From a virus: DNA of 64,000 nucleotides. The notes under the pieces were generated by a model, which had not been told where the DNA came from, made no database searches, and saw only the letters and a list, made by a program, of their open reading frames with translations. The stretch lies in the UHGV virus genome UHGV-0064883; one strand, written 5' to 3'. Positions 1 through 64,000 of the stretch are shown here, piece by piece. Numbering within the stretch: position 1 is the first letter of the stretch; each line of letters begins with the position of its first letter. A program made the translations under genes and the position numbers.

Positions 1-2
1 CA

Positions 3-572
3 TTGCCTTATTGCACGCTCAGCGAAGTGCAGGCGGAAATTCGTAACTACGATGCCAACATCAACGATAAGCTGATTTCAGCCATTGAGCGGGCTACGGC
101 ATACATCGACGAGTACTGCCGGAAAACCTATCAGCCTGTTGACCGGGTGTCGGTCCCTTTCCGCGTGCCGTCCCCCTGTGTTGCCGGAAAATCCATACTG
201 CTTCCGTTCCCGGTCCGGGAACTGTTGAGCATTGAGGACGGGGACCAGCACGGAGAAGCCCTCACCCCGCAAACGGTCGAATGGTACTCCGGTTCCACCC
301 GCATTATTGCCCCAAGAAACCTTGTCAACCCGGTCAACATCTATGGCACGTTCGGCGGGGAATCCTCCAACAACGCGCAGGAGCCTCCCTTGGATTTGCC
401 CGCCGGAATACGGCGTGCCGCCGTGTTGATTGCCGCCGCCTTTTCCGGAGAGTACAACCGCGAGCGCATTGACATCAATGGCGAGCGGCAAAACGTCCTC
501 GAAACCTGGATTCCTAAAGAGGCCAAGGAGCTTCTGAACCGCTACGCCAGGACCCCCGCATCATATATTTGA
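3..572 (+). CDS. Head-tail connector/adaptor protein (phage gp6-like); 5' end at or just outside window
   Basis: 189-aa ORF at the window edge, first codon TTG. N-terminal pattern L-x-E-V-x-A-x-I-R...D-x-L-I-x-A-I-x-x-A-x-x-Y-I-D-x-Y matches gp6-like connector proteins. Lies immediately before other head-tail joining genes. Confidence 0.5.
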   Translation: MPYCTLSEVQAEIRNYDANINDKLISAIERATAYIDEYCRKTYQPVDRVSVPFRVPSPCVAGKSILLPFPVRELLSIEDGDQHGEALTPQTVEWYSGSTRIIAPRNLVNPVNIYGTFGGESSNNAQEPPLDLPAGIRRAAVLIAAAFSGEYNRERIDINGERQNVLETWIPKEAKELLNRYARTPASYI

Positions 573-577
573 CGTTC

Positions 578-1204
578 ATGGGCTGGATGCGCTGTAGATA
601 TGCTTCGGGCAATTTCAGCCGGGCGCTTTCCCGCATGGAAAAAGCCCTGTCGCCCCAGCGGCTGGACAAGGAGGTTGCCAAGAAGTGCGCGGATATTGTC
701 AAGGCAAGGCTGGTGCGTCGCACCCCGAAACGCTGGACGGGCCAGCTTCGCCGCAACTGGCGCACGGTGCAGTGGTCCACCGGAATATGGGTGGTGGAAA
801 ACCCGTCCCCGGTTATGTCGTATCTGGAACATGGCACCAGGCCGCATGGCGCTCGCGGATTCCGGCACACCAGCACCGGGAAGCGCGTCAGAAAAAAATT
901 GTTCATACCCCTGAACCGTCAAACCGCTATGGCCTATTCAGCCCAGGGCGGCACATTGGAATCAAAGCGCGAACTGTTCCGGAACGGTCGATTTATCACG
1001 ACAACCAGAAGAAACCGCCGGGGAATCAGACAACAGCGCACCACGCAAAAGAAACTCATATACGGAAAAGACTATATACTGGCAAAACGGGTGAAGGGCA
1101 TCCGGGCAAAGCATATTGTGGAAGGCATGCGGCCATTTGCCCGGAAGCTTCTCCGGATTGAAATGCGCCGGTATCTCCGGAAGGCGGTTTTGGGCCGCAT
1201 GTAA
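578..1204 (+). CDS. HK97 gp10-like head-tail joining / tail completion protein
   Basis: First ATG of the ORF (the track start at 569 is TTG). Motif NPSPVMSYLEHGTRPHG resembles the conserved core of the HK97 gp10 family. Sits directly after the connector gene. Confidence 0.45.
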   Translation: MGWMRCRYASGNFSRALSRMEKALSPQRLDKEVAKKCADIVKARLVRRTPKRWTGQLRRNWRTVQWSTGIWVVENPSPVMSYLEHGTRPHGARGFRHTSTGKRVRKKLFIPLNRQTAMAYSAQGGTLESKRELFRNGRFITTTRRNRRGIRQQRTTQKKLIYGKDYILAKRVKGIRAKHIVEGMRPFARKLLRIEMRRYLRKAVLGRM

Positions 1205-1255
1205 ACCCGTCTTTTTTTTGTTTTGCCACGAACCGTTGCAGGCTATTTTAACCTT

Positions 1256-1855
1256 ATGAGCACTCAACCCATTGATACGTCAAAACTGCCTATGGCCCTG
1301 GCGCCGCTTTACGTTTTGCTGAACCGTCTGACCGGGCACACGGATAAGGGGCGCATGCTTTACGGCCTGCGCCTGGAACTCTTCCCGGCAATGGCCAGGG
1401 TGCAGGGAAGAAAAGATTACCCGGTGCTTCGGATGCTGGTTCCAGCCCTTGGTTGCAGGCCCTCCGACGCGGGTTCCGGGTACCGGGCGGCAAAAAACCG
1501 GGACACGGAAGAATCTTCCTGCCTTACCCCGATGGACAGCCTGCTCACCGTGACATTCCAGTTGGAGACCTCCGCTGATTCCGGCTGGTTCGGCCCGGAA
1601 GTCCCCAGGGGCCGCGACCGTTGCGCGCTGGGGCATCTCGACTGGCAATGCTTGATTATGGACGCAATGGAGACGGACTGGACCCGTGGAGACAATTTCA
1701 TCGACATGCGTCTTTGCAAGACATTGCAATCACCGTTTTCCATTGAGCTGACCGACGACCCAAGCCCCAACGAATCCAGTATTGCGTCATTGATTGTCGT
1801 CAACATGTCCCAGTCGTTCCTTCCGCGCGGTTCCCGGTATAGTACGCTTGTATAG
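1256..1855 (+). CDS. Hypothetical protein in the neck/tail module
   Basis: ORF 1223-1855, trimmed to the first ATG (MSTQPID...). No recognisable motifs; assigned by position only. Confidence 0.35.
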   Translation: MSTQPIDTSKLPMALAPLYVLLNRLTGHTDKGRMLYGLRLELFPAMARVQGRKDYPVLRMLVPALGCRPSDAGSGYRAAKNRDTEESSCLTPMDSLLTVTFQLETSADSGWFGPEVPRGRDRCALGHLDWQCLIMDAMETDWTRGDNFIDMRLCKTLQSPFSIELTDDPSPNESSIASLIVVNMSQSFLPRGSRYSTLV

Positions 1856-1930
1856 CTTTATTTTTATTGACCCGCTATACAGCACCTAGCAAACTCTCAC
1901 ACAAACGGAGGAACCTTTTTTCACATTGCT

Positions 1931-2302
1931 ATGGCCGAAAGCAAATACAAACAATTTGGAGACGAGCTTACTTGGGGCGTACCCAAAGACGAAATGAGCT
2001 TGGTAACGCAGACTGTTACGTTTACGCAAAAATCCGACAAAAAGGAAGTGCGGGACCATGAAGGGGAAATCCGCACTGTTACTTATTACAACCAATCCGC
2101 GGATGTCACCATCGAAGGCTATGGCGACGCTTCCGCAAGCGTTGCTACCCGCATGACGATGCAAAACACGTTCCAGTCCGCCATGTCCGGGGCCTTGCTT
2201 ATTGACCAGTGCCAGGTGTCCCTGTCAAATGAGGACCACATCAAGTCATCCATCACGGCAGTGCTCTATCCGAACATTGCCGCATCGGGTTCAGAATTGT
2301 AA
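1931..2302 (+). CDS. Putative major tail (tube) protein
   Basis: 123-aa ORF preceded by GGAGGAA and sitting between the head-tail joining genes and the chaperone/tape measure genes. Function inferred from gene order only. Confidence 0.35.
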   Translation: MAESKYKQFGDELTWGVPKDEMSLVTQTVTFTQKSDKKEVRDHEGEIRTVTYYNQSADVTIEGYGDASASVATRMTMQNTFQSAMSGALLIDQCQVSLSNEDHIKSSITAVLYPNIAASGSEL

Positions 2303-2370
2303 GCGAATTTTCACGCTTTGAAAATTGACGCGCCCTTGCTGTTTTTTTACAGTAAGGGCGCATTGCCGTT

Positions 2371-2877
2371 ATGACCGATACCCCGAACTCGTCCCCTCCC
2401 GCCGCGTTTGCTTTTGAGCAGGCGCAATTAGATGCCATGCGCCTTAATGGCCAGCACTTCGTCTACACAAAAGATACGGAAATCGCCGCCATGCTGGCGA
2501 TATGCGGATATCGGCTGAAAAGCCCGAAAAACGATTATGTCATGGAGACCAAGGCGGGTAAAAAAGTGTATGCCTGGACATTTTATGATGACGTTATCGA
2601 CATCAATCTTCCCCCCCCGTATAAAACGGCGTCGCTGAAAGCCGTTATGCAGCTTATTGCCAAGCACGGGGAAGCAGGGTTTGCTTCCGAATTTCCCGAC
2701 TGCATGCTTTCCCCGCTGCTCCTGCTGCGGACCACCCGGAACAAGTTCCAGCAAAAGCTTGATGCCTGTGACCACACTTACGTTGTCTTCCTTGCCGGGG
2801 CTACGGGCAGATACTGCTACCCCAAAAATTCCCCCAGGGCAAAGCTCTTCCGGGAAAAAGGCATCCCGCAATTATAA
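2371..2877 (+). CDS. Hypothetical tail-module protein
   Basis: 168-aa ORF with no recognisable family. Contains an in-frame C8 tract at 2621-2628 encoding PPP. Confidence 0.35.
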   Translation: MTDTPNSSPPAAFAFEQAQLDAMRLNGQHFVYTKDTEIAAMLAICGYRLKSPKNDYVMETKAGKKVYAWTFYDDVIDINLPPPYKTASLKAVMQLIAKHGEAGFASEFPDCMLSPLLLLRTTRNKFQQKLDACDHTYVVFLAGATGRYCYPKNSPRAKLFREKGIPQL

Positions 2878-2939
2878 CTTTGATTCTTCCCGCGAATTTG
2901 CAATCATTGCAAATCGTCCATCCAACCGCACAATCTACT

Positions 2940-3515
2940 ATGGCCGCACAATCATCATCTGATATTGCTTCACTTGCCGCGCAGCTGGCGGCAGCCCCGC
3001 TTCCGGGAGACGGAGGAAAAGCCTCCGCCATTTCCGAACCTTCCCGCATGCTTCCGCAGGAAAAATATGACCATGACCTGTCGGAATTGTTTCTCACGGA
3101 GGGCACGACGGATATCGCCGGATATAAAGTCGCTTCTCCTACCCTGGCTTCATTTATGCTGCTGGAATTGCTCGGAAACAGTTTCGTCATGGTTGAAAAT
3201 CTTGGCCAGATTCCGGCAAACCTGTTCACGTTCACTACCGTTCAGGCATTGGCCGTCCTGCGTTTCAAGGACACCTACAAACTGGTGAAAATGATTGCCG
3301 AAGACCGGGACGCTTTTGACCGTCTGGTGCTGCGCATGGCCGAAGAGCTTCCGGCATCAACCCCCGTACTGGACATAGCCGTTGCTATCGTTGAATTGAT
3401 GAACAACGGAAAACGGTCGAGCGCCAAGGAATCCCCCAACCCGAAAAAGCGTCAGGCCCCGGCAAAAGGAAAAAAAGCGTCAAGCCGCCGTGGTGGTTTA
3501 TCACAGCCAGCATAG
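2940..3515 (+). CDS. Putative tail assembly chaperone (by position, directly upstream of tape measure)
   Basis: First ATG of ORF 2880-3515. Acidic N-terminus and a basic Lys-rich C-terminus. The gene immediately before a tape measure gene is usually a chaperone. Confidence 0.35.
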   Translation: MAAQSSSDIASLAAQLAAAPLPGDGGKASAISEPSRMLPQEKYDHDLSELFLTEGTTDIAGYKVASPTLASFMLLELLGNSFVMVENLGQIPANLFTFTTVQALAVLRFKDTYKLVKMIAEDRDAFDRLVLRMAEELPASTPVLDIAVAIVELMNNGKRSSAKESPNPKKRQAPAKGKKASSRRGGLSQPA

Positions 3516-3668
3516 CGGCGAAACAGAGCGGAACAACGTTCCACTATTGCCTTTACCGGATGCCCGCTATGGAGGCGTTTGCCCATGAGCATGTATGGAT
3601 GCTGATGCAGGGCATTGAGTGTTATCTTCCATTTTACGAGTCTTCATAAATCCATACACACACATTCT

Positions 3669-3694
3669 GGGTTGATTTACATCAACCCTTTTTT
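3669..3694 (+). terminator. Intrinsic terminator-like hairpin plus T-run between chaperone and tape measure genes
   Basis: GGGTTGAT-ttac-ATCAACCC stem-loop followed by TTTTTT. Confidence 0.5.
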
Positions 3695-3708
3695 ATCCTT
3701 TATCGTAT

Positions 3709-6700
3709 ATGGCCCAGGCGAATCAACAGGCGGAGCGTATTATTTTTGACGCGGAAATTTCTTCCGCGCAGTCAAACCTGGCAAAACTGCGCACGGAATT
3801 AAATCTGATAGTGGCGGCGGCGGCAAAGACCAATGCCGCCCTTTCACGGATTAACCTGTCTGGGATGTTTGGCGGGGCCGGGGCGTCAGGAAAAGGGCTT
3901 TCCGGAATGGCGGGCGGCGTAAACGCGTCAAAGACATTTGCCGCAGCGCAGAATGCCGCCACCATGTCAACAAACAGGCTGACCACAGCTATGCGGGCCG
4001 GGGTAGGCACGGCTGGAGCCTACAGCAGGGCATTGGCCGGGGCCGCCGCATCAGCCGGGCTATTGTCCGGAAGCCGTATCGGCCAGACAATCAATACGGC
4101 GAGAGCGCCTATGCGCGGGGCCAAAGCGGAATCTGACGGGCTGCGTTCCAGCTTTTCCGGCGTAGGGCTTGCGGCTACAGGGGCCGCCGTGGCGGTGCTG
4201 GGCTTTGCTACCAAGCTCACGGGCATCATCCGGGAATCTTCGGAAGCCGCATCCAACATGCAGCAGCTGAATACTGTTTTTGGTGTATTGCTGCAAAGCC
4301 AGTCCAAAGGCTCTGCACTTCTCGAAGAGGTCACGCAGTTTGCCGCTGCCACGCCTATGAAGGTTCCGGAATTGGCCAATGCTACGCGAGTTTTGCTGGC
4401 CTACGGCGAAAGCTCCACGACTGTCATGAGCACTCTCCGGAGGCTGGGCGATATTGCGGCCGGTACGGGACAGCGCATTGATGAAATCGCCACCCTTATC
4501 GGTAAGGCGCGGCAGGCTGGCCGCCTGTACGGTGACGACCTGAACCGCCTGAATGACCGCGGCATTCCTCTTACTGCTACATTGGCGAAAAATTTCGGCA
4601 TCACCAGCATGGAAGTCCGAAAGCTGGTGGAGCAGGGGCGGGTAGGGTTTTCCGCGCTGGAAGACGCTATTAACGAAGTAACCAACGAGGGCGGCCTTTT
4701 TTACGGCATGCTGGAAAAGCAGTCCAAAAACTATGGCGGCGTGATGTCCACGTTGGAAGATAATATTACTCTGGCGAAAAAAGCATTTGGCGCACCTATC
4801 AATAACGCCCTGACGCCTATCCTGCAGGATGCCATTGAAATGCTCAAGGAAATGAAGCCCCAGTTTACCGAGCTGGGTGAGGCAATGGCCCCAGTAGTCG
4901 CCAGTTTGGTCACGGCGTTCAAAGACCTTGTCGTCTGGATTGGCGAAAACGGGAAGCAGGTTTTGGACCTTGTGCAGACCTACGGCCCCCTTGTGGCTAA
5001 GGCTCTGGCATTGGCGGCAGCAGTCAAAGCCGCCCAAATGGTGTTTGGCGCTCTTGGCGCCATTATCCGGGGGATTACCGGAACCTTAAGCGGGTTTACG
5101 TCAATAATCACCACAGCCGCTTCGGCGGTGATAAACCTGGGTTCCACCCTTGACCGTCTTGCGGCTAAATATGCAACTGCCGGAGTGGCGGCCAGGACCG
5201 CAGGGGCACAAATAGCCGCCTCTTCCGCAATGATGGGGGCTGCTTCCGCAGGTGCTGCCGCCGCAGGGGCTGGCAGAGCTGGTGGAGTTGTCGGGGCCGG
5301 AATTGCCGCCGCAGGAGCCGCTGCACCAGCCATAGGGTCGGCGATACGCGGTCTTTCCACCGGCTCAAAAGTGTGGTCAGTGGTAAAGGGTGTAGGAGGC
5401 AAGCTGGGAGGAATACTTGGCCCTCTTACCGCACTGCATGTTTTAGGTAAAGTTTCTGATGGCCTGTTTTCCGGCGACGCTCCATTGTCCTGGGGAGCCA
5501 AGCTTAATTATGGGATAGCCGGCGCTCTTGGCCTGGCAAGCTTCATCCCCAAAATCGGATGGATTACCGGCCCCCTGGGCGAGTGGTTTGCGTCAATGGG
5601 CGACGACATCAAGGAGGCGGACACGGCGAAATACATGCAGGGCCAGTATTCACAGGCGCTTAAATCCGCCCCCGGCAAGGGCCTTAAAAACGTTTACCGG
5701 AAACAGCTGCTCAATTTGTTCCAGTCGGAAGAATCCGGGACGCGGGGCGACCGGACGGTTTCCTCCGTGCAGGAAGAACTGCGGCAGGAAATCTCAAGGC
5801 AGACTGCAATACTTGATAAACAACTCCGCGATAACACGGCTATTTCCGACGGGCAAAAAGCTTTGCTCAAGCGCCGCCTTGAATACCTCCGGAGCATTGA
5901 CGACGCCACCATATCGCGGTGGACGGAACAGCTGCTTGACGAGACGAAGAACGCGGCTGGACGGGCCAAGTATGATGCGGTCATCGCCGCCGAGCAGGAA
6001 GCCGCCAGACGGGCGAATGAGGAACGGAGAGCCGCCGAACGTTATGGTCAGGTCAAGGACAACCGCGTTAAATTACAGGAAGCGGAAATCAGGTACGCGT
6101 CCGGAATAGACCAGCAGATGTTCTGGTGGCGCAGGCGGCGGACGGCATTGCAGGAAGCGCAGCCTGACGTTCAAGCGCTGCTGACCGGCCCGGACACCGG
6201 AGCTTACATGACGGAAAAGCTTGGAGCCGATTTCCGCATCCGGGGGACCGAAGACATTAAAAAAGTGCTGGATGCGGCAGGGGAATCCGAAGACACGGTA
6301 ATTTTTGCCAGCGAAAATGTGCTGAACCTCCAAAAAGCCTACGAGAAAATTCTCGACTACGAAAAAGAAGAGAAAAAACTCCGGGATTCCAAGCAGGAAT
6401 ACGACAGGCAGGAGGAAGAGCGGACGCGAAGCCTCAACGTGCTTAAACAGAAACTCTATCTTGACCAGGCTTACGCCGCAGGGCTTATCAACGCGGAACA
6501 GCGAACACAGTATGAAGACCAGCTCAAGGCTATTGACGCGGCAAAATCTTTCATGGATGCCGGCATGGACCGGGAGGAAGCCATGCAGATGGGCGTGGCT
6601 TCGGTGGAAGCCGAACGGAGGGCGGCGGGGCAGGCCGCCATTGACAACGCGGCGGAAACCTATAAATCCGCCGCTACGGGAACCCTTGCACGACAGGGCT

Positions 6701-6897
6701 GGGTGGATGTTATTTCACTGGGCTGGCGCAAGGATTCCGCCGGGGCGTATCTGGACCCGAACCGTTATGACGAACAGACCACCGGCCCCTATCAGGACGA
6801 GGACACGGATTTGTTGAAAAAAATCAACGATACGCTGGAAGCCATTCAGGCGAATACCAACCCCGACCTGAAAAAGTCCTCGGTTGTGTGGGGATAA
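3709..6897 (+). CDS. Tail tape measure protein (TP901-family core domain)
   Basis: 1062 aa with Ala/Gly-rich coiled-coil regions. The conserved tape-measure core (...GDIAAGTGQRIDEIATLIGKARQAGRLYGDDLNRLNDRGIPL...LFYGMLEKQSKNYGG...) is present. The antisense ORFs inside it are shadow ORFs. Confidence 0.9.
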   Translation: MAQANQQAERIIFDAEISSAQSNLAKLRTELNLIVAAAAKTNAALSRINLSGMFGGAGASGKGLSGMAGGVNASKTFAAAQNAATMSTNRLTTAMRAGVGTAGAYSRALAGAAASAGLLSGSRIGQTINTARAPMRGAKAESDGLRSSFSGVGLAATGAAVAVLGFATKLTGIIRESSEAASNMQQLNTVFGVLLQSQSKGSALLEEVTQFAAATPMKVPELANATRVLLAYGESSTTVMSTLRRLGDIAAGTGQRIDEIATLIGKARQAGRLYGDDLNRLNDRGIPLTATLAKNFGITSMEVRKLVEQGRVGFSALEDAINEVTNEGGLFYGMLEKQSKNYGGVMSTLEDNITLAKKAFGAPINNALTPILQDAIEMLKEMKPQFTELGEAMAPVVASLVTAFKDLVVWIGENGKQVLDLVQTYGPLVAKALALAAAVKAAQMVFGALGAIIRGITGTLSGFTSIITTAASAVINLGSTLDRLAAKYATAGVAARTAGAQIAASSAMMGAASAGAAAAGAGRAGGVVGAGIAAAGAAAPAIGSAIRGLSTGSKVWSVVKGVGGKLGGILGPLTALHVLGKVSDGLFSGDAPLSWGAKLNYGIAGALGLASFIPKIGWITGPLGEWFASMGDDIKEADTAKYMQGQYSQALKSAPGKGLKNVYRKQLLNLFQSEESGTRGDRTVSSVQEELRQEISRQTAILDKQLRDNTAISDGQKALLKRRLEYLRSIDDATISRWTEQLLDETKNAAGRAKYDAVIAAEQEAARRANEERRAAERYGQVKDNRVKLQEAEIRYASGIDQQMFWWRRRRTALQEAQPDVQALLTGPDTGAYMTEKLGADFRIRGTEDIKKVLDAAGESEDTVIFASENVLNLQKAYEKILDYEKEEKKLRDSKQEYDRQEEERTRSLNVLKQKLYLDQAYAAGLINAEQRTQYEDQLKAIDAAKSFMDAGMDREEAMQMGVASVEAERRAAGQAAIDNAAETYKSAATGTLARQGWVDVISLGWRKDSAGAYLDPNRYDEQTTGPYQDEDTDLLKKINDTLEAIQANTNPDLKKSSVVWG

Positions 6898-6910
6898 TGT
6901 GATATTAGAA

Positions 6911-6929
6911 ATTTGCAATCATTGCAAAT
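6911..6929. repeat. 19-bp perfect palindrome ATTTGCAATCATTGCAAAT (copy 1 of 18)
   Basis: Two TTGCAA hexamers around a 3-bp centre. Ends 9 nt before the ATG of the next gene. Confidence 0.9.
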
Positions 6930-6937
6930 CAGGAATT

Positions 6938-7738
6938 ATGGCTATTTCACACAACGGACCGCGGGAACCCATTGAACAGCCCGGAACGATGACCGTCGAA
7001 CGAGTGTCGGAAGACGGCGTAGTCCGGTTTGAAAAATCAGCAACCAGAGTGTTTGAGGTTCCGAAGGATATGGCGGCGGCCTTCATGCTGACCCCCCCGG
7101 CAACCCCCATGCCGGGAACAATCTTTTTGGAATCAAGGTGTGAAGAAGAAAATGCGGAGTGGTCCAAGGTGACATTCACCTACGGCGAAGACCCGGACGA
7201 TTCATCCGGAAGCGGCGGAGACGATTCCGTGCGCCGAACGGTCAACGTCACTACCTCTTTAGTAGATATCCCTATCCAATGTTCGCCAAAGTACATTGAC
7301 ATTTCCGGGGATTCCCCAAAATCGAAAATTCCTGATGACGATTTAAAACTTCTAGCCTATGCCATGTCCGGGCAGTTCAAAGACCCCCGGAACAACACCT
7401 ATATTAAGGACAGCCTTACGTCGGACATGGCTCGTGAGATTTTCGACTACCTGACGCTCGGAATCACCCACTTTGCCTATCCGCAGACCGTGATACGCAT
7501 CTCTTACCCAAAGTCCAAAGTAGGTTCCGGCCAGCAATTCGGCGTTCCCACTAAAACACCCGGAAAAAAGGGAGATGCCATTCCAGTAAAACTTCCGGAA
7601 GACAGCAAAATTGATTTCACATTGATTTCCCGGTCTATCAACTACGACGGGAAATACCACACGACAGACGAGGAATACCAGTCATCGTCCCCGTTGGGCT
7701 GGAAAAATGACCGGAAATTCTGGGGGGAAGGAGAATAA
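6938..7738 (+). CDS. Putative distal tail protein (by position after tape measure)
   Basis: First ATG of ORF 6884-7738; the track start lies inside the palindrome. No family motif recognised. Confidence 0.35.
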   Translation: MAISHNGPREPIEQPGTMTVERVSEDGVVRFEKSATRVFEVPKDMAAAFMLTPPATPMPGTIFLESRCEEENAEWSKVTFTYGEDPDDSSGSGGDDSVRRTVNVTTSLVDIPIQCSPKYIDISGDSPKSKIPDDDLKLLAYAMSGQFKDPRNNTYIKDSLTSDMAREIFDYLTLGITHFAYPQTVIRISYPKSKVGSGQQFGVPTKTPGKKGDAIPVKLPEDSKIDFTLISRSINYDGKYHTTDEEYQSSSPLGWKNDRKFWGEGE

Positions 7739-7752
7739 ACCTGTAAAATATT

Positions 7753-10233
7753 ATGGCATTACGGCGAGTACGAAGAGGGGAACCCCTGCGTATTGGACAG
7801 ATTAACCAGTACGCCGAACTTCTTGGGCAGATGGCCGGGGGCGGAAAACTTTTCCGGGCTAACAGGACCGGCTACCAGATGGACCGGGACCTGAACCCCC
7901 TGTTCCCGTTTGAGTTGATGGCCCTGGATGCCCAGTCAAGCACCGGGGAAGCTACAAAAGGCGTGCCGCTGGCGAAATCCAAGGATTTAATTGCGTTTCT
8001 CCACCCCGGTTCCGTCACGTTTATCGGACTGGACGGCGCAGCCTCACAGGTGTTCCCGGTCATCAAAGACCCGAAATACGCCCCTACGGATTCCCCCGGC
8101 GGAGGAAACGAGGATGGAGCCGCCGTCAATACCTGGCCCCGCCCCGGTATTCAAATTGAGCTTGATACGGTATATGGCATTCATCTGTTCGCTAAATTGG
8201 AGCGAGTGACGATGCAGATAGGCCGTGACCGGATAATTCAGGTGTCGGTCAAGAAATGGTGTCGTGACCGCACCCCGTTCATCGGCACGGAGGACGAAAT
8301 GGACAGCTCCGCTTCGGACGATGAAGATATTATCCGGACGTTCATTCCATTGTTCCGGCCCATTGAAGACAGCGCAATCGAAGGAAATGTTTATGTGGAA
8401 AACCTGCATGAAAGCGATTTAATTCTTCCGGACATTCCGCTTGAAGGCGGGTCATCATCTTCCTCAGCGTCCTCTTCATCCAGCAGCTCCAGTAGTTCGA
8501 GCGGCGGAGTATCATTCAGCAGTTCAAGCAGCTCATCATCATCAAAATCAGAGGGTTCGGAATCCGCATCTTTTTCCTCGTCTTCGTCGTCGGCAGGCCC
8601 CTACATTGACCCTACATTGATTTCCGTGCCGGCGCGGGAACCCAATTCGGAATTCGGCGGCATCTACCGCACCCTGAAAGGCTTTAATTTTCCGCCCAGC
8701 GATGACAAGCCGGGCATGGCCTACATCATCATTTTCAGCCCTGTCGAATCTTGCGATTGGGTAAACTTTTCCACAGCCGGATTGGTGGTAACCAAGACGG
8801 ACAAACAATGGGAAGGCTATGTTGCCATTGACGACAACGGGAACTGGGATTGCAACGTCATCATTGACGAATTCACCGACCCGGAACATACCGGTGTCCA
8901 CCGCTACAAAGATTTCAAAGTCGGCTACCGGGCTAAAAAGCAGAACATAGCCGTAGATATTCTCATTGTTGACCAGGCGCCCCCGGAAGCGTCCTCTTCC
9001 TCGTCTTCGTCGTCTGTGAGTTCATCTTCGGAAGAAAAGTATTATTTCCGGTTTGTCCCTAATAAAATTACGGTGGACAGCCAATTTCAGAAAGTACAGG
9101 GCTATATCCGCACCGACTCCCCCTACGGGTGGAAAATCCCGGAGGACTTTCCGGCGCAGTTCCCTTCCGGGAAATGGGTATCTATTTCCCCGCTGACCGG
9201 GAAAGACCACGATAATTTTGAGGTTACGTTCCAGAAAAACGAGGAAGGGACCACCCGCGACAATCTGGTAACAGGGTACGCATTGACCTCGCACGGCACA
9301 TTGATGCTGGAAGCAACCGACACCCTGAATGTCACCCAGACCCCGGAAGCCTCTTTATCCAGCAGTTCCAGTAGTTCGAGCAGTTCCTCTTCATCTTCCT
9401 CGTCTTCCTCATCTTCCTCTTCCGGCTCGTCAAGCTCGTCCCAGGCGGACTGGTTTGAAGTGTTCCCCACTTCTATGGCTTTTAGCGCGGACGGCAAGCC
9501 AAAAGATTCTAACAAGGTAAGGCTTCGCGGAACGGTCGGATGGCGGGCTGATACGCAAAAAGACTGGTGTTCCATGTCCCCGTCATCAGGCCCAGCGCCA
9601 GGGGACGCGGGAACGGAAGCCGTGATAACCTGCCAGCCGAACAAGGAGGTAAACGGAAGAAGCACACTGGTTGAAATTAGCGTCACCCTGAATGGGTCCC
9701 CGCAATATTACTACGTCAATGTTATCCAGGAAGGCAATCCTCCTGTTCCTTCGTCGGAAAGCGAATCTTCCTCATCCTCGGAAGCCTCTTCGGGGGCCAG
9801 TTCGGCTTCATCAAGCAAAACCGCCATTTTGCCGGTGCGCGGAAAGTTCCTCGGCATGATGTGCATGGAGTCCCCGGAAACCTGGTTTATCGACTTTGCC
9901 ACTATCCACCTCCCGCTTGGGCTGATGTTGGTTGACCAGACGTTCATTGATGTTACCGAGCCGGGTTCCATAGCGGTTGTGTCCGCCATAGATGACCGGG
10001 GCCGCCCCGCAAGAGCATGGCTGCGGCTGGAAGGCGGGGAAAAGAAATATCTGACCCTGTATGCCCGTCCGCAGGGGTTGGGCCGGATATTCAGGCCGGA
10101 CCGCATTACCGTCCAACTGATAGGGAGGCGCCTCGGACACCGGAGCAGGTTCCCGGAATTTTCAGAAGCGCAGTTCCGGGCGAACGAAGCGTTCTACGCC
10201 CAGGCGCACAGGGAGAAAACCCCGAAAGATTAA
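7753..10233 (+). CDS. Tail-associated adhesin-like protein with poly-Ser linkers and two BACON/Ig-like domains
   Basis: 826 aa with five poly-Ser tracts encoded by (TCN)n DNA repeats at about 8449-8530, 8570-8595, 8985-9025, 9355-9440 and 9750-9815. Two segments (aa 430-520 and 575-660) have a BACON-like pattern (GW/W-x-S-x-SP...G...V...TL-V). Lies in the position of a tail tip or receptor-binding protein. Confidence 0.55.
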   Translation: MALRRVRRGEPLRIGQINQYAELLGQMAGGGKLFRANRTGYQMDRDLNPLFPFELMALDAQSSTGEATKGVPLAKSKDLIAFLHPGSVTFIGLDGAASQVFPVIKDPKYAPTDSPGGGNEDGAAVNTWPRPGIQIELDTVYGIHLFAKLERVTMQIGRDRIIQVSVKKWCRDRTPFIGTEDEMDSSASDDEDIIRTFIPLFRPIEDSAIEGNVYVENLHESDLILPDIPLEGGSSSSSASSSSSSSSSSSGGVSFSSSSSSSSSKSEGSESASFSSSSSSAGPYIDPTLISVPAREPNSEFGGIYRTLKGFNFPPSDDKPGMAYIIIFSPVESCDWVNFSTAGLVVTKTDKQWEGYVAIDDNGNWDCNVIIDEFTDPEHTGVHRYKDFKVGYRAKKQNIAVDILIVDQAPPEASSSSSSSSVSSSSEEKYYFRFVPNKITVDSQFQKVQGYIRTDSPYGWKIPEDFPAQFPSGKWVSISPLTGKDHDNFEVTFQKNEEGTTRDNLVTGYALTSHGTLMLEATDTLNVTQTPEASLSSSSSSSSSSSSSSSSSSSSSSGSSSSSQADWFEVFPTSMAFSADGKPKDSNKVRLRGTVGWRADTQKDWCSMSPSSGPAPGDAGTEAVITCQPNKEVNGRSTLVEISVTLNGSPQYYYVNVIQEGNPPVPSSESESSSSSEASSGASSASSSKTAILPVRGKFLGMMCMESPETWFIDFATIHLPLGLMLVDQTFIDVTEPGSIAVVSAIDDRGRPARAWLRLEGGEKKYLTLYARPQGLGRIFRPDRITVQLIGRRLGHRSRFPEFSEAQFRANEAFYAQAHREKTPKD

Positions 10234-10261
10234 CCTTCCCTGCCTTCCGGGGGCCTCCGGC

Positions 10262-10630
10262 CTATGCCCATATAACATTCCCCAGCCGGGAAATATCCAC
10301 CGCCTTTTTCCCGGCGCGCATAGCCGCCCTCAGTTCCCCGTAGTTCCTGCGGATTTCGTGCGTTACTGGGTAATCCCGGAACACGTTGATATAATTCAGC
10401 CACCGTTCCTTTTGCGTGTACACCGCCGAATCTTTTATTATGTAGATTGTTGCGCTTTCATCAATTTTCCTGTCCGGGAGGCACGTGCAGCAATACCACT
10501 GATACCACTCATGAATGAGGTACACTGTATTAAAGCCGCGCAGGGTCATGACAGCCGTATCAGCGATATATTTGGGGGCCAGATTAAAAAGCTGCTCTTT
10601 GGTCAGTTCAATTTTCTTTGGTGCTTTCAT
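10262..10630 (-). CDS. Hypothetical protein (the only clear minus-strand gene in the first 60 kb)
   Basis: 122-aa ORF with its own TTGCAA-17-TATGAT promoter upstream on the minus strand. Confidence 0.45.
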   Translation of the reverse strand: MKAPKKIELTKEQLFNLAPKYIADTAVMTLRGFNTVYLIHEWYQWYCCTCLPDRKIDESATIYIIKDSAVYTQKERWLNYINVFRDYPVTHEIRRNYGELRAAMRAGKKAVDISRLGNVIWA

Positions 10631-10639
10631 TGTATCTTG

Positions 10640-10676
10640 ATGCCTTCATCATAGCTATCTTTTTAAAAATTGCAAG
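10640..10676 (-). promoter_or_regulatory. Sigma70-like promoter (TTGCAA-17nt-TATGAT) for the minus-strand gene
   Basis: Reverse complement reads tcTTGCAAtttttaaaaagatagcTATGATgaagg, ending 12 nt before the ATG. Confidence 0.35.
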
Positions 10677-10702
10677 ATAAAAATACACATTCCGCGAGAA
10701 AA

Positions 10703-10721
10703 ATTTGCAATCATTGCAAAT
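10703..10721. repeat. 19-bp palindrome ATTTGCAATCATTGCAAAT (copy 2)
   Basis: Followed by TTCAGAAAT, then the GT25 gene start. Confidence 0.9.
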
Positions 10722-10773
10722 TTCAGAAATCAATGTTGCCCATGAAAATTCAGGCGGCTATAGTGTCAAAGAC

Positions 10774-11826
10774 ATGATAACCTTAAACCATCTCGGAATA
10801 TCCCACGCGGTCATCATTGCCCTGCCGGAACGTGCCGAACATGTTTCCCGGCTGAAAAACTCCATGATTGACGGAGGCATCGACCCGGAAAGCGGCGTTA
10901 CCATACTCCCCGCCTGGAACGGTCGTGAGCTGCACCCCCCGAAAAGCTGGAAGGGGACCCGTGGCGCATGGGGCTGCGTACAGTCCCACATCCGGGCCTT
11001 GCGGCTCGCAGTCAAAAACAATTGGGAATCAGTGCTCATTTTGGAGGACGACGCCATATTTTGCCGCAATGCCGCCGTCAGACTGCAAACGTTGTTTGCC
11101 GCTCTGCCGAAAGACTGGCGGTTGCTCTACCTCGGAGGCTACCACCAGAACTGGCCGAAAGAAGTCCACGCGGATTACATTCTGGCTTCCGGCATGACGG
11201 CCACCCATGCCTACATCGTCAAACGGGAATCCGTGCCCTGGCTTATCAAGCACATCGCCTATTATCCCGACTATGAACAACAGCAATGGGGTGTTGACCA
11301 GCAAATCCGGAACGCCGTCTATCGGGGCGACATCCTCCAATACGCCCCGCGCTGGAATATTGTGGGGCAACAGCGTCAGGAGTACAGCACCATTGCCCAT
11401 TCTAGAGCCGGAAACCGGGAACGCTGGTGGGAACATTCGCAAAACGACCAGTTCCGCCTGCTTCCGCTTGTACTTCTCCAAGAGCCGTTAACCGTGGAAG
11501 ACGTTGACGGGCTTGAGGAACTGGTGGACATCGCCCCGGAAAAAAGCGTTGAATCCCTCCTGGAAAAAACGGAAGACATGGCCGGCGCCATCATTGAAGC
11601 ACTTTCCTACAGCGCACGGGGGGCGTTCAGCCACCGGCGCGTTCCCGCCCTGTATTACAGCGACCGGAAAGCTGCGGACAGATGCGCCCGCCTGTGGTCT
11701 GCGGAATGCCTGTTTGCCGAAGCCGGTGATTCCGACCAAACCAGGGAACTACTCGTTACCACCCTGCGCCGCATTGTCGATTATGCGGAAAACCCGGATA
11801 TGAACCCGGACATGGGCGAAAACTAA
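10774..11826 (+). CDS. Glycosyltransferase family 25 (Lic2A/LpsA-like) protein 1
   Basis: N-terminal (h)INL-x-x-R motif (VIIALPERAEHVSRL). GAWGCVQSHIRAL and LILEDDAIF motifs typical of GT25. The C-terminal WWEHS...LLPLVLL region is shared with the second copy. Start is the first ATG after the palindrome. Confidence 0.7.
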   Translation: MITLNHLGISHAVIIALPERAEHVSRLKNSMIDGGIDPESGVTILPAWNGRELHPPKSWKGTRGAWGCVQSHIRALRLAVKNNWESVLILEDDAIFCRNAAVRLQTLFAALPKDWRLLYLGGYHQNWPKEVHADYILASGMTATHAYIVKRESVPWLIKHIAYYPDYEQQQWGVDQQIRNAVYRGDILQYAPRWNIVGQQRQEYSTIAHSRAGNRERWWEHSQNDQFRLLPLVLLQEPLTVEDVDGLEELVDIAPEKSVESLLEKTEDMAGAIIEALSYSARGAFSHRRVPALYYSDRKAADRCARLWSAECLFAEAGDSDQTRELLVTTLRRIVDYAENPDMNPDMGEN

Positions 11827-11848
11827 TTCTTTTTCCACGCACATTACT

Positions 11849-12889
11849 ATGGATTATTTATTTCCGCATTATTTTGACCGTATTGTCGTCATCAATCTCG
11901 CCAAAAACCCCGAACGGTTCACCCGCATTGCCGACGAGCTGAAACATAAGTGCCTGGCCGGGCCGGATGATATTGTCAGGCATGAAGCCGTGCATGGGGA
12001 TTCCATGCCGCACCCGGCATGGTACAGGGCCGGAAACGGAGCATGGGGGTGCTTATCCAGCCACATTGAGGTGCTGGAAGATGCCTGGAATACCGGAAGC
12101 GAGCATACTCTGATTATTGAGGATGACACCGTATTCGCCGACGACCTTTTGACGCGGTTCCCGGAAATCATGAAAGAAGTTCCGAAGGAATACGGGCAGC
12201 TGTATCTTGGAGGCCAGCACCAGCAGGCCCCGGAAGCCCTGTCTGACACGTTGTGGCGCGGCACGTCCATCAACCGGACGCACTGCTACGCCGTCACCCG
12301 GAAATTCATTCCGGAAATCCTCGCCCACATCATGGACTGGGACACCCACATCAAGGCTGCGGGAAACCCGCTCCATATCGACCACACGCTGGAAATCGGA
12401 CACCAGCGCCGGTACTGGCCCGTGTTCTGCCCCCGGTTCTGGTTCGCCGGGCAGGGAGAAAACCAATCCGACATCAACGGCAGGCCGCAGCGGGAAATGT
12501 GGTGGGAATATTCCGTGAAACAACAACACCTGGAACTTCCCCTGCTTGTGTTGCGGACCGTTGACATGCCAAAACATATTAAAGACCTTGTGTTTGCCGG
12601 TTGGCCGACAGATTTGGACGCCCGTGGCGTGAACAAAAAAATTGAGGATGCCAAAAAAGACAAGGCCACCCTGCTTCGGGAAATAAGCTGGCTGGCTTAT
12701 GTGGGATTCCAACACCACAGCCTTCCGGCGGTGTATCTTCCGGAGCCGGAACCTACCAGCGAGCTGCAACGCCTGTGGTCCGGGGAAGTCGTTGACACGG
12801 CCCGCATGGATGACGCGGACATTCACCGGATGCACCGCATTCTGGAATTCGCCAGCAACCCGGAGATGCTAAAGTATAGGTTCCGATAG
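11849..12889 (+). CDS. Glycosyltransferase family 25 protein 2 (paralog)
   Basis: FDRIVVINLAKNPERF, GAWGCLSSHIEVLE and LIIEDDTVF motifs. C-terminal WWEYS...LPLLVL and ASNPEM motifs are shared with copy 1. Confidence 0.8.
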   Translation: MDYLFPHYFDRIVVINLAKNPERFTRIADELKHKCLAGPDDIVRHEAVHGDSMPHPAWYRAGNGAWGCLSSHIEVLEDAWNTGSEHTLIIEDDTVFADDLLTRFPEIMKEVPKEYGQLYLGGQHQQAPEALSDTLWRGTSINRTHCYAVTRKFIPEILAHIMDWDTHIKAAGNPLHIDHTLEIGHQRRYWPVFCPRFWFAGQGENQSDINGRPQREMWWEYSVKQQHLELPLLVLRTVDMPKHIKDLVFAGWPTDLDARGVNKKIEDAKKDKATLLREISWLAYVGFQHHSLPAVYLPEPEPTSELQRLWSGEVVDTARMDDADIHRMHRILEFASNPEMLKYRFR

Positions 12890-12917
12890 GTTGACGGCTT
12901 TTCCGGGCGCAAGTATC

Positions 12918-13535
12918 ATGGCAGGCATGAAACGGTTACGTTTGATGCCTGTCTTTTTTGTGATTGCCGGGTGCGCCCAGCAAAACCCGCAGCCGTCCAT
13001 TACTACGCCCGTACCGGAGCCGGTTGTGGAAAAAACAGTCGTCCGGCCTGTAGCGTCGTCAACGGTCGAATGCGCGGCTACTGTCCAGGAAGCGGCCAAC
13101 GCCGTGCAGAACAGTATTGCGGCTATTGTCTCCACTCTGCAGCAGGCGGAGGCCGCCACACAGGAACCGCAAACCCCCGGATGGGCTGACATGTTGTCCG
13201 AGCTGGCAAAGCAGGCCGGAAACGCGGATAAGCAAACCGCCGTGCTGATAGACCGTTCCGACCGCCTGACCAAACAGGTGACCGCTTTATCCGGAACGTG
13301 CGAACAACTGGCGGAAGAACGGGACGCGGCAATCAAAACCGCGCAGGAATCCAGAGACGCAGCCTCGGCAATCAAGGCGGAAGCCGCAGAGGTAAAAGCT
13401 GATGCACAGGCCCGCCTGTCCTCCATGTCGGACGAGCGTTCCTGGTGGCGGAAATGCGCCCTTTACACCTGGGCAGGCATTGCGGTTTTTTGTTTGGCGT
13501 GGCTCGGAATCCGGCTGGCAAGGGCCGCCAGATAG
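12918..13535 (+). CDS. Lipoprotein with coiled-coil and C-terminal TMD (unimolecular spanin-like)
   Basis: N-terminal signal with a lipobox (VIAGC), an Ala/Gln/Glu-rich coiled-coil region, and a C-terminal hydrophobic helix (ALYTWAGIAVFCLAWLGI) followed by a basic tail. Lies upstream of the holin/endolysin pair. Confidence 0.45.
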   Translation: MAGMKRLRLMPVFFVIAGCAQQNPQPSITTPVPEPVVEKTVVRPVASSTVECAATVQEAANAVQNSIAAIVSTLQQAEAATQEPQTPGWADMLSELAKQAGNADKQTAVLIDRSDRLTKQVTALSGTCEQLAEERDAAIKTAQESRDAASAIKAEAAEVKADAQARLSSMSDERSWWRKCALYTWAGIAVFCLAWLGIRLARAAR

Positions 13536-13551
13536 CGGGAAAATATTCTCA

Positions 13552-13570
13552 ATTTGCAATCATTGCAAAC
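13552..13570. repeat. 19-bp palindrome ATTTGCAATCATTGCAAAC (copy 3)
   Basis: Immediately after the spanin-like gene, at the start of the AT-rich noncoding region. Confidence 0.85.
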
Positions 13571-14211
13571 CGGAAAAACCGGTGATTCAAGGCCGTAATT
13601 CTACGGTCTTTTTTATTTGTCAATATTGTTTTTTACGTTTTTATAACTTATTGAGCATCATTTGGTTGCAAATAGTATGCACCAAGAAATTTCTAGTTTA
13701 GTTATTTGTCATTGAGTATTAGATACTTACAAATAATTTGCACTTTTATAAGTTCAGGGCATTTGCAGGCGTTTGAGTATCAATAAGTTATAAATGCACT
13801 AAATCCGGAAAAACGCGCTGAATCCGCAATGGGTGCAAATATAACCAGCTGATTATCATATCATTGTGCATAACTTGCACTTGCGCGGAAGTGCATTTAT
13901 TTTACAAACTACTGAAAATGAACAGGTTATAAAGACAACCAGAAGGGAAAAACGTCAATTTTTGTTTTTATAAGTCATTGAACTATATGAAATTATAAAA
14001 AATTTGCACTTTGGGAGTGCATTAATATATATATATATATAATGTTCGTTCCTCACATTAATATATATCTATATTCTCCGTCCTTACCCTAAAGGGTAAG
14101 TACGGGGCCTGGGCTGTTCCGCCCAGGCACTCTGGGACAGGGTTGGAAGAGTAGCCCAGAGTGTGAAATTTCCACTACTGTTCCGGCCAGTTTCATGATA
14201 CGGTTCCGGGG
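13571..14211. other. AT-rich 640-bp noncoding region with TTATAA and TGCAC(T) motifs, (AT)n and hairpins; candidate origin or regulatory hub
   Basis: No ORF of 60 aa or more. GC content is far below the 55% genome average. Repeated TTATAA, AATTTGCACTTT and GTGCATTT motifs. Inverted repeats GCACTTgcgcggAAGTGC and TGCACTttgggAGTGCA. (AT)9 at about 14031-14048. Confidence 0.5.
14083..14170 (+). ncRNA. GC-rich cluster of three consecutive stem-loops (candidate structured RNA)
   Basis: CCGTCCTTACCC-taaa-GGGTAAGTACGG, then CCTGGGC-tgttcc-GCCCAGG, then CACTCTGGG-(18 nt)-CCCAGAGTG. Sits 40 nt upstream of the holin ATG and is not tRNA-like. Confidence 0.25.
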
Positions 14212-14562
14212 ATGAAAAACCTTCCGCAAATCGTCAAGGACAGTTGGCGCGATATTATCGCTTTTTTGCTCATTGGCATTTTTCTCTCCATTGGCGTGGA
14301 ATACCTGATTCGCCTCTCGGTCATCATGGACGTTACCGGGGCAGCTTCCTTCATCGCCTTGCTGCAGGGCTTCACCAAGTTTGCCGGGGCCAATCTCTGC
14401 GCATGGCTGCTGGGAGCCAATGTGGCCTTCCCGTACATTTCCCGTTGGGCCAGATTCGACTTCAATGCGACCTGGCGCACGATGGAGGGGTTCCGGAAAG
14501 TCCAATGCTTCCTCGCGGTTGCCATCGGGGAATTGCTCATGGCCGCCATCTGCTTTGCCTGA
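14212..14562 (+). CDS. Holin (about 3 TM helices)
   Basis: 116 aa with three hydrophobic helices. Ends 8 nt before the endolysin start. Confidence 0.55.
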   Translation: MKNLPQIVKDSWRDIIAFLLIGIFLSIGVEYLIRLSVIMDVTGAASFIALLQGFTKFAGANLCAWLLGANVAFPYISRWARFDFNATWRTMEGFRKVQCFLAVAIGELLMAAICFA

Positions 14563-14570
14563 TACGCCCC

Positions 14571-15263
14571 ATGAACGGTCGGAGTTTAATCGGTTTGGCC
14601 CTTGCGGCCCTGTCCGCGTTTTTCGCCTGCGGGGATATGCCGGCTTCCGGTCTGGTCCTAAGTGACCGGGCCGTAGATATGATTATCCGGTACGAGACCG
14701 GAGGGAAGGCGTACTACGTGAAAAAGCTCGTGCGGCCCACATGGCCCGGAGGGGACAGCGGGGTAACAATCGGCATCGGCTACGACCTGGGCTACTATTC
14801 GGTGGCGCAGATTCGTGCCGACTGGGCATCGCTTCCGGAAAAAGACCTCCGGTTGCTTTGCACCGTGGCCGGGTTGAAGCGTCAGACGGCCCGCGCATCT
14901 GTGAGCCGGGTGCGGTCTGTCACCGTTCCGTGGGAGCTGGCGTTGGACGTGTACCGGAAAAAGACGATTCCCGCCTATGCGTCCACGACTAAAACCGCGT
15001 TTCAGGGGCTGGCCTTAACTCATCCCCATGTGCAGGGTGCTATGGTGTCTTTGGTGTATAACCGGGGTGCTTCCATGTCGGGGGCCAGCCGGAAGGAGAT
15101 GCGGGACTGCCGGGATGACATCAAGTCCGGGCAGGTGCGGCGGGTTCCTGCCCATATCCGGAGCATGAAACGGCTGTGGATTGGGAAGGGCCTGAACGGG
15201 CTGTTAATCCGGCGAGAAGAGGAAGCCTGTCTGGTTGAACTGGGGCTGAAAGAAAAAAATTGA
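14571..15263 (+). CDS. Endolysin: GH24 (T4/lambda-type) lysozyme with N-terminal signal peptide or SAR domain
   Basis: ETGG...GGDSGVTIGIGYDLG matches the T4-lysozyme E-x8-D-x-G-x2-TIGIG core, and SLVYNRGASMSG follows. Hydrophobic N-terminus MNGRSLIGLALAALSAFFAC. Start is at an internal ATG; the Arg-rich upstream portion of the ORF (14244 onwards) is out-of-frame overlap with the holin. Confidence 0.75.
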   Translation: MNGRSLIGLALAALSAFFACGDMPASGLVLSDRAVDMIIRYETGGKAYYVKKLVRPTWPGGDSGVTIGIGYDLGYYSVAQIRADWASLPEKDLRLLCTVAGLKRQTARASVSRVRSVTVPWELALDVYRKKTIPAYASTTKTAFQGLALTHPHVQGAMVSLVYNRGASMSGASRKEMRDCRDDIKSGQVRRVPAHIRSMKRLWIGKGLNGLLIRREEEACLVELGLKEKN

Positions 15264-15274
15264 TAAAATGTCTT

Positions 15275-15305
15275 GCAATTTTTTTGTGTTGTGGGTATAG
15301 TTCTC
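15275..15305 (+). promoter_or_regulatory. Sigma70-like promoter TTGCAA-17nt-TATAGT
   Basis: tcTTGCAAtttttttgtgttgtgggTATAGTtctctcATG. Confidence 0.4.
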
Positions 15306-15307
15306 TC

Positions 15308-15517
15308 ATGCCTTACGATAAACATACGTTAGAACTTACTCTGGAAGAGCTTACGACGTTTGCCTCGAAGAATCCGAACTCTGATGCCGGATTCGTTGAA
15401 GCGTTGAATGTGGTTCGTGATTTTCAGCGTCAGGGAAAACCTGTGGTTATTCTCTGGCCCAGCCGGAAGCCGGTAGAGGTCCATGAGAGGGTCGAAAGGC
15501 GCCAAGAAGCGGAATAA
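15308..15517 (+). CDS. Hypothetical small protein
   Basis: 69 aa (MPYDKHTLELT...), directly after the promoter. Confidence 0.3.
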   Translation: MPYDKHTLELTLEELTTFASKNPNSDAGFVEALNVVRDFQRQGKPVVILWPSRKPVEVHERVERRQEAE

Positions 15518-15523
15518 TCGAAA

Positions 15524-15542
15524 ATTTGCAATCATTGCAAAT
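15524..15542. repeat. 19-bp palindrome ATTTGCAATCATTGCAAAT (copy 4)
   Basis: 33 nt upstream of the AAA ATPase ATG. Confidence 0.9.
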
Positions 15543-15575
15543 TTTCATAATCCATAGCTATCGAGGGATAACATC

Positions 15576-17249
15576 ATGACATCACAAGAAAAATACATTC
15601 AAAAATTGGACGACATGTTCGCCAGCGCGGTGAGTGTCGTATTTACGCCAAGCCGTGAACCGCGCAGAACTGTAGAGGCTGTCAAGGCAATGGGGGCGCG
15701 GGACAATGTGCCGGTGTTCGTCTGGAACGATGTGTACGGCTGGAAAGTCTTTACCGGACAGGACCGCACCGTAGGAGTCCCGGTTGACGCGGATTCCCCG
15801 GTAGGCAATTTTTATCAGGCGTTGCGCCGCATCCTGGGATTTAAAATCGGGGAAAACACCAGTAACGCGTCTTCCCGATTTGATTATGAAAAAGGCGCGG
15901 CGTATATCGTCATGGAGGGCACTAGCCCGCATCTTGGTTTGCTTCCAATGACGACAACTCTTCTCAAGGATTACGCCTATTCCTTCCCGGAAACGCTCAT
16001 GAGCCTTGTGTTGATTACGTCGGAATCCTACACCATTCCGGAAGAGCTGGCCCACGACATTCTGGTTGTGGATTTTGACCTGCCGACAAAAACCGACTTG
16101 CGCCACGCATGGGAAAGCACTGTAGCCAATCAGTACGAGTCCAAGAACCTTCCGATTCCCGAAACCTATATTCCGGGGGACAGCGTGGATGCGCTGGTCA
16201 ACGCGGCATCCGGCATGACGATTCTGGAAGCGGAAACTGCGTATTCGAGGGCTTTCACCCTTAATGACCGCCTGTTCCCGGACATTCCCGTTGAAAATCT
16301 TCTCGCGCAGGTTCACCGCTCGAAGGAAGACATTGTGAAAAAGTCGCAGACGCTGGAAATGGTTAACCCCATTCCGGTTGATTCCATCGGCGGCCTGGAA
16401 CTGCTGAAAGACTGGTTTATCACGCGGTCGGTATGTTTCAGCGAAGAGGCCCGCAAGGCGAAAGTTGATGCGCCTAAAGGCGTAGCCCTTATCGGGCCGC
16501 CAGGAACGGGTAAGTCGGTATGCTCCAAGGCGGTGGCATCCATTCTCAATCTTCCCCTCGTGCGGGTGGATTTGGGGCGGCTGTTCGGGTCTCTCGTCGG
16601 CCAGACGGAAGCCCGCACCCGGACCATGTTGAAGGAATTGGAAGCTATGGCCCCCTGCATTGTCTGGGTGGACGAAGTTGACAAGGCGGGCTTGTCTTCC
16701 GGGGCTAATGGAGATTCCGGCGTATCTTCCCGCCTGCTGGGTTCTCTGCTGACCCACATGTCGGAAAATGAGTCTGGCTTGTTCTGGATTTTCACCGCCA
16801 ACCGGACGGAAAACCTTCCGTCGGAATTCTTGCGGAAGGGGCGGCTGGATGAAGTATTTTCCGTTCTGCCTCCGACTTGGGCCGAACGCCGCCAGATTTT
16901 CGACATCCACTTGAGCAAGCGCGGAATCAATATTGATGATATTGTTGACTTTGACCAGGTGCTGACGGAAAGCCGGGGATTCGTGTCTGCGGAAATTGAA
17001 GCCGCGTGCAAGGAGGCGAAAGTACTTTCTTTTTATCGCAATGTTCCGGTTACGAGCAGCCTTTTGCGGTCCACCCTTAAAGGCATCATTCCAATTTCGG
17101 AAGCGTACAAAGACCAGTTTGACGCTATGACCGAGTGGGCGCAGAATAACGCGAGGCCGTCTTCCGAGCAAGAGGTTGACGTTGATGCTTCCAGCCCGCT
17201 TCCGTCCAGCATTCCGGAATCGTTGCGTGCCCGCCGCCGCAGGCATTGA
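15576..17249 (+). CDS. AAA+ ATPase (single AAA domain, CDC48/FtsH-like)
   Basis: Walker A GPPGTGKS, Walker B VWVDEVDK and an arginine-finger region, with a GAGGG ribosome-binding site. The 554-aa antisense ORF 15582-17246 is a shadow ORF. Confidence 0.8.
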   Translation: MTSQEKYIQKLDDMFASAVSVVFTPSREPRRTVEAVKAMGARDNVPVFVWNDVYGWKVFTGQDRTVGVPVDADSPVGNFYQALRRILGFKIGENTSNASSRFDYEKGAAYIVMEGTSPHLGLLPMTTTLLKDYAYSFPETLMSLVLITSESYTIPEELAHDILVVDFDLPTKTDLRHAWESTVANQYESKNLPIPETYIPGDSVDALVNAASGMTILEAETAYSRAFTLNDRLFPDIPVENLLAQVHRSKEDIVKKSQTLEMVNPIPVDSIGGLELLKDWFITRSVCFSEEARKAKVDAPKGVALIGPPGTGKSVCSKAVASILNLPLVRVDLGRLFGSLVGQTEARTRTMLKELEAMAPCIVWVDEVDKAGLSSGANGDSGVSSRLLGSLLTHMSENESGLFWIFTANRTENLPSEFLRKGRLDEVFSVLPPTWAERRQIFDIHLSKRGINIDDIVDFDQVLTESRGFVSAEIEAACKEAKVLSFYRNVPVTSSLLRSTLKGIIPISEAYKDQFDAMTEWAQNNARPSSEQEVDVDASSPLPSSIPESLRARRRRH

Positions 17250-17291
17250 TTAGCGTGGTGATTTTTTATCTCGCATTTTTTCAATATTTGT

Positions 17292-17326
17292 CTTGCAATT
17301 CTTAAATTAAAAGGGTATATTATTGA
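17292..17326 (+). promoter_or_regulatory. Sigma70-like promoter TTGCAA-17nt-TATATT
   Basis: gtcTTGCAAttcttaaattaaaagggTATATTattgacATG. Confidence 0.4.
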
Positions 17327-17327
17327 C

Positions 17328-17969
17328 ATGAGCAATGATTTAAGCACTCTTGATACCGTCACCGGGGAAATGCAGACGCTGGTGAATGGGTATGTTAAAG
17401 TGATTTTATTCAAGGTTCAGCTTCCGGGGCCGGGAACTCTGTATAAGGAAGATGGCATTTTCCGCAACAACGTTCCGGGCGTGAACCGCATCGGGTTCCC
17501 TGGGTCTATCGCCTCCCTGCAAAATGGGAGGCCGGAAGTGTGCGGAACGGTTTTTTCCGGGAAGTACAGCCTGACCCCAGGTTCCTTCCTTAAAATTTTT
17601 GTCAAGGCGCATCGGCGCAGGTCATTCCCGGAATCGGCCAGCCTGTTCATCAGGATGCGCCCTTCGGCCGCCTTGCGGCGTATCACTGTTTCCTGCCCGG
17701 AAGACCCTAAAGCCACCATTTCCGAGTTCAGCATTACCGGACGCTTCGACCTGGTAAAACCCATTGAGGCCATTGCCGCCGGGTGTAGAATCCCTGAGCA
17801 GTTCAAGCTTGGGTACGCTCCCACAGTGGTAAACCGTTTGATGCGGTTTAGCGTCCTGTCTCCGGAAACAGCCACCCGGACCGTAGTCCGCACGGCTTCC
17901 GGGGAAGAAAAAGAAGTCATTGTCGCCAAGAGGCGGCGGCGTTTGGGCGGGGTACGTTCCCACTCCTGA
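17328..17969 (+). CDS. Hypothetical protein
   Basis: 213-aa ORF directly after the promoter, with a basic C-terminus. Confidence 0.45.
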   Translation: MSNDLSTLDTVTGEMQTLVNGYVKVILFKVQLPGPGTLYKEDGIFRNNVPGVNRIGFPGSIASLQNGRPEVCGTVFSGKYSLTPGSFLKIFVKAHRRRSFPESASLFIRMRPSAALRRITVSCPEDPKATISEFSITGRFDLVKPIEAIAAGCRIPEQFKLGYAPTVVNRLMRFSVLSPETATRTVVRTASGEEKEVIVAKRRRRLGGVRSHS

Positions 17970-18004
17970 AAAATCTCTCATTATTAACAACAAAAAAATA
18001 AACC

Positions 18005-18490
18005 ATGAGCCATACAACTAAAGTCAAATCCGTAGTCATCCGGGATGTCCGGGCTATCCGTGCCGCTGTGCAGGAACTCCAACGTGCGGGGCGAAAAATC
18101 GCCTTGAAGGAAAATGCCGTTCCCCGTATGTATTACAAAGACCAGTTCCAAAATAGCACTAAGCGTCAGACGGCGGAATACGTCATTGAGTGTCAGGGGA
18201 TGTCCAACATTACCGGAAAACCGTGTGATGTGGGCCTTGTCAAGCAGGATGATGGAACGTTTGTGCCGTATCTTGATACGTGGGGAAACTACGTCAAAGA
18301 GCATTGCGGAAACCCGAAACTTACTGCCAAAGATGGCCTTACGGAGTCGGATATTGCCATTGCGGCTTTCTCCCAGGCGTATTCCAAGCACGCGGCCATT
18401 TTCGCGGCAACTGACCAGGGCTACACCGTGCAGGACTGCTACCTTGATTCCGCGGGCAATGTGCAGTTGACCGTAGCCACCGGATTCTAA
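18005..18490 (+). CDS. DUF1257 (Ycf35-like) family protein
   Basis: N-terminal MSHTTKVKSVVIRD and the central DVGLVKQDDGTFVPYLDTWG match, from memory, the DUF1257 consensus (MSHFTTIKT...DIGF...DGTY-LVADWWG). Confidence 0.5.
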   Translation: MSHTTKVKSVVIRDVRAIRAAVQELQRAGRKIALKENAVPRMYYKDQFQNSTKRQTAEYVIECQGMSNITGKPCDVGLVKQDDGTFVPYLDTWGNYVKEHCGNPKLTAKDGLTESDIAIAAFSQAYSKHAAIFAATDQGYTVQDCYLDSAGNVQLTVATGF

Positions 18491-18497
18491 GCCTGAA

Positions 18498-18516
18498 ATT
18501 TGCAACGATTACAAAA
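18498..18516. repeat. Degenerate palindrome copy ATTTGCAACGATTACAAAA (copy 5)
   Basis: The second half-site has two mismatches. Still intergenic and upstream of a + strand gene. Confidence 0.5.
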
Positions 18517-18525
18517 ATCAACAAC

Positions 18526-18729
18526 ATGGAAACAATTCACATTACGATTGACCCGGCAGGCCGCCCGACTCTGAAAGGGGAAGGATTCACCGGCACAAAA
18601 TGCAACGACCGCATGAAAGCTATCGAGGATAAGCTTGGAGCCGGAAAAGGAGCCACGCGGACCGACCACCCGGAAATGTACGCGCCGGAAGACACGACCA
18701 GCACGGAGCAGTCTATCCACATGTGGTAA
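18526..18729 (+). CDS. DUF2997-like small protein
   Basis: METIHITIDPAGRPTLKGEGFTGTKCNDRMKAIEDKLG matches, from memory, the DUF2997 pattern (I-x-IDPDG-x-V...G-x-G-x-x-C...LE-x-LG). Confidence 0.5.
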   Translation: METIHITIDPAGRPTLKGEGFTGTKCNDRMKAIEDKLGAGKGATRTDHPEMYAPEDTTSTEQSIHMW

Positions 18730-18751
18730 AAAATCAGCCCCTCTTATTATT

Positions 18752-19072
18752 ATGAGCCAGCAAATTACTATCTATCCGGACGGCGGCATGGAATCGCTCA
18801 GGGTATCTTCCGGGAACGGGCTTGACCTGCGGATGTTCGGAACCGTGGAAGCCCGGCGTGTGTCTGACATTGTTTTTGACGATGCGGCGCAGAAGTGGAA
18901 AATTGACATACTTGGGCAGGGCCTGCTGACCTTTTCCGAGTGGGCCAACGTGGCGAAGAAGCCTTTACCATGCTTTGCGCGTCTGGCGGCGGACGGCGTG
19001 ATTTTACTGGCGGAATATGAACAGGCGGTTGATGTCGAAGTGCAGTACTTTAACGCCCGGAGAATCAAATGA
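18752..19072 (+). CDS. Hypothetical protein
   Basis: Internal ATG of ORF 18635-19072 (MSQQITIYPDGGME...). The Arg-rich upstream part looks like out-of-frame noise. Confidence 0.4.
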   Translation: MSQQITIYPDGGMESLRVSSGNGLDLRMFGTVEARRVSDIVFDDAAQKWKIDILGQGLLTFSEWANVAKKPLPCFARLAADGVILLAEYEQAVDVEVQYFNARRIK

Positions 19073-19156
19073 CCGAAAAAATCCCCCTGCCAGCAATAAT
19101 CGCCGGCAGGGGGATTGCAAGTTACTCTGAAAACACTATATCGTGCGCCGTGAATT

Positions 19157-20065
19157 GTGCCAAAATCTCATGTACAGTCAAGCGAAAATCAGGATTTTCA
19201 CAAAATCTGGTGCTGGTTGTACCGAACGGTCCGCCCCGCAGTGGAAGCCGAATCCGCTACATTGTTTCCCGTGCTGGAATTCGTGTTCGACCGGACGCTA
19301 GCCTGCGGAAAAACCTGGGAAGTCATCAGGCTTTTTCAATTTTCGGAAAATCTGACGTTGCACCGGAACACCATTTCCCGGAATATCAAGCGGCTGGTTG
19401 CTCTGGGGGTTATTTTTACCCGGAACCCGAAACATGGCCGAGCAATATATGCTATCAATCTAAACTGGACTGACACCGATATGATGAAAATTCCAAAGCG
19501 GGGCCGGACGGAAGCCCCTGTCATTCCTCTTTCCGAAATAGGCCGCATGGCGGCGGAAAAAGCGGCGGAAGCCAAAAAGAAAAAGCAGCGCAAACTGTCG
19601 TTTGATGCGGTTTCCAGCTTATGGGCTTCCACCGTTGTGGACCTGCTGGGAAGGGAGGCGTTTATTGCGCCGACGAAAACAAATTACATGGCGCTGTTTT
19701 CTTACGCCAAACGGTTTACCTCCGAGGGTAAAACCTTCTCCGATTTTAAGGATTTTTTAACTTGGGCGATTGGACGCTGGCAACTCATCATGCGAGATAC
19801 CTTCCGCTGGACAAAAAACACCGCTCCGAAAGTGCCGTCCATTGGCTGGCTGGTAAAATTTTCTGCTCAATTTGAAGAAGCCTATCTGCTTTATCTTAAC
19901 CCGGTCGCAGGAAAAAACCTTTCCGGCAATCCAGCCGTTAAACCGAAGAGCGCCCGACCCCGAACGGTCGAACCGAAAATGCCAAAACCTAAACCCCAGC
20001 CCCCGAAGCTTTTGAGGCCGTCAGGCGGTGGCGCCGGAATTGAAGAGCTTCCCGAATGGCGATAA
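19157..20065 (+). CDS. Winged-HTH protein, putative replication initiator / replisome organiser
   Basis: An HTH-like segment LHRNTISRNIKRLVALGVIFTRN, a Lys-rich linker and a Pro/Lys-rich C-terminus. Sits directly upstream of the helicase genes. The true start is uncertain. Confidence 0.35.
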   Translation: MPKSHVQSSENQDFHKIWCWLYRTVRPAVEAESATLFPVLEFVFDRTLACGKTWEVIRLFQFSENLTLHRNTISRNIKRLVALGVIFTRNPKHGRAIYAINLNWTDTDMMKIPKRGRTEAPVIPLSEIGRMAAEKAAEAKKKKQRKLSFDAVSSLWASTVVDLLGREAFIAPTKTNYMALFSYAKRFTSEGKTFSDFKDFLTWAIGRWQLIMRDTFRWTKNTAPKVPSIGWLVKFSAQFEEAYLLYLNPVAGKNLSGNPAVKPKSARPRTVEPKMPKPKPQPPKLLRPSGGGAGIEELPEWR

Positions 20066-20107
20066 CCGTAACCCTAACCCTTTATCTCTCTTTTACTTTT
20101 TTCCGAC

Positions 20108-20671
20108 ATGAACAATGCGATTTCCTGTGATGAAGTGGCTGCCGCGTTGCAGCGCAACGGCATTCCGAGAATGTTCACCCGCCCCGGATATTCCGGGCTT
20201 TCCGACATTAAAGGCCGGCAGGCCGTTAATACGCGGATGCTGCTGGTTGACCGGGTGGCGGATTGTTCCCCCGCCGCCCCGTTGGTGCTAGAATTGTCCG
20301 GAGACGGAAAAACCTCAATAGAGGTATTTTATGGGGCAATCCGGGTGTTGGTCCTCCGATATAGGTTTTCGGTGCTGGTGACTCACCTGGCAGACCTGTT
20401 GCCCCGGATTGATTCCTGTTTCGATTTTTTGAAGACTACCCAGCACCATGTGCTTGCTCTGTCCTCAATGGTGGAGGATGACCGGACGGCGGGCTACCTT
20501 TCCCGGCAGGAGCTGTACCGGTGTGAGCGTTTTGTCCAGGAGTGGCTAATGGCCGGAAAGCATCTTGTTTTTACCGGGGCAAGGCCGCTGAAAGATTCGG
20601 AGATGTTCAGCCGGGGCTTTATCAATTTTTTGACCAGCCAGGATAATTACATTTTTGTTCCGGAGGATTGA
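20108..20671 (+). CDS. Hypothetical protein in helicase-loader position
   Basis: 187 aa. Ends 3 nt before the dnaB-like start. Only a weak P-loop-like segment (GDGKTS). Confidence 0.35.
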   Translation: MNNAISCDEVAAALQRNGIPRMFTRPGYSGLSDIKGRQAVNTRMLLVDRVADCSPAAPLVLELSGDGKTSIEVFYGAIRVLVLRYRFSVLVTHLADLLPRIDSCFDFLKTTQHHVLALSSMVEDDRTAGYLSRQELYRCERFVQEWLMAGKHLVFTGARPLKDSEMFSRGFINFLTSQDNYIFVPED

Positions 20672-20674
20672 CGT

Positions 20675-21946
20675 ATGGCCGTAGGCATTGATTTTTTGCG
20701 CGCCGTCTGCGCCGAACAGAACGTGTCCCTGCTCCACCAGGTGGATGCTACCTACTTTCTCGATGACGAGCGCCCTTTTTACCAGTTTGTCCGCAACCAC
20801 TACGACAACTACCACTCATTGCCGGATGCGAGGGCGCAGGCCATAGGGAGGTTTACCTTTAGCACGCCGTTGGTTAATAATGGGCAATACTGGTTTGCCA
20901 CCCTCGTCAACCGGACGAGGTATAACGCTGTGCGGCGGTATTACTCTCAATTTCAGACGGCGATAAAGACTTACGATTGGGAGCAGCTTTTAGGCATCAC
21001 TTCGGCCATACAATCGTCGGTGATGGCCGTTGGAGCAAGTCAGGGATATACCAACATGCACCAGCAGGCCCAGGCGGTGTGGGAGGATTACCAGATTGCC
21101 AGACGGTCGTCCGACATGCGGGGAATACCTACTCCGTGGGCGACGCTGAATCAGGCAACCGGAGGCTGGGCAGGCGGCGATTTGGTGGTAATTGCCGGAA
21201 GGCCCGGTATGGGTAAATCCTGGTCGCTTCTCAAATGCATGGAGGCGGCTTTCACTGCCGGGAAAAAATGCGGGTTTGTCTCAATGGAAATGTCTCCGAT
21301 TCAAATCGCCCGTCGCTGGATAGGGCTTCGCGCCGGCATCAATCCTAACTTGATTCGGCAGGGGACCATGACCACATATTCCGAGCGCAGGATGCGGGAT
21401 TTAATCGCCCGGATGGCGGACGAGGAAGCCCTTCATATTTTGTCCGGGGACATGTCAAAAACAACCGATAAAGTTGTGGGGATGATAGACCAGCTTCACC
21501 CGGACCTCATGTTTGTTGATGCGGTGTACTTGCTTTCCCCTTCCGGAATGCGGCTTGGGTATGTAAAAAGGTGGGAGGCATTGACGGAAGTTATCCGGGA
21601 ATTGAAACAGTGCGCTATTAAAAACGGGATTCCGATTGTGATTACCGTCCAGCTCAACCGCAACGTGAAAACAAACTCACGCCGGGAACTGGATTCCGGG
21701 GATATTTCCGGCTCTGATTCTATCCCTCAAGATGCGTCCATTTTGCTTGGCCAACGACATGGGCCGGGGCCTTTCGGCTACCGCTACCGCTACTACGATT
21801 TTATGAAAAACCGTGACGGCGAAACCCCTGATTTCATGACGAATTTTGTTTTCGACCCGCCTAATTTTGATGAGGTTCCCATACCGGATGATGACGCTTC
21901 CGGGGAACCGGTAGAACCTGATGCTTCCACCGGATATACTTATTGA
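20675..21946 (+). CDS. Replicative DNA helicase, DnaB family
   Basis: Walker A VVIAGRPGMGKSWSLL, Walker B LMFVDAVYLLSP and a RecA-like C-terminal domain organisation. GGAGG ribosome-binding site 8 nt upstream. Confidence 0.8.
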   Translation: MAVGIDFLRAVCAEQNVSLLHQVDATYFLDDERPFYQFVRNHYDNYHSLPDARAQAIGRFTFSTPLVNNGQYWFATLVNRTRYNAVRRYYSQFQTAIKTYDWEQLLGITSAIQSSVMAVGASQGYTNMHQQAQAVWEDYQIARRSSDMRGIPTPWATLNQATGGWAGGDLVVIAGRPGMGKSWSLLKCMEAAFTAGKKCGFVSMEMSPIQIARRWIGLRAGINPNLIRQGTMTTYSERRMRDLIARMADEEALHILSGDMSKTTDKVVGMIDQLHPDLMFVDAVYLLSPSGMRLGYVKRWEALTEVIRELKQCAIKNGIPIVITVQLNRNVKTNSRRELDSGDISGSDSIPQDASILLGQRHGPGPFGYRYRYYDFMKNRDGETPDFMTNFVFDPPNFDEVPIPDDDASGEPVEPDASTGYTY

Positions 21947-21974
21947 TTTCAACCCTCCATTTTACGTTCCCACG

Positions 21975-24803
21975 ATGAAAAAAACCAATACCGCTAATTT
22001 AAACCTGCTGCTTCAAAATGACCGTAAAACGGTCAAGCCCCCGATTCTGGTAGTGTGCGAGCCTCCCGGAGAGCAGACTTTTTCGCAGGGCGGCGTTATG
22101 TCCCAATTTCACTTGAGCCGGTTTAATCGGATGTGCAATAATTGCGGCATTCCGCTTTCCATGCTGGAATTCATCACCCCATGCCCCCCGGTCCCGGAAG
22201 CCATTACCAAGCGGGAAAAAAAGGTGCTTGAATATTTGAGTCAGTATCGGAATGAATTCATTACGGCTTTAAACCGGCTGCTTCCCGGAAAGCGTCTTGT
22301 GGTGTTTTTGGGCAAAAACGCGCTGAGGCAGTTCGCCGGGAAAAACGTTTCAATTAAGGAACTGCGCGGCTCGTTTGAGCGCATTGACCCTAAGCTGATG
22401 GCCGTTCCGGCATCCCTGCGTACCATAGCTATTTACGGCCCCGGACATTTTACCCGGTCACCGGAGGTGCTTCCGGTAGTGGAGGCGGACATGCGGCAGA
22501 TTGGCAACCTTATTAAAAATAACTGGGATTATTCCTGCTTTCGCTCGTCTATCGAGAGCGGGGAGTACACCTGGTGTCGGGATTTATCGCCCCTGCTGGA
22601 AAACCCTCCGAAGTTTATCGGGCTTGACACGGAAACGCGGGGCCTGGATTACGCTATGGGGCGCAAAGCCATTTTGACTGTGCAGATAACTGTCAAGGAT
22701 GGAAAAAGCCTTGTCATTCCATTGGACCCGGATTTTTACAATGACCGGGCGTTGCGTGATGAAACGGTCGATTATGGGGAGGATTTAACCGCTGATGAGG
22801 TGTCCGGAATTATTGAACAACTGAAACAGCTACTATCCAATCCGGGCATCAAGGTTTTCGGACACAATCTCAAGTTCGACTTGCACCACCTGAAAAACTA
22901 CGGGATAGAGGTCGCAAACTGGTTCGCAGATACAATGCAACTTTCTTACGTTGTCGATGACAACATGCAGGAGCGAAACCTTGATGAATGTACCCGCCGC
23001 TGGGTTAAGCCGATGGCCGGATATGCTGATGAGTTTAACAAAAAGGTGGATAAAAGCCACATGGAGACCGTGCACCACCGGGAGTTTCTACGCTACGCCG
23101 GCGGCGATACTGATGCCGTGTTCCGACTTTACCGGGAGCTGGTTATCTTGGCGAAGCAGGACCGGCGAAACTGGAATTGCTTTTTGCGGGTGCAAATGCC
23201 CGCTTTGCGGGCGTTTTTGAAGATGGAGCACGTCGGCATGAATGTGGACCAGCAGTCATTGCGGTCTCTGGGTGATGAGCTGGACGTGATGGACGCCGAA
23301 TTGGAGCAGGAACTTTCCGAAACGGTCAAGCGCGACATACCGGAGGCGGTGAAAGAATTGTTCGCGGAGGGGAAGCCGCTTGACTTTAATTCGTCTAAGT
23401 GCGTATCGCACTTGCTGTTCAGCCGTTCCGGGTATGGTCTCGCCCCAAAAGTGTTTACCCAGGGCAGTACCAAAGATGCGCCGGTTCCGTCCGTGTCTAT
23501 AAAAACGCATCTTCCTTTCTTTTCCGATTCCTGCCCGTTTGTGGCCCGATATATCAAGTACAAGCAGCTTCAAATGCTTCGGAACACTTACGTCGGCAAA
23601 CCGCGCCAGAGCAAAGAAACGCCTATCCTCCGTCTGAAAAATGGGAGCTATCCTGCGGTGTACAAAAAAGCCCTTGAAGAGATGGACGCTCAAATCATGG
23701 CTAAAGTCCCCGCATTTACCAGGACAAGGGACGCAGGCGGGGAATGTCCCCCGAACGGTCGAACCGTACTGGCCCAGGCAACAATACCCAAAGGAGTTGT
23801 GACGCTATACCGGGGCGGGCAGGCCACAATCACCACCGAGCAGCCCCCGTCCGGATTCTGGCAAAACATTTGCGCTGACGGGTCAATCCACGCCACCTTC
23901 CGGCTGGACAAGACCGTCACCGGACGCTCGTCCTGCCAAAACCCGAATTTGCAGAACATTCCCAAGCGGGGCCGGTTGGCGAAAATGTTCCGCCGGGTAT
24001 TCACCGCCAGGCCGGGGAAAGTTATCATTGAATGCGACCTTTCCCAGGCTGAGCTGCGTATCGCGGCCTGGATGGCCAATGAGCGGCATATGATTGAGCT
24101 TTATCGGAATGGTGTGGACATCCACGCGGCTACAGCCGCCAAGGCGGCACAAATGACGTTGGAGCAGTTTCAGGCCCTTCCGCATGACCAGTACAAAAAA
24201 CTCCGGCAAAACGGGAAGCCCGTCAATTTTGGATTTTTGTACGGAATGGGGTGGGATAAATTCATGCGGTTCGCCCGGACGGACTACGGCGTGACGTTCA
24301 CGCCGGAAGAGGCGCAGAATATGCGGAAACACTTTTTTGAGGCGTATCCGGCGTTGCAGGTGTGGCATAAAAACATGCGGGCATTCGTCCGCAAACATGG
24401 GTATGTGCGTGCCCTCCACGGAAGCTTGCGGCGTCTTCCGGGGATTTACTCAACCGATGAGGCGGTCGTCGCTGAATGTGAGCGGCAGGCCATTAACTCC
24501 CCGGTTCAAAAATTCGCGTCGGACATAGGGCTGATGGCCTTAGCTGAATTTTCCAAGCACGATACCCCGGATTATTACGGGATTTCTTTTATTCACGACG
24601 CAAACTACATTGAGGTCAACGCCGAGGCGGCGTATGAGGTCACTGGGTGGCTGAAATGGCAAATGCAAAATATTCCGTTTTATGACTGGTTTGGCTTAGA
24701 ACCTCCGCTTCCTATTATCGCCGATGCCGCAGTCGGTCCAAGTTTAGACAAGACGGAAGAGCAGGAAAATCAGGAAGTTATTGTGCCGCCGTGGGCAAAA
24801 TAG
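21975..24803 (+). CDS. Family A DNA polymerase (Pol I-like) with 3'-5' exonuclease and an N-terminal UDG-fold (family 4-like) domain
   Basis: Exo I GLDTETRGLD. Polymerase motif A DLSQAELRIAAW, motif B KPVNFGFLYGMG and motif C ISFIHDANYIE. The N-terminal 190 aa align to the UDG family-4 fold (LVVCEPPGEQ vs GEGPG; IYGPGHF vs HPS), but the catalytic residues are substituted. Confidence 0.85.
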   Translation: MKKTNTANLNLLLQNDRKTVKPPILVVCEPPGEQTFSQGGVMSQFHLSRFNRMCNNCGIPLSMLEFITPCPPVPEAITKREKKVLEYLSQYRNEFITALNRLLPGKRLVVFLGKNALRQFAGKNVSIKELRGSFERIDPKLMAVPASLRTIAIYGPGHFTRSPEVLPVVEADMRQIGNLIKNNWDYSCFRSSIESGEYTWCRDLSPLLENPPKFIGLDTETRGLDYAMGRKAILTVQITVKDGKSLVIPLDPDFYNDRALRDETVDYGEDLTADEVSGIIEQLKQLLSNPGIKVFGHNLKFDLHHLKNYGIEVANWFADTMQLSYVVDDNMQERNLDECTRRWVKPMAGYADEFNKKVDKSHMETVHHREFLRYAGGDTDAVFRLYRELVILAKQDRRNWNCFLRVQMPALRAFLKMEHVGMNVDQQSLRSLGDELDVMDAELEQELSETVKRDIPEAVKELFAEGKPLDFNSSKCVSHLLFSRSGYGLAPKVFTQGSTKDAPVPSVSIKTHLPFFSDSCPFVARYIKYKQLQMLRNTYVGKPRQSKETPILRLKNGSYPAVYKKALEEMDAQIMAKVPAFTRTRDAGGECPPNGRTVLAQATIPKGVVTLYRGGQATITTEQPPSGFWQNICADGSIHATFRLDKTVTGRSSCQNPNLQNIPKRGRLAKMFRRVFTARPGKVIIECDLSQAELRIAAWMANERHMIELYRNGVDIHAATAAKAAQMTLEQFQALPHDQYKKLRQNGKPVNFGFLYGMGWDKFMRFARTDYGVTFTPEEAQNMRKHFFEAYPALQVWHKNMRAFVRKHGYVRALHGSLRRLPGIYSTDEAVVAECERQAINSPVQKFASDIGLMALAEFSKHDTPDYYGISFIHDANYIEVNAEAAYEVTGWLKWQMQNIPFYDWFGLEPPLPIIADAAVGPSLDKTEEQENQEVIVPPWAK

Positions 24804-24823
24804 CTGGTATTCTCTTCCTGTGA

Positions 24824-24946
24824 ATTTGCAATGATTGCAAATTTTTTTCGTGAATTGAATACTTTTATCTTGCAATTTTCATTTTTTAGTGTTATAACAA
24901 ACCCATCAAAGGGCGAAAGCCCTGAATCAATAAAAACATCACCAAT
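24824..24946 (+). promoter_or_regulatory. Palindrome (copy 6, ATTTGCAATGATTGCAAAT) plus promoter/leader cassette
   Basis: Palindrome followed by TTGCAA-17nt-TATAAC and a leader containing the hairpin GGGC-GAAA-GCCC, then an A-rich stretch to the ATG. Confidence 0.5.
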
Positions 24947-26215
24947 ATGAGCAAGACCGAAATTGATATTACCAAGCCGCTTAATCTGGCTGACCGCCAA
25001 GAACTCCGTTTTATCGGATATGCCACGCAGAATAACGACCCGAAGCTGTCTCCGGGGGATGTCATCTATTTTCTGAAACAGGCGCGGGACGATAAAAACA
25101 TCCCTGTTTATGACGTTGCCACTACCAAAAAGGGCAAGGTAGCCGTGGAAAGTCTTTACGCTGACGAATTTGAAGTTGTGGATGCGGATTCCGCGCCGGA
25201 AGTCGCCCCGGTTGCGGCCCCTGCCAAAAAGAAAAAGACGGAACTCAAGAAGGTGGAGGAACCCGGCGAAGAGCAGCCCGCCCCCAAGGCTAAGAAGGCC
25301 AAAGCCGTCAAAGCGGAAGCTGCCCCTGCCAAGAAGACCAAGAAGGAAAAAGTGAAGGCCGAAGCCCCCGTGGAAGTGCAGGAGCCGCAGGAAGTCCAGG
25401 AACCTGCAGCTGAGGTTGAATCCGTTCCCGCCGTCCAGCCCGAAGCCGTCAAGGAGGTTGAAGACATCAAGCCCGCCTCCACTCCGGAATTGGGAATGGA
25501 TGCCGTAACCCTTAACTTGATTCAGGAACACGGCGGGAATGCCTGTGCCGCCGCCCTTGCCATTGCCAAGGATTCTGAGGCTAAGCGATTCCTTCTTGGC
25601 GGCGTGCTGCTGTACATTCAAAAAACAAAAGTTTATGAAGAAGAAAAGGATTCTGCCGGAGTTCCACGCTTCACCGGGCAAAAGGGCTTTGCCATGTTTT
25701 GCGAGCAATACATCGGGCTTTCCTACTCTTCCGCAAAATTGTACCAGCGCATCTATGCTAATTTTACCAGCATGGGCCTCGGTGTTGAGGATTTTCGGAG
25801 AGTGGGTACGGCTAAGGCCCGTGAAATTGTGCAAATGATTGAGCTGGATTTTTCCAAGGCTGATGTCGAAGAGGCTATTCATATCGGCGAAACGAAAACG
25901 CACGAAGAACTGCACTCCCATGTGAGCTCGAAAATGCAGGATGCTGAAATTGAGGGGCATGGACTGCGTGATAAAGTCAAATGCACGCTCTACAAATTCG
26001 AGGTGTTTGCCGACCAGGAAGACATCATCAACGCCGCCATCCGGCTGGCAATGGACAACGGGGACATCAAGGACACCGATCAGAACGCCCTTGGACGCGC
26101 GTTTGTTTCCATTTGCTCCGACTATTTGCAGGCATATAGCAAAGTGGCGCAGCCGACGGTGGACGAAACTGAAGAATTTCAGGAATCTGTAGCCCAGGAA
26201 TCCGTCAATGCCTGA
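24947..26215 (+). CDS. Hypothetical protein with histone-H1-like Lys/Ala/Pro-rich linker (putative DNA-binding)
   Basis: 422 aa. A KKAKAVKAEAAPAKKTKKEK region lies between the N- and C-terminal domains. Confidence 0.45.
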   Translation: MSKTEIDITKPLNLADRQELRFIGYATQNNDPKLSPGDVIYFLKQARDDKNIPVYDVATTKKGKVAVESLYADEFEVVDADSAPEVAPVAAPAKKKKTELKKVEEPGEEQPAPKAKKAKAVKAEAAPAKKTKKEKVKAEAPVEVQEPQEVQEPAAEVESVPAVQPEAVKEVEDIKPASTPELGMDAVTLNLIQEHGGNACAAALAIAKDSEAKRFLLGGVLLYIQKTKVYEEEKDSAGVPRFTGQKGFAMFCEQYIGLSYSSAKLYQRIYANFTSMGLGVEDFRRVGTAKAREIVQMIELDFSKADVEEAIHIGETKTHEELHSHVSSKMQDAEIEGHGLRDKVKCTLYKFEVFADQEDIINAAIRLAMDNGDIKDTDQNALGRAFVSICSDYLQAYSKVAQPTVDETEEFQESVAQESVNA

Positions 26216-26924
26216 CATTTCCAGATTTCGGTCTGAACTGGCTCGTTTCTTTTCGGAGGACGGGCCAGGCTCCCAGCCTACCTTCCCTGATGCCTGCGAG
26301 GGCGACTTGTGCCTATGGACGGACGGGTCAGCTCTTGGAGACGCAAGGCAACTGGGAACTGGCGGAGGTTCCGCTTTTGCAGTGACAATAGTAGCCGGAG
26401 GCGTGGAGCATTATGTAGCCTCCTACGCGGAGCGCCTGGAGCCACAATCGGATTCCGATTGCGGGGTGACGGTAAACTACGCGGAAATCAAGGCTATCCA
26501 TAACGGGCTTTCCTACCTCCAAAAATTGGACGGGGCCGAGGACAAGACCATCCATGTGTTTTCCGATTCCGCTTACGCCGTTTCCGTCCTGTCCAAATGG
26601 GTCCATCGCTGGGAACGGTCGGAGCGTACTTTGGAATCCGTAGCAAAATCCGGCTGGTTGTGCGCCGACGGGTGGCCTGTGGCTAACGCCCGGCTGATAA
26701 AAGATACGCACCGGCTGAGAGTGGAATTTTTCCGGGTTGTGTATCATAAGATCGCCGGGCATTCTGGGTACTTTTTTAACGAGCATGCCGACCATCTGGC
26801 ATCCATCGCCAGAAACGGTCAGCTTTCTGACGCGCTGGTTGCGGATTATAATTGGCAGGGCCAGCGAATAAAATCGGTGCGCTTTGATTACGCAACCGGA
26901 AAAGTGGTGCTGGAAGAGTATTAG
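26208..26924 (+). CDS. Ribonuclease H (RNase HI-like)
   Basis: LWTDGSA (catalytic D), AEIKAIHNGL (E), HVFSDSAY (D) and HKIAGHSG...NEHADHLA (H/D) motifs. Confidence 0.8.
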   Translation: MPDISRFRSELARFFSEDGPGSQPTFPDACEGDLCLWTDGSALGDARQLGTGGGSAFAVTIVAGGVEHYVASYAERLEPQSDSDCGVTVNYAEIKAIHNGLSYLQKLDGAEDKTIHVFSDSAYAVSVLSKWVHRWERSERTLESVAKSGWLCADGWPVANARLIKDTHRLRVEFFRVVYHKIAGHSGYFFNEHADHLASIARNGQLSDALVADYNWQGQRIKSVRFDYATGKVVLEEY

Positions 26925-26932
26925 CGTTTTCA

Positions 26933-27075
26933 ATTTGCAACGATTGCAAATTTTTTTCTCAAAAAGATTCTTTTTTCTCTTGCAATTCATCAAAAATAAT
27001 GCTAACTTATATTCATCAAAGGGAGGGAATCCCTAAGAGAAAAAACCTAAAAACCGAATTAGAAAGACCAAAACA
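26933..27075 (+). promoter_or_regulatory. Palindrome (copy 7, ATTTGCAACGATTGCAAAT) plus conserved promoter/leader cassette
   Basis: T-run, then TTGCAA-17nt-TAACTT, then CATTCATCAAAGGGAGGGAATCCCT with the hairpin AGGGA/TCCCT, then an A-rich leader to the ATG. Confidence 0.55.
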
Positions 27076-27405
27076 ATGATTATCTCCATGAACCCTTACG
27101 ATAACTGGAAGATTGAAGTTAGCGAATTTTCCCATCTCAATCTGGGCATCGAAGGTGATTCCACAACGCTTGAAGATGAATCCGATGTTGCCTGGCTTCA
27201 AAATAAAATAGAATCCCGGCTGGAAACGTTGGGAGACCAGATTGACGCGAACCCCGGAGATAAAACTCTGGAAGGCGACATGGAAGAGTTGGAAGAAGCG
27301 CTGGAAGACCTTGCTGCCGCCCGCGAAGAGCAGGAAGCCTACGAAATTAGGGAAGCCGAAGAATTTCTTCAGGAACGATATGAAGAATGCTGCTACGCTT
27401 ATTGA
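27076..27405 (+). CDS. Highly acidic small protein (candidate DNA-mimic or anti-restriction protein)
   Basis: 109 aa, about one third Asp/Glu (EELEEALEDLAAAREEQEAYEIREAEEF). First gene behind a cassette promoter. Confidence 0.4.
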   Translation: MIISMNPYDNWKIEVSEFSHLNLGIEGDSTTLEDESDVAWLQNKIESRLETLGDQIDANPGDKTLEGDMEELEEALEDLAAAREEQEAYEIREAEEFLQERYEECCYAY

Positions 27406-27443
27406 TTAAATCTTATTTAACTCATTAAAAAACCTACTAAAAA

Positions 27444-27893
27444 ATGAAAAAGAACACATACGTAAGAACACGCCGTCAGGAGCCGCTGAATTCCGAAGTG
27501 AAGCAGCCGACCTCCAAGGAACTGGAAGACATCGCTACGCTGGCCCGACAGTTTTATCAGCAGAACAAGATTAAAAATGCTGCTTCGACCAAGGAGCGTT
27601 CCATACGGTCCCGGCTGCTTTCCCTGTGCGTGGAAGCCGGGGTGAAGTCCCAGGAAGTGGACTGCATCACCGAAGATGGAACCAAGCTCGTGCTGTCTGT
27701 CACTGTGGCCCCAGGGCAGAAAAGCGTTATTGACCTGGACACGCTGAAACGGCTCATTCCTGCAGAACTGTACGAAAAATGCCTGTCCGCCACCCAGTCG
27801 AAAGTGGAGGAAGTGGCCGGAAAGAGCATTGCACTGGCCGCGAGGCGCGTAGTGTCCACGGAAATGAACGTGTCCGTGTCCACGAAAAAGTAA
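27444..27893 (+). CDS. Hypothetical protein
   Basis: 149-aa ORF behind an A-rich leader. Confidence 0.45.
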   Translation: MKKNTYVRTRRQEPLNSEVKQPTSKELEDIATLARQFYQQNKIKNAASTKERSIRSRLLSLCVEAGVKSQEVDCITEDGTKLVLSVTVAPGQKSVIDLDTLKRLIPAELYEKCLSATQSKVEEVAGKSIALAARRVVSTEMNVSVSTKK

Positions 27894-27913
27894 CTTTGGT
27901 TGGGCAAAAGGGC

Positions 27914-28933
27914 ATGAAGGAATCAAGCATTCGGGAAATCCTGGCCGAACTGGGCATAGATGCGGCCCATCTGTCTCCCACCGGCTGGCTAATCTGTTCA
28001 TGCCCTTTTGCCCAGGCCACGCATCAATACGGGACTGACCGCAGGCCGTCTTTCGGCGTCAAGGTGGATTTGGAATCCCCCTCAGCGTATAAATGTTTCA
28101 CATGCCACGAGCACGGACTGTTCACCGGGCTTCCCATCCGGCTGGGCACGCTGCTGGGCGACCCCGGCATGTATAAGCAGGTCCGCAATCGGGCCGTGTT
28201 TCTGGAATCCGCCACCCTCCCTGACTTTGATGAGGGAGTGGCCGCCCAAACGGTCGAATCTTTGAGAGTGCTTGACGTGGCAATGCTTGATATTTATCCG
28301 TCGCCAATGGATTCGGAGGCCCCACGGAAATACCTGCTTGAGCGCGGCGTTTCAGAGCATGCCGCCCTCGTCATGGATTTACGGTTTGACTCAAAAGAAA
28401 ACCGAATTCTTTTCCCGCTGTTTTCCAGAGACCGGGAACTGCTTGGATTTTCGGGCCGGTCTATCCTGTCCCCGCTTCCGGACGACACGCCAAAGATAAA
28501 GACCTACGCCGGAGTGAAAACCGACCGCTGCCTGCTGGGTATTCATCTGATTCCGCATCAGCCGGACGGCAAACCCATATTTGTTGTTGAGGGCCTGTTT
28601 GCGTACGCGCATTTAATCTCCATTGGCGCCCGCAGATTCTGCCACCCGGTGGCCACCCTCGGATGCCACCTTTCATTTCCGCAGCGGGATATGCTGGCAA
28701 TGCTGGGGCGGCCTGTGTTTCTTTGCTACGACGGTGACGTTGCGGGCACAATAGGATTGTTCGGAAAATGGAACCGGCAGGCTAAAAAGTTTATGGGTGA
28801 CGGGGCGGTGGACAGATTGAAAGACCATGTGCCCACGTTTGTCTGCAAGTACCCGGTGGGGCGTTCCGACCCTGATGATTTGAGGTTGTCGGACGTAACG
28901 CAGATGCTCGACAAGTGGAACACGGGCTATTGA
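27914..28933 (+). CDS. DNA primase (DnaG-like: CHC2 zinc finger plus TOPRIM)
   Basis: CSCPFAQATHQYGTDRRPSFGV...YKCFTCHEHG is a CHC2 zinc ribbon. IFVVEGLFAYAHL is TOPRIM-like. Start is at an internal ATG of ORF 27779. Confidence 0.7.
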   Translation: MKESSIREILAELGIDAAHLSPTGWLICSCPFAQATHQYGTDRRPSFGVKVDLESPSAYKCFTCHEHGLFTGLPIRLGTLLGDPGMYKQVRNRAVFLESATLPDFDEGVAAQTVESLRVLDVAMLDIYPSPMDSEAPRKYLLERGVSEHAALVMDLRFDSKENRILFPLFSRDRELLGFSGRSILSPLPDDTPKIKTYAGVKTDRCLLGIHLIPHQPDGKPIFVVEGLFAYAHLISIGARRFCHPVATLGCHLSFPQRDMLAMLGRPVFLCYDGDVAGTIGLFGKWNRQAKKFMGDGAVDRLKDHVPTFVCKYPVGRSDPDDLRLSDVTQMLDKWNTGY

Positions 28934-29094
28934 TAGCCACTTCTAGCCTTTTTCTTTTATAGGACGTTATAACTTTTAATTTTTTTACTCTTTTTTCTTG
29001 CAATAAAAAAATATCATGCTTAATATTTCATTGTTCCCATCATGGAACATCAGTAAAAAAACAATACTCCCATTGGAGACATTAAAAAAATAAT

Positions 29095-30120
29095 ATGAAT
29101 ACAAACCAACCATCACAGAGCGCAAGGCGCGGTAAATCCGCATTGGAGCAGGCCGCAAAAAGTCAGCAGCAGCAATTCAGCCGGCAGCGCATGCCGTTCA
29201 GGTTTTTCCTCCCCAAAGGCGGCGAGGCTAAAATCGTCATTCTTGATTATGCTTTTGCCACCGACGACGGAACCGGAAACGGGCTTGTCATCAAGGAGCA
29301 TAATTTGAAAAAGCCTGACGGGACGTTCGGGGATTTTCAGCCCTGCACTTCGGAGCGCGGGCATTGTGATATTTGCGAAACCTATAAGAAAGAATTCGCC
29401 CCGTATTACGCCGTAGTCATGTCCATTATTGACTGGCGGCCGTACACCAACAAAAACGGGGAGACCGTCCAAGGCTCCAAAAAGTTGCTGGTCATTAAAA
29501 TGTGGCAGCGCGACAAGTGGTACGAGCTTCAAGAAGTCGCGTTCGCGCAGAACGGCAAGCGCGGCATGCGGGGCATGACCCTCCGGATGAAACGGAGTAT
29601 GGACGCGAAGAGCAGCAGCATTGGCGAGCCTGTGGCGTTTACTTCCCCCGCATCAATGGCCGGGCGCATGTGCGGATTCATGTCGGAGGAAGCTATGTTG
29701 ATACGATTTGGCGGGCAGGATATTGTTGGACGCGACGGCAAGGTCTATCAGAAGGCCGGAGACGGCATCAAGCCGTTCAACTACGACGAGCTTTTCCCGG
29801 AACCGGAACCCATCAATGAATTTTCCAACTCCAATTCCCGGTCTTCCGGTGATGCGGATTTTGGTGACGATGAAGACTTCGGTCAGGATTTGCAGGACGG
29901 TAACAGCGCGTCCGGAGATTTCGACCCGGAAGATTTCCGCCCCTCGGCAGACCAGGACGGCGGGGAAGATTACCTTAACGCCGACGCGGATTTTGCCGGT
30001 GATGAAGATTTTGAGCAGGAGCCTCCCGCCCGCACCAGAGGACGCCGCGTGCCTGACCCGGAAGAACCGGGGCAGCCGGGCCAAAGCCAGGATGATTTTG
30101 ATGATGACATTCCCATGTAG
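29095..30120 (+). CDS. Single-stranded DNA-binding protein (T4 gp32-like zinc motif, acidic C-terminal tail)
   Basis: CTSERGHCDIC is a Zn-ligand cluster. An Asp/Glu-rich C-terminal tail ends DDDIPM, like the SSB DDDIPF tail. Confidence 0.5.
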   Translation: MNTNQPSQSARRGKSALEQAAKSQQQQFSRQRMPFRFFLPKGGEAKIVILDYAFATDDGTGNGLVIKEHNLKKPDGTFGDFQPCTSERGHCDICETYKKEFAPYYAVVMSIIDWRPYTNKNGETVQGSKKLLVIKMWQRDKWYELQEVAFAQNGKRGMRGMTLRMKRSMDAKSSSIGEPVAFTSPASMAGRMCGFMSEEAMLIRFGGQDIVGRDGKVYQKAGDGIKPFNYDELFPEPEPINEFSNSNSRSSGDADFGDDEDFGQDLQDGNSASGDFDPEDFRPSADQDGGEDYLNADADFAGDEDFEQEPPARTRGRRVPDPEEPGQPGQSQDDFDDDIPM

Positions 30121-31572
30121 TTGCAACCATTAACTTACCTGCCGGAAATGGACGCTATTTTATCTCAACTTTGCTGGATTCCAAAAATGCGGTTAACGCC
30201 GACACAGGAAGCGGAATTGATTTCCGACCTGACTATTTACCCACGGCTTTCCGGGTTTTCGGATGATGCAGCTCTGAAAAAGATTCAAACGTTCATTTCC
30301 GGCAAAACTTATATCGGCGTGCCGTGCTTTTACGGGCGGCAGTGGTGCGAGAAGCACCGCATTGCCATTAAGGATGACACGTCTTCCGGGTTTAACATTT
30401 CCCGGTACATCCGCAAGTTGCCCGACCCGCATCATCCGTCCGCTTCCCAGGGGCAGGAAGAATTCTTTTCTTCCCTTCTGGAAACGGTCAAATCCAACAA
30501 TACCGTTTTGGCCGAAGCCCCCACTGGAAGCGGAAAAACCGTGACGGCATTGAATGCCATTGGTCGCCTGGGGCGTTCCGCGCTGATAGTCGTCCCGAAC
30601 GGTCCATTGATGGAACAATGGAAAAAAGAGGCTATCCGGCATCTTGGATTGACCGAGGATGAAGTCGGCGTGATTGGCGGGGGTAAATCCGTTTGGAAGG
30701 ACAAGCCGGTGGTGGTGGCTATCATTCACAATATTTGCATGGCCTCCATGCCGGATGCGTTTTACCGGGCGTTTGGTATTACGGTATGGGATGAGGCCCA
30801 TGTTGTGGGTGCGGAGTGGTTTAGTTTGTCCACGCAGCACCTGCGCTCAAAATACCGGATTGCCATTACCGCCACCCCAAACCGTTCCGATGGGTGCATG
30901 CGAATTGTTACGGACGCATTCGGCCCCGTTGCCGTAAGGCATAGCGGGAACGCGGTTCCGCTGATTTATGCCCCGTTGAGTTACAATCTCCCGGCTAAAC
31001 TGCGGGCCTGGGCTGACCGTGCCCAGGGTAAAGAGATGTCCAGAGTGCTAAAGGCCTTGACCGCTGACTTGCCGCGTAATATTAAAATCGGGAGGCTGGC
31101 GGTTGCCGGATATAAAAAAAACCGTAACATACTGCTGATTTCCGACCGCATTTCCCACTTGGAGGCCATGCAGGATATTTTAGTTCATCTCGGCATTCCG
31201 TCCGAACACATAGGCATGTTTTCCGGGGCGGTAAAGGGCGACAAGGACGCATCCGGGAAAAAAAAGTTGACCAAAAAACAAAAACTGGATGATGTGGTCA
31301 AAAATCCTAAATACCGGGTGATTCTGGCGACCTACGCAATGATGAAACTCGGAATTGATATCCCCCGGCTCGACATGGGAATTGACATCAGTCCGAAGAG
31401 TGAGGCCGTGCAGACTGTGGGGCGCATCAGGAGGCCGTTCCCGAACAAGCCGACCCCAGTCTGGTTTACGGTTGTCGATTCCAGCCGGAAATTCCAGGCC
31501 CTGTACCGCAGCCGGGAACGGGAACTGCTGTCGAAGGGCAGCGTAGAAATAAGACCGATTAAAACTTTATGA
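30121..31572 (+). CDS. Superfamily 2 DNA helicase (DEAH-type)
   Basis: Motif I AEAPTGSGKT, motif II VWDEAH, motif III ITATPNR, motif VI QTVGRIRR. Confidence 0.8.
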   Translation: MQPLTYLPEMDAILSQLCWIPKMRLTPTQEAELISDLTIYPRLSGFSDDAALKKIQTFISGKTYIGVPCFYGRQWCEKHRIAIKDDTSSGFNISRYIRKLPDPHHPSASQGQEEFFSSLLETVKSNNTVLAEAPTGSGKTVTALNAIGRLGRSALIVVPNGPLMEQWKKEAIRHLGLTEDEVGVIGGGKSVWKDKPVVVAIIHNICMASMPDAFYRAFGITVWDEAHVVGAEWFSLSTQHLRSKYRIAITATPNRSDGCMRIVTDAFGPVAVRHSGNAVPLIYAPLSYNLPAKLRAWADRAQGKEMSRVLKALTADLPRNIKIGRLAVAGYKKNRNILLISDRISHLEAMQDILVHLGIPSEHIGMFSGAVKGDKDASGKKKLTKKQKLDDVVKNPKYRVILATYAMMKLGIDIPRLDMGIDISPKSEAVQTVGRIRRPFPNKPTPVWFTVVDSSRKFQALYRSRERELLSKGSVEIRPIKTL

Positions 31573-32114
31573 CATTAAGTGACACTAACAAAACTGCTGT
31601 TGAGGCCGGAGCCGGGAATGATTCTGCCCGGATTCCTGGCCGCAAAAAAAAATACGAGACAAAGCGTGAAATGCAGATAGCGAAAAACCGCTACCACAAA
31701 ACGCTGACCTACAAAGTCAAAAACCGGGCGCGGTATCATGTGGATTCCGACTACCGGGAATCGGTACGATTGCAAAACCGGAAAGCAAATGAGCGGAAGA
31801 AACGCATCATGCTGGCGCAGGCAGTCGTCCGGGGAGGGAAGTACCTGCGTGCGGTGATGAACGAACCGCCCATTGTCGTTGCTGGGGAAGAGCTGATAAC
31901 AAGAAAAAGATTTTTGGAGTTAATCAGCCGGTCATATCCAACCCTGGTACGGTGGAGGGCACACAGAAAATTTACCGTGGAGGAAGTGCACATTTCCGTG
32001 GTCCGGAACGGTCGAGTTGTCCCCCGTCTGGAACAGATAGCCTACCGGAAAAAAGATTTAATCCAATTCATCGATGCCAACCGCGAGTATGTCGGACTGA
32101 CGAAAACGAGCTAA
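31569..32114 (+). CDS. Hypothetical basic protein
   Basis: 181 aa, Arg/Lys-rich. ATGA overlap with the helicase stop. Confidence 0.4.
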   Translation: MTLSDTNKTAVEAGAGNDSARIPGRKKKYETKREMQIAKNRYHKTLTYKVKNRARYHVDSDYRESVRLQNRKANERKKRIMLAQAVVRGGKYLRAVMNEPPIVVAGEELITRKRFLELISRSYPTLVRWRAHRKFTVEEVHISVVRNGRVVPRLEQIAYRKKDLIQFIDANREYVGLTKTS

Positions 32115-32123
32115 CTCTTTTCC

Positions 32124-32142
32124 AATTTGCAACGATTGCAAA
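32124..32142. repeat. 19-bp palindrome ATTTGCAACGATTGCAAAT (copy 8)
   Basis: 34 nt upstream of the next ATG, followed by a T-run. Confidence 0.9.
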
Positions 32143-32176
32143 TTTTTTTCGCAAAAACCAGAAACAGAAATAAACC

Positions 32177-32554
32177 ATGAGTCAAGAAACATCCAATCGT
32201 TCCAGAGCGTTGCCCCCGCAGGGAGGTTCCGCTATCGTAGAAACCGCCGTCACGCAGAACCGCGTTCCGGTAACGGGCGGTGCGCATTCCATGCCGCTGA
32301 ATCCGTTGTACAATGATAACCGCCCGTCAAATAATCCGGCGTATGTGGCCGTTGGCGCGTCCCTGACGCTTCCGGGGCGGCAAATGTATTCATCCGTGAA
32401 AATTATGGCCACAGTCACCCTTCCGGCTTTTCCGGACGATGAATCCATTCAGGCTGCGGCGCAGGCCGCCGGAAATATGGCGGAAACGTTTTTATACGAA
32501 GAAGCCGACCGTTTTAAAGACTTTCTTCCGGAAGAAGGGAGGGGGCGTTGCTGA
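32177..32554 (+). CDS. Hypothetical protein
   Basis: 125-aa ORF. Confidence 0.4.
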   Translation: MSQETSNRSRALPPQGGSAIVETAVTQNRVPVTGGAHSMPLNPLYNDNRPSNNPAYVAVGASLTLPGRQMYSSVKIMATVTLPAFPDDESIQAAAQAAGNMAETFLYEEADRFKDFLPEEGRGRC

Positions 32555-33780
32555 TGGCCGGGGAATCGCCAAAACGGTCGAGGTCGCAAAAAGCATCCGC
32601 CCCGGCGGGGCTGGCCGAACTGCGTGCCGACCTCGTGAAAGGCGGGCGCGGGCGGGCTATGGACGGCAGCCGCATCGGCGTAGATGACTGGATGATTCCC
32701 ACGGGAATCTTCCACTTGGATTACGCTTTTTTGGGCGGCATCCAGGAAGGCCAGGTGACGATGTTCCTGGGGCTTCCGTCCGCGCATAAAACGACTATCG
32801 CCCTGAAAACCATTGCCGGGCTGCACCGGAAATACCCGGATAAATGGGCGGTGCTTGTGGATGCGGAAGACAACTACGACCAGAAATATTCACAGGATTT
32901 GGGCATTGATACCGACCGCCTGGAAGTCATCAAACCCTTTGACGGGCCTACCGCCGTTGATGCGCTGGAAGCCGCATTGCGCGTCCCGGAAGTAGGGCTT
33001 GTCGTGCTGGATTCCATCCCTGCCTGTTCCGGAATGCAGGTGCTTACCAAATCGGCGGAGGATGCCAGCGTGTCGGAATTGGCGACAATCATGAGCCGGA
33101 TGGCGAGTAAAATCACTTCGACGCTTGTGACGGAAAAAGAAAAAGGGCATCTGGTGTCCGTTATTCTTTTAAATCAGTTCCGGTCTAAAATCGGCGTCAT
33201 GTTCGGGAATCCGCTGACCAGCCCCGGAGGTTATTTTATCAACCACCTGGCGACGAGAAAAATCGTGTTCCGGTCAAAGCCCATCCTCCAAAGCACCAGC
33301 CTGGATGAAAAAGCGGAAGGAGTGGCCCAGATTTCTTTCACGGTGGAAAAATCAAAGTTCGGCGGCCCTGTCCGGGCTGGGGAATTTTTCATGTCGCATC
33401 TTCCGCAGGGCTACCCGGTGATGAACCCGTCGGCAACCAAGGAAAGCACCCGCATCTGCGTCAACCGCCCCTATTTACAGGGGGAGGTGATTGAAGAGCC
33501 GCAGGTAGTCCAGCTGGCCGTGAAATACGGGCTGCTTTCCGGCGCGGGGGCCAACATGTCTTGTCCGCTTGTCTCCCAGGAAAAGATGTCCAAGACGCAA
33601 TGGATGCTGTGGCTTAGGGACCACCCGGAAGAATCGGCTGTGCTCAAGGCAAACCTTGTCGCTCTGTACCGGGCGTACTCCAACCGCCAAACGGTTCCGG
33701 TTGACGGGTATCTGCTCGGAGTCGGAAAAGATAAGATTCTGCCGGAGGAAAGCCTCCGGAAGATTATCGCCAACATGTGA
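32548..33780 (+). CDS. RecA-family recombinase homolog (UvsX/RadA-like core) with atypical P-loop
   Basis: IPTGIFHLDYAFLGGIQEGQVTMFLGLPSAHKTT...AVLVDAEDNYD...LVVLDSIPA aligns to the RecA core. The Walker A reads GLPSAHKT: His replaces the conserved Gly before Lys. Confidence 0.65.
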   Translation: MLMAGESPKRSRSQKASAPAGLAELRADLVKGGRGRAMDGSRIGVDDWMIPTGIFHLDYAFLGGIQEGQVTMFLGLPSAHKTTIALKTIAGLHRKYPDKWAVLVDAEDNYDQKYSQDLGIDTDRLEVIKPFDGPTAVDALEAALRVPEVGLVVLDSIPACSGMQVLTKSAEDASVSELATIMSRMASKITSTLVTEKEKGHLVSVILLNQFRSKIGVMFGNPLTSPGGYFINHLATRKIVFRSKPILQSTSLDEKAEGVAQISFTVEKSKFGGPVRAGEFFMSHLPQGYPVMNPSATKESTRICVNRPYLQGEVIEEPQVVQLAVKYGLLSGAGANMSCPLVSQEKMSKTQWMLWLRDHPEESAVLKANLVALYRAYSNRQTVPVDGYLLGVGKDKILPEESLRKIIANM

Positions 33781-33792
33781 GGTGGGGGGGGT

Positions 33793-34152
33793 ATGAAACA
33801 ACCAAAACGTTTAGGGGTTTTGACACAGAGCCGGGCCTATAACCACGCCCCGGTACAGGAGCGGGAAGCCGCGAAAAGGCTTGGCGGGCGTACCACCCCG
33901 GCATCTGGCTCCCTCCTGGAAAAAGGTGATGTGCGCGTTTCCGGCATTCTTCGTTTGGAGTGCAAGGCCACTTCAAAAAAATCGTTTTCCGTCACCAGGG
34001 ACATGGTGCGGAAAATCACGGAAGCCGGGGAACTTTCCGGGGAACTGCCCGCCATTGAAATTGAGTTTCTTCCCCTGGCCGGGCAATTTCACGGGAGGGT
34101 TGCCGTTGTCCCGGCATACGTCCTGAATCAACTTGTTACCGGAGAAAAATAA
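33793..34152 (+). CDS. Small PD-(D/E)XK-type nuclease (resolvase-like)
   Basis: GDVRV...LECK fits a D...E-x-K motif. 119 aa, between the RecA-like and Cas4-like genes. A G8 tract precedes the ATG. Confidence 0.35.
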   Translation: MKQPKRLGVLTQSRAYNHAPVQEREAAKRLGGRTTPASGSLLEKGDVRVSGILRLECKATSKKSFSVTRDMVRKITEAGELSGELPAIEIEFLPLAGQFHGRVAVVPAYVLNQLVTGEK

Positions 34153-34153
34153 C

Positions 34154-35110
34154 ATGGATAAGCAACAATTACTCCGCCGCCTTGGCTGGGAGCGTTCCCA
34201 GCCCCGGATAACTATATCGGAAGCGGCGCATCCGACACAGGGGCCGTCATCATCATTGGGGAGGGTTGACCTCCTCTCGGCGATTTCCGGAACGGTCGAA
34301 CTTGAATCGCTGTCCGATATTTTAAACCGGGCCAGCAGGCAGCTTCACGAATCTGAAAGGGTGCATGCGGACTGCCTGCACGTATCAAGTCTGATAGGCG
34401 ATTATTTATGCCCCCGCCGGATTTGGCTCGCAAGGCATCACCATCTCACGGCTGTCAGCCGAGTCAGCCCCGCGATGAAAATTGTGTGGGACATGGGCCG
34501 GGCATGCGAAAAAACCGTCCGCGATTTGCTGATTGCCGGAATGGGCCGGTCAAGAGTCCTCGGAAAGTGGTCATGTGCGTGCGGAAAGACGTCGCACGTC
34601 GGGCAGGGTCAGGAAATTCATTGCAACATCTGTGATACCGACTGCGCTATTTATGGCGAAGCCGATCTGTACTATTCGCCGCTAAAGATTTTCGGGCATT
34701 CCGATTTTATTTATCTGGACGAAAACCGGAACGTCAATGTCGTGGAGATTAAATCCATCAATAAATCCGACTGGCTTGCATTATCAGAGCCGAAGCGTGA
34801 CCACGTTGCCCAGGTCTCCATGTATTACTTTATGCTACGGGAGTCGATGGGGCAGGAGCGCATGTATCCGGGTGCGCAGATTATTTATGTGTGCAAGGAT
34901 TACATTACGCGGCAAATGCCGTGGAAGTGCTACACCGTCCCGCAGGGAACCTGTGAAGCCGCATCCGAAGAGGTTTTACGCACGGCAACCGCAGTCCAGA
35001 GCGGATACGCCCCCGCCTGCCCGCCCCGGCTGTTGTGCTGCACGTCGCCGGATTGCCTCACGTCCCGAAATTGTATTGCATGCGCCGTCTGTTTTATGCA
35101 CAATGATTAA
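34154..35110 (+). CDS. Cas4/RecB-like exonuclease (PD-(D/E)XK with Cys cluster)
   Basis: DFIYLDENRNVNVVEIKS (D...E-x-K), QVSMYY (Q-h-x-x-Y), an N-terminal Cys and a C-terminal cluster ACPPRLLCCTSPDCLTSRNCIACAVC (putative Fe-S). GGAG ribosome-binding site 9 nt upstream. Confidence 0.5.
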   Translation: MDKQQLLRRLGWERSQPRITISEAAHPTQGPSSSLGRVDLLSAISGTVELESLSDILNRASRQLHESERVHADCLHVSSLIGDYLCPRRIWLARHHHLTAVSRVSPAMKIVWDMGRACEKTVRDLLIAGMGRSRVLGKWSCACGKTSHVGQGQEIHCNICDTDCAIYGEADLYYSPLKIFGHSDFIYLDENRNVNVVEIKSINKSDWLALSEPKRDHVAQVSMYYFMLRESMGQERMYPGAQIIYVCKDYITRQMPWKCYTVPQGTCEAASEEVLRTATAVQSGYAPACPPRLLCCTSPDCLTSRNCIACAVCFMHND

Positions 35111-35134
35111 ACATCAAAGATAGATAGACGATTT

Positions 35135-35362
35135 ATGTTTTTGCAACCAATATCCCCCGCCGTAGTCCGGACTTGCCGGATGTACGGAGTTCCTGAGGCC
35201 CTTGCCCCGATATGCCGAAATTTGACGAAGACGGGAATCAAAAAATTAGGAAGAGCGTATAAGGATTATACCGTCAAATGCGGGGCTGACCCGGCCCACG
35301 CTGATGCCAGCAACTGGGGCGGAACCGTCATGCGAATCTTACGTGATTATCGGAAAAAATGA
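35135..35362 (+). CDS. Hypothetical small protein
   Basis: 75-aa ORF. Confidence 0.3.
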   Translation: MFLQPISPAVVRTCRMYGVPEALAPICRNLTKTGIKKLGRAYKDYTVKCGADPAHADASNWGGTVMRILRDYRKK

Positions 35363-35928
35363 ACATCCTCGGCATTGACCCGTCCCTGACTGCCACCGGG
35401 CTTTATTTGCGGGAAACCGGGCTTATGGCCGCCCCGGAATCCACGCTGATTGCCCCAAAAAATTTGAGGGACATGGAGCGGCTGTGTTTTATCCGCGACT
35501 TCCTTCTCGGATTCATCAACAGAGACCGGGCGTTTTTTCCCGAATTGGCGGTCATTGAAGGGTACGCAATGGGGGCGAAAACCCATACGCACGACCTCGG
35601 AGAAGCCGGAGCCATGCTGAAAACTGCGGTTTACGAGGCGGGAATTGACCTGCTGATAGTCCCGCCCGCCACGCTGAAAAAGTTCATCACGGGAAGCGGG
35701 AACAGCAAAAAACAAGTGATGATGGTGGAAGCGCTTTCTCGGTATCATGTTAAAATCACCGATGATAATATTTGTGATGCGTTCTGCCTGACACACTTTG
35801 GGGAAGCCTGGTACGCGGCTAATGCTTTTGGCCGTACAGCGGGAGGAATCGGCATCACAAAAAGCCAGTATGCCTGCCTGTCCGCTGCCCGGCTGGTTCC
35901 TGGCCGCAAACGGTCGTCTCGGAGATAA
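35359..35928 (+). CDS. RuvC-family Holliday junction resolvase
   Basis: MNILGIDPSLTATGL (catalytic D), AVIEGYAM (E), and a C-terminal DDNICDAF (D). Confidence 0.75.
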   Translation: MNILGIDPSLTATGLYLRETGLMAAPESTLIAPKNLRDMERLCFIRDFLLGFINRDRAFFPELAVIEGYAMGAKTHTHDLGEAGAMLKTAVYEAGIDLLIVPPATLKKFITGSGNSKKQVMMVEALSRYHVKITDDNICDAFCLTHFGEAWYAANAFGRTAGGIGITKSQYACLSAARLVPGRKRSSRR

Positions 35929-35953
35929 CCGGCTGCCGGTTTTTCCTTTTTTC

Positions 35954-36093
35954 AATTTGCAATCATTGCAAATTTTTTTCGCTGACTGTGTAATTTTATC
36001 TTGCAATTTCTAAAAAATAATGCTAAATTGCATTCATCAAAGGGAGGGAAACCTCCCAAGAATAAAAAACCTAAAAACCTGAAAGACAAGATT
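35954..36093 (+). promoter_or_regulatory. Palindrome (copy 9) plus conserved promoter/leader cassette
   Basis: ATTTGCAATCATTGCAAAT, then TTGCAA-17nt-TAAATT, then CATTCATCAAAGGGAGGGAAACCTCCC (hairpin GGGAGG-GAAA-CCTCCC), then AAAAACCTAAAAACCTG and the ATG. Confidence 0.55.
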
Positions 36094-36306
36094 ATGAATA
36101 ACAAAGAAACATTCTATCTGGTTGAAGTTTACCACCTCGGAACCGCTGTTGGCAGCCTTATTTCCCTTGACCATGTGCACCGCTGCAAGTCCCTGGAATC
36201 TGCGAAAGATTTCGGTTCCATCATGAAAGAAAAAAATGGGTGGTTTGAAGTAACGGAAATCACTTCCGAAGGCCGTTCCATTGTGTTTGATTCCCGCAAC
36301 AACTAA
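36094..36306 (+). CDS. Small hypothetical protein (cassette-driven)
   Basis: 70 aa (MNNKETFYLVEVYHLG...). Confidence 0.4.
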   Translation: MNNKETFYLVEVYHLGTAVGSLISLDHVHRCKSLESAKDFGSIMKEKNGWFEVTEITSEGRSIVFDSRNN

Positions 36307-36549
36307 CCCGTCAAGACAATGAAAGTACAAGCTAAAATTATCACCGAACAGGAGTACAAATGGTACGGGGGTTGCCCCTCAAGATGCGGAACACGGAATG
36401 GGAAAATCGGTATAAAGAAAACGGCATTAAGTTTGAAACCCGCGTGAATATCTAAAATCCTCAAGCCCCTCTTTGGAGGGGCAAGACCCCTCCACCGCAA
36501 CCAGAAAAACTTTTCAGCAGTAAAAATTTTCGGTGGTACTAATTAGGTT

Positions 36550-36596
36550 CTGCCCCTTTTCCGGCCTTTCGTTGCTGGGAAGGGGGCAGTTTTTTT
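36550..36596 (+). terminator. Intrinsic terminator
   Basis: CTGCCCC...GGGGCAG stem with a TTCC/GGAA inner stem, followed by T7. Confidence 0.5.
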
Positions 36597-36599
36597 GCG

Positions 36600-36762
36600 T
36601 CAATTTGTAGTGGTATTTTTAATTTTAGCGCACAAATAACTATATATTGCGGCTATTTTCGTAAACGGTTGACTTTAAGAAAAATAAACTCTTGAACCGG
36701 TTTGACGGCAAGTTAAGATGCCGGAGGTTAAACACTAGTTTGGCTGTCTTCTATCTTTTCGA
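36600..36762 (+). ncRNA. Candidate small transcript between two intrinsic terminators
   Basis: 160 nt with no ORF, a TTGACT/TTGAAC promoter-like sequence, bounded by terminators at 36550-36596 and 36763-36803. Confidence 0.2.
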
Positions 36763-36803
36763 CCCCTAATTCGGAGTGATGCCCGGATTAGGGGCCTTTT
36801 TTT
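36763..36803 (+). terminator. Intrinsic terminator
   Basis: CCCCTAAT-(16 nt)-ATTAGGGG stem followed by CC and T7. Confidence 0.5.
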
Positions 36804-36806
36804 CTC

Positions 36807-36952
36807 CATTTGCAATGATTGCAAATTTTTTTCTCAAAAAAGATTCTTTTTTCTCTTGCAATTTCTAAAAAAGAATGATAAATTACATTCATCAAAGGGA
36901 GGGAATCCCTGAGAGAGAAAAACAAAAAACCTAAAAAACCTGTTAGACTAAA
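36807..36952 (+). promoter_or_regulatory. Palindrome (copy 10, ATTTGCAATGATTGCAAAT) plus conserved promoter/leader cassette
   Basis: TTGCAA-17nt-TAAATT, then CATTCATCAAAGGGAGGGAATCCCT (hairpin AGGGA/TCCCT), then an A-rich leader. Confidence 0.55.
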
Positions 36953-37222
36953 ATGAATACCGTAACCGAAACTGAAATCAAGTTAGGCTCCAAGATTAAA
37001 CCGACCTGGAAGCTTTCCAAAGTGCGTGCAATTGTTGGAAAGGAAACCGAAAAGGCAATCCGCATTGACCTCGACTACAGCAGCAGGTCTGAATATCATT
37101 GGCTTCCGAAAAGCCTCATTGCGGCTATCGAAGAAAAAGAGGACGGAACATGGGCCGGGGATTCTTACATTACTCTTCCCACCTGGTTCTGCATCGAAAA
37201 TGGCTTTGTAACCGAACAATAA
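36953..37222 (+). CDS. Small hypothetical protein (cassette-driven)
   Basis: 89 aa. Confidence 0.4.
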   Translation: MNTVTETEIKLGSKIKPTWKLSKVRAIVGKETEKAIRIDLDYSSRSEYHWLPKSLIAAIEEKEDGTWAGDSYITLPTWFCIENGFVTEQ

Positions 37223-37229
37223 AACGCGT

Positions 37230-37424
37230 ATGAAATTCTTTCTGTCTTTCGTTTCCGAAGCAATGGGCGTTGCCGTGATTGGGTACATGGCCGTGTGCGC
37301 CTACTGGCTTTTGTTCTGTTACCTGGCAACCGACCAGGAATTTAATTCAACCCTTTATCCTCCCCCGGCATATGTCCAGGCCGCTTTTAACGCGGCGGAT
37401 TCTCTTTATCACCTGATATTTTAA
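37230..37424 (+). CDS. Small membrane protein
   Basis: 64 aa with one or two hydrophobic helices (GVAVIGYMAVCAYWLLFCYL). Confidence 0.35.
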   Translation: MKFFLSFVSEAMGVAVIGYMAVCAYWLLFCYLATDQEFNSTLYPPPAYVQAAFNAADSLYHLIF

Positions 37425-37426
37425 TC

Positions 37427-38029
37427 ATGAAACCCGCTATGCAATCTCAAATGACTGATTTACTGCACGACGCTGACCGCCTTTCAGAAGAGGCGTACCG
37501 TTCCCGGCTGCGCTATCTGGGCAGGCTGGTTGATTCGCCCCAAAATGCCCCTACAGTGCGGAAAGTGCGGAATATGGGCGCCAAACGCTGGAACAGCCTG
37601 ATTCAGCTCGTACATGCTGTGTGCATTGCTTCCGATGAGCCTCTGGGGCTTCATGACCGGAACTGGCTGGAATCGGCGCTAGGCTACACGGCGTTGCATG
37701 TGTTTATTTCCGCCGGAAACCGGAGGCTGATGTTTATCCAGATTATGCTGGACGAGCTGTTTTCCGGGCGGGAATTCGCGGGCTTTGACCGCATCATTGC
37801 CCTTGTGGCCAAAGAGGCTCCCATTGTATATAATGGTTCCGGGCTTTATTACCATATCCCCCCGGTAATCCGTCAGGAGCTGGAACTAAACGCGGGAAGA
37901 GGAAGCGGCGCCAGCGTCCGAAAAAATCTGGAAGACAGCATCCGGCATTTGGACGGCATCAGCCGGAAATGCACGGGTGTTCCCGTTATCACCCATATGC
38001 TTTACTATGGCCTCCGTTTGTTCTCCTGA
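37427..38029 (+). CDS. Hypothetical protein (possibly the N-terminal part of a split methyltransferase-like gene)
   Basis: 200 aa. Overlaps the next ORF by about 50 nt in a different frame. Confidence 0.4.
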   Translation: MKPAMQSQMTDLLHDADRLSEEAYRSRLRYLGRLVDSPQNAPTVRKVRNMGAKRWNSLIQLVHAVCIASDEPLGLHDRNWLESALGYTALHVFISAGNRRLMFIQIMLDELFSGREFAGFDRIIALVAKEAPIVYNGSGLYYHIPPVIRQELELNAGRGSGASVRKNLEDSIRHLDGISRKCTGVPVITHMLYYGLRLFS

Positions 38030-38156
38030 TTCCCGGCCCGTTGAGGGCAGTCTGGTAAAACCGGGCTTTTACTCTGTGCTGGAAAAATTGCCGCTGGTGG
38101 AATACATAGGCCCCTCCGAACGGTTTTTCCTGTGGTTGGAATTTGCTTTTTCCGCC

Positions 38157-38783
38157 ATGTCCGGAACGCCCCTGAATTCTTCCGTTACCGAAAAAATGAG
38201 CGCGGGAAGGGAAGGTTATGAGGCTATCCAGCGCGGGTTTCTGGACTGCATCAGGCTTCTTGGAGACGACATGGAGCGGAAGCCCTATGAAGACCTGCTG
38301 GGAGACTATCATGAAATGTTGAACAGTCGGATGACCCGGACGGCAAACGGTCAATTTTATACCCCAATGCCGGTCTGCCGTCTTATGGCTAAAATCACCG
38401 TATCGAAACAGCTTGCGGAAAAACTGAAACTTGGGGAAGTGATACAGATGAACGAACCCGCCTGCGGCTCCGGGCGCAATATGCTTGCCGTAGCGGAAAT
38501 ACTTTCCGAACATCGCTCCAAGCTGCGTGTGACTTGCACCGATATTGACATCCGGGCCTGCTGGATGTGCTTCATCAACTTGACCATGTGGGGCATCCCG
38601 GCAACAGTCATCCACGGGGATGCGCTGTCCGGGAAAGAGTGGGGGCGCTGGGTCAATATGTTTTGGCTGATTGGAGAGGCAGAACGGAAACGCCAGCTCA
38701 AGGTTAAAAAAATCATAGACGCAGTGCAGAAGCTTTGCCCTGATGAACAAAATATTCCGGCATTTCCCCGGTGCAGAGACTAA
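38157..38783 (+). CDS. N6-adenine DNA methyltransferase-like protein lacking the catalytic (D/N)PP(Y/F) motif
   Basis: Motif X GQFYTP, motif I EPACGSGRNML, motif II-like TCTDID and motif III-like IHGDAL are present, but no NPPY/DPPY follows. The longer ORF 37977-38783 overlaps the previous gene. Confidence 0.45.
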   Translation: MSGTPLNSSVTEKMSAGREGYEAIQRGFLDCIRLLGDDMERKPYEDLLGDYHEMLNSRMTRTANGQFYTPMPVCRLMAKITVSKQLAEKLKLGEVIQMNEPACGSGRNMLAVAEILSEHRSKLRVTCTDIDIRACWMCFINLTMWGIPATVIHGDALSGKEWGRWVNMFWLIGEAERKRQLKVKKIIDAVQKLCPDEQNIPAFPRCRD

Positions 38784-38803
38784 CAAAAAACCTAACAAAA
38801 AAA

Positions 38804-39382
38804 ATGAAAGCTAAGAAAAGAGTATTTACCCCGGAAATGCGGGAAGAAATCCGCACGTTTATTACCGACATGATTAGCCGGGGGGCGGCCTATAATTCCA
38901 TTGATTTTATCCTGGATTCCCTGGCCGACGATATTAAATCCCTCCGGGAATCCCCAGACTTGTCGCGGAAAGCGGAAACGGAAACCGCCATTGCCTGGTG
39001 CGAGGAACTTTGCAAGCATATTGCGCGTTTGCGCGGAAAATATAACTCCGTAAAAAATCCGTATGACGAAGGTCTGGCGGCCTGCAACGTATTGGCTCAA
39101 ATCAGGATAGACTTGCTGGAACGGTCCACCTCGAAAGAATTTCACCGTAATAACAGCCCGGACGGGAAGACACCGCGGTCAAGCCCTAATATCAATTATG
39201 AGCTTTGCATCGCCATCACGTCCGCTGCGATAAATAACCTGTACCGTCAGATTGATGCGGCGGTGAATTTGCATAACATGAATATCCTCCTGGGCTTTTA
39301 CGACGACATCCAGAATGACCGAATCACGCCCCATCTTACCGGATGGGGAGGAAGCCCTGCCGGGGAACCTGAAACCCGTTAA
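38804..39382 (+). CDS. Hypothetical protein
   Basis: Internal ATG of ORF 38771 (MKAKKRVFTPEM...). Confidence 0.4.
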   Translation: MKAKKRVFTPEMREEIRTFITDMISRGAAYNSIDFILDSLADDIKSLRESPDLSRKAETETAIAWCEELCKHIARLRGKYNSVKNPYDEGLAACNVLAQIRIDLLERSTSKEFHRNNSPDGKTPRSSPNINYELCIAITSAAINNLYRQIDAAVNLHNMNILLGFYDDIQNDRITPHLTGWGGSPAGEPETR

Positions 39383-39410
39383 GTTTACTTAAACAGTAAA
39401 AAAGAAAAAG

Positions 39411-40043
39411 ATGAATACAGCACCGAAAAAACATTCCTGGGTAAGCTGGTTTTACCCGTTTCCCGCTCATTGCGTTATCCTGAACCGGCTATTCTGCCGG
39501 CTGGCAATAGCGAGTCTGGCGCTTCTGGCCGTCCTGCCCCTTTACTGGCTTTTCTTCCCGGACTTGTGGGAGGGCTGGGTGACGGAAGGGCAGACCATAT
39601 ATTGGATGCTGATTGCCGTTATTTCTGCGGTGGAATGTTCCGACGTCTGGATTTCCCGGTTGAAAATATCCTTGTTCCGGAGGCATTGCTCCAAGAAAAA
39701 AATGCACGATTTATATTTCCGGCAGCAGGTACGGCAGCTTATTATCCAGGAGCGGGGCGTAGTTTACTTTTCCGACTATTTAATCGACGGAGAATTTACG
39801 CGGAAGCATTTTTTATTTTTATACTGGGAATTTAAATGGGGCCGTTTTCTGGCTTTCCGGGAACCCTGGAAAGTGTATGTTGTGATGCACGAGGATAAGG
39901 ATTGTGCGTCTATTTTTTCCCGCGATACCTCTTCGGATTTTCATTTGGAGCTTGCTAGACATTTGCCGAGCATTAAAATGGCCGACGCACACGTTTGTGG
40001 CCGCGCCATTTCTATCGACTATGACCATCCCGCTGTTCCGTAA
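39411..40043 (+). CDS. Hypothetical membrane protein
   Basis: Two or three N-terminal TM helices, e.g. LAIASLALLAVLPLYWLFF and IYWMLIAVISAV. Confidence 0.4.
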   Translation: MNTAPKKHSWVSWFYPFPAHCVILNRLFCRLAIASLALLAVLPLYWLFFPDLWEGWVTEGQTIYWMLIAVISAVECSDVWISRLKISLFRRHCSKKKMHDLYFRQQVRQLIIQERGVVYFSDYLIDGEFTRKHFLFLYWEFKWGRFLAFREPWKVYVVMHEDKDCASIFSRDTSSDFHLELARHLPSIKMADAHVCGRAISIDYDHPAVP

Positions 40044-40488
40044 AAAAAAATATGTGCCGAATCCTGATTTAATTTTTCCCGATACGCAGGATGAATATCT
40101 GTTCAGATTCCGGGAAGCCTCAATGGCTCACAAGGCTATCCATTTTGAGATAACCGGGTATCCGGGGGATTCAAGGGCGTTTTTGTACAAAGTCCACCAC
40201 CTCGACGGCACTTGCATGGAGCACCGCTGCCCCAACAGGCGGGCAGTTAGCCGCCTGTCCGCTTATGACGATTTGTTCTCAATATACTGCAACCGGAAAT
40301 TTTGGTTGTACATCAAAGACTACGTTGACCCCAAGTGGTTCCGCTCCATGAGCACGATTTTATTTCTGGCCGCGAAAAAGGGGCATCGGATGCGCCGGGA
40401 AGACTTGATTCATAAAGTGTTTTTGGAGGGCTACTGCTACGACCCGGATGTCGATTACGACGGGTTGACGGTGGCTTTATTTTCCTGA
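40021..40488 (+). CDS. Hypothetical protein
   Basis: ATG within ORF 39904-40488 (MTIPLFRKKK...). Overlaps the previous gene by 23 nt. Confidence 0.35.
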   Translation: MTIPLFRKKKYVPNPDLIFPDTQDEYLFRFREASMAHKAIHFEITGYPGDSRAFLYKVHHLDGTCMEHRCPNRRAVSRLSAYDDLFSIYCNRKFWLYIKDYVDPKWFRSMSTILFLAAKKGHRMRREDLIHKVFLEGYCYDPDVDYDGLTVALFS

Positions 40489-40503
40489 TAGACTTCCCGG
40501 CAT

Positions 40504-41358
40504 ATGGCAACTGATAATGATGACGAGTTTTCCGGTTTTTTCGGGGACGATTCCGGCGGCTTTTTCGACGAACCCCAGGAACCTTCCAGCGCCCCAGATA
40601 CCCCGGAATCACAGGAGGAAGCCCCGCCGGAGGAACCTGATGAGGACGAGGATGACGGGGAACTTAATGAGCTTGCCGGGACTGGCGCCGGAACGGTCGC
40701 ACGCCTGAACCCGGAGATTCGGCATCAGATTATGGCCCAAGCTAATTCCCGCGCCTGGACGCGCCATGAACGCCATGTTGTCATGCGCCGGGCCATGTCG
40801 GCGGGAAAGCTGGAAGAGATTATTGACTGGTACCCGCGTTCCGGACAGAGCATCCACATTTTATCCTGCGGGGAAGTAGATTTGTTTTCCTACCTTCATT
40901 TCATGCTTCGGCAACGCCCCTATGCCTATATTTTGCTTTCGACATTTAGCTTAGGTTATATGGAAATTCGCAACCTGCACGAATATCTGGAAAAAGGAGT
41001 GATTGGCCGCCTGGATGTGTACGCTGGAAGTATCTTCCGCAACCGGACTATCCGGACGCGGGAATATGATGCGCTGGTTGCCCTGCATCAGAGATTTCCG
41101 CATTGTTTTTGCGGTCTGGCAAATGTCCACGCGAAAGTCATTGCCGGGATTGACCGAGATAACGGGGAAGGTGATTTTGTCGTGGAGGCCAGCGCTAACG
41201 CCAACCTGAATTTCCGTGTTGAGCAGGCTTGTCTGACGATGGACACCGATTTGGCGCTTTTTTACAAGGAGGCGTTTGACGGCGTGGATTGCCCGCAGGA
41301 TGCCCAGTATTTTAAGAATGTGAGACGGACTCCGTGGGTGGTTGATCGGAAAAGCTGA
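40504..41358 (+). CDS. Hypothetical protein with acidic N-terminus
   Basis: 284 aa. The N-terminus is rich in D, E, F and G. Confidence 0.45.
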   Translation: MATDNDDEFSGFFGDDSGGFFDEPQEPSSAPDTPESQEEAPPEEPDEDEDDGELNELAGTGAGTVARLNPEIRHQIMAQANSRAWTRHERHVVMRRAMSAGKLEEIIDWYPRSGQSIHILSCGEVDLFSYLHFMLRQRPYAYILLSTFSLGYMEIRNLHEYLEKGVIGRLDVYAGSIFRNRTIRTREYDALVALHQRFPHCFCGLANVHAKVIAGIDRDNGEGDFVVEASANANLNFRVEQACLTMDTDLALFYKEAFDGVDCPQDAQYFKNVRRTPWVVDRKS

Positions 41359-41493
41359 TTTGCAATCATTGCAAATTTTTCCCGGCAATCCTGATTTTTT
41401 CTCTTGCAATTTGTCAAAAAGAATGCTAACTTATATTCATCAAAGGGAGATAAAACCTTAAAAATAAAAAACCTAAAAACCTGTTAGAATAAG
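41358..41493 (+). promoter_or_regulatory. Palindrome (copy 11) plus conserved promoter/leader cassette
   Basis: ATTTGCAATCATTGCAAAT, then TTGCAA-17nt-TAACTT, then CATTCATCAAAGGGAGATAAAACCTT (stem AAGG/CCTT), then an A-rich leader. Confidence 0.5.
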
Positions 41494-41766
41494 ATGACCG
41501 GAATTACATTGCAAGACGGAGTTTCAGAAATCAATAAGTATTTTCAGAAGTATTGCCGCCCCAGTAAGGTGCGTAACGCTTCCCTTATTTCTCAGCGTTC
41601 CGTAATGATAAAGGCAGACCCCAGTGACATCAAAGACGATTCCAGCTGTGATAAGGCCCTCCGCCATTTGAAGCAGCTCGTGCAGGACATGACTTGCATG
41701 GAGGTGGAATCCGTGGATATTGACCGCTATTCCAGCGGGTACGAGTTCACTTTTACCCTGCGTTGA
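41494..41766 (+). CDS. Small hypothetical protein (cassette-driven)
   Basis: 90 aa. Confidence 0.4.
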   Translation: MTGITLQDGVSEINKYFQKYCRPSKVRNASLISQRSVMIKADPSDIKDDSSCDKALRHLKQLVQDMTCMEVESVDIDRYSSGYEFTFTLR

Positions 41767-41824
41767 TTTTTGCATTGCGGAGGGGGAACAATCCCCCTCC
41801 GGGAATAAAAATCTGACAGCAACT

Positions 41825-42046
41825 ATGGAGCCGCAGCGGGACAGGGACGGGTACTGGCGCAGTTTATCGGAATCTATCAATAAAATTGCGGAAGACTACC
41901 GGCTATCCAGAGCCGAGCTTGAACAGAGCGCAATTGCTTTTCACCGCGCCGCGCAGCAGCTGCTGGAACTGCGGAAAAAGTCAAGCAATCCTCCCAAGTC
42001 TCCGGAAGTAATAGTACGTCGGGTTCCGCGTAAATTCCGCGGCTAA
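41825..42046 (+). CDS. Small hypothetical protein
   Basis: Internal ATG of ORF 41720 (MEPQRDRDGYW...), 73 aa. Confidence 0.3.
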   Translation: MEPQRDRDGYWRSLSESINKIAEDYRLSRAELEQSAIAFHRAAQQLLELRKKSSNPPKSPEVIVRRVPRKFRG

Positions 42047-42075
42047 ATGACAGTTTTTTTAACAAAAATATAAAT

Positions 42076-42408
42076 ATGGAAGACGAGCCGAAAATTACAT
42101 CACCAAGAAAAATTAAACCGGTGTTCCGGAAATGGGGATTTGACTACCGCCTAATCCGGAGGCAGGGGAACGTGGTCTTGTACGAGCAGAAATCCAAATA
42201 CGGGAATATCATATCGTATGAGGTCATGCGCGTCCAAACGGTCAAGTCCCCCACGGAGTTTCATCAGGTCGGCGACGAGTACCTTCCCGGAACCAACTCC
42301 TGGGGAACTCTGGGCTGGACACTCGGCACGCTGAAAGATGCTGAAAAGCGTTTTGCCGAAATAGTGTACCGGTATGAGCCTTCCGAGGTAAAAATCTCAA
42401 GACGCTAG
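42076..42408 (+). CDS. Hypothetical protein
   Basis: 110-aa ORF behind an A-rich leader. Confidence 0.4.
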   Translation: MEDEPKITSPRKIKPVFRKWGFDYRLIRRQGNVVLYEQKSKYGNIISYEVMRVQTVKSPTEFHQVGDEYLPGTNSWGTLGWTLGTLKDAEKRFAEIVYRYEPSEVKISRR

Positions 42409-42428
42409 CGCGGGCTGGCTACCGACTG

Positions 42429-42602
42429 ATGTTTCTGCAGTTTTTAGCTTCCGGGGCCGTGACAGTTCTAGGCGCTCAAATGTTGCTTTGCACCTTTTCC
42501 TGCATCAGACACCGGATGCCGGTTGGAGCAATCCTTAACTGGCTGGCGGGCATTGCGCTGATTAAATGCGGGTATTATTTATTACTGGATATTTTCATGT
42601 AG
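42429..42602 (+). CDS. Possible small membrane protein (57 aa, below the ORF-track cutoff)
   Basis: Read directly from the sequence: MFLQFLASGAVTVLGAQMLLCTFSCIRHRMPVGAILNWLAGIALIKCGYYLLLDIFM. Confidence 0.25.
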   Translation: MFLQFLASGAVTVLGAQMLLCTFSCIRHRMPVGAILNWLAGIALIKCGYYLLLDIFM

Positions 42603-42609
42603 TTAAAAA

Positions 42610-42720
42610 ATTATTTTTTGTGCTTTTTATCTTGCAATTTCTGAAAGATAATACTAAAGTACATTCATCGAGGGGAGAGAAAAACCCTGAGAATAAAAAC
42701 CTGAAATATAATAAAACACG
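42610..42720 (+). promoter_or_regulatory. Promoter/leader cassette without the palindrome
   Basis: TTGCAA-17nt-TAAAGT, then CATTCATCGAGGGGAGAGAAAAACCCT (stem AGGG/CCCT), then an A-rich leader to the ATG. Confidence 0.45.
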
Positions 42721-43104
42721 ATGAGCAACAATTATTGTTTAAAAGCTTCCGGCAAGCAGATTGTCGAACTCGCGCGGTTAATGGATGTGCATTCCAGACG
42801 CACCGGATTTGATGAGCCGATATTGTACCTGGGAGATGCCTGCCGCCTGGAACCCATTCCCTACTCCAAAGTGTATGCGACTTGCGACACGCCCCGGATA
42901 TTTTCCGCATGTCTGGTGGATGAATCCAGCTCCCATGACCTGATGGAGCTGACTGACCTGTTTGGTGTGGTAGGCTTGTTCCCTCATCACCCCCGGCTGC
43001 TTCCGTCTTATTTCAGCACGCAAAAATTAAAGTTCTGCGGGGAATATGTCTCCGTATATTGCGCGTATATTTACGTTCCTGAACATCCTGATTTTTTGCA
43101 ATGA
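42721..43104 (+). CDS. Hypothetical protein
   Basis: 127-aa ORF. Confidence 0.4.
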   Translation: MSNNYCLKASGKQIVELARLMDVHSRRTGFDEPILYLGDACRLEPIPYSKVYATCDTPRIFSACLVDESSSHDLMELTDLFGVVGLFPHHPRLLPSYFSTQKLKFCGEYVSVYCAYIYVPEHPDFLQ

Positions 43105-43112
43105 TTGCAAAT
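43094..43112. repeat. 19-bp palindrome TTTTGCAATGATTGCAAAT (copy 12)
   Basis: Overlaps the stop of the previous gene; 37 nt before the next ATG. Confidence 0.85.
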
Positions 43113-43149
43113 TCAAAAACTTTTTTATCAATTACAATAATTTAATTTT

Positions 43150-44217
43150 ATGAAGTTCTACACGAAAATCCCTAAGAATCCTTCCAACGTTTCCCACACC
43201 TCTTCCCTTACAGGCGAATACCAGGATTATCTTGAACATGGGTTTGTTTACGATAAACTTCCGGCTTACAAACCAAAGCGAGGAACGCTTTTCCAGGCGC
43301 TTTCCTCCATAGCAGGGTTGAAAGCTACCTGGAATCCGGGCTACTTTTCTCCGGTAGTGCATAATAATATCGCTTACGCTACAAACGGTCGTATTCTGGT
43401 CTGGATAGACCTGTCTCTGGTGGACGAGGCGGAAAGAATGGATGAAGGCATTCATTTTAATCCGACATTGTGGGCAGGAGACCTGGACAGGACGGAAATG
43501 GTGGAAGCTTCCATTTGTCGGCTGGCAGAATCCAGCTGGGGCGAGTTTAAACAACTGCTGGAAAAATCCGGGGAAGCCGATTACGTCACACGGCAATTCC
43601 GCATTGAGCATATGCCGGTGCTGAAAAAAGCCGGGCAAAGTTTTTATTGCCTGGATGAGGGCACACAGGCAGTTTGGGCCACAGTCAATATCCCGGTATG
43701 TCCGATTGTCCACGTATCAAGTGCGTCCCTATACACGTGGATGGATGCCGTTTATTCCCTGATGCCGGAAAAACAGTTTCCCGCCATTACCGCGCACCTG
43801 TCCGTTCCGAAGGAATCCGGGCGGAAAAATAGCATCTATCTATCCGTGGAAGGGTTTGAATACAACCGGCTTGGCGCCCTCGTTTATGGTACTGACCATT
43901 TTCCGGAAAGGCTGACCTACCTATGGACTGACCCGGATGCGGATTCCAAAGCCGGAGGGCTGACTTTGCCGATACAAAAAGACCCGGAGAACGATGGCCC
44001 AAGATGGAGTGAAGCGCGTCTTGTCCCTGTACATAACCCGACGGACCGTTCCATGATTATTTCCGTGCCGGGAAGAGTAAGTGATTGCGTCCAGGTAAAA
44101 GGAAACAATGGAGGCCCGGAACTGCATTTTTACTGTGATGAGCGTTCTATGCGCCGGTTTTATCAGTCTTTAGGGGAATACTTTAGCCGACGGGACGCGG
44201 AAAAAAGTGAATCATAA
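43150..44217 (+). CDS. Hypothetical protein
   Basis: 355-aa ORF with no recognised motif. Confidence 0.45.
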   Translation: MKFYTKIPKNPSNVSHTSSLTGEYQDYLEHGFVYDKLPAYKPKRGTLFQALSSIAGLKATWNPGYFSPVVHNNIAYATNGRILVWIDLSLVDEAERMDEGIHFNPTLWAGDLDRTEMVEASICRLAESSWGEFKQLLEKSGEADYVTRQFRIEHMPVLKKAGQSFYCLDEGTQAVWATVNIPVCPIVHVSSASLYTWMDAVYSLMPEKQFPAITAHLSVPKESGRKNSIYLSVEGFEYNRLGALVYGTDHFPERLTYLWTDPDADSKAGGLTLPIQKDPENDGPRWSEARLVPVHNPTDRSMIISVPGRVSDCVQVKGNNGGPELHFYCDERSMRRFYQSLGEYFSRRDAEKSES

Positions 44218-44287
44218 ATAGCCGCAGGGGAACTCCGGGGAGGATTATTTCCCCGGAGCTTTTTTATTCCTTTCGATTTCCTTCCCC

Positions 44288-44429
44288 ATTTGCAACGATT
44301 GCAAATTTTTTTCTCAAAAAAGATTCTTTTTTCTCTTGCAATTTATAAAAAATAATACTAAATTGCATTCATCAAAGGGAGGGAAACGTCCCAAGAATAA
44401 AAAACCTAAAAACCTAAATTACTGATACC
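44288..44429 (+). promoter_or_regulatory. Palindrome (copy 13, ATTTGCAACGATTGCAAAT) plus conserved promoter/leader cassette
   Basis: TTGCAA-17nt-TAAATT, then CATTCATCAAAGGGAGGGAAACGTCCC (stem GGGA/TCCC), then an A-rich leader. Confidence 0.55.
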
Positions 44430-44690
44430 ATGAATGCTAAAACCGAAACCAAAACGACAATGTACAAATGGACTGCTTGCAACCCTTACAACTACCTCAA
44501 TGGAGTTGTAGAAGCCCGCACTTTGCTTGGAGCTGTCCGGGCGGGGCGCAAGTATGTGGAAGGTGAACTTGGCGGCGAGGGAGAAATCCGCATCTGGGAA
44601 AGCATTGACGGAGGCCGCACATGGAAGCTGGTGAGGACGGATGAAAAAGGCATCCTTTCCATGACTGGATGGGCAGTTCGGCACGAGTAA
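44430..44690 (+). CDS. Small protein, paralog family A (with 55432-55683)
   Basis: YKWTA...TLLGAVRAGRKYVEGEL...ESIDGGRTWKLV aligns with the product of 55432-55683. Confidence 0.45.
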   Translation: MNAKTETKTTMYKWTACNPYNYLNGVVEARTLLGAVRAGRKYVEGELGGEGEIRIWESIDGGRTWKLVRTDEKGILSMTGWAVRHE

Positions 44691-44767
44691 TCGTGCCTTT
44701 CCCCTCCTATTTTTAATTAACCAAGCAAAAAGATATATCAAGCAAAAAAAACGAAAGGAACTGAAAC

Positions 44768-44938
44768 ATGTATAAAATGTGCCGTGATTGCAGTTGGAGA
44801 GACCAGGAAGACGGCTGTTGCTGGAATTCGCGAAGCTTTCGATACCTTACCGAAGTGGACGAAGATGAGGAAATCTGCGAAGAATACACGAACCGGATGA
44901 AGAAACCCAGGACGCGTAATGGTAATGAAAACTCCTAA
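44768..44938 (+). CDS. Possible small Cys-containing protein (56 aa, below the ORF-track cutoff)
   Basis: MYKMCRDCSWRDQEDGCCWNSRSF... Overlaps the next gene start by 14 nt. Confidence 0.25.
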   Translation: MYKMCRDCSWRDQEDGCCWNSRSFRYLTEVDEDEEICEEYTNRMKKPRTRNGNENS

Positions 44939-45290
44939 ATGCTGGATGTGCGGACAAAAGCTGACCACAAACTGGGTACCTTCTGTGGTGGATTATCACA
45001 CCGGATGCTACCGCGTTGGATGCCGTCATTGCGGCTGGGCAACTTATCTTACAAGTGCAACGGAGGAACAGGCGATAGATTCCGCGAAAGAATTCATGGC
45101 GAAAATTCCTCCCACCATGCGGGTGCGGGAAGGGGACACCGTCCTCATGCGGTTCGGGGAAGAGGTCAAAAGTGCAAAAATACGAGCCGTAACCAATACG
45201 ACTTTGTTTGAAACCGATGAAGGAATCGTATTCCCGGACAGCATCGAAAAATGGCCCTGGGAATTTGAACAGAAAGGAGGGGATAAATAA
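44925..45290 (+). CDS. Zinc-ribbon protein, paralog family C (copy 1 of 3)
   Basis: MKTPKCWMCGQKL...C-x-x-C, then FMAKIPPTMRVREGDT, then C-terminal WPWEFEQ. Shared with the genes at 56824 and 57165. Confidence 0.45.
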   Translation: MKTPKCWMCGQKLTTNWVPSVVDYHTGCYRVGCRHCGWATYLTSATEEQAIDSAKEFMAKIPPTMRVREGDTVLMRFGEEVKSAKIRAVTNTTLFETDEGIVFPDSIEKWPWEFEQKGGDK

Positions 45291-45538
45291 TGAAACGGAA
45301 CCCTCACATCATCGTCCAGCAGGTCTGCCCCATGAAGAAAACCGACGATGGGAAATATGAAGTTCAGGCCGCGATTGTGCACCACAAAGGGATTATCGCC
45401 CGCTATCGCATGGAGTACCCCACGAAACGGCATGCCCGGTGGGCGCAGCACCTTATTTGCACGACAAAAAATCATACACGTCTGCGAGTATTTGGTGAAT
45501 TAAAGGCTATCATTGACGGAAAGGAGAATAAACAATGA
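45290..45538 (+). CDS. Small hypothetical protein
   Basis: 82 aa. ATGA overlap with the previous stop. Confidence 0.35.
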   Translation: MKRNPHIIVQQVCPMKKTDDGKYEVQAAIVHHKGIIARYRMEYPTKRHARWAQHLICTTKNHTRLRVFGELKAIIDGKENKQ

Positions 45539-45918
45539 TGCGGAACACATTTTACTGGGAGGCCGCCCGGTACATATCTGTGGCAGTCATACCCGGCGCG
45601 GGGGCAAGGTATTTCACTTATGTCAACGAATCTGACGCACGCCGCCATGAAACCAGCATGAGGGAGTGGCACGGCTCCCAGGGCAGAATCACATATTACA
45701 CCATCCAAGACGCCGGGAACATCCTGCGTGCGGCGGAACATTGGACCATGTGCCGGGATTGTAAACGATGCCGCCCCTCCCAGCCCCATCTTCACCAACC
45801 AGGGAAGCAGCATGAATGCGACCTCCTGGGAACGGATGGGCACTGGTACGTGGACCCGGAGAAGGATGGCTGCACCTGGGGAACCAGAAAGGAGGAAGAA
45901 AATGAAACTAAATCCTGA
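45535..45918 (+). CDS. Small Cys-rich hypothetical protein
   Basis: 127 aa. MCRDCKRC...C cluster. ATGA overlap. Confidence 0.35.
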   Translation: MMRNTFYWEAARYISVAVIPGAGARYFTYVNESDARRHETSMREWHGSQGRITYYTIQDAGNILRAAEHWTMCRDCKRCRPSQPHLHQPGKQHECDLLGTDGHWYVDPEKDGCTWGTRKEEENETKS

Positions 45919-46258
45919 ACAGAAGACTGTTTATGAATATGGAAAAGCAGTCAAGGACCTCAGCAACATAATTAAAGAGATTCGCAATAAGGCCCGAATG
46001 CAGTTTGCAACGGAGTATCACGAGCTACCTCTACAATATCGTGCAGAGTTATTGAATTATTTTGGTTTTGAGACCTTTGTTGATGAAGTTCGATATAGGC
46101 GGGCCGAGTGCCGGGCGTTTATGGTCCCAAATGACTGTAGCAAGTGTATTCACTTTCCCAATAAATATCCCGGTTGGAAATGTGTCGGCTGTAAATGGGA
46201 TATATCTTACAAAAATGTTAAATCACGTTGGGAACCAAGAAAAGAGAACGAAAACTAA
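45901..46258 (+). CDS. Cys-cluster protein, paralog family B (with 56076-56636)
   Basis: MKLNPEQKTVYEYGKAV... parallels MKLTLEQKAFYEYGRAV at 56076. CSKCIHF...CVGC cluster. Confidence 0.4.
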
Positions 46259-46647
46259 TGAAAAAGACTATTGAACAAACAGCCTTTTATTGGTATGGGT
46301 ACTATAAAGCCTGCCTGAAATTAAAAATTAAAGAGGCCCGTAATTATGCTGAGTGTGAATACGAGAGACAATACAGTGAGCTGACACCAGCGGGGCGGGA
46401 AGAGTGTTTGGTATATGCCGGGGTTAGGTCTTACATCATTCTGACCAGAAGGGCACGCCGCTCATGCCGGTTATTTGGCATACCCAGCGCTGAACGGTCA
46501 TGCGTTAATTGCGCGTATGTCGATTTATTGCATTACCAGCCGCCATGCAATAACTGCCTTCGTTCCCCGTATGCCGTGCACGGAGAAACGACCGACGACG
46601 CCTGGAAGCCGATTGGAAAATGGCAAAACCCATACAAGCGGGCTTGA
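46258..46647 (+). CDS. Small Cys-rich hypothetical protein
   Basis: Internal ATG of ORF 46228. C-x-x-C...C-x-x-C motifs. Confidence 0.35.
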   Translation: MKKTIEQTAFYWYGYYKACLKLKIKEARNYAECEYERQYSELTPAGREECLVYAGVRSYIILTRRARRSCRLFGIPSAERSCVNCAYVDLLHYQPPCNNCLRSPYAVHGETTDDAWKPIGKWQNPYKRA

Positions 46648-46802
46648 TTTTTCAGCCTGTAGAATATAAGCTGGGGCCGTTTCCCCCGGCAGAAAAAGGG
46701 AAAGGGGAACAGGCGTTCTTTCTTTCCTTTTTTTCAGGTTTGTAATTTGCGTTGGTATTGCCGCAAGCCGCAAGGGGGAATGGAAAGACAGATACCCCCG
46801 CC

Positions 46803-47495
46803 ATGCAGGAAGAAAAGTCCAATATATCCGCCAGACCCGCCCCGCACCGAGCCAGGAAAAGACACAGGCCCATTCCCGTACCGGGTGATTTGCCGGCCCC
46901 TCCGTCCAACAGGATTATTGGCCGTATTGTTTCTGACGACAGCGTCCGGCAAAAAGCCCTGGAAGTCCAGCGGGCGGCGCAGGCGCAGAAAAAAAAGGAA
47001 GAACAGGAAGCTTTTTTAACTGCCTACAGGGATTCGTTCGCCCTGCCGCACATTGCCGCGAAAAAATGCCGGATTTCCGTTACCAAGCATAACCAGTGGT
47101 TCAGCACGGATATGGACTACCGCCGCCGGGCGGAGGAAATCAAGGAATTCTGCGCCGAGCGTTTGCAGGCGAAAATGTACAAGAGCGCCCTTGCCGGTGA
47201 CGGCCAGATGCTCCGGTATTTGGACCAGCGCCGAATTACCGCTGAGCAGAGCGCGGCATTGAAGATTGCCGTCGAACACTCCGGAACGGTCGGATGTTCA
47301 TTCACGTCGGAAGAAGACATGAAGGAAAAGACCGGGTTCACTGTGAGCCGCATGGAACATACCCTGAAAATGCTTGCCGACTACGCCCCGGAAGCGCTGC
47401 GGCAGATTCTTGTCGCCCCGAACGAAATACCGGACAAGGCCCCGGACCTCAGAAAAATGGGGAGGAAGCCTTCGGAGAGGCGTAAATCCCTGTAA
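46803..47495 (+). CDS. Putative terminase small subunit (by position; HTH-like segment)
   Basis: Directly upstream of the large terminase gene. HIAAKKCRISVTKHNQW is HTH-like. Internal ATG of ORF 46752. Confidence 0.4.
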   Translation: MQEEKSNISARPAPHRARKRHRPIPVPGDLPAPPSNRIIGRIVSDDSVRQKALEVQRAAQAQKKKEEQEAFLTAYRDSFALPHIAAKKCRISVTKHNQWFSTDMDYRRRAEEIKEFCAERLQAKMYKSALAGDGQMLRYLDQRRITAEQSAALKIAVEHSGTVGCSFTSEEDMKEKTGFTVSRMEHTLKMLADYAPEALRQILVAPNEIPDKAPDLRKMGRKPSERRKSL

Positions 47496-47558
47496 TGGCA
47501 GGGCGGGCGTAAGAGCCTCTTTTTTCCTGTTTTCCGTTTTTCATTTTTTCCTTTTTCC

Positions 47559-49049
47559 ATGCACCAGGACACCGACGCAGAAAATGCCGCCAGTCAGAGC
47601 CGGTTAAATGAAACCGCCATGCTGATTCCCCGGCTGCTGTTAAAAGCCCGTACTGATTTTATTGCATTTTTGCTTGCCATTTCCGACGACGAATCCGGCT
47701 ACATCCTGTCCCGAATGCACCTGTTTATTGCGGGCAAGCTCAATGATACCGTCACCCGGAAGGACGTGCCGAGGAATTACACCATTTCCGTACCGCCCCA
47801 GCACGGGAAGTCCTCCCTGATTGTGCGGTATGTCGCGTGGCTGGTTGGGTCTTATCCCAGATTGTGCGTTGCCCTGACTGGCTTCTCCGCCGAATTGATG
47901 GGTCAGATGCTCCGGCAGGTCACATCCATTATGGATTTGCCTGTGTACCAGGTGATTTTTCCCGGTGTGAAAGTGAAGCCGAAGGATGACCGCTGGGACT
48001 ATAAACGGTTCACCAATGACGCTATTATTTATGCTAAGCCGGCAGGCTCCAAGCTGACCGGGAGGCGGGTGGACATTCTCATTATTGACGACCCCCATGC
48101 CGGGCGTGCCGAAGCCGAATCCCCCACTATCCGCAACCGCGTTGTGCAGTGGGCGGTTGCAGACTGCTTTTCCCGCCTTTCGCCCCATTGGCGGGTGTTT
48201 GTCATTGGGACCCGGTGGCATCCGGAAGACCTCATTGGACATCTCACCGGGCGGGAATACAATAAACGGCTTGAAATGCTTGGCAATACCGCCATGAAAT
48301 TTGAAGTCATCAAGATTCCCGCTATCTGCGAAGACCCGGCTACCGACCCCCTGGGGCGGAAGGCTGGGGAAGTGGCGTTTCCGGAAGAGCGTGACTTGGA
48401 GTTTTTAACGTCCATCCGTGGGGCCATGACCACGACGGAGTGGAAATCCCAGTACCAGCAGGAGCCGGTCACGTCCAAGGGCGGGCAGGTCAACGCGGAT
48501 GATTTCAACCTCATTTCCCCGGAGGAAGTGCCGTGGAGCGAACTGACGGCCATAGGCTCCGGCTGGGACTTGGCCGCAACCGACAAAACGGCATCCGACT
48601 GGACCGTGGGCGCGTGCGGGGCGCGGACAAAGGATGGCCGCCTGTATATTTTCGACCAGTTCCGCAAACAAATGCAGATTCCAAAACTGCTTCCGGCCAT
48701 TGAAGCCCGCGCCCTGGCATGGAAGGATATGTACGGGGCCAATCAGCTGGGCGTGGAAGGCGTGGGGGGCATGGTGGGATATTACCAGCAGCTTCGGCAA
48801 ATGCTTTTAGGAAAAATCAGCGTGCGGCTCAAAAATCCCCCGGTCAAAGGAGGGGGGAAACTGGTGCGGGCACAAAACTGGCTGGCCTTGGTGGAGGCAA
48901 AAAAAGTGTATCTGGTACAGGCCCCCTGGGTGCGGTCGTTTTTGGAAGAGGTGGAAGTATTCCCGGACGGGGACCACGATGACCAGGTGGACAGCGTATC
49001 CATTCTTTACGAGCTTCTGTTTCTCTCCGCCCGCATTCTGGTCGGATAA
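47559..49049 (+). CDS. terL: Terminase large subunit
   Basis: ATPase Walker A-like VPPQHGKSSL and Walker B DILIIDDPH. C-terminal RNase-H-fold nuclease region with DGDHDDQVDSVS. Confidence 0.85.
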   Translation: MHQDTDAENAASQSRLNETAMLIPRLLLKARTDFIAFLLAISDDESGYILSRMHLFIAGKLNDTVTRKDVPRNYTISVPPQHGKSSLIVRYVAWLVGSYPRLCVALTGFSAELMGQMLRQVTSIMDLPVYQVIFPGVKVKPKDDRWDYKRFTNDAIIYAKPAGSKLTGRRVDILIIDDPHAGRAEAESPTIRNRVVQWAVADCFSRLSPHWRVFVIGTRWHPEDLIGHLTGREYNKRLEMLGNTAMKFEVIKIPAICEDPATDPLGRKAGEVAFPEERDLEFLTSIRGAMTTTEWKSQYQQEPVTSKGGQVNADDFNLISPEEVPWSELTAIGSGWDLAATDKTASDWTVGACGARTKDGRLYIFDQFRKQMQIPKLLPAIEARALAWKDMYGANQLGVEGVGGMVGYYQQLRQMLLGKISVRLKNPPVKGGGKLVRAQNWLALVEAKKVYLVQAPWVRSFLEEVEVFPDGDHDDQVDSVSILYELLFLSARILVG

Positions 49050-49061
49050 GCCGCCAATAAA

Positions 49062-49080
49062 ATTTGCAATCATTGCAAAT
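49062..49080. repeat. 19-bp palindrome ATTTGCAATCATTGCAAAT (copy 14)
   Basis: 13 nt after the terL stop. Followed by TTCAGAGAC, then a 320-nt leader containing a C8 tract (49348-49355). Confidence 0.9.
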
Positions 49081-49403
49081 TTCAGAGACTACGGCCAAAA
49101 AGCTTTTTTCCTTTACTTTTCACTTTTCCGGCACAAACAATACCAGCCCATGAAGTTCCACAGCCTTTCCATGCTTTTTACGCTCCGTGGCCCTCCCCGC
49201 CCTGTTTTTCAGCTTGTCCCCCAGGCAATCCGCGAACGGTCGGATGCGCGAGGACGGGAACGCATCATTTCCCGCGTCTGAAATAAATGGCTTTCACCAT
49301 CAGGCGCAATCTCCGCATTTCCTTTTTCTGTTGCCTTCGCCGGATTGCCCCCCCCTCGTCAGGAAGGGAACGGCAAACCGTAACCATAAACAAAAAGATA
49401 GAA

Positions 49404-50279
49404 ATGACAGTTCAAACCTTACCGGCAACCGTGCCGGACAGCGTTTCTGCGACCTTGCGCGTCGTCATGAAGCCCGTGGAATCAATTCACCCCTACGAAA
49501 ATAACCCCCGCTACAACGACAGCGCGGTTCCCTACGTCAAAAACTCAATTCAGGAGTTCGGCTTCAAGGTTCCGATTATCGTCGATGAAGCCGGAAGCAT
49601 TGTCTGCGGTCACACGAGGTACAAGGCGGCCCTGGAATTGGGCATGAGCCATGTGCCTTGCATTGTCGCTTCGGATTTGACCCCAAAGCAGATTCAGGCG
49701 TTCCGCCTTGTTGATAACAAGGTGTCGGAGTTTTCAAGCTGGGATTTTTCCAAACTTGAAATTGAGATAGGGGAGCTGGATGCCGAATTTAATCTTGATG
49801 ACTTCGGTTTTTTCTCCGATTCAGAGCGGGCGGGAAGCTCGCCGGCGGATGTGGGCAGTGCCGCAGAAATGCAGGATGATACTGCGAGGGATGACCGGAA
49901 TATCTATACAGGACGCATCATTACTCCGGTTTATGAAATTACCGGGGATTGTCCAAAAACCGAAGAGCTGGTTGACCGCACCAGAGCGGAATCCCTGCTG
50001 GAAGAGATTGACCGGACCCCAGGGCTTCCGGATGCCGTGCGTGACTTTTTGCGTATTGCCGCCATGCGGCACTATGTCCTGCATTTCGACAGGATAGCCG
50101 AGTTTTACGCCCATGCGGTCCCTCCTGTGCAGCGGCTCATGGAAAACTCCTGTCTGGTCATTATTGATTATGACCGCGCCATTGAGCTTGGATATGTGCA
50201 AATGGCACGTGCCCTGGCCGATGAATACGACCGAGAATACCCGGAAGGGGAGGAACAGGAAGGAGGCGGCGAATCATGA
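49404..50279 (+). CDS. ParB-like N-terminal (ParB/Srx) nuclease-domain protein 1
   Basis: IHPYENNPRYND...GFKVPIIVDEAGSIVCGHTRYKAALELG matches the ParB N-terminal domain with its GxxR arginine motif. The C-terminal domain is shared with copy 2. Start is an internal ATG of ORF 49287. Confidence 0.65.
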   Translation: MTVQTLPATVPDSVSATLRVVMKPVESIHPYENNPRYNDSAVPYVKNSIQEFGFKVPIIVDEAGSIVCGHTRYKAALELGMSHVPCIVASDLTPKQIQAFRLVDNKVSEFSSWDFSKLEIEIGELDAEFNLDDFGFFSDSERAGSSPADVGSAAEMQDDTARDDRNIYTGRIITPVYEITGDCPKTEELVDRTRAESLLEEIDRTPGLPDAVRDFLRIAAMRHYVLHFDRIAEFYAHAVPPVQRLMENSCLVIIDYDRAIELGYVQMARALADEYDREYPEGEEQEGGGES

Positions 50280-51211
50280 TGCGGCACTCTGATTTCTGCG
50301 TCTTGATTATTTCCCATGGACGGGCCGGGAGGGTGAAAACCCTGAACGCGCTTGAGCGTTTTGGCTACAGCGGCCCCTGGTACATCGTCATCGACAATGA
50401 GGATTCACAGGCCGGAGACTACCTTAATTGCTACGGGAGTGACCACGTTGTTGTTTTTGATAAACCCCTTGAGGCATCCAGGCTGGACATAGCGGATAAT
50501 TTTACAGGCCGTCTTGGGCGCAAAAGCACCGTGTACGTACGCAATGCGAGCTTTGACATTGCCCGCCGCCTGGGATTCCGGTATTTCATGGTGCTGGACG
50601 ACGATTACGACTATTTCCGTTTCGTATTGGACAGCAACCGCCGCTATACTTGCCGGCGCTGTGTCTGTCTGGACACAATCCTTGACATCTGCCTCGATTA
50701 CTTCACCCGTACACCGGCCCTTGCCACCATAGCGTGGCTTCAAGGCGGCGACCTGCTGGGAGGGGCCAACTCCAACAGCCTTTTCAGCCTCCGGCGAAAA
50801 GCCATGAACAGTTTTATCTGTGACACGGAACGCCCCTTTTCCTTCATGGGCCGGTTTAATGAAGACGTGAACACCTACATCACTCACGGAAACCGGGGAG
50901 TGGTCATGTTCTCAATTACGGAATTGGCGCTTAACCAGGCCAGCACCCAGCAGACGGCGGGAGGGATGACGGAAGCCTACCAGGAAAACGGAACCTACGT
51001 GAAATCGTTTTACAGCGTCATGCATATGCCGTCTGCGGTGAAAATCCGGACAATGGGCGAACGTTACCGAAGAATCCACCATGCTATTACATGGAATAAT
51101 TGTGTACCGAAAATCATCCGTCCGGAGTACCGGAAACCGGATATTGTGCGGGGTGACAGGAGAAAACGCGGCAGGAGCCGAAAAAAACTGCTTGCAATTC
51201 CGGCCCCTTAA
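50276..51211 (+). CDS. GT-A-like putative nucleotide-sugar transferase 1 (DxD-like motif)
   Basis: Hydrophobic beta1 CVLIISHGR, WYIVIDNED, and FMVLDDDYDY at about aa 105, consistent with a GT-A fold DxD. ATGA overlap with the ParB-like gene. Paralog at 54342. Confidence 0.35.
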   Translation: MMRHSDFCVLIISHGRAGRVKTLNALERFGYSGPWYIVIDNEDSQAGDYLNCYGSDHVVVFDKPLEASRLDIADNFTGRLGRKSTVYVRNASFDIARRLGFRYFMVLDDDYDYFRFVLDSNRRYTCRRCVCLDTILDICLDYFTRTPALATIAWLQGGDLLGGANSNSLFSLRRKAMNSFICDTERPFSFMGRFNEDVNTYITHGNRGVVMFSITELALNQASTQQTAGGMTEAYQENGTYVKSFYSVMHMPSAVKIRTMGERYRRIHHAITWNNCVPKIIRPEYRKPDIVRGDRRKRGRSRKKLLAIPAP

Positions 51212-51396
51212 TAGGATATTGCTAGTGTTACCCGCCCAGCGGGAACCCGACAACAACCAATAATAGCTGCTATCCAGAAAAGACAAGCCCCCGGCCCCTT
51301 CCTGCATCCCACCCGCGTATCGGATTGCCTGTCATGCGTACCGCAGGAAACCGGGGGCTTGTTTTCTTTCCCCCCTCCGGGTATAACGGCGGCGTT

Positions 51397-51723
51397 ATGA
51401 TTGCCTTGAATACTCCTATTGCCACCATACCGGGGCGCCGGTACTGCATCACCACAGTATCTTCCGTCCAGGTGATTGCCGTCATTGACGACGAAGAGTT
51501 TGATTTGCTGGGGGGCCTTCCCATCACTGGCCAGGCGCAATTTGTCGCCCCCACGGACCACATTGAGGTGCGTGACGCGTCAGCCCCGGAAGAAGGGGCG
51601 GCGGCCAGCGCGTCGGAATCATCCCCGGAAACGTCAAGCGTCATGTTTGACGGCTCCGCAACGCCCCTTGCCGGAGACGCGGCTTCCGTGTCCGGGAGCA
51701 TCGTCGAAATTGTACGCAGTTGA
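51397..51723 (+). CDS. Hypothetical protein
   Basis: Internal ATG of ORF 51325. Ser/Ala-rich C-terminus. Confidence 0.3.
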   Translation: MIALNTPIATIPGRRYCITTVSSVQVIAVIDDEEFDLLGGLPITGQAQFVAPTDHIEVRDASAPEEGAAASASESSPETSSVMFDGSATPLAGDAASVSGSIVEIVRS

Positions 51724-52041
51724 CAAGCTATCCCGGATTTGGCAGGATGCTCCCCGCATGCGCGACGCGCTTCAAAGGCGTGGATTGAGGCGATAAGGGC
51801 ATGCTTCCGCAGGGTGTATGCGTGGGGGGCAAAAGAAGGCTTCCCTTGGAGGGTATAGTGAAGACTCTCCCCTTCTCCTGCGGCAAACGGGAACAACAAA
51901 AAAGGGGATGCCCTTCCTTTTTTCCAGGATGGCCGCAGTTTTCCGCTGCGGGGAAAGAAGGAAGGGTATTTTTCCGCCTCCAATTTTTCTTTTTACTCTT
52001 TGTGCCTGATGCAGATTCCTCCCCCCCCCGATAAATGCCGA

Positions 52042-52800
52042 ATGCACTGTATCATTCCCCTGAAAGCGCGCTCTATGCGTTGCCCTGGAAAAAATTTTAG
52101 AACCTGCAACCCGTATCTTTCCGGGGGCCTGATTCCGCTGTGGGAAGTGTCGGCCCGGTACGTCAGGGGCGAGGGATGGGAACCAGTTATTTCCTGTGAC
52201 AGTCCGGAATTGTTGCATGATATTTCCCGGCGCGGATATGAACGCACTGTTTTATGGCATCCCGACCCGGAATCCCCATATATGCAGGGCCACATCAGTC
52301 AGGTTGCCGTGCAGATTAACGCCGGGGATTCTGACCTGCTTTGCGTAGTCCAGGCAACTTCCCCGGTAAGACGGCCCGGACTGCTTCGGGACATGCACGC
52401 CTTGATGTCATCCGATACCAATATTCAGGTGGCTTTTACGGGAGAACACCTGAAAATTTGCGGTATCTTGAATGGCTCTCTTTTTGGGCAGGATGAAAGC
52501 CAGTCCGCCCGGCACTGGTACGACCACTATGACGGGGCGCTTATCCTGCTGCGCTATGATACTCTGAAACGCTGCCCCCCCCGAACGGTCGTGCATCCAG
52601 GGCTGCTGTCCGGCCCCGGTGATAAAGTGGCCGTGTTTTACCAGACCCTGCCCTGGTCATTTCAAATCGACACGGAAGACGATTATTCCTTTTATCTGCA
52701 AATGCGGCGGCCTGATGCGGAAAAACAGTCAGCCTTCTGCAAACGGTCGAACCCGTATCGGGTATATACAAAAAGCGCAACCCCTGATGAATTGGCATGA
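52042..52800 (+). CDS. Acylneuraminate / CMP-ulosonic-acid cytidylyltransferase-like protein (CTP_transf_3 family)
   Basis: N-terminal IIPLKARSMRCPGKNF matches the IIPARxGSKGxxxKN P-loop of CMP-NeuAc/CMP-Kdo synthetases, followed by GGLIPLWEV. VVQATSPVRRPGLL matches the hallmark QxTSPLR motif. A C9 tract lies 13 nt upstream of the ATG and another inside the CDS at 52575-52583. Confidence 0.65.
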   Translation: MHCIIPLKARSMRCPGKNFRTCNPYLSGGLIPLWEVSARYVRGEGWEPVISCDSPELLHDISRRGYERTVLWHPDPESPYMQGHISQVAVQINAGDSDLLCVVQATSPVRRPGLLRDMHALMSSDTNIQVAFTGEHLKICGILNGSLFGQDESQSARHWYDHYDGALILLRYDTLKRCPPRTVVHPGLLSGPGDKVAVFYQTLPWSFQIDTEDDYSFYLQMRRPDAEKQSAFCKRSNPYRVYTKSATPDELA

Positions 52801-53396
52801 TTGTATTGGTAGGAAATGCCCAGGAATCTGAACACCGATTAAAAGACTACTCCGCTTTTATCGACTCCGACAAGCCCCGGTTGGTGGTGAGGGTGTCGAA
52901 AATGTGCAACTACGATTCTGGAAAGACCGGAACGCGCTGTGATTGGGTGTTCCTCAACCCTAATCCCATGTACTGGACTTTTCCGCCAGAGCGCCGCCAT
53001 TGGAATGTGCTTGCCGGGGCCAGTAAAATCATCATCACCTATCCCCCTCCCGGAAGCCTGAAAGAAGGGCCTTGCATTCCTCCGTACTGGCAAAAGGAAG
53101 AATACCGGTTTCTGCACCAGCACCCTTTTCTGGAATACTTGCCGGAGGCGGTGTTCCGGGAAGGGGTGGACCGGCGGCTGACGACGTTCGGATTTGCCCT
53201 GTGGGTGCTTTCGCGGCGTTTCCCGCATGAGCAGATAGCCCTGCATGGGTGCATTACCTCGCAGGATGCCTGGCGCCGTGTCCGCTGGTGTCCCTGGCAC
53301 AATGGCGTTGGCGAGTTTGCCCTGTATGCCAATCTGTTCCGGAACGGTCGGATTTTCAGGCTGGACGGTGGCGGATTATGCTTTGATGAGGATTGA
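52797..53396 (+). CDS. Hypothetical protein translationally coupled to the cytidylyltransferase
   Basis: ATGA overlap. 199 aa with no recognised motif. Confidence 0.35.
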   Translation: MIVLVGNAQESEHRLKDYSAFIDSDKPRLVVRVSKMCNYDSGKTGTRCDWVFLNPNPMYWTFPPERRHWNVLAGASKIIITYPPPGSLKEGPCIPPYWQKEEYRFLHQHPFLEYLPEAVFREGVDRRLTTFGFALWVLSRRFPHEQIALHGCITSQDAWRRVRWCPWHNGVGEFALYANLFRNGRIFRLDGGGLCFDED

Positions 53397-53419
53397 AACC
53401 ATGCTAAGAATCCATGAGA

Positions 53420-53438
53420 ATTTGCAATCATTGCAAAT
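53420..53438. repeat. 19-bp palindrome ATTTGCAATCATTGCAAAT (copy 15)
   Basis: Ends 20 nt before the ATG of the second ParB-like gene. Confidence 0.9.
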
Positions 53439-53458
53439 TTCAAAAATCGTTTTCGCAC

Positions 53459-54295
53459 ATGGAAATTGTAGATATTGCCGTAAAAGACCTGATTCCTTAT
53501 GATAAAAATCCGCGCCGTAATGATGAAGCGGCCGTCAAGGTGGCGGAATCCATTAAACAGTTCGGTTTTAAGATTCCCCTTGTGGTTGACCGCAATAATG
53601 TTGTTGTCTGCGGGCACACCCGTTTAAAGGCCGCAAAAAAGTTAAAGCTTAAAACTGTTCCCTGTATTCTCGCTGACGATTTGTCGGAAGACCAAATCAA
53701 GGCGTTCCGTCTGGTAGATAACCGGACGGCGGAAATCGCCGAATGGGATTTTGCCCTTTTAGAAGAGGAACTGGCGGACGTGCAGCTTGACATGACCGCC
53801 TTTGATTTCGACGACCTTTTGGCAGAAGAGGAAGCCGGAAGCGAAAACAGTCAGACCCCAGTAGGAGCCGAAAGGGAGGAAGAAAGCGCATCACCGGAGT
53901 CGCAAACTGCAGAAAATATGTACACGCAGCGCATCGTCACTCCGGTTTATGAGGTTACCGGAGATTGCCCGGAAGTGTCTTCCCTGGTGGACAAGGGCAA
54001 AGCGGAAGCGCTGCTGGAATCCATTAACCAAGCCCAGGAACTCCCGGATGATGTGCGGGAGTTTTTACGCATCGCCGCCGCCAGGCATTATGTTTTGCAT
54101 TTTGACCGCATCGCTGAATACTACGCCCACGCCCCGGCCCATATTCAGCGGCTCATGGAGGATTCCTGTCTGGTTATCATTGATTTTAACAAAGCCATTG
54201 AGCAGGGATATATCCGCATGTCCGAACGATTGGCCGCGCTGGCCAGCATAGACGAACAGGGCGCAACGGAAGAAGAAGACGAAGCGGACGAATAA
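53459..54295 (+). CDS. ParB-like nuclease-domain protein 2 (diverged paralog of 49404-50279)
   Basis: LIPYDKNPRRND...GFKIPLVVDRNNVVVCGHTRLKAAKKL. The C-terminal YTQRIVTPVYEVTGDCPE...LRIAAARHYVLHFDRIAEYYAHA is about 70% identical to copy 1. Confidence 0.65.
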   Translation: MEIVDIAVKDLIPYDKNPRRNDEAAVKVAESIKQFGFKIPLVVDRNNVVVCGHTRLKAAKKLKLKTVPCILADDLSEDQIKAFRLVDNRTAEIAEWDFALLEEELADVQLDMTAFDFDDLLAEEEAGSENSQTPVGAEREEESASPESQTAENMYTQRIVTPVYEVTGDCPEVSSLVDKGKAEALLESINQAQELPDDVREFLRIAAARHYVLHFDRIAEYYAHAPAHIQRLMEDSCLVIIDFNKAIEQGYIRMSERLAALASIDEQGATEEEDEADE

Positions 54296-54341
54296 CACAG
54301 GCCGCTTTGATTTTTTTACCGCAATAACTTTTCTTTTTTTT

Positions 54342-55205
54342 ATGCTGACGCATTCCGATTTTTGCACGTTTATTTTGTCTCATGGACGGCCAAACAATAT
54401 CAGAACCCTGCACCCGTTGCTAAACACCGGAAATTACAGCGGCCCCTGGTACATCATTATCGACAATGAGGACCCCACGGCGGAAACCTACTATCAGCTT
54501 TACGGCTCCGACCGGGTAATCATGTTTGACAAGGAGGCCGAAGCCCGTCGCCTGGATATTGCAGATAATTTCGTCCACATGAGCCGCAAGACCATTACCT
54601 ATGCCCGCAATGCCTGTTATGACATTGCCAAAAACTTGGGCTACACGTATTTTTGGCAGCTGGATGACGATTATTGCCGGTTTCGGTACGTGACCGACCA
54701 GGCCGGAAAATACGTGTACCACAGCATCCGCCACCTGGACGAAGCGTTGAACGCGACCCTTGATTATTATAAAAGCGTTCCTTCCCTGACCCTGTTGTCC
54801 TGGATGCAGGGCGGGGATTTACTGGGCGGCGCCAACAGCCAGTCTCTGACCGTGGTGAAGCGAAAAGCCATGAACAGCTTTATTTGCTCTACCGAGCGCC
54901 CCATAAAGTTCCGGGGCCGGATGAATGAGGACGTAAACACCTATGTTTCCGAGGGCAACCGGGGAAAGCTCATTATGATGGCGAATTGTGCCGGCATTTT
55001 ACAGACCCCCACCCAGATTAACGACGGAGGAATCACGGAACTTTACAGGTCTTGCGGCACTTACACCAAGGCAATGTACACTGTGATGCACATGCCCTCA
55101 GTAACTACAGTGGGCATGATGCACAGCACTTTTCCCCGGATTCACCACACAATAAATTGGAACAACTGCGTTCCGAAAATTATCCGGCAGGAGCTTAAAA
55201 AATAG
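54342..55205 (+). CDS. GT-A-like putative nucleotide-sugar transferase 2 (paralog of 50276-51211)
   Basis: MLTHSDFCTFILSHGRP...WYIIIDNED...YFWQLDDDYCRF; about 55-60% identical to copy 1. Confidence 0.35.
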   Translation: MLTHSDFCTFILSHGRPNNIRTLHPLLNTGNYSGPWYIIIDNEDPTAETYYQLYGSDRVIMFDKEAEARRLDIADNFVHMSRKTITYARNACYDIAKNLGYTYFWQLDDDYCRFRYVTDQAGKYVYHSIRHLDEALNATLDYYKSVPSLTLLSWMQGGDLLGGANSQSLTVVKRKAMNSFICSTERPIKFRGRMNEDVNTYVSEGNRGKLIMMANCAGILQTPTQINDGGITELYRSCGTYTKAMYTVMHMPSVTTVGMMHSTFPRIHHTINWNNCVPKIIRQELKK

Positions 55206-55293
55206 AGCTTTTCCGGGAAGAAAGACCCTTCATCTATCGGCCCTGTCTGGATATTAGCCCGGCAGGGCCGCAGTATATCTTTCTCTTTTTCTC

Positions 55294-55431
55294 AATTTGC
55301 AATCATTGCAAATTTTTTTTCTCAAAAAAGATTCTTTTTCTCTTGCAATTTATAAAAAATAATGCTAAATTACATTCATCAAAGGGAGGGAATAACTCTC
55401 CTACAGCAAAAAGCCTGAAAGTTAAAACATA
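55294..55431 (+). promoter_or_regulatory. Palindrome (copy 16) plus conserved promoter/leader cassette
   Basis: ATTTGCAATCATTGCAAAT, then TTGCAA-17nt-TAAATT, then CATTCATCAAAGGGAGGGAATAACTCTCCT (stem GGAG/CTCC). Confidence 0.55.
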
Positions 55432-55683
55432 ATGAAGACTGCAACCATCATTTACCGCTGGACCGCCAAAACCTCTTCCAGATGTCTTGGCCGCTATTAT
55501 ACCGCCAGCACCCTGCTTGAAGCCATTAAGGCGGGAAAAGAATTTGTGACCCGTGAGTTCCACGGGACGGGTTCCGTACTTATTGAAGCTTCCCTGGACG
55601 GAGGAAAAACCTGGCACGTTAATCGCGAATACAGACGCGACCGTTATACCCAGATGCGCTGGACAGCGGAAGTTTTCTATTGA
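55432..55683 (+). CDS. Small protein, paralog family A (with 44430-44690)
   Basis: YRWTA...TLLEAIKAGKEFVTREF...ASLDGGKTWHV. Confidence 0.45.
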   Translation: MKTATIIYRWTAKTSSRCLGRYYTASTLLEAIKAGKEFVTREFHGTGSVLIEASLDGGKTWHVNREYRRDRYTQMRWTAEVFY

Positions 55684-55769
55684 TACCCCCTTCCCCGGCT
55701 GGAAATTATATTTGGCCGGGGAATAAACCTGATTTCATTATTATTTACTTAAATCATAAAGAAAAAACC

Positions 55770-56060
55770 ATGAACAGAAACGTAACTAAAACCGTAACCC
55801 ATCATATTCTTCCCTGTCTGGGCCTTCTGATTGTTGAAGCCGTCTCCTGCGTGCTTGCCGTCTATGGCATTGTTATCCTGCTTGGATATGACGCGCCTTC
55901 CCTTTATTGTGTGTTATCCGGGATTCTGAAAGCTATCGCGCTGGTAATATTGCTTCTCATCAGCGTGGGAAGCCTGGTGGGTATTGTGGGTGTGGCAGTG
56001 CATCTTTTTTCCTCAAATTGCCGTTGCCAGGAAGAAGACAGTGATGAAATTAACCGATAA
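55770..56060 (+). CDS. Small membrane protein
   Basis: Two or three TM helices (ILPCLGLLIVEAVSCVLAVYGIVILLG; AIALVILLLISVGSLVGIVGVAV). Confidence 0.4.
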   Translation: MNRNVTKTVTHHILPCLGLLIVEAVSCVLAVYGIVILLGYDAPSLYCVLSGILKAIALVILLLISVGSLVGIVGVAVHLFSSNCRCQEEDSDEINR

Positions 56061-56075
56061 TCCTCCAGACAAAAA

Positions 56076-56636
56076 ATGAAATTGACGCTTGAACAAAAAG
56101 CTTTTTATGAATATGGCCGGGCTGTGGAATCCCTCAAGAGGACAATTTACGAAACCCGCGAAACTGCTATTCAGGAATTCAAAGACCCATACCGCTTTCT
56201 TTCGACATATGACCGGAAACAGCTGATTGACGCAATGGGTCTTGCCTCGGAGATTTCTGCTGTCCGGCAGAAGCGTGCCGCGTGCAGGGCGTGGAAGTTG
56301 CTAGCACAAAGACATTGCCAGAATTGTTGTTATTACGGAAAATCCGGTAATGATGCGCCCTGCGTCGATTGTACCTTGGGAGACATTGGTGATGATACTC
56401 GTCTTAGCTGTAATTGGGCGCCAAGGCGCAAGTTCAGAAAAGGTGATATTGTACGTCGGATTGATACCGGAAAAATGCGGGCGTATGATGACCATATTCC
56501 ATTCGGAAAACTTGTAACCATACTGAAAGACGAGACTGATGACGACTGCGGAAATATCTTAGTAGGAACTAGAGAAACTACGCAGGCCGTAAAATTCTAT
56601 GAAGTGAAACTTTTTTTAAAAAAAGCTAACGATTGA
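56076..56636 (+). CDS. Cys-cluster protein, paralog family B (with 45901-46258)
   Basis: MKLTLEQKAFYEYGRAV... and a CQNCCYYG...CVDC cluster. Confidence 0.4.
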   Translation: MKLTLEQKAFYEYGRAVESLKRTIYETRETAIQEFKDPYRFLSTYDRKQLIDAMGLASEISAVRQKRAACRAWKLLAQRHCQNCCYYGKSGNDAPCVDCTLGDIGDDTRLSCNWAPRRKFRKGDIVRRIDTGKMRAYDDHIPFGKLVTILKDETDDDCGNILVGTRETTQAVKFYEVKLFLKKAND

Positions 56637-56837
56637 TTGAACATGAAAAAAGAAAAACTTAAATGTTTTATATGCGGGCAAGCAGTAGAATTAGTTGGTG
56701 ACTCTGCTCAAATAGAACGTATGGGTTATGACAGGCACAATGACCGTCCGTTTTTTAATGTCTGCCGTGAATGTCAACAACTTATCGACAAATGCCTTAT
56801 AGAATTTGAGCAGAAATTTCCAGATGAAGACGCTTAA
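56637..56837 (+). CDS. Small zinc-ribbon protein
   Basis: CFICGQ...CREC, 66 aa. Confidence 0.35.
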   Translation: MNMKKEKLKCFICGQAVELVGDSAQIERMGYDRHNDRPFFNVCRECQQLIDKCLIEFEQKFPDEDA

Positions 56838-57168
56838 ATGTCCACTGTGCGGGAGTTTGTTGAAACTGGATTTCAGTTGCAAATATATCTGCCCCAATTG
56901 CGAACTAGCTGCAAAAAGCGGAATCTCAAAAGAAGAGGCACTAAAACGTGCGGAAAAACTTATTTCTCAATTCCCACCTATCATGCGGGTATTTCCAGGA
57001 GATAAGTTAAAGTTTTTTAACCACCAAATGCGCCAGAAAATTGCATACATAGAAAAAGTTAATTTGAAGTCTGGCTGGATAAAAACAAATAAAGGATTTG
57101 CCCGCCCGGATGATGTGATTCTGTGGCCTTGGGAACTTGAACAAAAAGAAGAAGGAGATAAACAATGA
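56824..57168 (+). CDS. Zinc-ribbon protein, paralog family C (copy 2)
   Basis: MKTLKCPLCG...CPNC, then ISQFPPIMRVFPGDK, then WPWELEQ. Confidence 0.45.
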   Translation: MKTLKCPLCGSLLKLDFSCKYICPNCELAAKSGISKEEALKRAEKLISQFPPIMRVFPGDKLKFFNHQMRQKIAYIEKVNLKSGWIKTNKGFARPDDVILWPWELEQKEEGDKQ

Positions 57169-57506
57169 AAACACCTAGATGTCCGCTGTGCGGAGAAGAA
57201 TTAACGCCGTCTGTACAAAAATACGGATTTGAATACGTCTGCTGGAAGTGCAAATGGCAAACCGCTTCACTTTGCTCCACCAGGCAAGAAGCGGAAAAAA
57301 CAGCTCAAAAGCTAATCTCCAAGTTCCCTCCCATCATGAGGGTTCATCCTGGCGATAAGCTTCATGACAAGTGGTGCGGGCTGGTCACGGTTGAATCCGT
57401 CGATAAGGAAGACTGTGTAATCACAGTACGAACTGTCAAGGGGAATGTATCCCGTACTTATTGCGAGGATGTTAATGAATGGCCCTGGGAAATCGAACAA
57501 GAATAA
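57165..57506 (+). CDS. Zinc-ribbon protein, paralog family C (copy 3)
   Basis: MKTPRCPLCG...CWKC, then ISKFPPIMRVHPGDK, then WPWEIEQ. ATGA overlap with copy 2. Confidence 0.45.
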   Translation: MKTPRCPLCGEELTPSVQKYGFEYVCWKCKWQTASLCSTRQEAEKTAQKLISKFPPIMRVHPGDKLHDKWCGLVTVESVDKEDCVITVRTVKGNVSRTYCEDVNEWPWEIEQE

Positions 57507-57509
57507 ATT

Positions 57510-57803
57510 ATGGACATAAATGAATTGTTAGAAGATAAGGATAACGGGCTTGTTCCGTTAGACGGGCGCAGTTATGATATAGCTGCATACGCTGGACAAC
57601 TACGGCAGGCCCGGAATCTTTTACTGGGTTCCCTGCCCGCTGAAACAGTGGCTTGCATGTCGGATAATGAAGTACTCCAAACTTTGGTTGACTGCAAGAA
57701 TCTCGTTCCAGTCGCCGCCTCCTATAAAGACGGCATAGACGATGAAGTCATCTTTCTGGTTCCGGCGGAAATATTGAAGAGGTGCAGGGTTCTGCAACGC
57801 TGA
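57510..57803 (+). CDS. Hypothetical protein
   Basis: 97-aa ORF. Confidence 0.35.
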   Translation: MDINELLEDKDNGLVPLDGRSYDIAAYAGQLRQARNLLLGSLPAETVACMSDNEVLQTLVDCKNLVPVAASYKDGIDDEVIFLVPAEILKRCRVLQR

Positions 57804-57862
57804 ATGATTTTCCGGCAAACCACGCTATGAACGGAAAAACATGAGAAAAAAGGAATCATGCA

Positions 57863-58270
57863 ATGACCGATATTCTTCTATCTATCAAAAAGCCGTTCTC
57901 CGACCTCATTTTGTCGGAGGAAAAGAAATGGGAGCTGCGGAAAACCGAACCCCGCGCCATGAAAGACGGCCCCATAATGCTCTGGCTTTATGAATCCGGG
58001 AAGGATGGGGCGCATGCCATTATTGGAAAATGCCAGACAAAGTATGCGCTGCCCATGCTCCAACAACTGAACAACTGGCAACGCCTGTGGATGATGCGGG
58101 AAGCCTGCATCACGAAAGAATACCTGTCTTCCTACATCCCCTGCCGCGCCTGGAACCTCACCAGCCCCGTGCGGCTTCCCTACGCCGTACCGCTCTCTGA
58201 AATCGGCCTGGTCCGCCCTCCGCAGTCCTGGCAATACCTCACCGAAGAACAAGCAGCACTTTTACGATGA
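57863..58270 (+). CDS. ASCH-domain (PUA-like) protein
   Basis: N-terminal ILLSIKKPFSDLILSEEKKWELRK matches the ASCH start pattern (ILLSIKP-x-Y-x-x-I-x-x-G-x-K-x-x-E-x-R). Confidence 0.45.
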   Translation: MTDILLSIKKPFSDLILSEEKKWELRKTEPRAMKDGPIMLWLYESGKDGAHAIIGKCQTKYALPMLQQLNNWQRLWMMREACITKEYLSSYIPCRAWNLTSPVRLPYAVPLSEIGLVRPPQSWQYLTEEQAALLR

Positions 58271-58420
58271 AAAACCCTATAAAATTTCTACAGCACATGA
58301 TTACCGGCATACAGACTGCCACCCCCCCCCACCTCTACTACCGCCGCCGAAGAAACCCCGGAAAGGCAGACGTACAGGAATCTCCGGCAGGCATGGAGAT
58401 ATTACTACCGCACTCACAAG

Positions 58421-58633
58421 GTGGATTTGGCCATTCTTTACCAGTTAACCGGCCTGCGTGACCGGCTGGACCCGGACAAAGACCCGGAACAGTACGCCCA
58501 TGCGGTGAAGGCGGTGGAAGCCATCAATGGTGTCCTGGCTCAAAACCGGATTATCCAGACACGCATTTCCGCCCTGATGACCGACTGCCGGAAAAAGTAC
58601 GAGAAAAACAGAACGCCCCATCATGAGCAGTAA
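58421..58633 (+). CDS. Hypothetical protein; possibly the C-terminal part of a gene split at a C9 tract
   Basis: 70-aa ORF. The upstream ORF 58267-58461 carries a C9 tract (58322-58330). Deleting one C would fuse the two frames. Confidence 0.3.
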   Translation: MDLAILYQLTGLRDRLDPDKDPEQYAHAVKAVEAINGVLAQNRIIQTRISALMTDCRKKYEKNRTPHHEQ

Positions 58634-59423
58634 TTTTGAAATACCGCCCCAGGAACTTTATGTTGACTGGCCGGAACAGCCCTGGCCCCGCCTGTCAGGG
58701 CAGCTTGACCGGAAGCAGCTCCGCCGCGAATTGCTGGACGTGCTGAAACATCTTTCAAACAAGGCGAAACTCCGTATTGGGCCGTCCGGGACCACCAGCA
58801 AGAAAGTACATTATGCCTGCGAATCCAGATATACCCGTCTGATAGCCTCTGACTGTGTGGCGCTGGCCGTCATTACCCGGAAACGGCTGGAAGCTGACAA
58901 GCCGGCAGGCTATTGCGGGCATATTGCACCCAAATCGGGAAGAATCTACCCCGACAAGCCGAACTACTTCACGCAGTTCTGGAAACGGTCGATGCCCGGC
59001 AGCCCGGAATGCACCATTGCCATCAACTACGATACGTGCATTGCCAGCCTCGAACGGTTTGCCTTTTTCGCCAATATGGCTGATTCCAGCCAAAACTGCT
59101 GCGCGGAAAATTACTATTTTGGCGTAACAAACCGCCGTGGAAACTTTATTGCCGTCCATCCGTGCTATATCGGCAATTTTCTCCGGCTGGTGGAAATCCT
59201 GCACCGCCATCTTGGCGGCCGATTGAAAATGACCCTGCGCGTTCCCGCCGCACAGAGCGGCCCTCTGCGTTTTTCCTTCCTGGCGGGCAAGAATGCGGGC
59301 GATTGCTATATTCTGGACTACGCCGTAATGCCGTTCTGGCATAAGCATCCCCTCAAAGGCTTCCGCCGCGTGGCGCTGAACTGCTTCCAGATAGGCAATT
59401 GGGCGGGGAAGAACAAGCCCTGA
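58623..59423 (+). CDS. Hypothetical protein
   Basis: 266-aa ORF. Confidence 0.45.
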   Translation: MSSNFEIPPQELYVDWPEQPWPRLSGQLDRKQLRRELLDVLKHLSNKAKLRIGPSGTTSKKVHYACESRYTRLIASDCVALAVITRKRLEADKPAGYCGHIAPKSGRIYPDKPNYFTQFWKRSMPGSPECTIAINYDTCIASLERFAFFANMADSSQNCCAENYYFGVTNRRGNFIAVHPCYIGNFLRLVEILHRHLGGRLKMTLRVPAAQSGPLRFSFLAGKNAGDCYILDYAVMPFWHKHPLKGFRRVALNCFQIGNWAGKNKP

Positions 59424-59426
59424 AAA

Positions 59427-59445
59427 ATTTGCAATGATTGCAAAT
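59427..59445. repeat. 19-bp palindrome ATTTGCAATGATTGCAAAT (copy 17)
   Basis: 3 nt after the previous stop; 90 nt before the tail fiber ATG. Confidence 0.9.
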
Positions 59446-59535
59446 TTCAAAAAAGTGCGCGGGATGCCATATGTGCGGGGTTCCGTGCGCTTTGCGGTTT
59501 GACAGCCTGCGCCCTTTGAAACAAAGTGTGCCTGT

Positions 59536-61941
59536 ATGATTCAAGCCGCCCATTTTGACATCAAGACCGTTACCGGACTCCGGCAGGCGCTGGTACTGTC
59601 CGCAGAGTATGAAAATGAGCCTTTCCCTCTTGAGGGCTACACCCTCCACGGCAGTATCGGGACGTACCCAAGAATGGATTTGAAATGTTCCGTGGACGAA
59701 AACGGTCGCGCCCGGATTGAATGGGATTCCGTGCCTCCGGGGAACTGGAAATATGATGTGTTTCTCATCAGTGCCAGCAACGATGAAACCCCCCTCATGG
59801 AAGGGACTTTCACCGCCCTTCCAAGAATCACCCCCGTTCTGGACGATGAATCCGTCAATGATGAAGTCGGCGGGGTTCTGCACCTGCCTTCCGGGAACGA
59901 GGGAACTATCACCTTGGAGGTTGACGGCGGATTCGTCTCAAAAGAATATGCGGCCATTGCCAAGGATGCGGCGGAGAAGGCCCAACAGGCTCTGGAAGAC
60001 ATCAAGCAGGCATTGCAGGGCGTAGTCACGTCGATTGGCGGGGCATCCGGAGACATCCTTCTGGATTCCGGTCTGAAAATCACCGGCGACCGGGAAAAAG
60101 GCAATGTTTCCCTGTCCCTGGACGACAAAACGGTCGTATTGACCGCGGGCAGCCAGACGATTGACGGCGTGAAAACCTTTTCATCCCCTCCCGTCATTGC
60201 GTCCGCCCCCGCTTCCAACAATGAGGCGGCAAACAAGAAGTATGTCGATGACATGGCGAGCAAGGCCACCGGCACTACCATTAACGGCGTTTCCGGGAAC
60301 ATCACGCTGGACCTTCCCATGCAGCTGGACCCTGGTACCAAGTCCATGTCTGTAGATTTGAGCGGCTACGCCTCTTTGCAGACGGATAACGTTTTTGAGG
60401 GCGGCAATACGTTTATGGCCGGAATCAAGGGCCATGTCGACAGCGTAACCGGCACTGATATCCTGTACGCAACCAACGTCCCCGGCGACAGCAGCAGCGG
60501 GCATCCGGTATTGACCATTGAGCATGTCGGTTCCAGCAACGTGAGGATTTCCTCCGGAACGCATTTGCTGTTGAAAGCCAGGGGCGGCAATATTTATGCG
60601 GAATCCATCTTCACCGCGAACGGGGGCGTCAATGTTTACGGCTCCGCCCTGTTCAATTCCGGCGTAACCGCCAGCCAGTCGCTCACCGTGGGCGGCCATG
60701 CCCAGTTCAATGATACTGTGCGCGTGGAAACCGGGAAAATCGACCCCGGCAATTTCGGCCATACCTGGACATTCGGCTCACTGATTGATTCCCCCACGAC
60801 TGACGACAACAACAATCACCGGCTATGCTGCAAATCCACTTCCGACAACGGGGCCTACATCATCTACCATGAGCGGGTGATCAACGGCGCATGGATGAAA
60901 GATAAGATTATTCCCGCCTGCCAGTTCGATTTTTCCTGGCACAACGACGCCTCCCTTGTCGTCAAGGACCCCACTAAGGCGGAACAGGCCGCCAACAAAA
61001 ATTATGTGGATTCGCAGTTTAATTGCCTGTCCCTGTCCTACATGACTCTGGACACCCCGCAAACGGTCAAAGCCGAAAAAACCTTTACCGGCAACGTCAA
61101 TATCAACACCAACGGAAACAACGGCACGCTGACCCTGAAAACCAGCGGGGGCGTGGGGTATCTGGTAATGGACACCGGAGAATTCTCCATTTCTGTCGAT
61201 TATCTCACTCTGGGGGGCCAAACTTTCGTTCAAACGCTGAATGTGGCGGAATCCTCCCTGTTCACCGGGTCCGTAACCGTGAGCCAATACCTGAAAACAA
61301 GCTCGCTGGACGCTGAAAACGTGGAAGCGAGTACGATAAATCTGGTGGATAGTTATGACCTGTCCTGCATTGACCTGATGCCGTTTTACGACTCTCCAGA
61401 TACAGCAAGCCTAATCTTCCATCCCGCCCAGACCGGCCCCGGCACAACGGATTACGATATACAGCTTTATTTCACCTACGGTTCCAGCGGCGGCTTCGCG
61501 GACTGGCTGGCCGGACCATCTATACAGATGATGCGGTTCCATCCGGCAATCGGGTTTTACAATGCGGTATCTTACAGCAATCCGGTAGTGTTTCTCGGTT
61601 CAGCTACATTCAGCGCCCTGTTGAAAGCGCAGCAGGCTGAAATAGACCAGCTGAAAATCAACAGCCCGTTGTATGAGGAGGGGTTTTTAGCCTGGCAGGA
61701 TGCCGGGGGCCTCTCCATGACCCGCCCCAGCATTACGGAATCCCTATACGATGCCGACAACCCCAAAGCCATGTTGAACCGGGAAGACAACGACCAGCGC
61801 TATTTGCAGGTAAAATCCCTTACGGCGGCGGAATACGCAGCCCTCGGTTCCTACAGTCTGACAACCCTGTACCGGATTACGGATGCAGACCCCGCCGCGG
61901 TATATCTGGGGGACCTGAAATTATCCGTGGCCGCCGACTGA
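59536..61941 (+). CDS. Tail fiber protein
   Basis: 801 aa. Repeated A-x-NK-x-YVD motifs (EAANKKYVDDMA, AANKNYVDSQF) are typical of phage tail-fiber repeats. Gly/Ser/Thr/Asn-rich beta-type composition. Confidence 0.7.
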   Translation: MIQAAHFDIKTVTGLRQALVLSAEYENEPFPLEGYTLHGSIGTYPRMDLKCSVDENGRARIEWDSVPPGNWKYDVFLISASNDETPLMEGTFTALPRITPVLDDESVNDEVGGVLHLPSGNEGTITLEVDGGFVSKEYAAIAKDAAEKAQQALEDIKQALQGVVTSIGGASGDILLDSGLKITGDREKGNVSLSLDDKTVVLTAGSQTIDGVKTFSSPPVIASAPASNNEAANKKYVDDMASKATGTTINGVSGNITLDLPMQLDPGTKSMSVDLSGYASLQTDNVFEGGNTFMAGIKGHVDSVTGTDILYATNVPGDSSSGHPVLTIEHVGSSNVRISSGTHLLLKARGGNIYAESIFTANGGVNVYGSALFNSGVTASQSLTVGGHAQFNDTVRVETGKIDPGNFGHTWTFGSLIDSPTTDDNNNHRLCCKSTSDNGAYIIYHERVINGAWMKDKIIPACQFDFSWHNDASLVVKDPTKAEQAANKNYVDSQFNCLSLSYMTLDTPQTVKAEKTFTGNVNINTNGNNGTLTLKTSGGVGYLVMDTGEFSISVDYLTLGGQTFVQTLNVAESSLFTGSVTVSQYLKTSSLDAENVEASTINLVDSYDLSCIDLMPFYDSPDTASLIFHPAQTGPGTTDYDIQLYFTYGSSGGFADWLAGPSIQMMRFHPAIGFYNAVSYSNPVVFLGSATFSALLKAQQAEIDQLKINSPLYEEGFLAWQDAGGLSMTRPSITESLYDADNPKAMLNREDNDQRYLQVKSLTAAEYAALGSYSLTTLYRITDADPAAVYLGDLKLSVAAD

Positions 61942-61977
61942 TTTACTTTACAGCAATCCCCCTCCGCCTATAATTGC

Positions 61978-62547
61978 ATGCCTATGAAAGACAACATCCT
62001 AGTGTTATGCCACAGCAACATGCACCGCAGCCCGTTCGTTGCGGAATTCATCCGGAACTCCCCCTACGGAGACAGCTATGAAGTCCGTGATGCGGGACTG
62101 CACGTCGACAAGGAGCAGCGCGTGCCCAAATCCCTTCAGCGGGCCTTCCAGACCGTCTCCCAGGGGAGCCTGAAAAGCCACAAGTCGCGCCCGGTGGGAA
62201 TCAGCGATATTCTGTGGGCAGACAAAATAATCATCATGGAGCCGGAGAACAAAAGCGACCTCCTGCAAATGCTCGGAAGCCTGCACCTCTCCGACAAGCC
62301 CCGGTACGACCACATTGTCTCCAAGATAATCTCCCTGGCCCAAATCGGCGGGAAGACAGCCGTGGACGACCCTCACCACTACTCCCCCGGAACGATCGAA
62401 TACGGAAAAGTAGTATTAAACCTCGCCTGCCTGACAGCCGTCCTTCTGGAAACGTGGGAAGCCCAGCGTTCATTGAGCGGAGGGGAAAAATCCAAAGACC
62501 GGAAACCGGACGACGCGGAATCCGCAGCAGGCCCATTCGGAGCTTGA
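61978..62547 (+). CDS. Low-molecular-weight protein-tyrosine phosphatase (LMW-PTP/ArsC-fold)
   Basis: ILVLCHSNMHRSPFVAEFI carries the C-x5-R-S P-loop signature. A downstream DP (VDDPHHYS) matches the position of the catalytic Asp. Confidence 0.65.
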   Translation: MPMKDNILVLCHSNMHRSPFVAEFIRNSPYGDSYEVRDAGLHVDKEQRVPKSLQRAFQTVSQGSLKSHKSRPVGISDILWADKIIIMEPENKSDLLQMLGSLHLSDKPRYDHIVSKIISLAQIGGKTAVDDPHHYSPGTIEYGKVVLNLACLTAVLLETWEAQRSLSGGEKSKDRKPDDAESAAGPFGA

Positions 62548-62846
62548 CCCGTACCCCCCCCGCATACAATACCGCATAGCCTACACCTCGACATGATATA
62601 TGCTTTCGGCGCAGGACAACGAAAGCCTCCGGTGGAGGCTGATTCAGATGAATGTAATCGTCGTCTGGTTTTACCTCCTGCGGCTCCGGGATTCCGGAAT
62701 CTGGAACAAACACCTGCAGCAGAAGCTGGACGACACGGAACTCGTCTTTTTAATCATCAAATGGTACATGTGGTACATGCCCGTTCTGTTCCCCGCCTGA
62801 TTGCGGGTGGCGAGATGAGATAAAATGATGGGCCGCGCGGAAAAAA

Positions 62847-62882
62847 CGTGTAAAACGTGTAAAACATGTAAAATATGTGCAG
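62847..62882. repeat. Tandem 9-bp repeat (C/T)(G/A)TGTAAAA x3-4 (iteron-like)
   Basis: CGTGTAAAA CGTGTAAAA CATGTAAAA TATGTGCAG, in a 440-bp noncoding stretch that also holds C8 and C9 tracts. Confidence 0.5.
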
Positions 62883-62986
62883 TGCATGTATGCAGGGGGG
62901 ACATATCGCGCGCAGGCGCGGATGCGTAAAGGCATGCGGCCCTACCCCCCCCTATGAAAGTAAATAAATAAAGAAAAAAATCGGAA

Positions 62987-63742
62987 ATGCACGCCTATTT
63001 GCTCTACACACCGGGGGAAATGCTGGAAGGCGAAGACGAACTTACCGCACTGGGCTACCATGTCCATCCTTTTTTGGGCAATAATGATACGTCCGGCCTC
63101 CGGAACAAAGTCAAACACATTCCCAGCCTGGGGCATTCCGCGTCCTATTTATCAGACGGACTGGGCTACAACTGGTGCGGCCACGTCCATGCGCTCCGCG
63201 CCAACTTTGCAACCATGCTGGAAACTTACATGGATGCGGACGACCTTACTATATATGGAGAGTCGGACTGCGTGCCCGCGCCTTATCCCCCTGTGTCCGC
63301 CGACGATATTTCCTGTGTTTGTCAAGAAGCGGTTTCCCGGCATCCTGAAATCGGCATCATCCGTCTGTACCGCCGCGCCACACTATTTAACGAGCCTACC
63401 TGGTGGAACCATGCGCCCCTTGAGATTGTCCCGCTGAAAAAGGCGGCCAGAATCTCCAACATTCCTTTTACGAAATATTACTGTCAAACCCACGCCCTGA
63501 TTATCCGCAGGCACGTCCGCCAAACGGTCATCGACGCCATGCGGGATTATTATTTGCCCATTGACGTGCTCCTATCTTATTTGTCCCAGATTGGGACCGT
63601 GCCCGTGTGGCACACCAGCATCAACCTAATGCTTCAACGCCCCCACAGCACGGGAAAGAGGCTGGCGGACTGGCAGCGCAAACATTCTGTTCCGGCAGCG
63701 GACTATTGGCGCGACAGGCCCGGACTGACTGGAAAAAGGTAG
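62987..63742 (+). CDS. Hypothetical protein
   Basis: 251 aa. A C9 tract lies 35 nt upstream of the ATG. Confidence 0.4.
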   Translation: MHAYLLYTPGEMLEGEDELTALGYHVHPFLGNNDTSGLRNKVKHIPSLGHSASYLSDGLGYNWCGHVHALRANFATMLETYMDADDLTIYGESDCVPAPYPPVSADDISCVCQEAVSRHPEIGIIRLYRRATLFNEPTWWNHAPLEIVPLKKAARISNIPFTKYYCQTHALIIRRHVRQTVIDAMRDYYLPIDVLLSYLSQIGTVPVWHTSINLMLQRPHSTGKRLADWQRKHSVPAADYWRDRPGLTGKR

Positions 63743-63750
63743 GTGCACAA

Positions 63751-63769
63751 ATTTGCAATCATTGCAAAT
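63751..63769. repeat. 19-bp palindrome ATTTGCAATCATTGCAAAT (copy 18)
   Basis: Last copy. Downstream the gene strand switches to minus. Confidence 0.9.
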
Positions 63770-63788
63770 TTTCCTTTTCCCCTCTTTT

Positions 63789-63986
63789 TTACTCTTCCCG
63801 CCTGTCCCGATTGCCGGAATCCCCCAGTAGTGAGTTCCGCGCCTGCTGGGTTTTCAAAAATTCTTTCCAGTAGTGCTCATACGGCCTGTTCGGCTGCGAC
63901 CGGATAATTTCTCTGCAAATCCGCGCATTTTTCAGCAGGCTTTCCATGCCGGAAATCATTGCGGTGTCTGGATGCTCTTCTGTCAT
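63789..63986 (-). CDS. Hypothetical protein (minus strand)
   Basis: 65-aa ORF (MTEEHPDTAMISGMESLLKN...). The only ORF of any length at the window end. Confidence 0.3.
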   Translation of the reverse strand: MTEEHPDTAMISGMESLLKNARICREIIRSQPNRPYEHYWKEFLKTQQARNSLLGDSGNRDRREE

Positions 63987-64000
63987 ATCTGCGGGAGATT

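Follow-up and report, generated by a model that had tools for sequence, protein, structure and literature searches.

The heptamer AACGGTC is, with high confidence, a selected cis-acting signal on one DNA strand of this phage, where it is read as a linear word by a sequence-specific factor. The reading tentatively preferred here is that it forms the recognition site of a phage-encoded, strand-specific nicking activity. The window analysed comprises 64 kb (64,000 nt) of a tailed phage genome of ~88 kb, which fits the description of the 'Flandersviridae' and is present in hundreds of human-gut metagenomes. Exact counting places 39 copies on the + strand and 7 on the − strand, compared with the 35–38 and about 5 (as GACCGTT) proposed by a sequence-only reading of the same DNA. 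All 38 positions named in that reading correspond to true sites, but many of its coordinates lay 1–12 nt away (7243 becomes 7237, 9521 becomes 9531, 19971 becomes 19963, 22018 becomes 22028 and 53334 becomes 53343), and the site at 272 had been overlooked. The AACGGTC sites, followed by two positions at which the word has decayed in the window, are:

272–278, +, context cAACGGTCg, inside the ORF at 3–572
983–989, +, ttccggAACGGTCga
3412–3418, +, exact match
7237–7243, +, exact match
9531–9537, +, in a BACON-domain tail gene
10918–10924, +, exact match
13061–13067, +, lost in strain L003 (AATGGTC)
14574–14580, +, exact match
19225–19231, +, in a replication-O-like gene
19963–19969, +, in a replication-O-like gene
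22028–22034, +, in the PolA gene
22763–22769, +, in the PolA gene
23321–23327, +, in the PolA gene
23754–23760, +, in the PolA gene
26614–26620, +, in the RNase H gene
26814–26820, +, in the RNase H gene
28249–28255, +, in the primase gene
30483–30489, +, in the SF2 helicase gene
30598–30604, +, in the SF2 helicase gene
32007–32013, +, exact match
32573–32579, +, in the RecA-like gene
34291–34297, +, in the Cas4-like exonuclease gene
35909–35915, +, in the RuvC-like gene
38346–38352, +, in the N6 MTase gene, retained in the sister lineage
39120–39126, +, lost in both L059 and the sister lineage
40692–40698, +, retained in the sister lineage
42237–42243, +, exact match
43384–43390, +, retained in the sister lineage
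46493–46499, +, AACGATC in three strains
47285–47291, +, retained in the sister lineage
49235–49241, +, retained in the sister lineage
52584–52590, +, variable among strains, some with AACAGTC or GACGGTC
52742–52748, +, lost in the sister lineage
53343–53349, +, retained in the sister lineage
58984–58990, +, exact match
59701–59707, +, in a tail-fibre-like gene
60129–60135, +, in a tail-fibre-like gene
61062–61068, +, in a tail-fibre-like gene
63523–63529, +, exact match
38603–38609, +, decayed site, AACAGTC in the window and AACGGTC in 5 other strains
53846–53852, +, decayed site, AACAGTC in the window and AACGGTC in 10 other strain loci

A second-order Markov model predicts 4.2 copies on the + strand and 6.4 on the − strand of the window, whilst 100 dinucleotide shuffles yield 7.2 ± 2.5 copies for both strands summed, with a maximum of 13. 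As the enrichment is present against the Markov background (39 versus 4.2 on the + strand) and the two strands are unequal in abundance, the original observation stands. Synonymous-codon shuffling, which leaves protein sequences and codon usage unaltered, leads to an expectation of 5.2 (+) and 5.1 (−) copies (z = 15.8), and under this null AACGGTC ranks first of all 7-mers in the window. The purine previously reported to precede the motif is found at 38 of the 39 sites, with G or A also following it (position +7) at 36, such that RAACGGTCR occurs 35 times on the + strand and once on the other. Positions −5 to −3 are C-rich, a weaker preference than that for the flanking purines, giving a fuller consensus of c-c-c-s-R-AACGGTC-R-a. 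Sites are spread evenly, at 0.61 per kb or ~1 per 1.6 kb (spacing CV 0.74; 4, 4, 6, 5, 6, 5, 4 and 5 sites in successive 8-kb bins), and their density and orientation are unchanged in the rest of the genome. For an 83.6 kb contig, of which 75 kb were recovered, the counts are 47 versus 7, or 43 versus 1 with flanks. The phage carries about 50 copies, nearly all on one strand.

Every one of the 39 + sites is intragenic, with none between genes, and they fall in all three reading frames (19/11/9), where they are read through as NGR, (E/K)RS or xTV(E/K). The 11 phase-0 sites all employ GGT, the rarest glycine codon (9 % elsewhere). The earlier contention that the word is no peptide or codon artefact is thus borne out by the frame distribution and the codon null. 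Their placement with respect to promoters, terminators and the ends of genes is not fixed. No hairpin context, nor any difference in structure or accessibility, surrounds the sites, hence the view that the reader recognises the linear sequence.

Comparison of 15 strain loci reveals mismatches at 0.70 % of motif bases versus 3.27 % elsewhere, a 4.7-fold lower rate; controls matched for phase and neighbourhood gave 3.6 ± 1.3 %, with none of 2000 as low as the motif. The conserved footprint spans about −3 to +9. In a sister lineage with 81.6 % DNA identity, six of nine aligned sites are retained where neutrality predicts 0.24, with two sites lying in lineage-specific DNA. Near matches are also avoided: one-base variants number 36 on the + strand against 69.2 ± 7.6 expected (z −4.4), an approximately 2-fold depletion that is confined to this strand (82 versus 89.8 on the other), and GGTC outside the motif occurs 105 times on the + strand against 158 expected (z −5.1). 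Frame independence, purifying selection and the codon null together uphold the proposal of a DNA-level signal with strong strand bias. A word kept by selection almost wholly on one strand bears the hallmark of a signal that a DNA-handling enzyme recognises.

As to the identity of that enzyme, the candidates named by the sequence-only reading omitted the closest empirical precedent, namely the consensus words of strand-specific nicks. Phage tf, in which nicks are shown by experiment, served for calibration: its word, TACTRTGMC, occurs 14 times on one strand and never on the other, with 7-mer sub-words at 12–13 versus 0 (~3 expected), and it stays on that DNA strand where genes change orientation. 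In the left arm of tf it occurs at 0.48 per kb with a spacing CV of 0.63. The signature of AACGGTC matches that of tf. For tf itself near-matches are scarce, from which its authors infer co-evolution of nickase and site (PMC3517423), and within the wider tf group the word lies in coding sequences at conserved positions and is common to 61 phages (PMC11780129). Under this tentative reading, a phage-encoded nickase would recognise AACGGTC and cut one strand only, and the gene-sense strand of virion or late intracellular DNA would bear localized single-strand interruptions, resembling those of phage T5 and of the phiKMV and tf/LUZ24 groups. We infer both the phage origin of the reader and the nick as its outcome. 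A phage-encoded reader fits the lack of any sign of a host-chromosome origin among the genome matches, plasmids and phages described below, and the use of a different word by the relative L149 (CGCCCTT(G), 16 versus 3, CV 0.52). L149 is the one clear analogue, as L007, L013 and L306 harbour no comparable one-strand word and L011, L009 and L305 are ambiguous, such that support for a clade trait is thin. A nickase gene was not found in the phage; a candidate reader is:

40504–41358, +, protein matching a PHROG family labelled 'endonuclease', lacking relatives in Pfam and PDB

Against a nick, ~50 sites per genome exceeds the 4–14 major nicks of described nicked phages, and sites here are genome-wide, whereas those of the tf group concentrate in one genome half (PMC11780129).

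Enrichment, strandedness, reading frames and selection cannot separate a nick site from a Chi-like word, since the Chi of E. coli is confined to one strand just as strictly in phages T7 (7/0) and HK97 (4/0). Such a word would attenuate a helicase-nuclease entering from a free DNA end, thereby protecting linear or rolling-circle phage DNA and promoting RecA loading. This explanation is rather unlikely, and yet it is a live rival given the one-stranded Chi of T7 and HK97 and the fact that the Chi of the B. fragilis AddAB was not known as of 2010 (PMC2887965). The reader might be the host AddAB, which Bacteroides use, or a set of phage proteins:

30121–35928, +, SF2 helicase, RecA-like protein, Cas4-like exonuclease and RuvC-like resolvase, candidate readers of a 'phage-private Chi'

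AddAB-type Chi sequences are typically 5–7 nt, a length that the heptamer shares, and its orientation dependence fits; even spread and conservation of single sites would be useful for protection, and a different word in a relative from another environment is what a species-specific Chi predicts. When 185,579 species genomes were scanned for AACGGTC in pairs, there were at least 120 matches. Those listed, ~3 % of the random hits expected, were single pairs scattered across taxa or tandem repeats at one place; they included no human-gut Bacteroides, Phocaeicola or Parabacteroides and pointed to no bacterial clade enriched in dispersed copies. This test of the host chromosome was underpowered. 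Neither the plasmids p5482 (B. thetaiotaomicron) and pBF9343 (B. fragilis) nor the Bacteroides phages crAss001 and B40-8 are enriched. Chi also does not predict near-cognate depletion on the + strand only, the density is 3–6 times that of E. coli Chi in phages, and, were replication to run in the direction of transcription, the orientation that protects a rolling-circle tail would be found on the opposite strand. The specific Chi or KOPS role first suggested for the word finds no support in the listed matches, plasmids and phages, nor in this depletion.

It is improbable that the word marks where a phage DnaG-type primase would start Okazaki fragments on the lagging-strand template, for which the candidate reader is:

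27779–28933, +, DNA primase of DnaG/TOPRIM type

With replication co-directional with transcription, or by rolling circle, that template would be the gene-sense strand, which is the motif strand. The even ~1.6 kb spacing is on the scale of Okazaki fragments, the word ends in GTC, the core of T7 primase recognition, and avoidance of GGTC and near-cognates could limit abortive priming. T7's own primase words, however, show no strand-exclusive enrichment (GGGTC 39/55, TGGTC 79/62, GTGTC 43/42). Moreover, bacterial DnaG-type primases, to which the phage enzyme belongs, read trinucleotides rather than 7–9 nt, and loss of one of about 50 sites should cost little, yet sites are conserved singly.

Sequence-specific DNA modification by a phage enzyme likewise has little probability. 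Here AACGGTC would be the target of an N6-adenine MTase (37977–38783), or of hydroxymethyl-pyrimidine glycosylation by a ParB+TAGT module, as an epigenetic-like mark rather than bulk anti-restriction. The genes put forward previously are real (an N6_Mtase domain protein and two ParB_N+TAGT pairs adjoining TerL), but no link between them and the word was found. GATC and several 6-bp palindromes are extremely avoided, which suggests that hypermodification does not protect the DNA as a whole and leaves room for a site-restricted kind. ParB-dependent phage thymine dioxygenases act post-replication with sequence preferences, and some may need longer contexts (PMC13229309). Known preferences of such enzymes nevertheless cover only 2–3 nt, and no TET/JBP-type dioxygenase was found in the phage. 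Some strains retain the motif but lack the second ParB/TAGT pair, and the ORF beside the MTase is no variable specificity subunit. In L149 a comparable word is accompanied by a 7-deazaguanine module instead, and modification does not require its target to be over-represented, confined to one strand or regularly spaced.

As all genes lie on the motif strand, which is the sense strand throughout the genome, and all 39 sites are within transcribed coding sequence, the word might act as AACGGUC in mRNA, or as a non-template-strand element for RNA polymerase or an accessory factor. This is highly improbable given the lack of structural context, accessibility difference or fixed position, and the constancy of the tf word where genes flip; to our knowledge, no RNA system uses such a word. 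A KOPS-type polarity signal is unlikely, as the word keeps one orientation over the entire genome even though the sign of the GC skew changes.

Amongst known systems, the stoperators of cluster A mycobacteriophages are similar in their dozens of asymmetric copies, all co-oriented with transcription. These 13-bp repressor sites of temperate phages differ in lying mainly in short intergenic gaps, compared with 0/39 here, and no repressor or integrase gene was seen in this phage. T7 gp4 sites (5′-GGGTC/TGGTC/GTGTC) share the 3′ GTC/GGTC core and a presumed location on the lagging-strand template, but are neither strand-exclusive nor strongly enriched, and the primase differs in type. Chi resembles AACGGTC in being short, dependent on orientation and, in phages, confined to one strand, and differs in density, in the same-strand avoidance of near-cognates seen here, and in that no word-bearing host chromosome was found among the matches listed. 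The nick words (TACTRTGMC in tf/LUZ24, CGACN5CCTACTCCGG in phiKMV and R/GCGCRGG in T5) are longer, at 9–19 nt versus 7–9 nt, and come from unrelated phages and another host phylum. They are, like AACGGTC, short, asymmetric, intragenic and on one strand, with positions conserved in relatives and near-matches scarce, and the tf left arm is close to this genome in both density (0.48 versus 0.61 per kb) and spacing (CV 0.63 versus 0.74).

An exact search of the window recovers 46 copies of AACGGTC, 39 on the + strand and 7 on the − strand, against second-order Markov expectations of 4.2 and 6.4, respectively. The enrichment and strand bias claimed for this word by an earlier sequence-only reading are therefore upheld, and all 38 of the positions it listed correspond to real sites, although many were displaced by 1–12 nt and a site at 272 was missed. 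Dinucleotide-preserving shuffles (n=100) contain 7.2±2.5 copies on both strands together (maximum 13), and a codon-shuffle null, in which synonymous codons are permuted with every protein sequence and codon usage held, predicts 5.2 copies on + and 5.1 on − (z=15.8). Under the latter, AACGGTC is the top over-represented 7-mer of the window, with rival strand-asymmetric words far behind. The base at −1 is A or G in 38 of the 39 sites and that at +7 is G or A in 36, such that the flanked form RAACGGTCR is found 35 times on + and once on −; further out, position +8 is A-rich and positions −5 to −3 are C-rich. The core itself is strict, as none of its 21 single-substitution variants is enriched on the + strand of the window. 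Across the 75 kb reconstructed of an 83.6 kb contig, the counts are 47 vs 7, or 43 vs 1 with flanks. A strand bias of the Type III restriction kind was rejected, as the − count sits at expectation and the asymmetry is one of gain on + rather than loss on −. Also rejected was a peptide, codon or repeat artefact, since the sites occupy three frames within unrelated flanks and their enrichment survives the codon-shuffle null.

All 39 + strand sites lie within coding sequence (reading frames 19/11/9), with none intergenic, and each of the 11 phase-0 sites uses GGT, the rarest glycine codon (9 % of glycine codons elsewhere). Nearly all genes are on the + strand, both within the window and beyond it. 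The sites are evenly spread, with 4, 4, 6, 5, 6, 5, 4 and 5 copies in consecutive 8 kb bins and a spacing CV of 0.74, lower than that of randomly placed sites (0.96±0.14; P≈0.04). Their orientation stays the same throughout the window and in the genome outside it despite changes in the sign of GC skew near 13 kb and 57 kb, and the KOPS/FtsK-type polarity signal proposed from sequence alone is thus not borne out, there being no switch at an origin or terminus. Near the minimum of cumulative GC skew is the largest non-coding stretch (13536–14243), which carries three 45 nt direct repeats (13641, 13702 and 13968) and may be an origin or regulatory region. The longest stretch free of the word, 5.6 kb at 53400–58980, is the lowest-GC, strain-variable accessory region, containing the second ParB/TAGT gene pair along with small ORFs, a pattern compatible with DNA gained recently, in which the word has still to accumulate. 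Hairpin or single-stranded structure at the sites was considered and rejected, with neither a hairpin nor an accessibility signature found.

Near-cognates of the word are scarce on the strand that carries it. In codon shuffles with the motif-site codons frozen (n=300), 69.2±7.6 one-off variants are expected on + and 36 are present (z −4.4; lowest shuffle 47), whereas the − strand shows no depletion (82 vs 89.8 expected). Similarly, GGTC outside the motif occurs 105 times on + vs 158 expected (z −5.1), and 304 times on − vs 282 expected.

With regard to conservation, comparison with 15 strain loci (92–99.6 % identical to the window) reveals differences at 0.70 % of motif bases (9/1281) vs 3.27 % elsewhere. 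Control 7 nt sites of like codon phase and from the same neighbourhoods display 3.6±1.3 % mismatch, with none of 2000 resamplings as low as the motif, and the low-divergence footprint extends from about −3 to +9. Turnover of sites is low and proceeds via single transitions, the strain comparison placing two decayed examples in the window itself:

38603, + strand, decayed site AACAGTC
53846, + strand, decayed site AACAGTC

In a sister lineage (TerL 95 %, DNA 81.6 % identical), six of nine aligned sites are kept vs a neutral prediction of 24 %, synonymous positions adjoining the kept sites differ, and two further sites occur in lineage-specific DNA. Related phages thus retain the sites in place more often than their overall identity would predict, and AACGGTC is a nucleic-acid-level signal under selection. 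Very probably it acts in DNA, in one orientation, and is read as linear sequence.

The phage encodes a tape-measure protein, BACON-domain protein, AAA ATPase, DnaB, PolA, SF2 helicase, RecA-like protein and TerL, as well as a replication-O-like protein, RNase H, Cas4-like exonuclease and RuvC-like resolvase; neither a repressor nor an integrase was seen in those parts of the genome that were annotated. Those genes that bear on the function of the word are as follows:

27779–28933, + strand, DnaG/TOPRIM-type primase
30121–31572, + strand, SF2 phage helicase
34133–35110, + strand, Cas4-like nuclease
40504–41358, + strand, candidate endonuclease (PHROG ‘endonuclease’ match, E 1e-7)
49287–51211, just after TerL, ParB_N + TAGT (TET/JBP-associated glycosyltransferase) pair
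53414–55205, second, paralogous ParB_N + TAGT pair

Megablast returned no DNA-level match to the window amongst deposited phages. The exact TerL protein, however, is present in 513 collection blocks, with 81–89 kb contigs from many human-gut metagenomes, placing this phage among those most frequently assembled from that environment. The ‘Flandersviridae’ are described as having colinear genomes of ~85 kb, a BACON-domain structural protein, DnaB, DnaG and PolA, as being abundant in the human gut, and as infecting Bacteroides and Parabacteroides, as judged by CRISPR spacers (PMC8008677). The same architecture (colinear genome, BACON, DnaB, DnaG, PolA and gut abundance) is found here, making membership of this group probable. 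Just past the window end, strain locus L061 (13301–17155) encodes Sulfotransfer_2-like, PAPS_reduct/CysD-like, GTP_EFTU/CysN-like and APS kinase proteins, by similarity a predicted PAPS-synthesis set with a sulfotransferase, together with GroES; DNA-linked sugars or host glycans may be what is sulfated. A 251 aa gene at the window end (62987–63742; L061 8332–10756) is tandemly duplicated in some strains, with a small antisense ORF after each copy, and this module lies at both ends of one 92 kb contig (L062/L063), as might be expected if the assembly were circular or terminally redundant.

Several other sequence features accompany these genes. An intergenic palindrome, ATTTGCAAT-S-ATTGCAAAT, is present in 19 copies (2894–2925, 6909, 10701, 13550, 15522, 18496, 24822, 26931, 32123, 35953, 36806, 41356, 43092, 44286, 49060, 53418, 55293, 59425 and 63749), often with a T-run directly after it and often followed ~40 nt downstream by a promoter-like module, TCTTGCAATTT … TAAATTGC, and a small GGGAGGGAA…CCC hairpin. 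In type, this module is compatible with the −33/−7 promoters of the Bacteroidota. When IMG/VR was scanned for the exact pattern, the palindrome was found almost only in this phage species, and its probable role is that of operator or terminator, delimiting transcription units. CCGG is strongly over-represented in the window (755 vs 417); TCCGGA (63 vs 21) and TTCCGG/CCGGAA (114 and 151 vs 47 and 64; codon-shuffle null) are also in excess, symmetrically on both strands. Eight C-runs of 7–9 nt lie on the + strand (2611, 7092, 49348, 52021, 52575, 58322, 62554 and 62945) vs one G-run, and the one-stranded poly-C excess recurs in strain loci (CCCCCCC 13 vs 0 in L005); these could be slippage-prone tracts, and that at 52021 is where gene-start calls differ among strains.

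As to what the word does, the reading ranked first, albeit tentatively, is that AACGGTC is the recognition site of a putative phage-encoded, strand-specific enzyme of the nicking type, comparable with the nick-consensus words of the T5, phiKMV and tf/LUZ24 phage groups. It is placed first because it is the sole experimentally documented class to match the full signature, namely confinement to one strand, intragenic sites at conserved positions, a scarcity of near-cognates, and a similar density and evenness. The candidate endonuclease at 40504–41358 has no Pfam or PDB relative that could be found, and to our knowledge the nickases of model nicked phages do not form defined families. Were the sites nicks, this would be the first nicked-genome phage of the Bacteroidota that we know of, and the most densely nicked, offering ~50 natural sites at which to study a phenomenon unexplained for 50 years.

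A Chi-like signal, altering a RecBCD- or AddAB-type helicase–nuclease, is a rather unlikely alternative, yet shares the single orientation of the word (39 vs 7) on phage DNA. Escherichia coli Chi is likewise one-stranded in HK97 (4/0) and T7 (7/0), at 0.10–0.18 per kb; the T7 octamers (L308), all on the gene-sense strand, are at 7178, 19646, 22538, 23729, 29087, 31735 and 34033. Since Chi behaves in this way in both phages, strand exclusivity cannot tell a nick word from a Chi-like one. Against a Chi-like role, no dispersed bacterial enrichment is seen among the matches listed from a scan of one genome for each of 185,579 species, in which two AACGGTC copies 100–130 bp apart were sought. Among these matches (at least 120, an estimated ~3 % of chance hits), pairs derive from scattered phyla, one pair each, none belongs to human-gut Bacteroides, Phocaeicola or Parabacteroides, and every stretch with at least five copies is a local tandem repeat. 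The scan provides moderate evidence at best for the absence of host-chromosome enrichment. Nor was enrichment seen in four Bacteroides replicons:

crAss001 (phage, 50 kb of genome), 0 + / 0 −
B40-8 (phage), 3 + / 1 −
B. thetaiotaomicron p5482 (plasmid), 3 + / 3 −, expected 2.3/2.8
B. fragilis pBF9343 (plasmid), 0 + / 0 −

A host counterpart of the word was thus not found among the at least 120 matches listed or in these two phages and two plasmids. Other routes to the host were uninformative: no tRNA genes were found in the phage, no close relative of its CysD-like protein turned up among the bacteria of the genome collection, a protein search with the BACON segment found nothing, and scanning viral contigs by TerL alignment lacked specificity. 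The Chi of B. fragilis AddAB was not known as of 2010 (PMC2887965), and a Chi-like AACGGTC would be a concrete candidate for it. A variant, in which the phage helicase and Cas4-like nuclease read the word and so tell phage from host DNA, may also be envisaged.

Less probable still is a priming code, in which a DnaG-type primase or primase–helicase with an evolved 7–9 nt specificity would begin Okazaki fragments at fixed positions, spaced ~1.6 kb apart on a constant lagging-strand template, with GGTC and one-off variants purged from that strand so as to avoid abortive priming. The T7 primase words, however, display no strand-exclusive excess (GGGTC 39/55, TGGTC 79/62 and GTGTC 43/42 on the two strands) and are unlike AACGGTC in this regard, a result that tests the T7 precedent rather than the primase of the window phage. 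The latter is of the bacterial DnaG type, and both points weaken this reading.

Doubtful to much the same degree is a modification mark at AACGGTC, for which the phage has an N6 MTase and both ParB_N + TAGT pairs. The pairs share stretches 71–79 % identical at the DNA level and, with the MTase, match a published neighbourhood of phage 5-methylpyrimidine dioxygenases (PMC13229309). No TET/JBP dioxygenase was detected in the phage, however, and the known sequence preferences of ParB-dependent phage dioxygenases span 2–3 nt (PMC13229309). Moreover, some strains lack the second pair yet retain the word, and the ORF beside the MTase is not a variable specificity subunit, this candidate having been rejected because its length differences are gene-calling artefacts and the protein is 96–99 % identical among strains. 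A 266 aa ORF (52000–52800), tried as the missing dioxygenase, is an ORFan with an AlphaFold pLDDT of 28; by impression it may be cytidylyltransferase-like. The literature searched contained no methylation or recognition motif corresponding to AACGGTC. Avoidance of GATC in the window is extreme (6 copies, with 246 expected), and several 6 bp palindromes are avoided likewise (GGGCCC 0 vs 39, CCCGGG 0 vs 38, TTCGAA 0 vs 25, GGATCC 0 vs 22 and CCATGG 1 vs 25), a pattern which suggests that the phage DNA is not globally shielded by hypermodification. GATC is likewise avoided by pBF9343 (8 in 36 kb), but not by p5482 (236 in 33 kb), and such avoidance may be a clue to host restriction systems. A signal acting at the level of RNA or transcription is very improbable.

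Beyond the nearest relatives, AACGGTC was not found in phages with 27–45 % identical TerL, and amongst ~27 independent loci of at least 14 kb, only the window and certain of its closest relatives carry dispersed words with a strong bias to one strand. Most of the skewed words of distant relatives were discarded as gene junctions (TAA-C-ATG), AC-rich leaders or tandem repeats. The only clean analogue with a different word is L149 (TerL 45 % identical, GC 63 %), in which CGCCCTT(G) occurs 16 vs 3 times in two frames (0.75 per kb, spacing CV 0.52). This relative carries QueD/QueE/FolE-type 7-deazaguanine genes (7353–9308) directly upstream of TerL, where the window has ParB/TAGT. One-stranded words are ambiguous in relatives L011, L009 and L305, and none was found in L007, L013 and L306. 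Taken together, these sequence comparisons suggest a clade trait with lineage-specific words. AACGGTC itself has no earlier report in the literature searched, and offers both a simple diagnostic marker for the lineage and something that native long reads from existing gut virome samples could address directly.

With regard to known systems, AACGGTC is unlike the stoperators of cluster A mycobacteriophages, which are mainly intergenic and bound by the phage repressor, whereas 0/39 sites are intergenic here. The likeness to TACTRTGMC, the nick word of phage tf, in which nicks have been mapped experimentally, is far closer: this is also confined to one strand (14 vs 0, compared with 35 vs 1 for RAACGGTCR), with a density of 0.48 per kb and a spacing CV of 0.63 in the left arm, and its 7-mer sub-words number 12–13 vs 0, with ~3 expected. 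Near-matches to the tf word are scarce (PMC3517423), and the word of the tf/LUZ24 group lies within coding sequences at conserved positions and is common to 61 phages (PMC11780129). In phage Rembedalsseter, nicks are seen as falls of per-strand read coverage to near zero (PMC11780129). AACGGTC has the same statistical signature as the tf nick word, being intragenic, conserved in position and depleted of near-cognates, with a density and evenness much like those of the tf left arm.

Follow-up and report, generated by a model that had tools for sequence, protein, structure and literature searches.

Two described systems serve as analogies for the sites analyzed here: KorB and its dispersed OB operators on plasmid RK2, which these sites are proposed to resemble in their mode of action, and the stoperators of mycobacteriophages, which offer a second analogy for the joint control of many units. 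Among relatives of the phage studied here, published accounts describe DLP5 and DLP3 as temperate and phagemid-borne and VHS1 as an extrachromosomal pseudolysogen (PMC5834331, PMC3148565, PMC7326821). Our window is the whole stretch of 64,000 nucleotides taken from the genome of a human gut phage (UHGV-0064883), in which a 19-bp palindrome recurs where one densely packed block of genes gives way to the next.

Copy number and distribution of the palindrome

The window contains 19 matches, with at most three mismatches, to ATTTGCAA(T/C)(C/G)ATTGCAAAT. Dinucleotide shuffles predict 0.07, and none of 100 shuffles gave even 2 matches; the genome-wide palindrome of the preliminary description is therefore real. 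All 18 copies it listed are present, but a perfect one had been overlooked, and four starts had to be raised by one base, to 32125, 35955, 36808, and 55295. Six extra copies lie in the ~23 kb beyond the window, which brings the count over the complete genome of ~87 kb to 25.

Twelve window copies are perfect, six have one mismatch, and one is degenerate. In four of the single-mismatch copies, the only change is T to C at position 9, which produces a CGA center; the others are those at 13552 and 43094. The center reads TCA in 11 window copies, TGA in 4, and CGA in 4. Since 21 of the 25 copies have A at −1 and 20 have T at +1, the dyad is effectively 21 bp long. Copies are spaced at a mean of 3381 bp (standard deviation, 1465).

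Seventeen of the 19 window copies are fully intergenic (binomial P of about 5e-16, given 9% noncoding positions). The statement that the motif never falls inside a gene holds for these but fails for two. The first base of the perfect, long-class copy at 41358 to 41376 is the final base of the TGA stop of the open reading frame (ORF) at 40504 to 41358, and the copy at 43094 to 43112 (first A changed to T, TGA center), 37 nt before the ATG at 43150, covers the final 11 nt of the ORF at 42721 to 43104, its central TGA doubling as the stop codon. A perfect short-class copy at 53420 to 53438, followed by TTCAAAAA, has the second ParB_N gene 20 nt downstream (ATG at 53459); it would lie inside an ORF only if translation started at 53414, an ATG farther upstream, and not at 53459. 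The peptide ICNHCKF is, as had been recognized, a translation artifact of the motif.

The two flank classes described earlier, short and long, are both evident. Among the short-class copies, those at 2896 to 2914 (the overlooked one) and 6911 to 6929 are perfect with a TCA center; the former follows the stop of the ORF at 2371 to 2877 by 18 nt and precedes the ATG at 2940 by 25 nt, and the latter is 13 nt downstream of the tape-measure stop (6897), with the ATG at 6938 coming 8 nt later. Perfect short-class copies also occur at 15524 to 15542 (6 nt past the stop at 15517, with an AAA ATPase gene starting 33 nt downstream at 15576), at 49062 to 49080 (followed by TTCAGAGA, 12 nt after the large terminase stop at 49049 and upstream of the ParB_N gene at 49287 to 50279), and, with a TGA center, at 59427 to 59445 (3 nt past the stop at 59423, with the ATG of a tail-fiber-like protein gene 90 nt downstream at 59536). 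The degenerate copy at 18498 to 18516 (three mismatches, CGA center) follows the stop at 18490 by 7 nt and precedes a DUF2997 gene (ATG at 18526) by 9 nt. At 32125 to 32143, a copy with a CGA center is followed by T7 and no promoter, 10 nt past the stop at 32114, with the ATG at 32177 coming 33 nt later. The perfect copy at 63751 to 63769 follows the stop at 63742 by 8 nt. That every copy precedes a plus-strand gene does not apply to two sites: the copy at 10703 belongs to a minus-strand cassette, and the one at 13552 to 13570 (final T changed to C, 16 nt past the stop at 13535) has a terminator behind it instead of a gene.

Promoter cassettes and their relation to the palindrome

In nine cases, one of them on the minus strand, a copy precedes the TTGCAA −35 box of a conserved cassette by 46 to 48 bp, with the center of the palindrome near −72 to −74. 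The distance stays within this range despite divergence of the intervening sequence. Twelve conserved TCTTGCAAttt-N16/17-TAnnnT sites are predicted phage promoters with a TTGCAA −35 element, consistent with what had been proposed for the recognizable promoters. A generic sigma-70 scan flagged none of the TTGCAA cassette promoters because they match the consensus at only 8 of 12 positions.

Conservation predicts the following plus-strand promoters downstream of long-class copies. The perfect copy at 24824 to 24842 (TGA center, 20 nt after the DNA polymerase stop) precedes by 46 bp the −35 box of the putative promoter of the candidate reader gene (TTGCAA-17-TATAAC, 24870 to 24898). TTGCAA-17-TAACTT is predicted at 26980 to 27008, behind the copy at 26933 to 26951 (CGA center, 8 nt after the RNase H stop), and at 41404 to 41432, behind the copy at 41358. 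TTGCAA-17-TAAATT is predicted at 36001 to 36029, 36856 to 36884, 44336 to 44364, and 55343 to 55371, behind the copies at 35955 to 35973 (perfect), 36808 to 36826 (perfect, TGA center), 44288 to 44306 (CGA center), and 55295 to 55313 (perfect), respectively; the last would drive the small gene at 55432 to 55683. On the minus strand, the perfect copy at 10703 to 10721, which sits between divergent genes (11 nt before the ATG at 10733 on its plus side), forms a long-class cassette with a T-run and TTGCAA at 10675 to 10670, and the predicted promoter TTGCAA-16-TATGAT (10648 to 10675) would serve the gene at 10262 to 10630(−). In the long class, the T-run is constantly on the promoter side; therefore, orientation matters there, a point against the operator reading preferred below. 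Phased T/A tracts, separate from the palindrome, lie between it and the −35 box.

A model of one operator per promoter fails, since four promoters of the same type (15273, 17293, 28998, and 42632) lack a palindrome and 16 of the 25 palindromes lack a recognizable promoter. These stand-alone copies lie 0 to 30 nt 3′ of stop codons, within long operons. The same counts bear on whether the palindrome is no more than the conserved terminus of a promoter cassette that moves or duplicates, maintained through recent copying and not for a function of its own, for which the promoter-early stem-loop cassettes of T4-type phages would be the model. The long-class cassettes do have about 130 nt in common, with 80 to 95% mutual identity, and are followed by small genes, some of them paralogous. 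Yet the cassette is absent around 16 copies and the palindrome from four cassette-type promoters, the arms are conserved where the flanks diverge, and dyads persist in very distant relatives with unrelated cassettes. We consider this origin very improbable.

A probable DNA site rather than an RNA hairpin

If transcribed, the palindrome could act as RNA, either as a weak terminator or attenuator (a hairpin plus U-run, in the long class) or as a 3′-end or processing hairpin that delimits mRNAs. The proximity of copies to stop codons (0 to 30 nt past them), the tight packing of genes in the blocks between copies, and the presence of at least five T's after 11 of the 25 copies are compatible with such a role, and a terminator scan detected the copy at 13552, on the minus strand. 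However, the stem amounts to only −5 kcal/mol with 2 GC pairs, and its folding z-scores are unremarkable. Canonical intrinsic terminators are found at 36763 to 36794 (strong, with 12 pairs, 7 GC, then T7) and at 44233 to 44258 (11 pairs, 7 GC, then T6), both on the plus strand, 13 nt and 29 nt upstream of the palindromes at 36808 and 44288. A terminator-like plus-strand hairpin of 6 pairs and a T-run (35927 to 35941) precedes the copy at 35955, and another intrinsic-terminator-like hairpin (13589 to 13610) directly follows the copy at 13552. The first three palindromes thus lie between a terminator, or terminator-like hairpin, and the next −35 box, and the one at 36808 is not needed as a terminator because one precedes it. 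Many short-class copies lack a U-run, the arms are invariant without compensatory or G-U changes, an Rfam search gave no match, and relatives have dyads of 13 to 15 bp with spacers of 0 to 3 nt, of which those with 0 to 2 nt could not form useful hairpins. Contrary to one of the early suggestions, the palindrome probably does not serve as a terminator or an RNA hairpin; a role at the DNA level is more likely than one at the RNA level, and we regard the RNA alternative as improbable.

Conservation in strains and relatives

The palindrome arms are under purifying selection, which keeps their base sequence and not the symmetry alone. In strains with 95 to 98% identity, changes are confined to center positions 9 and 10 and position 19, and none of 192 arm bases changed in the 12 variant copies that had not been used for fetching loci, versus a rate of 3.7% in the flanks. 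Even the degenerate copy at 18498 is retained in an identical state in strain variants. In a relative with 82% nucleotide identity (L067), the copies at 24824 and 26933 are both perfectly conserved.

Related phages carry dyads of their own: loci retrieved via homologs of the 24947 protein contain multiple TGCA-N5/6-TGCA dyads, with 5 to 27 per 12- to 40-kb locus in nine loci and fewer than 0.03 expected in each. Cultured carriers include Stenotrophomonas phage DLP3 (13 per 40 kb), Rhodobacter phage RcZahn, and Vibrio phage SIO-2. The same dyad family extends across the whole phage family, which is large and mostly uncultured, its members placing two TGCA cores one helical turn apart. The dyad is also linked to the candidate reader's gene, lying within 170 nt upstream of the 24947 homolog in 16 of 25 relatives, usually 7 to 9 nt before the −35 box, at about −57 to −43, and overlapping the core promoter in L085 and L086. 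Dyad type matches protein clade across relatives, a match confounded by phylogeny. In the closer relatives L068 and L069, the motifs are asymmetric and mostly co-oriented, which counts against the operator reading.

A host factor might be the reader instead, namely, the C-terminal domain of the RNA polymerase alpha subunit (as at UP elements), sigma region 4 (with the site as a −35 decoy), or a CRP/FNR-type regulator. TTGCAA doubles as the −35 box of the phage promoters, and the position of the relatives' promoter-proximal dyad is the UP element zone. FNR boxes have a geometry similar to the 5-N4-5 arrangement of the dyad, which would suit a regulator of that type. Nevertheless, among 185,579 species genomes scanned, matches were single and at chance level, and no enriched host emerged. 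Dyad-bearing relatives range from 43 to 63% GC with the TGCA cores kept; hosts therefore differ, and it is most economical to assume that the phage encodes the reader. Relatives whose −35 box is TTGACA still retain TGCAAC..GTTGCA dyads, which makes the dyad more than a second −35 box, and the sigma-factor decoy proposed at the outset is not supported. The invariant G/C positions are unlike the A/T tracts of UP elements, and such tracts exist separately in this phage. Stand-alone and intragenic copies would be left unexplained. A host reader is, in our judgment, quite improbable.

A candidate reader with a predicted ParB/KorB-type fold

The early protein encoded at 24947 to 26215 on the plus strand (422 amino acids, described as KAP rich) is the candidate reader. 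Its N-terminal domain resembles an SH3/chromo barrel and is joined, through a disordered linker that is rich in Lys, Ala, and Pro and varies in length, to a helical C-terminal domain for which modeling predicts a ParB/KorB-type DNA-binding fold; the structural matches of the model are ParB, Spo0J, and P1 ParB. Some homologs have HC2 or SAP domains. A scan of about 90 phage proteins revealed only one other sequence-specific DNA-binding protein, a Rep_O-like initiator, and the MerR-type regulator that DLP3 and SIO-2 encode has no homolog in this phage.

The same protein-DNA pair could instead constitute a centromere or nucleation system, in which parS-like loading sites let a ParB-fold, histone-H1-like protein organize, segregate, or coat the genome, for example, that of an extrachromosomal phagemid. 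The predicted fold, the Lys/Ala/Pro-rich linker, and the HC2 or SAP domains are consistent with this, as are the phagemid or pseudolysogen carriage of DLP5, DLP3, and VHS1 and the lack of an integrase among the proteins scanned here. In DLP3, about 8 of 13 dyads are intragenic; a genome-organizing or partition role therefore fits these at least as well as promoter control. A dense dyad array adjoining tandem repeats in L080 resembles a centromere or origin. However, the 24947 protein lacks the N-terminal CTPase domain of ParB, and no ParA partner or ParA-type ATPase was found for it, which counts against the operator reading as well. A pure centromere needs neither the avoidance of coding sequence seen here nor the nine fixed promoter distances, and a dyad and promoter upstream of the reader gene are typical of autoregulation. 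We consider a centromere or nucleation role in place of a transcriptional one rather unlikely.

Other ParB-related genes raise the alternative that the sites are targets or guides for DNA modification machinery (two pairs of ParB_N and TET-associated glycosyltransferase genes and an N6 methyltransferase), the palindromes being modified marks. Both pairs (49287 to 51211 and 53459 to 55205) lie closely downstream of a palindrome. Phage ParB-like proteins activate thymine dioxygenases, and the one ParB-dependent enzyme tested prefers NTG/NTA; TTG is present in all palindrome arms. But those ParB-like proteins have no DNA-binding domain, the enzyme preferences extend only to a trinucleotide, no dioxygenase was identified in this phage, and L068 and RcZahn have dyads with no obvious equivalent module nearby. 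This alternative is highly improbable.

Proposed role of the sites

Our preferred reading, to which we give an about even chance, is that the palindrome is a double-stranded DNA operator for a phage-encoded dimer, most likely the KorB-like 24947 protein. The evidence favors the operator of a dimeric regulator, one of several early suggestions, and the binder named then has the predicted ParB/KorB-like fold and a gene consistently preceded by dyads in relatives. The functional core would be a pair of self-complementary TGCA tetramers separated by one helical turn (TTGCAA-TCA-TTGCAA), which the 24947 protein would bind. The nine cassette sites would act on strong early-type promoters from their fixed upstream position, where the bound protein may touch RNA polymerase, and the site at the reader gene's own promoter implies autoregulation. 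At stand-alone sites, the bound protein may block or insulate read-through, and its histone-H1-like linker might contribute nonspecific DNA coating. By analogy with KorB and the stoperators, binding would coordinate or silence many transcription units simultaneously.

Number, placement, and conservation of the palindrome

A search of the window with ATTTGCAATSATTGCAAAT, allowing up to three mismatches, returned 19 sites, against 0.07 expected from dinucleotide-preserving shuffles. Twelve of these copies of the 19-bp palindrome (TTGCAA-TCA-TTGCAA type, each named by its start in the window) are perfect, six differ by one base, and one (18498) is degenerate. Four of the six variants carry only a T-to-C change at position 9, which gives a CGA center; the others are 13552 and 43094. 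The preliminary description had listed 18 copies, all of which we found again, but it had overlooked a perfect copy at 2896, and four of its coordinates have to be raised by one base, to 32125, 35955, 36808, and 55295. The repetition, described there as genome wide, does continue in the 23 kb beyond the window: the genome of ~87 kb, assembled from overlapping contigs, holds six more copies, 25 in all. The dyad extends to 21 bp, with A at position -1 in 21 of the 25 copies and T at +1 in 20.

The palindrome had also been described as never lying inside a gene. On a conservative gene map, 90% coding, 17 of the 19 copies in the window are fully noncoding (P about 5e-16), but two touch ORF ends. 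Namely, the first base of 41358 is the final base of a stop codon, and 43094 overlaps the final 11 nt of an ORF whose stop codon is the central TGA of the palindrome. Copy 53420 is intergenic if the gene next to it starts at 53459.

Among strains that are 95-98% identical, the palindrome changes only at center positions 9-10 and at position 19, and the center changes (C to G or the reverse, and TC to CG or the reverse) are recurrent. Since the loci had been fetched by exact matches, we restricted the test for selection to the six nonexact copies, which provide 12 variant instances. These showed no changes in 192 arm bases, compared with 3.7% in the 30-nt flanks. Both copies in L067, a relative with 82% nucleotide identity, are perfect, and their flanks have diverged. 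The central base flips between C and G repeatedly at the same sites (for example, 35964, 36817, 49071, and 63760) while the arms stay constant; this has the look of an inversion of the whole palindrome, but an unconstrained center would explain it equally well. Larger strain variation includes a block of ~4.6 kb that is present or absent (about 54244-58860, versus locus L006) and a replaced segment of ~1 kb (45041-46257, versus L003 and L033); the break points of neither lie at palindromes.

Phage specificity and neighboring genes

The phage is siphovirus-like, with a tape measure gene at 3709-6897 and a large terminase gene at 47559-49049; genes for DnaB, a family-A DNA polymerase, a RecA-like protein, RuvC, RNase H, and a Rep_O-like initiator were also identified. 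No close cultured relative emerged when 12 kb were compared by megablast with 50,697 phage records, and the large terminase is only about 30% identical to those of cultured phages. Contigs of 95-98% identity occur in IMG/VR and in human-gut metagenomes, and near-identical copies of its proteins number in the hundreds in public assemblies. Scanning 185,579 species, one genome apiece, yielded just 30 matches, each of them single and at chance level, in unrelated taxa; the palindrome is thus phage specific, and no prophage copy was seen. The host-genome abundance of a REP or MITE element is likewise absent, and no transposase domain was found. In L036 (5455-6270), from the unrelated low-GC Chlamydiae MAG SM23_39, nine TTTGCAA-N3-TTGCAAA-like matches are mostly spaced by 99 bp, which indicates a tandem repeat array that contains the motif by chance.

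At 49287-51211 and at 53459-55205, a palindrome is closely followed by a tandem pair of genes, the first for a ParB N-domain protein and the second for a TET-associated glycosyltransferase (Pfam TAGT). The two pairs look like a duplicated module for post-replicative hypermodification of thymine or cytosine. ParB-like proteins activate 5-methylpyrimidine dioxygenases in such modules (PMC13229309). No dioxygenase was recognized; the ORFs at 52000-52800 and 52797-53396 have no Pfam match. A sulfate-activation cluster ~2.2-6.2 kb past the window end (loci L025 and L009), comprising a sulfotransferase, a PAPS-reductase-domain protein (CysD-like), an EF-Tu-type GTPase (CysN-like), and an APS kinase, may belong to a pathway that modifies DNA or glycans. 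A protein with an N6 DNA methyltransferase domain is encoded at 37977-38783, in an early region of small genes, and one with a low-molecular-weight phosphotyrosine phosphatase domain at 61978-62547, among the tail-fiber region genes. One strain variant (L026) has ~825 extra bases at 16505 in the AAA-ATPase gene 15576-17249; an intron, an intein, or the insertion of a homing endonuclease could account for them. A GC-rich 18-nt inverted repeat at 19080-19116 (AATCCCCCTGCCAGCAAT / ATCGCCGGCAGGGGGATT), which directly precedes the Rep_O-like initiator gene, could be an origin or terminator element.

Promoter cassettes and stand-alone copies

Nine copies form a long class: 24824, 26933, 35955, 36808, 41358, 44288, 55295, 10703 (read on the minus strand), and one beyond the window. 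In each, the palindrome is followed by a T-run, ~20 variable bases, the element TCTTGCAAttt-N16/17-TA(A/T)nnT, and a conserved leader. The distance from the palindrome start to the -35 hexamer is 46-48 bp in all nine, which places the palindrome center near -72 to -74, and the intervening sequence has diverged. We infer these promoters from the conservation of 12 TCTTGCAAttt-type sites; a generic sigma-70 scan does not flag them because only 8 of 12 consensus positions match. Predicted promoters of the same type without a palindrome lie at 15273, 17293, 28998, and 42632.

The leader reads CATTCATCAAAGGGAGGGAA..TCCC and then AAAAACCTAAAAACC, ~40-60 nt ahead of the start codon (24905-24950, 27015-27060, 36036-36081, 36891-36936, 41439-41484, 42667-42712, 44371-44416, and 55378-55423). 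As a structured RNA, it offers only a 3-bp GGG/CCC stem (three GC pairs) and no covariation, and we rejected that reading. Two small genes driven by cassettes, 44430-44690 and 55432-55683, are paralogues (41% identity, E 3e-15) and have a RAGKK motif in common with the minus-strand cassette gene 10262-10630. Such genes have the appearance of accessory genes that were duplicated and travel with their promoter cassette.

The other 16 of the 25 copies have no recognizable promoter. They stand 0-32 nt past a stop codon, one overlapping it, and, where a start codon can be assigned, it follows 8-90 nt downstream. The spacers that hold them are mostly 35-65 nt, against 0-20 nt at most other gene junctions. 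Several are preceded by GAAA and followed by TTCA(G/A)AAA, which extends the dyad. That the palindrome is unlikely to be just a promoter, as had been argued earlier, is borne out: its two TTGCAA hexamers lie 3 bp apart rather than the 16-18 bp of a sigma-70 promoter, the short class, whose copies have that downstream flank, has no -10-like element at a fixed downstream distance, and the start codon can be as near as 8-11 nt. By eye, the flanks fit neither a Bacteroidota -33/-7 promoter nor a sigma-54 promoter.

A probable DNA rather than RNA element

The preliminary description had also considered an RNA hairpin or processing signal. As RNA, the palindrome would fold into a hairpin of -5 kcal/mol with two GC pairs, and its z-scores are unremarkable. 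Arm variants (A-C, U-U, A-A, and C-A) are uncompensated, a U-run follows only 11 of the 25 copies, the terminator scan of the + strand recognized no intrinsic terminator in the palindrome, and Rfam 15 gave no matches within the window at the gathering score. GC-rich canonical terminators lie directly upstream of palindromes 35955, 36808, and 44288, and another lies directly downstream of 13552. The first three palindromes have a terminator on one side and the next -35 box on the other; they are not needed as terminators there, and they are not likely to be much transcribed. The weak hairpin, the adjoining true terminators, the uncompensated variants, and the lack of an Rfam match speak against the RNA reading, and we favor a sequence-specific reader acting at the DNA level.

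Dyads in related phages

The gene directly downstream of palindrome 24824, at 24947-26215 on the + strand, encodes a protein of 422 amino acids with a Lys/Ala/Pro-rich linker (the 24947 protein), and we used the family of its C-terminal domain (~300 representative proteins) to fetch loci of relatives. The earlier description had held a conserved regulatory role unlikely if transcriptomics tied no transcript boundary, processing, or regulation to the sites and related phages lacked the motif; loci with a 24947 homologue in fact carry multicopy dyads of their own. TGCAAC-NN-GTTGCA occurs 10 times in 20 kb in L073 and 5 times in L082, TGCAAC-W-GTTGCA 9 times in L077, TGCAATTAATTGCA 27 times in L080, TGCAAT-NN-ATTGCA 5 and 8 times in L085 and L086, and GCAAT-NN-ATTGC 6 times in L087. 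A second clade (L070, L071, L072, and L084) has TTGCAM-N3/4-KTGCAA at 3-5 copies each. In the nine loci tested, the number of dyads was 5-27 per locus, against <0.03 expected under a first-order Markov model. A strict search for perfect 7-bp arms found no dyad in L064 and L065, a false negative for L064, since this terminase relative carries second-clade dyads of the TTGCAAACYGTGCAA type. At equivalent junctions, the two closest of the relatives with a homologue, L068 and L069, carry motifs of 20-24 nt that are related but lack the symmetry.

The common denominator of these dyads is two TGCA tetramers 9-10 bp apart, and the palindrome of the window fits both geometries. Cultured carriers include Stenotrophomonas phage DLP3, Rhodobacter phage RcZahn, and Vibrio phage SIO-2. 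Dyads are enriched in noncoding DNA in most loci, although not in all; about 8 of the 13 copies found in 40 kb of DLP3 lie within genes. Because the dyad-bearing phages span 43-63% GC and infect unrelated hosts, a reader encoded by the phages themselves is the economical explanation.

In 16 of 25 relatives, the 24947-homologue gene has a local-type dyad no more than 170 nt upstream, and this dyad usually ends 7-9 nt ahead of a -35 box. RcZahn has TGCAATTAATTGCA, 8 nt, and TTGCAA-17-TACTAT, and DLP3 has TGCAATCAATTGCA, 8 nt, and TTTACA-17-TATTCT; the dyad of L085 and L086 overlaps the core promoter. Such a layout is typical of an autoregulated DNA-binding protein. In L080, the region 14560-15760 holds five TGCAATTAATTGCA dyads within ~600 bp, beside about six tandem GGAGAGTCTCGGC-type repeats and many CATGTTAAC-like repeats, and it looks like an origin or centromere.

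A candidate reader of the ParB/KorB fold

Neither Pfam nor PHROGs assigns a function to the 24947 protein, a profile search with its sequence gave no match, and it is annotated as hypothetical everywhere. An AlphaFold2 model built with 51 family members (pLDDT >90 in both folded domains) has an N-terminal small beta-barrel, SH3/chromo-barrel-like, and a helical C-terminal domain whose fold is that of ParB/KorB helix-turn-helix DNA-binding domains. One of the best structural matches is the DNA-binding domain of KorB, with Raf1 scoring about equally. Foldseek against the PDB returned nothing, and the BFVD matches are uncharacterized phage proteins, a DUF3102 protein, and a "chromosome partitioning protein." The most conserved segment of the family, GFxxYVExxLGxxYRKAxYLxxIY...IGWSKAKEL, is the predicted helix-turn-helix region, and some homologues carry SAP or histone-H1-like HC2 domains. 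Protein clades track the dyad type, defined by whether arm position 6 is T or C and by the length of the spacer, a correlation confounded by phylogeny. The proteins of strains range from 375 to 426 amino acids with C-terminal domains 94-100% identical; the linker (window 25200-25470) varies in length among them.

The CTP-binding ParB/Srx N-domain, with its GxxRxxA box, gave no Pfam ParB_N match in the 24947 protein. A ParA/IncC-type partner was not found either: among ~90 proteins scanned, a set without the tail region (1-13.5 kb) and some small ORFs, there was no CbiA/ParA family match. Except for the Rep_O-like initiator, the phage proteins scanned included no other specific DNA-binding protein.

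Other candidates were rejected. The two ParB_N proteins match the ParB N-domain only; according to the literature, phage ParB-like proteins of this kind have no DNA-binding domain and activate thymine dioxygenases. The initiator gene has no palindrome or iteron cluster, and the dispersed sites are unlike an origin. The MerR-type regulator of DLP3 and SIO-2 has no homologue in this phage.

Proposed mechanism and comparison with known systems

We propose that the palindromes would be operators for a dimer of the ParB/KorB-fold 24947 protein, made early from a promoter that bears one of the sites. The bound dimer would sit at a fixed upstream position at nine promoters, immediately upstream of or over the -35 box in relatives, and, at the other sites, at block borders inside long operons; its effect could be repression or activation. 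A serious alternative is that the same protein-DNA pair serves as a centromere or genome organizer. DLP3 and DLP5 are carried as phagemids, and many DLP3 sites are intragenic. The N15 plasmid-prophage has centromere sites scattered over the phage genome that also affect nearby promoters. ParB-parS, Noc-NBS, and N15 sites are likewise palindromic, at 14-16 bp, and are read by ParB-fold helix-turn-helix dimers of the kind proposed here. In contrast to the present system, canonical ParB systems need a CTPase domain and a ParA ATPase, and their sites are few and not at gene-block borders.

The closest working analogue of the proposed operators is KorB with its dispersed OB palindromes on the IncP-1 plasmid RK2. 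RK2 has 12 OB sites in three classes: by the -35 box, tens of bp upstream, and promoter-distant. Both systems have a perfect palindrome with an S center in many copies dispersed over a mobile genome, and KorB is likewise a ParB-type helix-turn-helix protein, which controls its own operon and many others. Yet KorB carries a CTPase domain at its N terminus, acts as a sliding clamp, and depends on KorA or TrbA and IncC, whereas the N-terminal domain of the 24947 protein is SH3-like and is combined with a Lys/Ala/Pro-rich linker, and the protein is not known to have a partner; no sequence similarity between the two is detectable. The OB core is TTTAGCGGCTAAA, a perfect palindrome with an S (C/G) center (PMC11790492).

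Among phages, the closest analogues are mycobacteriophage stoperators and the unexplained palindromes of Cluster O. The long-class cassettes also look like the promoter-early stem-loop (PeSL) cassettes of T4-type phages, in which repeated terminator/stem-loop and early promoter modules flank small accessory genes. However, the stem-loop of a PeSL is structural, with no conserved sequence, whereas here the sequence itself is conserved, most copies have no promoter, and the dyad family reaches distant relatives. Cluster A stoperators, bound by L5 gp71, are dispersed intergenic repressor sites. There are dozens of them in short intergenic regions, structural operons included, and they are thought to halt transcription genome-wide (PMC4351075). 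Unlike the perfect dyad of the window, a stoperator is an asymmetric 13-bp site, oriented with transcription, and its reader is the repressor that gives an integrating temperate phage its immunity. The phage proteins scanned here included neither an integrase nor a CI-like repressor. A stoperator-like action, as a roadblock inside operons, is possible.

The Cluster O repeat, known from Corndog, is 17 bp long (TGTTCGGNNNCCGAACA), with invariant 7-bp arms, a variable 3-bp center, and >30 copies per ~70-kb genome (PMC4351075). The copies are mostly intergenic or at gene ends, and center orientation is independent of transcription; these phages are not obviously temperate, and no function is known for the repeat (PMC4351075). 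Invariant arms, a variable 3-bp center, and a mostly intergenic or gene-end placement are common to both elements. The Corndog repeat differs in its unrelated sequence and lineage, in that about one third of its copies lie inside genes, and in that no reader protein has been proposed and no fixed promoter spacing reported.

Implications for the virus family

Dispersed operator palindromes are already known as a kind of element. The motif strings were not found in any paper of the literature searched, and genome papers on the relatives do not mention the palindromes. What appears to be new is the dyad family, its breadth across a virus family, and a candidate reader whose modeled fold is that of ParB without a CTPase domain.

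More broadly, and only tentatively, we suggest a so far undescribed genome-wide control system that spans the virus family, in which a CTPase-free ParB/KorB-fold protein on dispersed TGCA-N5/6-TGCA dyads would switch or silence gene blocks; we regard this wider reading as rather doubtful. The protein would carry a histone-H1-like linker, dyad sequence and spacing would coevolve with it, and its role would be either to control the early-to-late transition or to keep a phagemid silent and maintained. The family would be a large, mostly uncultured one of 60-110-kb siphoviruses, including the common human-gut phage of the window, Stenotrophomonas Delepquintavirus, Vibrio SIO-2-like phages, Rhodobacter RcZahn, and Rhizobium L338C.

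Dispersed palindromes have been seen in a handful of phage groups, the Cluster O mycobacteriophages among them, but without a reader or a mechanism. Here, the element can be traced across a virus family whose hosts span 43-63% GC, together with a specific and conserved candidate reader and a conserved arrangement resembling autoregulation, and cultured members (DLP3/DLP5, RcZahn, and SIO-2-like phages) make the idea directly testable. If true, the range of the ParB/KorB DNA-binding fold would come to include a phage regulator that has no CTPase domain, and multicopy TGCA-N5/6-TGCA dyads would be a simple signature of transcription-unit borders and of family membership in metagenomic contigs. 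It would also provide a regulatory logic for a widespread group of phages, from the gut and the environment, most of whose genes lack annotation.

Follow-up and report, generated by a model that had tools for sequence, protein, structure and literature searches.

The closest described systems to the locus analyzed here come from phages T4, T7 and lambda. Early transcripts of T4 gene e reportedly hide the ribosome-binding site in a hairpin, inside which late transcripts are said to start, and the sdi stem-loop of lambda gene S likewise places mRNA structure in the translational control of a lysis gene. Lambda also carries the pR'-qut-6S leader upstream of its holin gene S, and its tripartite operators are built from 17-bp dyads about 23-24 bp apart. 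Among replication origins, the lambda type has four repeats of ~18 bp with internal dyad symmetry, bound by the O protein and lying beside an AT-rich stretch, and in lambdoid phages the origin sits inside the initiator gene. Origins that combine a promoter with an unwinding element are known from T4, as ori(uvsY) and ori(34), and from T7, where AT-rich DNA follows the phi1.1A/B promoters. The locus described here, a gap in the lysis cassette of a gut phage, has likenesses to all of these. It is functional non-coding DNA, and it most likely controls lysis-gene expression; a replication origin is a serious rival reading.

The window, that is, the whole stretch of 64,000 nt that was analyzed, has all of its genes on the plus strand; for genome comparisons we used a composite genome of ~87 kb with a circular map. 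A gap of 676 nt (13536-14211) separates the stop of the spanin-like ORF at 13535 from the holin ATG at 14212. The AT-rich non-coding region predicted between these two genes is real, and it holds no conserved ORF. No plus-strand ORF of 45 aa or more lies within it. Hidden small genes were rejected, since the small ORFs of the gap are not common to a 79%-identical clade (L056) and its substitutions have no codon periodicity (39/36/30). An antisense ORF at 14089-14196 is open in both clades, but was not taken as coding because its protein identity (~69%) is below its DNA identity (~83%). The predicted GC content of ~30% fits the core of the gap (30.1% at 13600-14080) but not 13552-14211 as a whole (36.2%), and the background is 52.2% across the window rather than ~55%. 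As predicted, TTATAA hexamers are concentrated here, with 6 of the window's 13 copies in the gap. An Rfam covariance-model scan of the window gave no match at the gathering score (best in the region at E<=10, E 0.28), ARAGORN found no tRNA or tmRNA, no homology to the gap was found among GenBank phages, and none of the bacterial genomes searched carries its invariant hairpin. A transposon-like insertion with terminal inverted repeats was rejected, as the border matches are low-complexity AT only. Physical genome ends or a packaging site were rejected as well; the ends of long contigs lie elsewhere (three inside the tape-measure gene) and the terminase gene is 33 kb away. The features of the gap and its right border are as follows.

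13552-13570, no strand assigned: copy of a genome-wide palindrome, ATTTGCAAT-C-ATTGCAAA, slightly degenerate at its 3' end (AAACC for AAATTT)
13569-13583, plus strand: small hairpin ACCGG-AAAAA-CCGGT, invariant between clades
13589-13616, plus strand: intrinsic terminator AAGGCCGTA-ATTC-TACGGTCTT followed by a T-run, from fold and conservation
13613-13655, plus strand: conserved block TTATTTGTCAATAYTGTTTTTTAC..TTTTATAACTTATT, ~40 of 43 positions identical between clades
13641-14010, plus strand: array of six phased units, consensus GTTATAAAT(AATTTGCAC) plus TTTGCAC
13876-13895, no strand assigned: dyad 1, inverted repeat TGCACTT-GCGCGG-AAGTGCA, then TTTATTTT
14005-14021, no strand assigned: dyad 2, TGCACTY-TGR-GAGTGCA, arms invariant in both clades (TGCACT-TTGGG-AGTGCA in the window)
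14025-14071, no strand assigned: AT-rich imperfect palindrome (14028-14045 pairing with 14055-14071) that contains (TA)8 at 14025-14041
14072-14214, plus strand: GC-rich structured leader with hairpins at 14079-14104, 14107-14128 (invariant) and 14132-14186
14195-14215, plus strand: six-codon upstream ORF, ATG ATA CGG TTC CGG GGA TGA, read from the sequence
14212-14562, plus strand: holin-like gene, 116 aa with 3-4 hydrophobic segments, the first gene 3' of the gap

The left edge of the gap ends the upstream late unit (tail, glycosyltransferase and spanin-like genes) with a trio of palindrome, hairpin and intrinsic terminator (13552-13616). The palindrome expected at this edge is one of ~18 copies in the window and ~24 in the composite genome, and the copy is kept in the L056 clade; a scan of bacterial genomes for it gave chance-level matches only, in Gemmataceae and Bradyrhizobium. 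The three consecutive hairpins fold at z = -4.4. Like other intrinsic terminators, the third has a stem (9 pairs, 13589-13610) and a T-run downstream of a stop codon, and the stem is retained in the L056 clade with its wobble position shifted. Fixed differences amount to 9.0% over 13536-13625 vs. 20.7% at codon position 3, and 13586-13635 is 92% identical between clades. Since the holin gene and the endolysin gene that follows it (start at 14571) lie directly downstream of this strong terminator, with the spanin-like gene upstream, they need a transcription start of their own. A sigma-70 consensus scan of the gap (-35 and -10 hexamers 16-18 nt apart; A2 and T6 of the -10) returned none. By eye, TTGCAC-N16-TATATA/TATAAA (14004-14031) is a candidate promoter; it is conserved in both clades, although its -10 hexamer lacks the final T. 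Another candidate, at 13875, is not retained in the L056 clade. In the block at 13613-13655, TTTATA/TATAAC occurs 17-19 nt after TTGTCA. A strong promoter cassette of the phage itself, TTTTTTCTC-TTGCAAT-N14-TGCTAAATT, has at least 11 copies in the genome and is absent from the gap, where a short-word BLAST against the composite found only the palindrome and a 12-mer. The unit motif of the array was rejected as a general late promoter and is instead a single-locus cis element, because no other part of the genome contains it. With no sigma-70-type promoter returned by the consensus scan, the phage's own promoter class missing from the gap, and a unit motif that is used nowhere else, the late-promoter cluster of the original prediction was not borne out by these searches.

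Between the terminator and the leader lies the repeat array, whose unit cores lie at 13665, 13726, 13787, 13863, 13926, and 13992 (spacing 61, 61, 76, 63, and 66 bp), with inverted core copies (TTATAAC/G) at 13641, 13746, 13839, and 13968. Similarity between units covers ~45 of 61 nt; the L056 clade has near-perfect cores, the window clade degenerate ones. Nothing elsewhere in the 87-kb genome strongly matches the 18-nt unit motif, which is unique to this locus, and a search of viral contigs with the 17-mer unit gave single matches in unrelated contigs only. The repeated motifs reported earlier do exist, although not at the positions given; AATTTGCACTTT is exact only at 13735 and 14001, and GTGCATT occurs at 13891 and 14017 with its reverse complement at 13793. 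TGCAC/GTGCA occurs nine times in 13671-14020 against a window mean of 0.63 per 350 bp, the next-best 350-bp stretch of the window having four. The two inverted repeats were also correctly recognized, with coordinates 1-3 nt off (13876-13895 and 14005-14021). Only the right arm and T-run of dyad 1 are conserved in the L056 clade. Dyad 2, which directly abuts TTAATATATATA and is also helix 1 of the leader (innermost pair C-G or U-G), could serve as an operator-like site or else form the hairpin at the 5' end of the leader. A CRISPR mini-array, or a mimic of the Cas12a-type repeat, which the array repeat may resemble, was rejected given that similarity spans 45 of 61 nt and only two units have a hairpin; a search of viral contigs for a CRISPR-like repeat pattern gave single matches in unrelated contexts, at or below a rough chance estimate. 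The alternating run described as (AT)9 is present as a 17-nt (TA)8. The AT-rich palindrome around it, which has an invariant central loop (TTCGTTCCTCA), is helix 2 and shows one G-C to A-U compensation. The genome-wide minimum of nearest-neighbor duplex stability falls here at each length, at 14027-14066 (40 bp), 13977-14076 (100 bp), and 13778-14077 (300 bp), and TATATATA has no second copy in the 87-kb composite. No other single-copy cis element of the genome stands out as clearly as the gap.

Conserved hairpins occupy the last ~210 nt (14005-14214), and one of their helices pairs with the holin start codon. In this closing helix 3, which covers the AUG and shows a C-G to U-A change, 14072-14078 pairs with 14208-14214 (GGGGAUG, which includes the start codon). 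The leader folds more stably than shuffled sequences (z = -3.7). In the leader alignment 98.4% of cells are paired, with six compensatory pairs vs. none in slid controls and 0-2 (maximum 4) in coding control windows, all compensatory changes deriving from a single split between the two clades. By alifold the minus strand gives equally many compensatory pairs, and only G-U pairs favor the plus strand. The holin AUG is mostly paired in the full leader (unpaired probabilities A 0.11, U 0.47, G 0.19); against this, the holin start ranks only 10th of 106 for low accessibility in a local window (-40..+20). A conserved, compensated structure that includes the start codon, putatively on the plus strand, is present in the two clades compared, and it may hide that codon as a cis-regulatory switch. 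The stop of the six-codon upstream ORF overlaps the holin ATG as ATGA, and its ATG and frame are kept in all aligned strains.

When related loci were compared, the gap proved to be lineage-specific. It measures only 81 bp in L052, a closer relative (holin 65% identical), and 29 bp in the more distant L051 (36%). The syntenic L050 (52%) has a non-homologous AT-rich gap of 355 bp with repeats of its own, namely three at 23-24 bp spacing, each with dyad symmetry, beside an AT-rich stretch; there, a perfect palindrome, GTCTAAATTTTAGAC, adjoins TTAATATATATA in a manner analogous to dyad 2. In all three, the holin homologue is directly upstream of the endolysin or of a cut ORF in the endolysin position. 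The L050 leader is unstructured and a covariance model of the window's leader found nothing in L050, L051, L052, or 19 other loci, which argues that the leader mechanism is not general in the group.

Within the clade, the gap is exactly 676 nt long in 16 strains, (TA)8 is invariant, and segregating sites amount to 6.7% vs. 15.5% at third codon positions (p = 9e-9). Between clades, array and leader have changed roughly as fast as third positions, with fixed divergence of 22.5% in the array and 19.4% in the leader, where polymorphism is 3.7%; in the intervening segment (14004-14075) both values are 7.0%. Relative to polymorphism, fixed divergence is in excess both for the array (odds ratio 2.3, p = 5e-4) and for the leader (odds ratio 3.9, p = 0.004), as would be seen if these sites co-evolved with a binding or pairing partner. 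The "regulatory region" of the original prediction is supported by these data: a left-edge terminator, a clade-constrained array with dyads, a leader that pairs with the start codon, invariant length, and low polymorphism.

Our leading interpretation, held tentatively, is that the gap, specific to its lineage and under selective constraint, is a control region in a lysis cassette ordered spanin-like gene, gap, holin-endolysin. Rightward transcription of holin and endolysin would start inside the gap, and one or more DNA-binding proteins may sit on the six phased units (GTTATAAAT/TTTGCAC) and on the dyads (TGCACT...AGTGCA) and thereby set transcription, with the conserved dyad 2, abutting TTAATATATATA, as the putative core operator/promoter. 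The folded leader could then hold holin translation low, or delay it until the structure is bypassed, whether through a shorter or a processed transcript, through coupling to the upstream ORF of six codons, or by means of a trans-acting factor. The net effect would be control of lysis timing. The analogous layout in L050 (AT-rich gap, repeats, palindrome by TTAATATATATA) speaks for this interpretation, while six units across 380 bp make a large array for a simple operator.

Two further explanations were considered. It is quite improbable that the gap is mostly relic DNA, an AT-rich insertion in which a ~61-bp unit was tandemly duplicated and is now decaying, with only the terminator and perhaps the proximal leader still functional. 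Partial similarity between units is what tandem duplication would leave behind, the cores are degenerate in one clade, two relatives do without the gap, and the between-clade identity of the array (~76%) is near that of third codon positions (72-76%). However, polymorphism in the array is half the third-position level (7.4% vs. 15.5%, p = 3e-5), length does not vary among the 16 strains despite a dinucleotide run and repeats, and the clades differ by only ~4 small indels across 676 nt at 22% divergence. We consider it at least as improbable that, in place of a promoter and 5' UTR, the gap specifies independent non-coding RNA (one species or several), such as a long structured RNA spanning it or an antisense to the holin leader. 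Alifold did report 9-11 compensatory pairs in the array on either strand vs. 0-5 in 400-nt coding controls, including three compensations in a 5-bp helix (13665-13670 with 13766-13771), and a terminator-like site lies on the minus strand at 14021-14005. Yet the array folds only weakly (-29 kcal/mol for 400 nt), up to 4 compensatory pairs turn up in slid controls, the non-coding region is more substituted than the coding controls, and inverted copies of one motif changing together would also explain the coordinated changes; the lack of an Rfam match and the plus-strand orientation of all genes also speak against such RNAs.

The more serious rival, which we nevertheless regard as rather unlikely, is a bidirectional (theta) origin, at which an initiator, possibly the RepO-like winged-helix protein (19157), would bind units and dyads, the (TA)8 palindrome would melt, and a DnaB-type helicase (20675) would load; promoter activity could coexist, as in a transcription-activated origin. 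The skew check suggested for the predicted origin came out partly in its favor. GC3 skew divides the circular 87-kb map into 12891-49049 at +0.035 and a remainder at -0.103 (z = 8.5, whereas 200 permutations of gene order gave at most 6.6), the left breakpoint and its sign change lie within one gene of the gap, and the DNA-modification genes (49-55 kb), although non-structural, share the negative skew of the structural arc. The stability minimum in the gap is what an adjacent AT-rich unwinding element would provide, the array and (TA)8 each occur only once in the genome, the six direct repeats of the array are clustered at one locus like the three or more of iteron-type origins, and the order of repeats, dyad and AT-rich DNA matches that of the lambda origin, to which the three repeats of L050 with their 23-bp period are also similar. 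The replication module begins ~1.4 kb downstream. Small uncharacterized proteins are also encoded in the neighborhood (15260, 17328, 18005, 18635, and 20108). Relatives assemble as closed circles, as stated in the part of PMC8008677 that concerns other gut phage families. On the other side, the breakpoint coincides with a module and terminator boundary, where effects of transcription unit or gene class are possible, the arcs are unequal (36 and 51 kb), L050 has no skew change across its equivalent gap (+0.118 vs. +0.104), and with gaps of 81 and 29 bp in L052 and L051 the element is not conserved among relatives. Classical iterons are spaced far more closely than these units (61-76 bp), whose cores in the window clade are degenerate. 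DnaA boxes (TTATNCACA) do not cluster; the single one in the gap (13865-13873) is not conserved in L056, and the window has 2 vs. 1.4 expected by chance. The RepO-like gene does not adjoin the gap but lies 5 kb downstream. Iterons inside that gene were rejected, as only three or four GAAAATC/GATTTTC copies occur there, with no AT-rich neighbor. It is also conceivable, though improbable, that the gap is an origin within the lysis cassette, in which one AT-rich element serves both as theta unwinding site and as the promoter and leader that gate the holin, coupling replication state to lysis timing. If this were true, the excess of fixed divergence would mark an array co-evolving with its initiator or regulator, giving each clade its own "immunity-like" specificity.

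The exact holin sequence beside the gap occurs on at least 1000 metagenomic contigs and in more than 2400 blocks of the collection, and the holin cluster numbers 87 members. Metagenomes rich in this phage include ERR14001243, ERR11457303, and those that yielded OGQX01000121 and OGTL01000081. The phage is an uncultured and very common gut phage whose predicted host, from a published CRISPR-spacer match, is Akkermansia muciniphila, and no characterization of any Akkermansia phage was found in the literature searched. If the gap is a lysis-timing switch or an origin, studies or engineering of this phage would naturally begin with it. The gap also offers a defined case of a lysis gene whose start codon would be hidden by a leader evolving by compensation.

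Compared with T4 gene e and lambda sdi, the locus shares a structured RNA before a lysis gene that pairs with the translation start, here kept by compensation. Unlike in those systems, no second promoter was found inside the structure, the leader is ~170-210 nt long with three extra hairpins, and the host apparently does without a Shine-Dalgarno sequence at most phage genes; neither sequence nor Rfam relates the leader to either. As at lambda pR'-qut-6S, the holin gene is directly preceded by non-coding control DNA that includes a structured leader, and, as in the lambda operators, a dyad-symmetric site stands against an AT-rich, -10-like stretch, with the L050 sites at 23-24 bp. In contrast to lambda, the leader has no internal terminator (its hairpins lack U-runs), no Q-like or repressor gene was recognized in the present phage, and the lysis genes are followed by an AAA ATPase and the replication module, not by structural genes. 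With the lambda origin, the locus has in common that repeats and dyads abut the most easily melted AT-rich DNA of the genome and that a RepO-like protein, a DnaB-type helicase and a skew switch are found nearby. It differs in lying outside the initiator gene, in its spacing (61-76 vs. ~20-24 bp) and degenerate cores, in its absence from two relatives, and in that the syntenic L050 has no skew switch. The T4 and T7 origins are likewise intergenic, AT-rich, easily melted segments, here maybe downstream of a promoter-like site, although the motifs are unlike MotA boxes or T7 promoters and the promoter is a candidate only; an origin of this promoter-plus-unwinding type would reconcile the "regulatory" and "origin" readings. 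The present evidence makes the gap an example, confined to its lineage, of element types that are already known rather than a new principle.

All large ORFs lie on the + strand, and the 676 nt between the end of the spanin-like ORF (13535) and the start of the holin-like ORF (14212) hold no + strand ORF of at least 45 aa, in line with the original prediction that the region has no ORF; the genome has no longer stretch of this kind. The tape-measure gene, tail genes and two family-25 glycosyltransferases lie upstream. The spanin-like protein (12891-13535, 214 aa) found no match in family searches, and its N-terminal lipobox (…VIAGC), long helical middle and C-terminal hydrophobic segment suggest the layout of a unimolecular spanin, in which case the spanin gene would lie across the gap from those for holin and endolysin. 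Downstream, the holin-like gene is followed by a lysozyme-like endolysin, an 85-aa ORF and an AAA ATPase, after which come the RepO-like gene (19157), DnaB-type helicase, PolA, RNase H, primase, helicase, UvsX-like recombinase and exonuclease. On a circular map of ~87.3 kb, made by joining the window to related contigs, the terminase gene lies at 47559 and structural genes occupy the part from 58.6 kb onward. Contig OGTL01000081.1 (L055), 98% identical to the window, is an unclassified 'outlier' in Benler et al. (2021; PMC8008677), and its CRISPR-predicted host, NZ_CP015409.2, is Akkermansia muciniphila YL44 (PMC8008677, PMC5026434). Its protein _17 appears in supplementary file 5 of Benler et al. 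(2021) among the predicted anti-CRISPR candidates, with a score of 0.92.

Several other features of the genome were recorded. Two tandem gene pairs (49287-51211 and 53414-55205) each combine a ParB-like-domain protein with a match to beta-glucosyl-HMC alpha-glucosyltransferase, which suggests DNA hypermodification. The AAA ATPase gene (15576-17249) carries an insertion of ~825 bp at 16505/16506 in L055, L187, L188 and L190, giving a protein of >832 aa; its homologue in the relative L050 carries an intein-splicing domain (PF14890), and the insertion looks like an intein presence/absence polymorphism. A segment of ~4.6 kb with small ORFs and 42-45% GC (54245-58859) is missing from IMG/VR contig 3300014804_000005 (L005), where 54244 is joined straight to 58860, and is apparently a variable accessory island. 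Three long metagenomic contigs of this phage (OGQX01000121, ERZ791906 NODE-229 and ERZ780005 NODE-5) end within the tape-measure gene (3709-6897) at about 4100-5200, likely because assembly broke at repeats or because strains vary there.

Our tentative reading, held at a little short of an even chance, is that the gap controls the lysis genes through a terminator, a protein-binding array with operator or promoter, and a folded leader masking the holin start. Its elements are as follows.

Elements of the gap
13552-13570: palindrome copy at the left edge of the gap, followed by two hairpins, CCGG-A5-CCGG and one of 9 pairs with T-run (z = -4.4 for the trio)
13665, 13726, 13787, 13863, 13926, 13992: six repeat units, spaced 61, 61, 76, 63 and 66 bp
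13735, 14001: exact copies of AATTTGCACTTT
13876-13895, 14005-14021: dyads 1 and 2
14028-14045 paired with 14055-14071: AT-rich imperfect palindrome containing (TA)8, with invariant central loop TTCGTTCCTCA
14072-14078 paired with 14208-14214 (GGGGAUG, holin start): closing helix of a GC-rich leader with three hairpins

The motifs of the original prediction, the upstream palindrome among them, are present with small corrections to coordinates; its alternating AT run, given as (AT)9 at 14031-14048, is (TA)8 at 14025-14041. The AT-richness was borne out (30.1% GC at 13600-14080, 36.2% over 13552-14211), but the genome value of ~55% GC was not, the window having 52.2%. Six of the window's 13 TTATAA copies fall in the gap, TGCAC/GTGCA reaches 9 copies per 350 bp (average 0.63, next-best window 4), and TATATATA has no copy elsewhere in the genome; motif enrichment in the gap is far above chance.

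The upstream late unit, as we read it, terminates at the left-edge trio. The trio is kept in a second clade (L056, L057, L075), whose identity to the window is 79% within the gap and 85.7% across 10.7-17.2 kb, with fixed differences between clades at 9.0% of its sites vs. 20.7% at third codon positions. In the middle, the six units have a common core, GTTATAAAT, which AATTTGCAC often follows, and inverted copies (TTATAAC/G) lie between them; the cores are almost perfect in the L056 clade and degenerate in the window clade, where TGCAC occurs more often instead. A position-weight matrix of the unit found no strong match elsewhere in 87 kb, which makes the array a single-locus element and no promoter class. 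Dyad 1 is perfect in the window clade only; the arms of dyad 2, which directly adjoins TTAATATATATA, are invariant in both clades.

The segment 14004-14075 is the best conserved of the gap between clades (7.0% polymorphic and 7.0% fixed sites) and overlaps the genome's duplex-stability minimum at 40-bp and 100-bp scales; the 300-bp minimum (13778-14077) covers it too. The leader beyond folds more stably than shuffled sequences (z = -3.7). Across seven aligned sequences, pairing holds in 98.4% of cells, and compensatory changes, all from one two-clade split, occur in six pairs vs. none in slid controls and 0-2 (maximum 4) in coding control windows; the closing helix changed from C-G to U-A and from U-G to C-G. 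However, alifold on the minus strand equals the plus strand, which is favoured by G-U pairs only. In the full leader, the holin start codon is mostly paired (unpaired probability 0.11 for A, 0.47 for U and 0.19 for G); in a local -40..+20 window its inaccessibility ranks only 10th of 106.

A strong promoter cassette of ~50 nt, TTTTTTCTC-TTGCAAT-N14-TGCTAAATT, occurs in at least 11 copies, usually directly after the palindrome and a T-run, and precedes a conserved leader CATCAAAGGGAGGGAAnCCCT and start regions that are A-rich and free of Shine-Dalgarno sequences. The near-perfect 21-bp palindrome, AATTTGCAAT[C/G]ATTGCAAATTT, has ~24 copies in the ~87-kb genome, all intergenic. Its half-site includes TTGCAAT, the sequence that serves the strong promoters as -35 element. 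Copies in the early/middle region are followed by a T-run and strong promoter; those in the late region lack the T-run and often lie 7-35 nt ahead of a start codon. The palindrome could act in termination or attenuation, mark a site of RNA processing or bind a regulator.

Positions of cassettes and palindromes
17290, 24870, 26980, 28995, 36000, 36855, 41405, 44335, 55340: promoter cassettes in the window (approximate -35)
64050, 70320: cassettes past the window's right end (composite coordinates)
2898, 6913, 10705, 13554, 15526, 24826, 26935, 32127, 35957, 36810, 41360, 43096, 44290, 49064, 53422, 55297, 59429, 63753: palindromes in the window, with six more outside it

The cassette is absent from the gap, and a consensus scan found no sigma-70 promoter there. 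TTGCAC-N16-TATATA/TATAAA (14004-14031) is a conserved, non-canonical candidate, and a better-looking one at 13875 has not been kept in the L056 clade. The start of rightward transcription in the gap is therefore inferred.

That the gap is mostly relic DNA is improbable, and independent non-coding RNA(s) within it are marginally less likely still. Ten more strains were fetched via the exact holin sequence, giving 16 strains and 15 haplotypes. All 16 have a gap of 676 nt and an unvaried (TA)8. Segregating sites make up 6.7% of the gap vs. 15.5% of third codon positions (p = 9e-9), while fixed differences to the L056 clade do not differ significantly (18.5% vs. 20.7%). Divergence is in significant excess over polymorphism both in the array (odds ratio 2.3, p = 5e-4) and in the GC-rich leader (odds ratio 3.9, p = 0.004). 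Were mutation simply slower in AT-rich DNA, both measures would be depressed, so this is not the cause. We conclude that the gap is functional, and that array and leader have changed between clades through compensatory or co-evolutionary substitution.

A replication origin in the gap, possibly overlapping a lysis-control function, is a weaker though serious candidate. Cumulative GC skew falls from 58 kb through 87 kb to 12 kb and rises over 13-58 kb. When the third-position skew of each gene was fitted with two breakpoints, on the circular composite of the window with its L023 and L010 extensions, these fell at about 12.9 and 49.2 kb despite the single-strand gene layout (12891-49049 at +0.035, remainder -0.103; z = 8.5 vs. 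at most 6.6 in 200 gene-order permutations). An equally good fit is obtained with the left breakpoint one gene either way, which places it at 11.8-14.2 kb. The non-structural DNA-modification genes at 49-55 kb are also negative in skew. With the duplex-stability minimum and the single-copy repeats, these findings keep the originally predicted origin in play. However, the left breakpoint doubles as a boundary of modules and a terminator, skew in the relative L050 is unchanged across its gap (+0.118 vs. +0.104), two relatives lack the gap, unit spacing differs from that of classical iterons, a DnaA-box cluster was not found, and the RepO-like gene lies 5 kb off without convincing repeats inside.

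Holin homologues are few. L052 (holin 65% identical) and L051 (36%) have gaps of 81 and 29 bp without an AT-rich region. L050 (52%; 41.8% GC), with full synteny, has a gap of 355 bp at 29% GC. The L050 gap has no sequence similarity to that of the window, and its leader showed no structure and no match to the leader covariance model. At the same lysis-cassette position (7166-7260) it bears three CGTCTAAAT repeats with a 23-24 bp period, two of them full 23-nt units TCCCCCCCGTCTAAATTTTA[T/G]AC, then a TATATA-rich palindromic stretch; the gap also has a perfect palindrome GTCTAAATTTTAGAC adjoining TTAATATATATA. Some lineages thus have AT-rich control DNA of their own at this place in the lysis cassette, and others have none. 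The phage is common, its exact holin sequence being present on at least 1000 contigs. The gap of the window is a lineage-specific variant of already known kinds of element.
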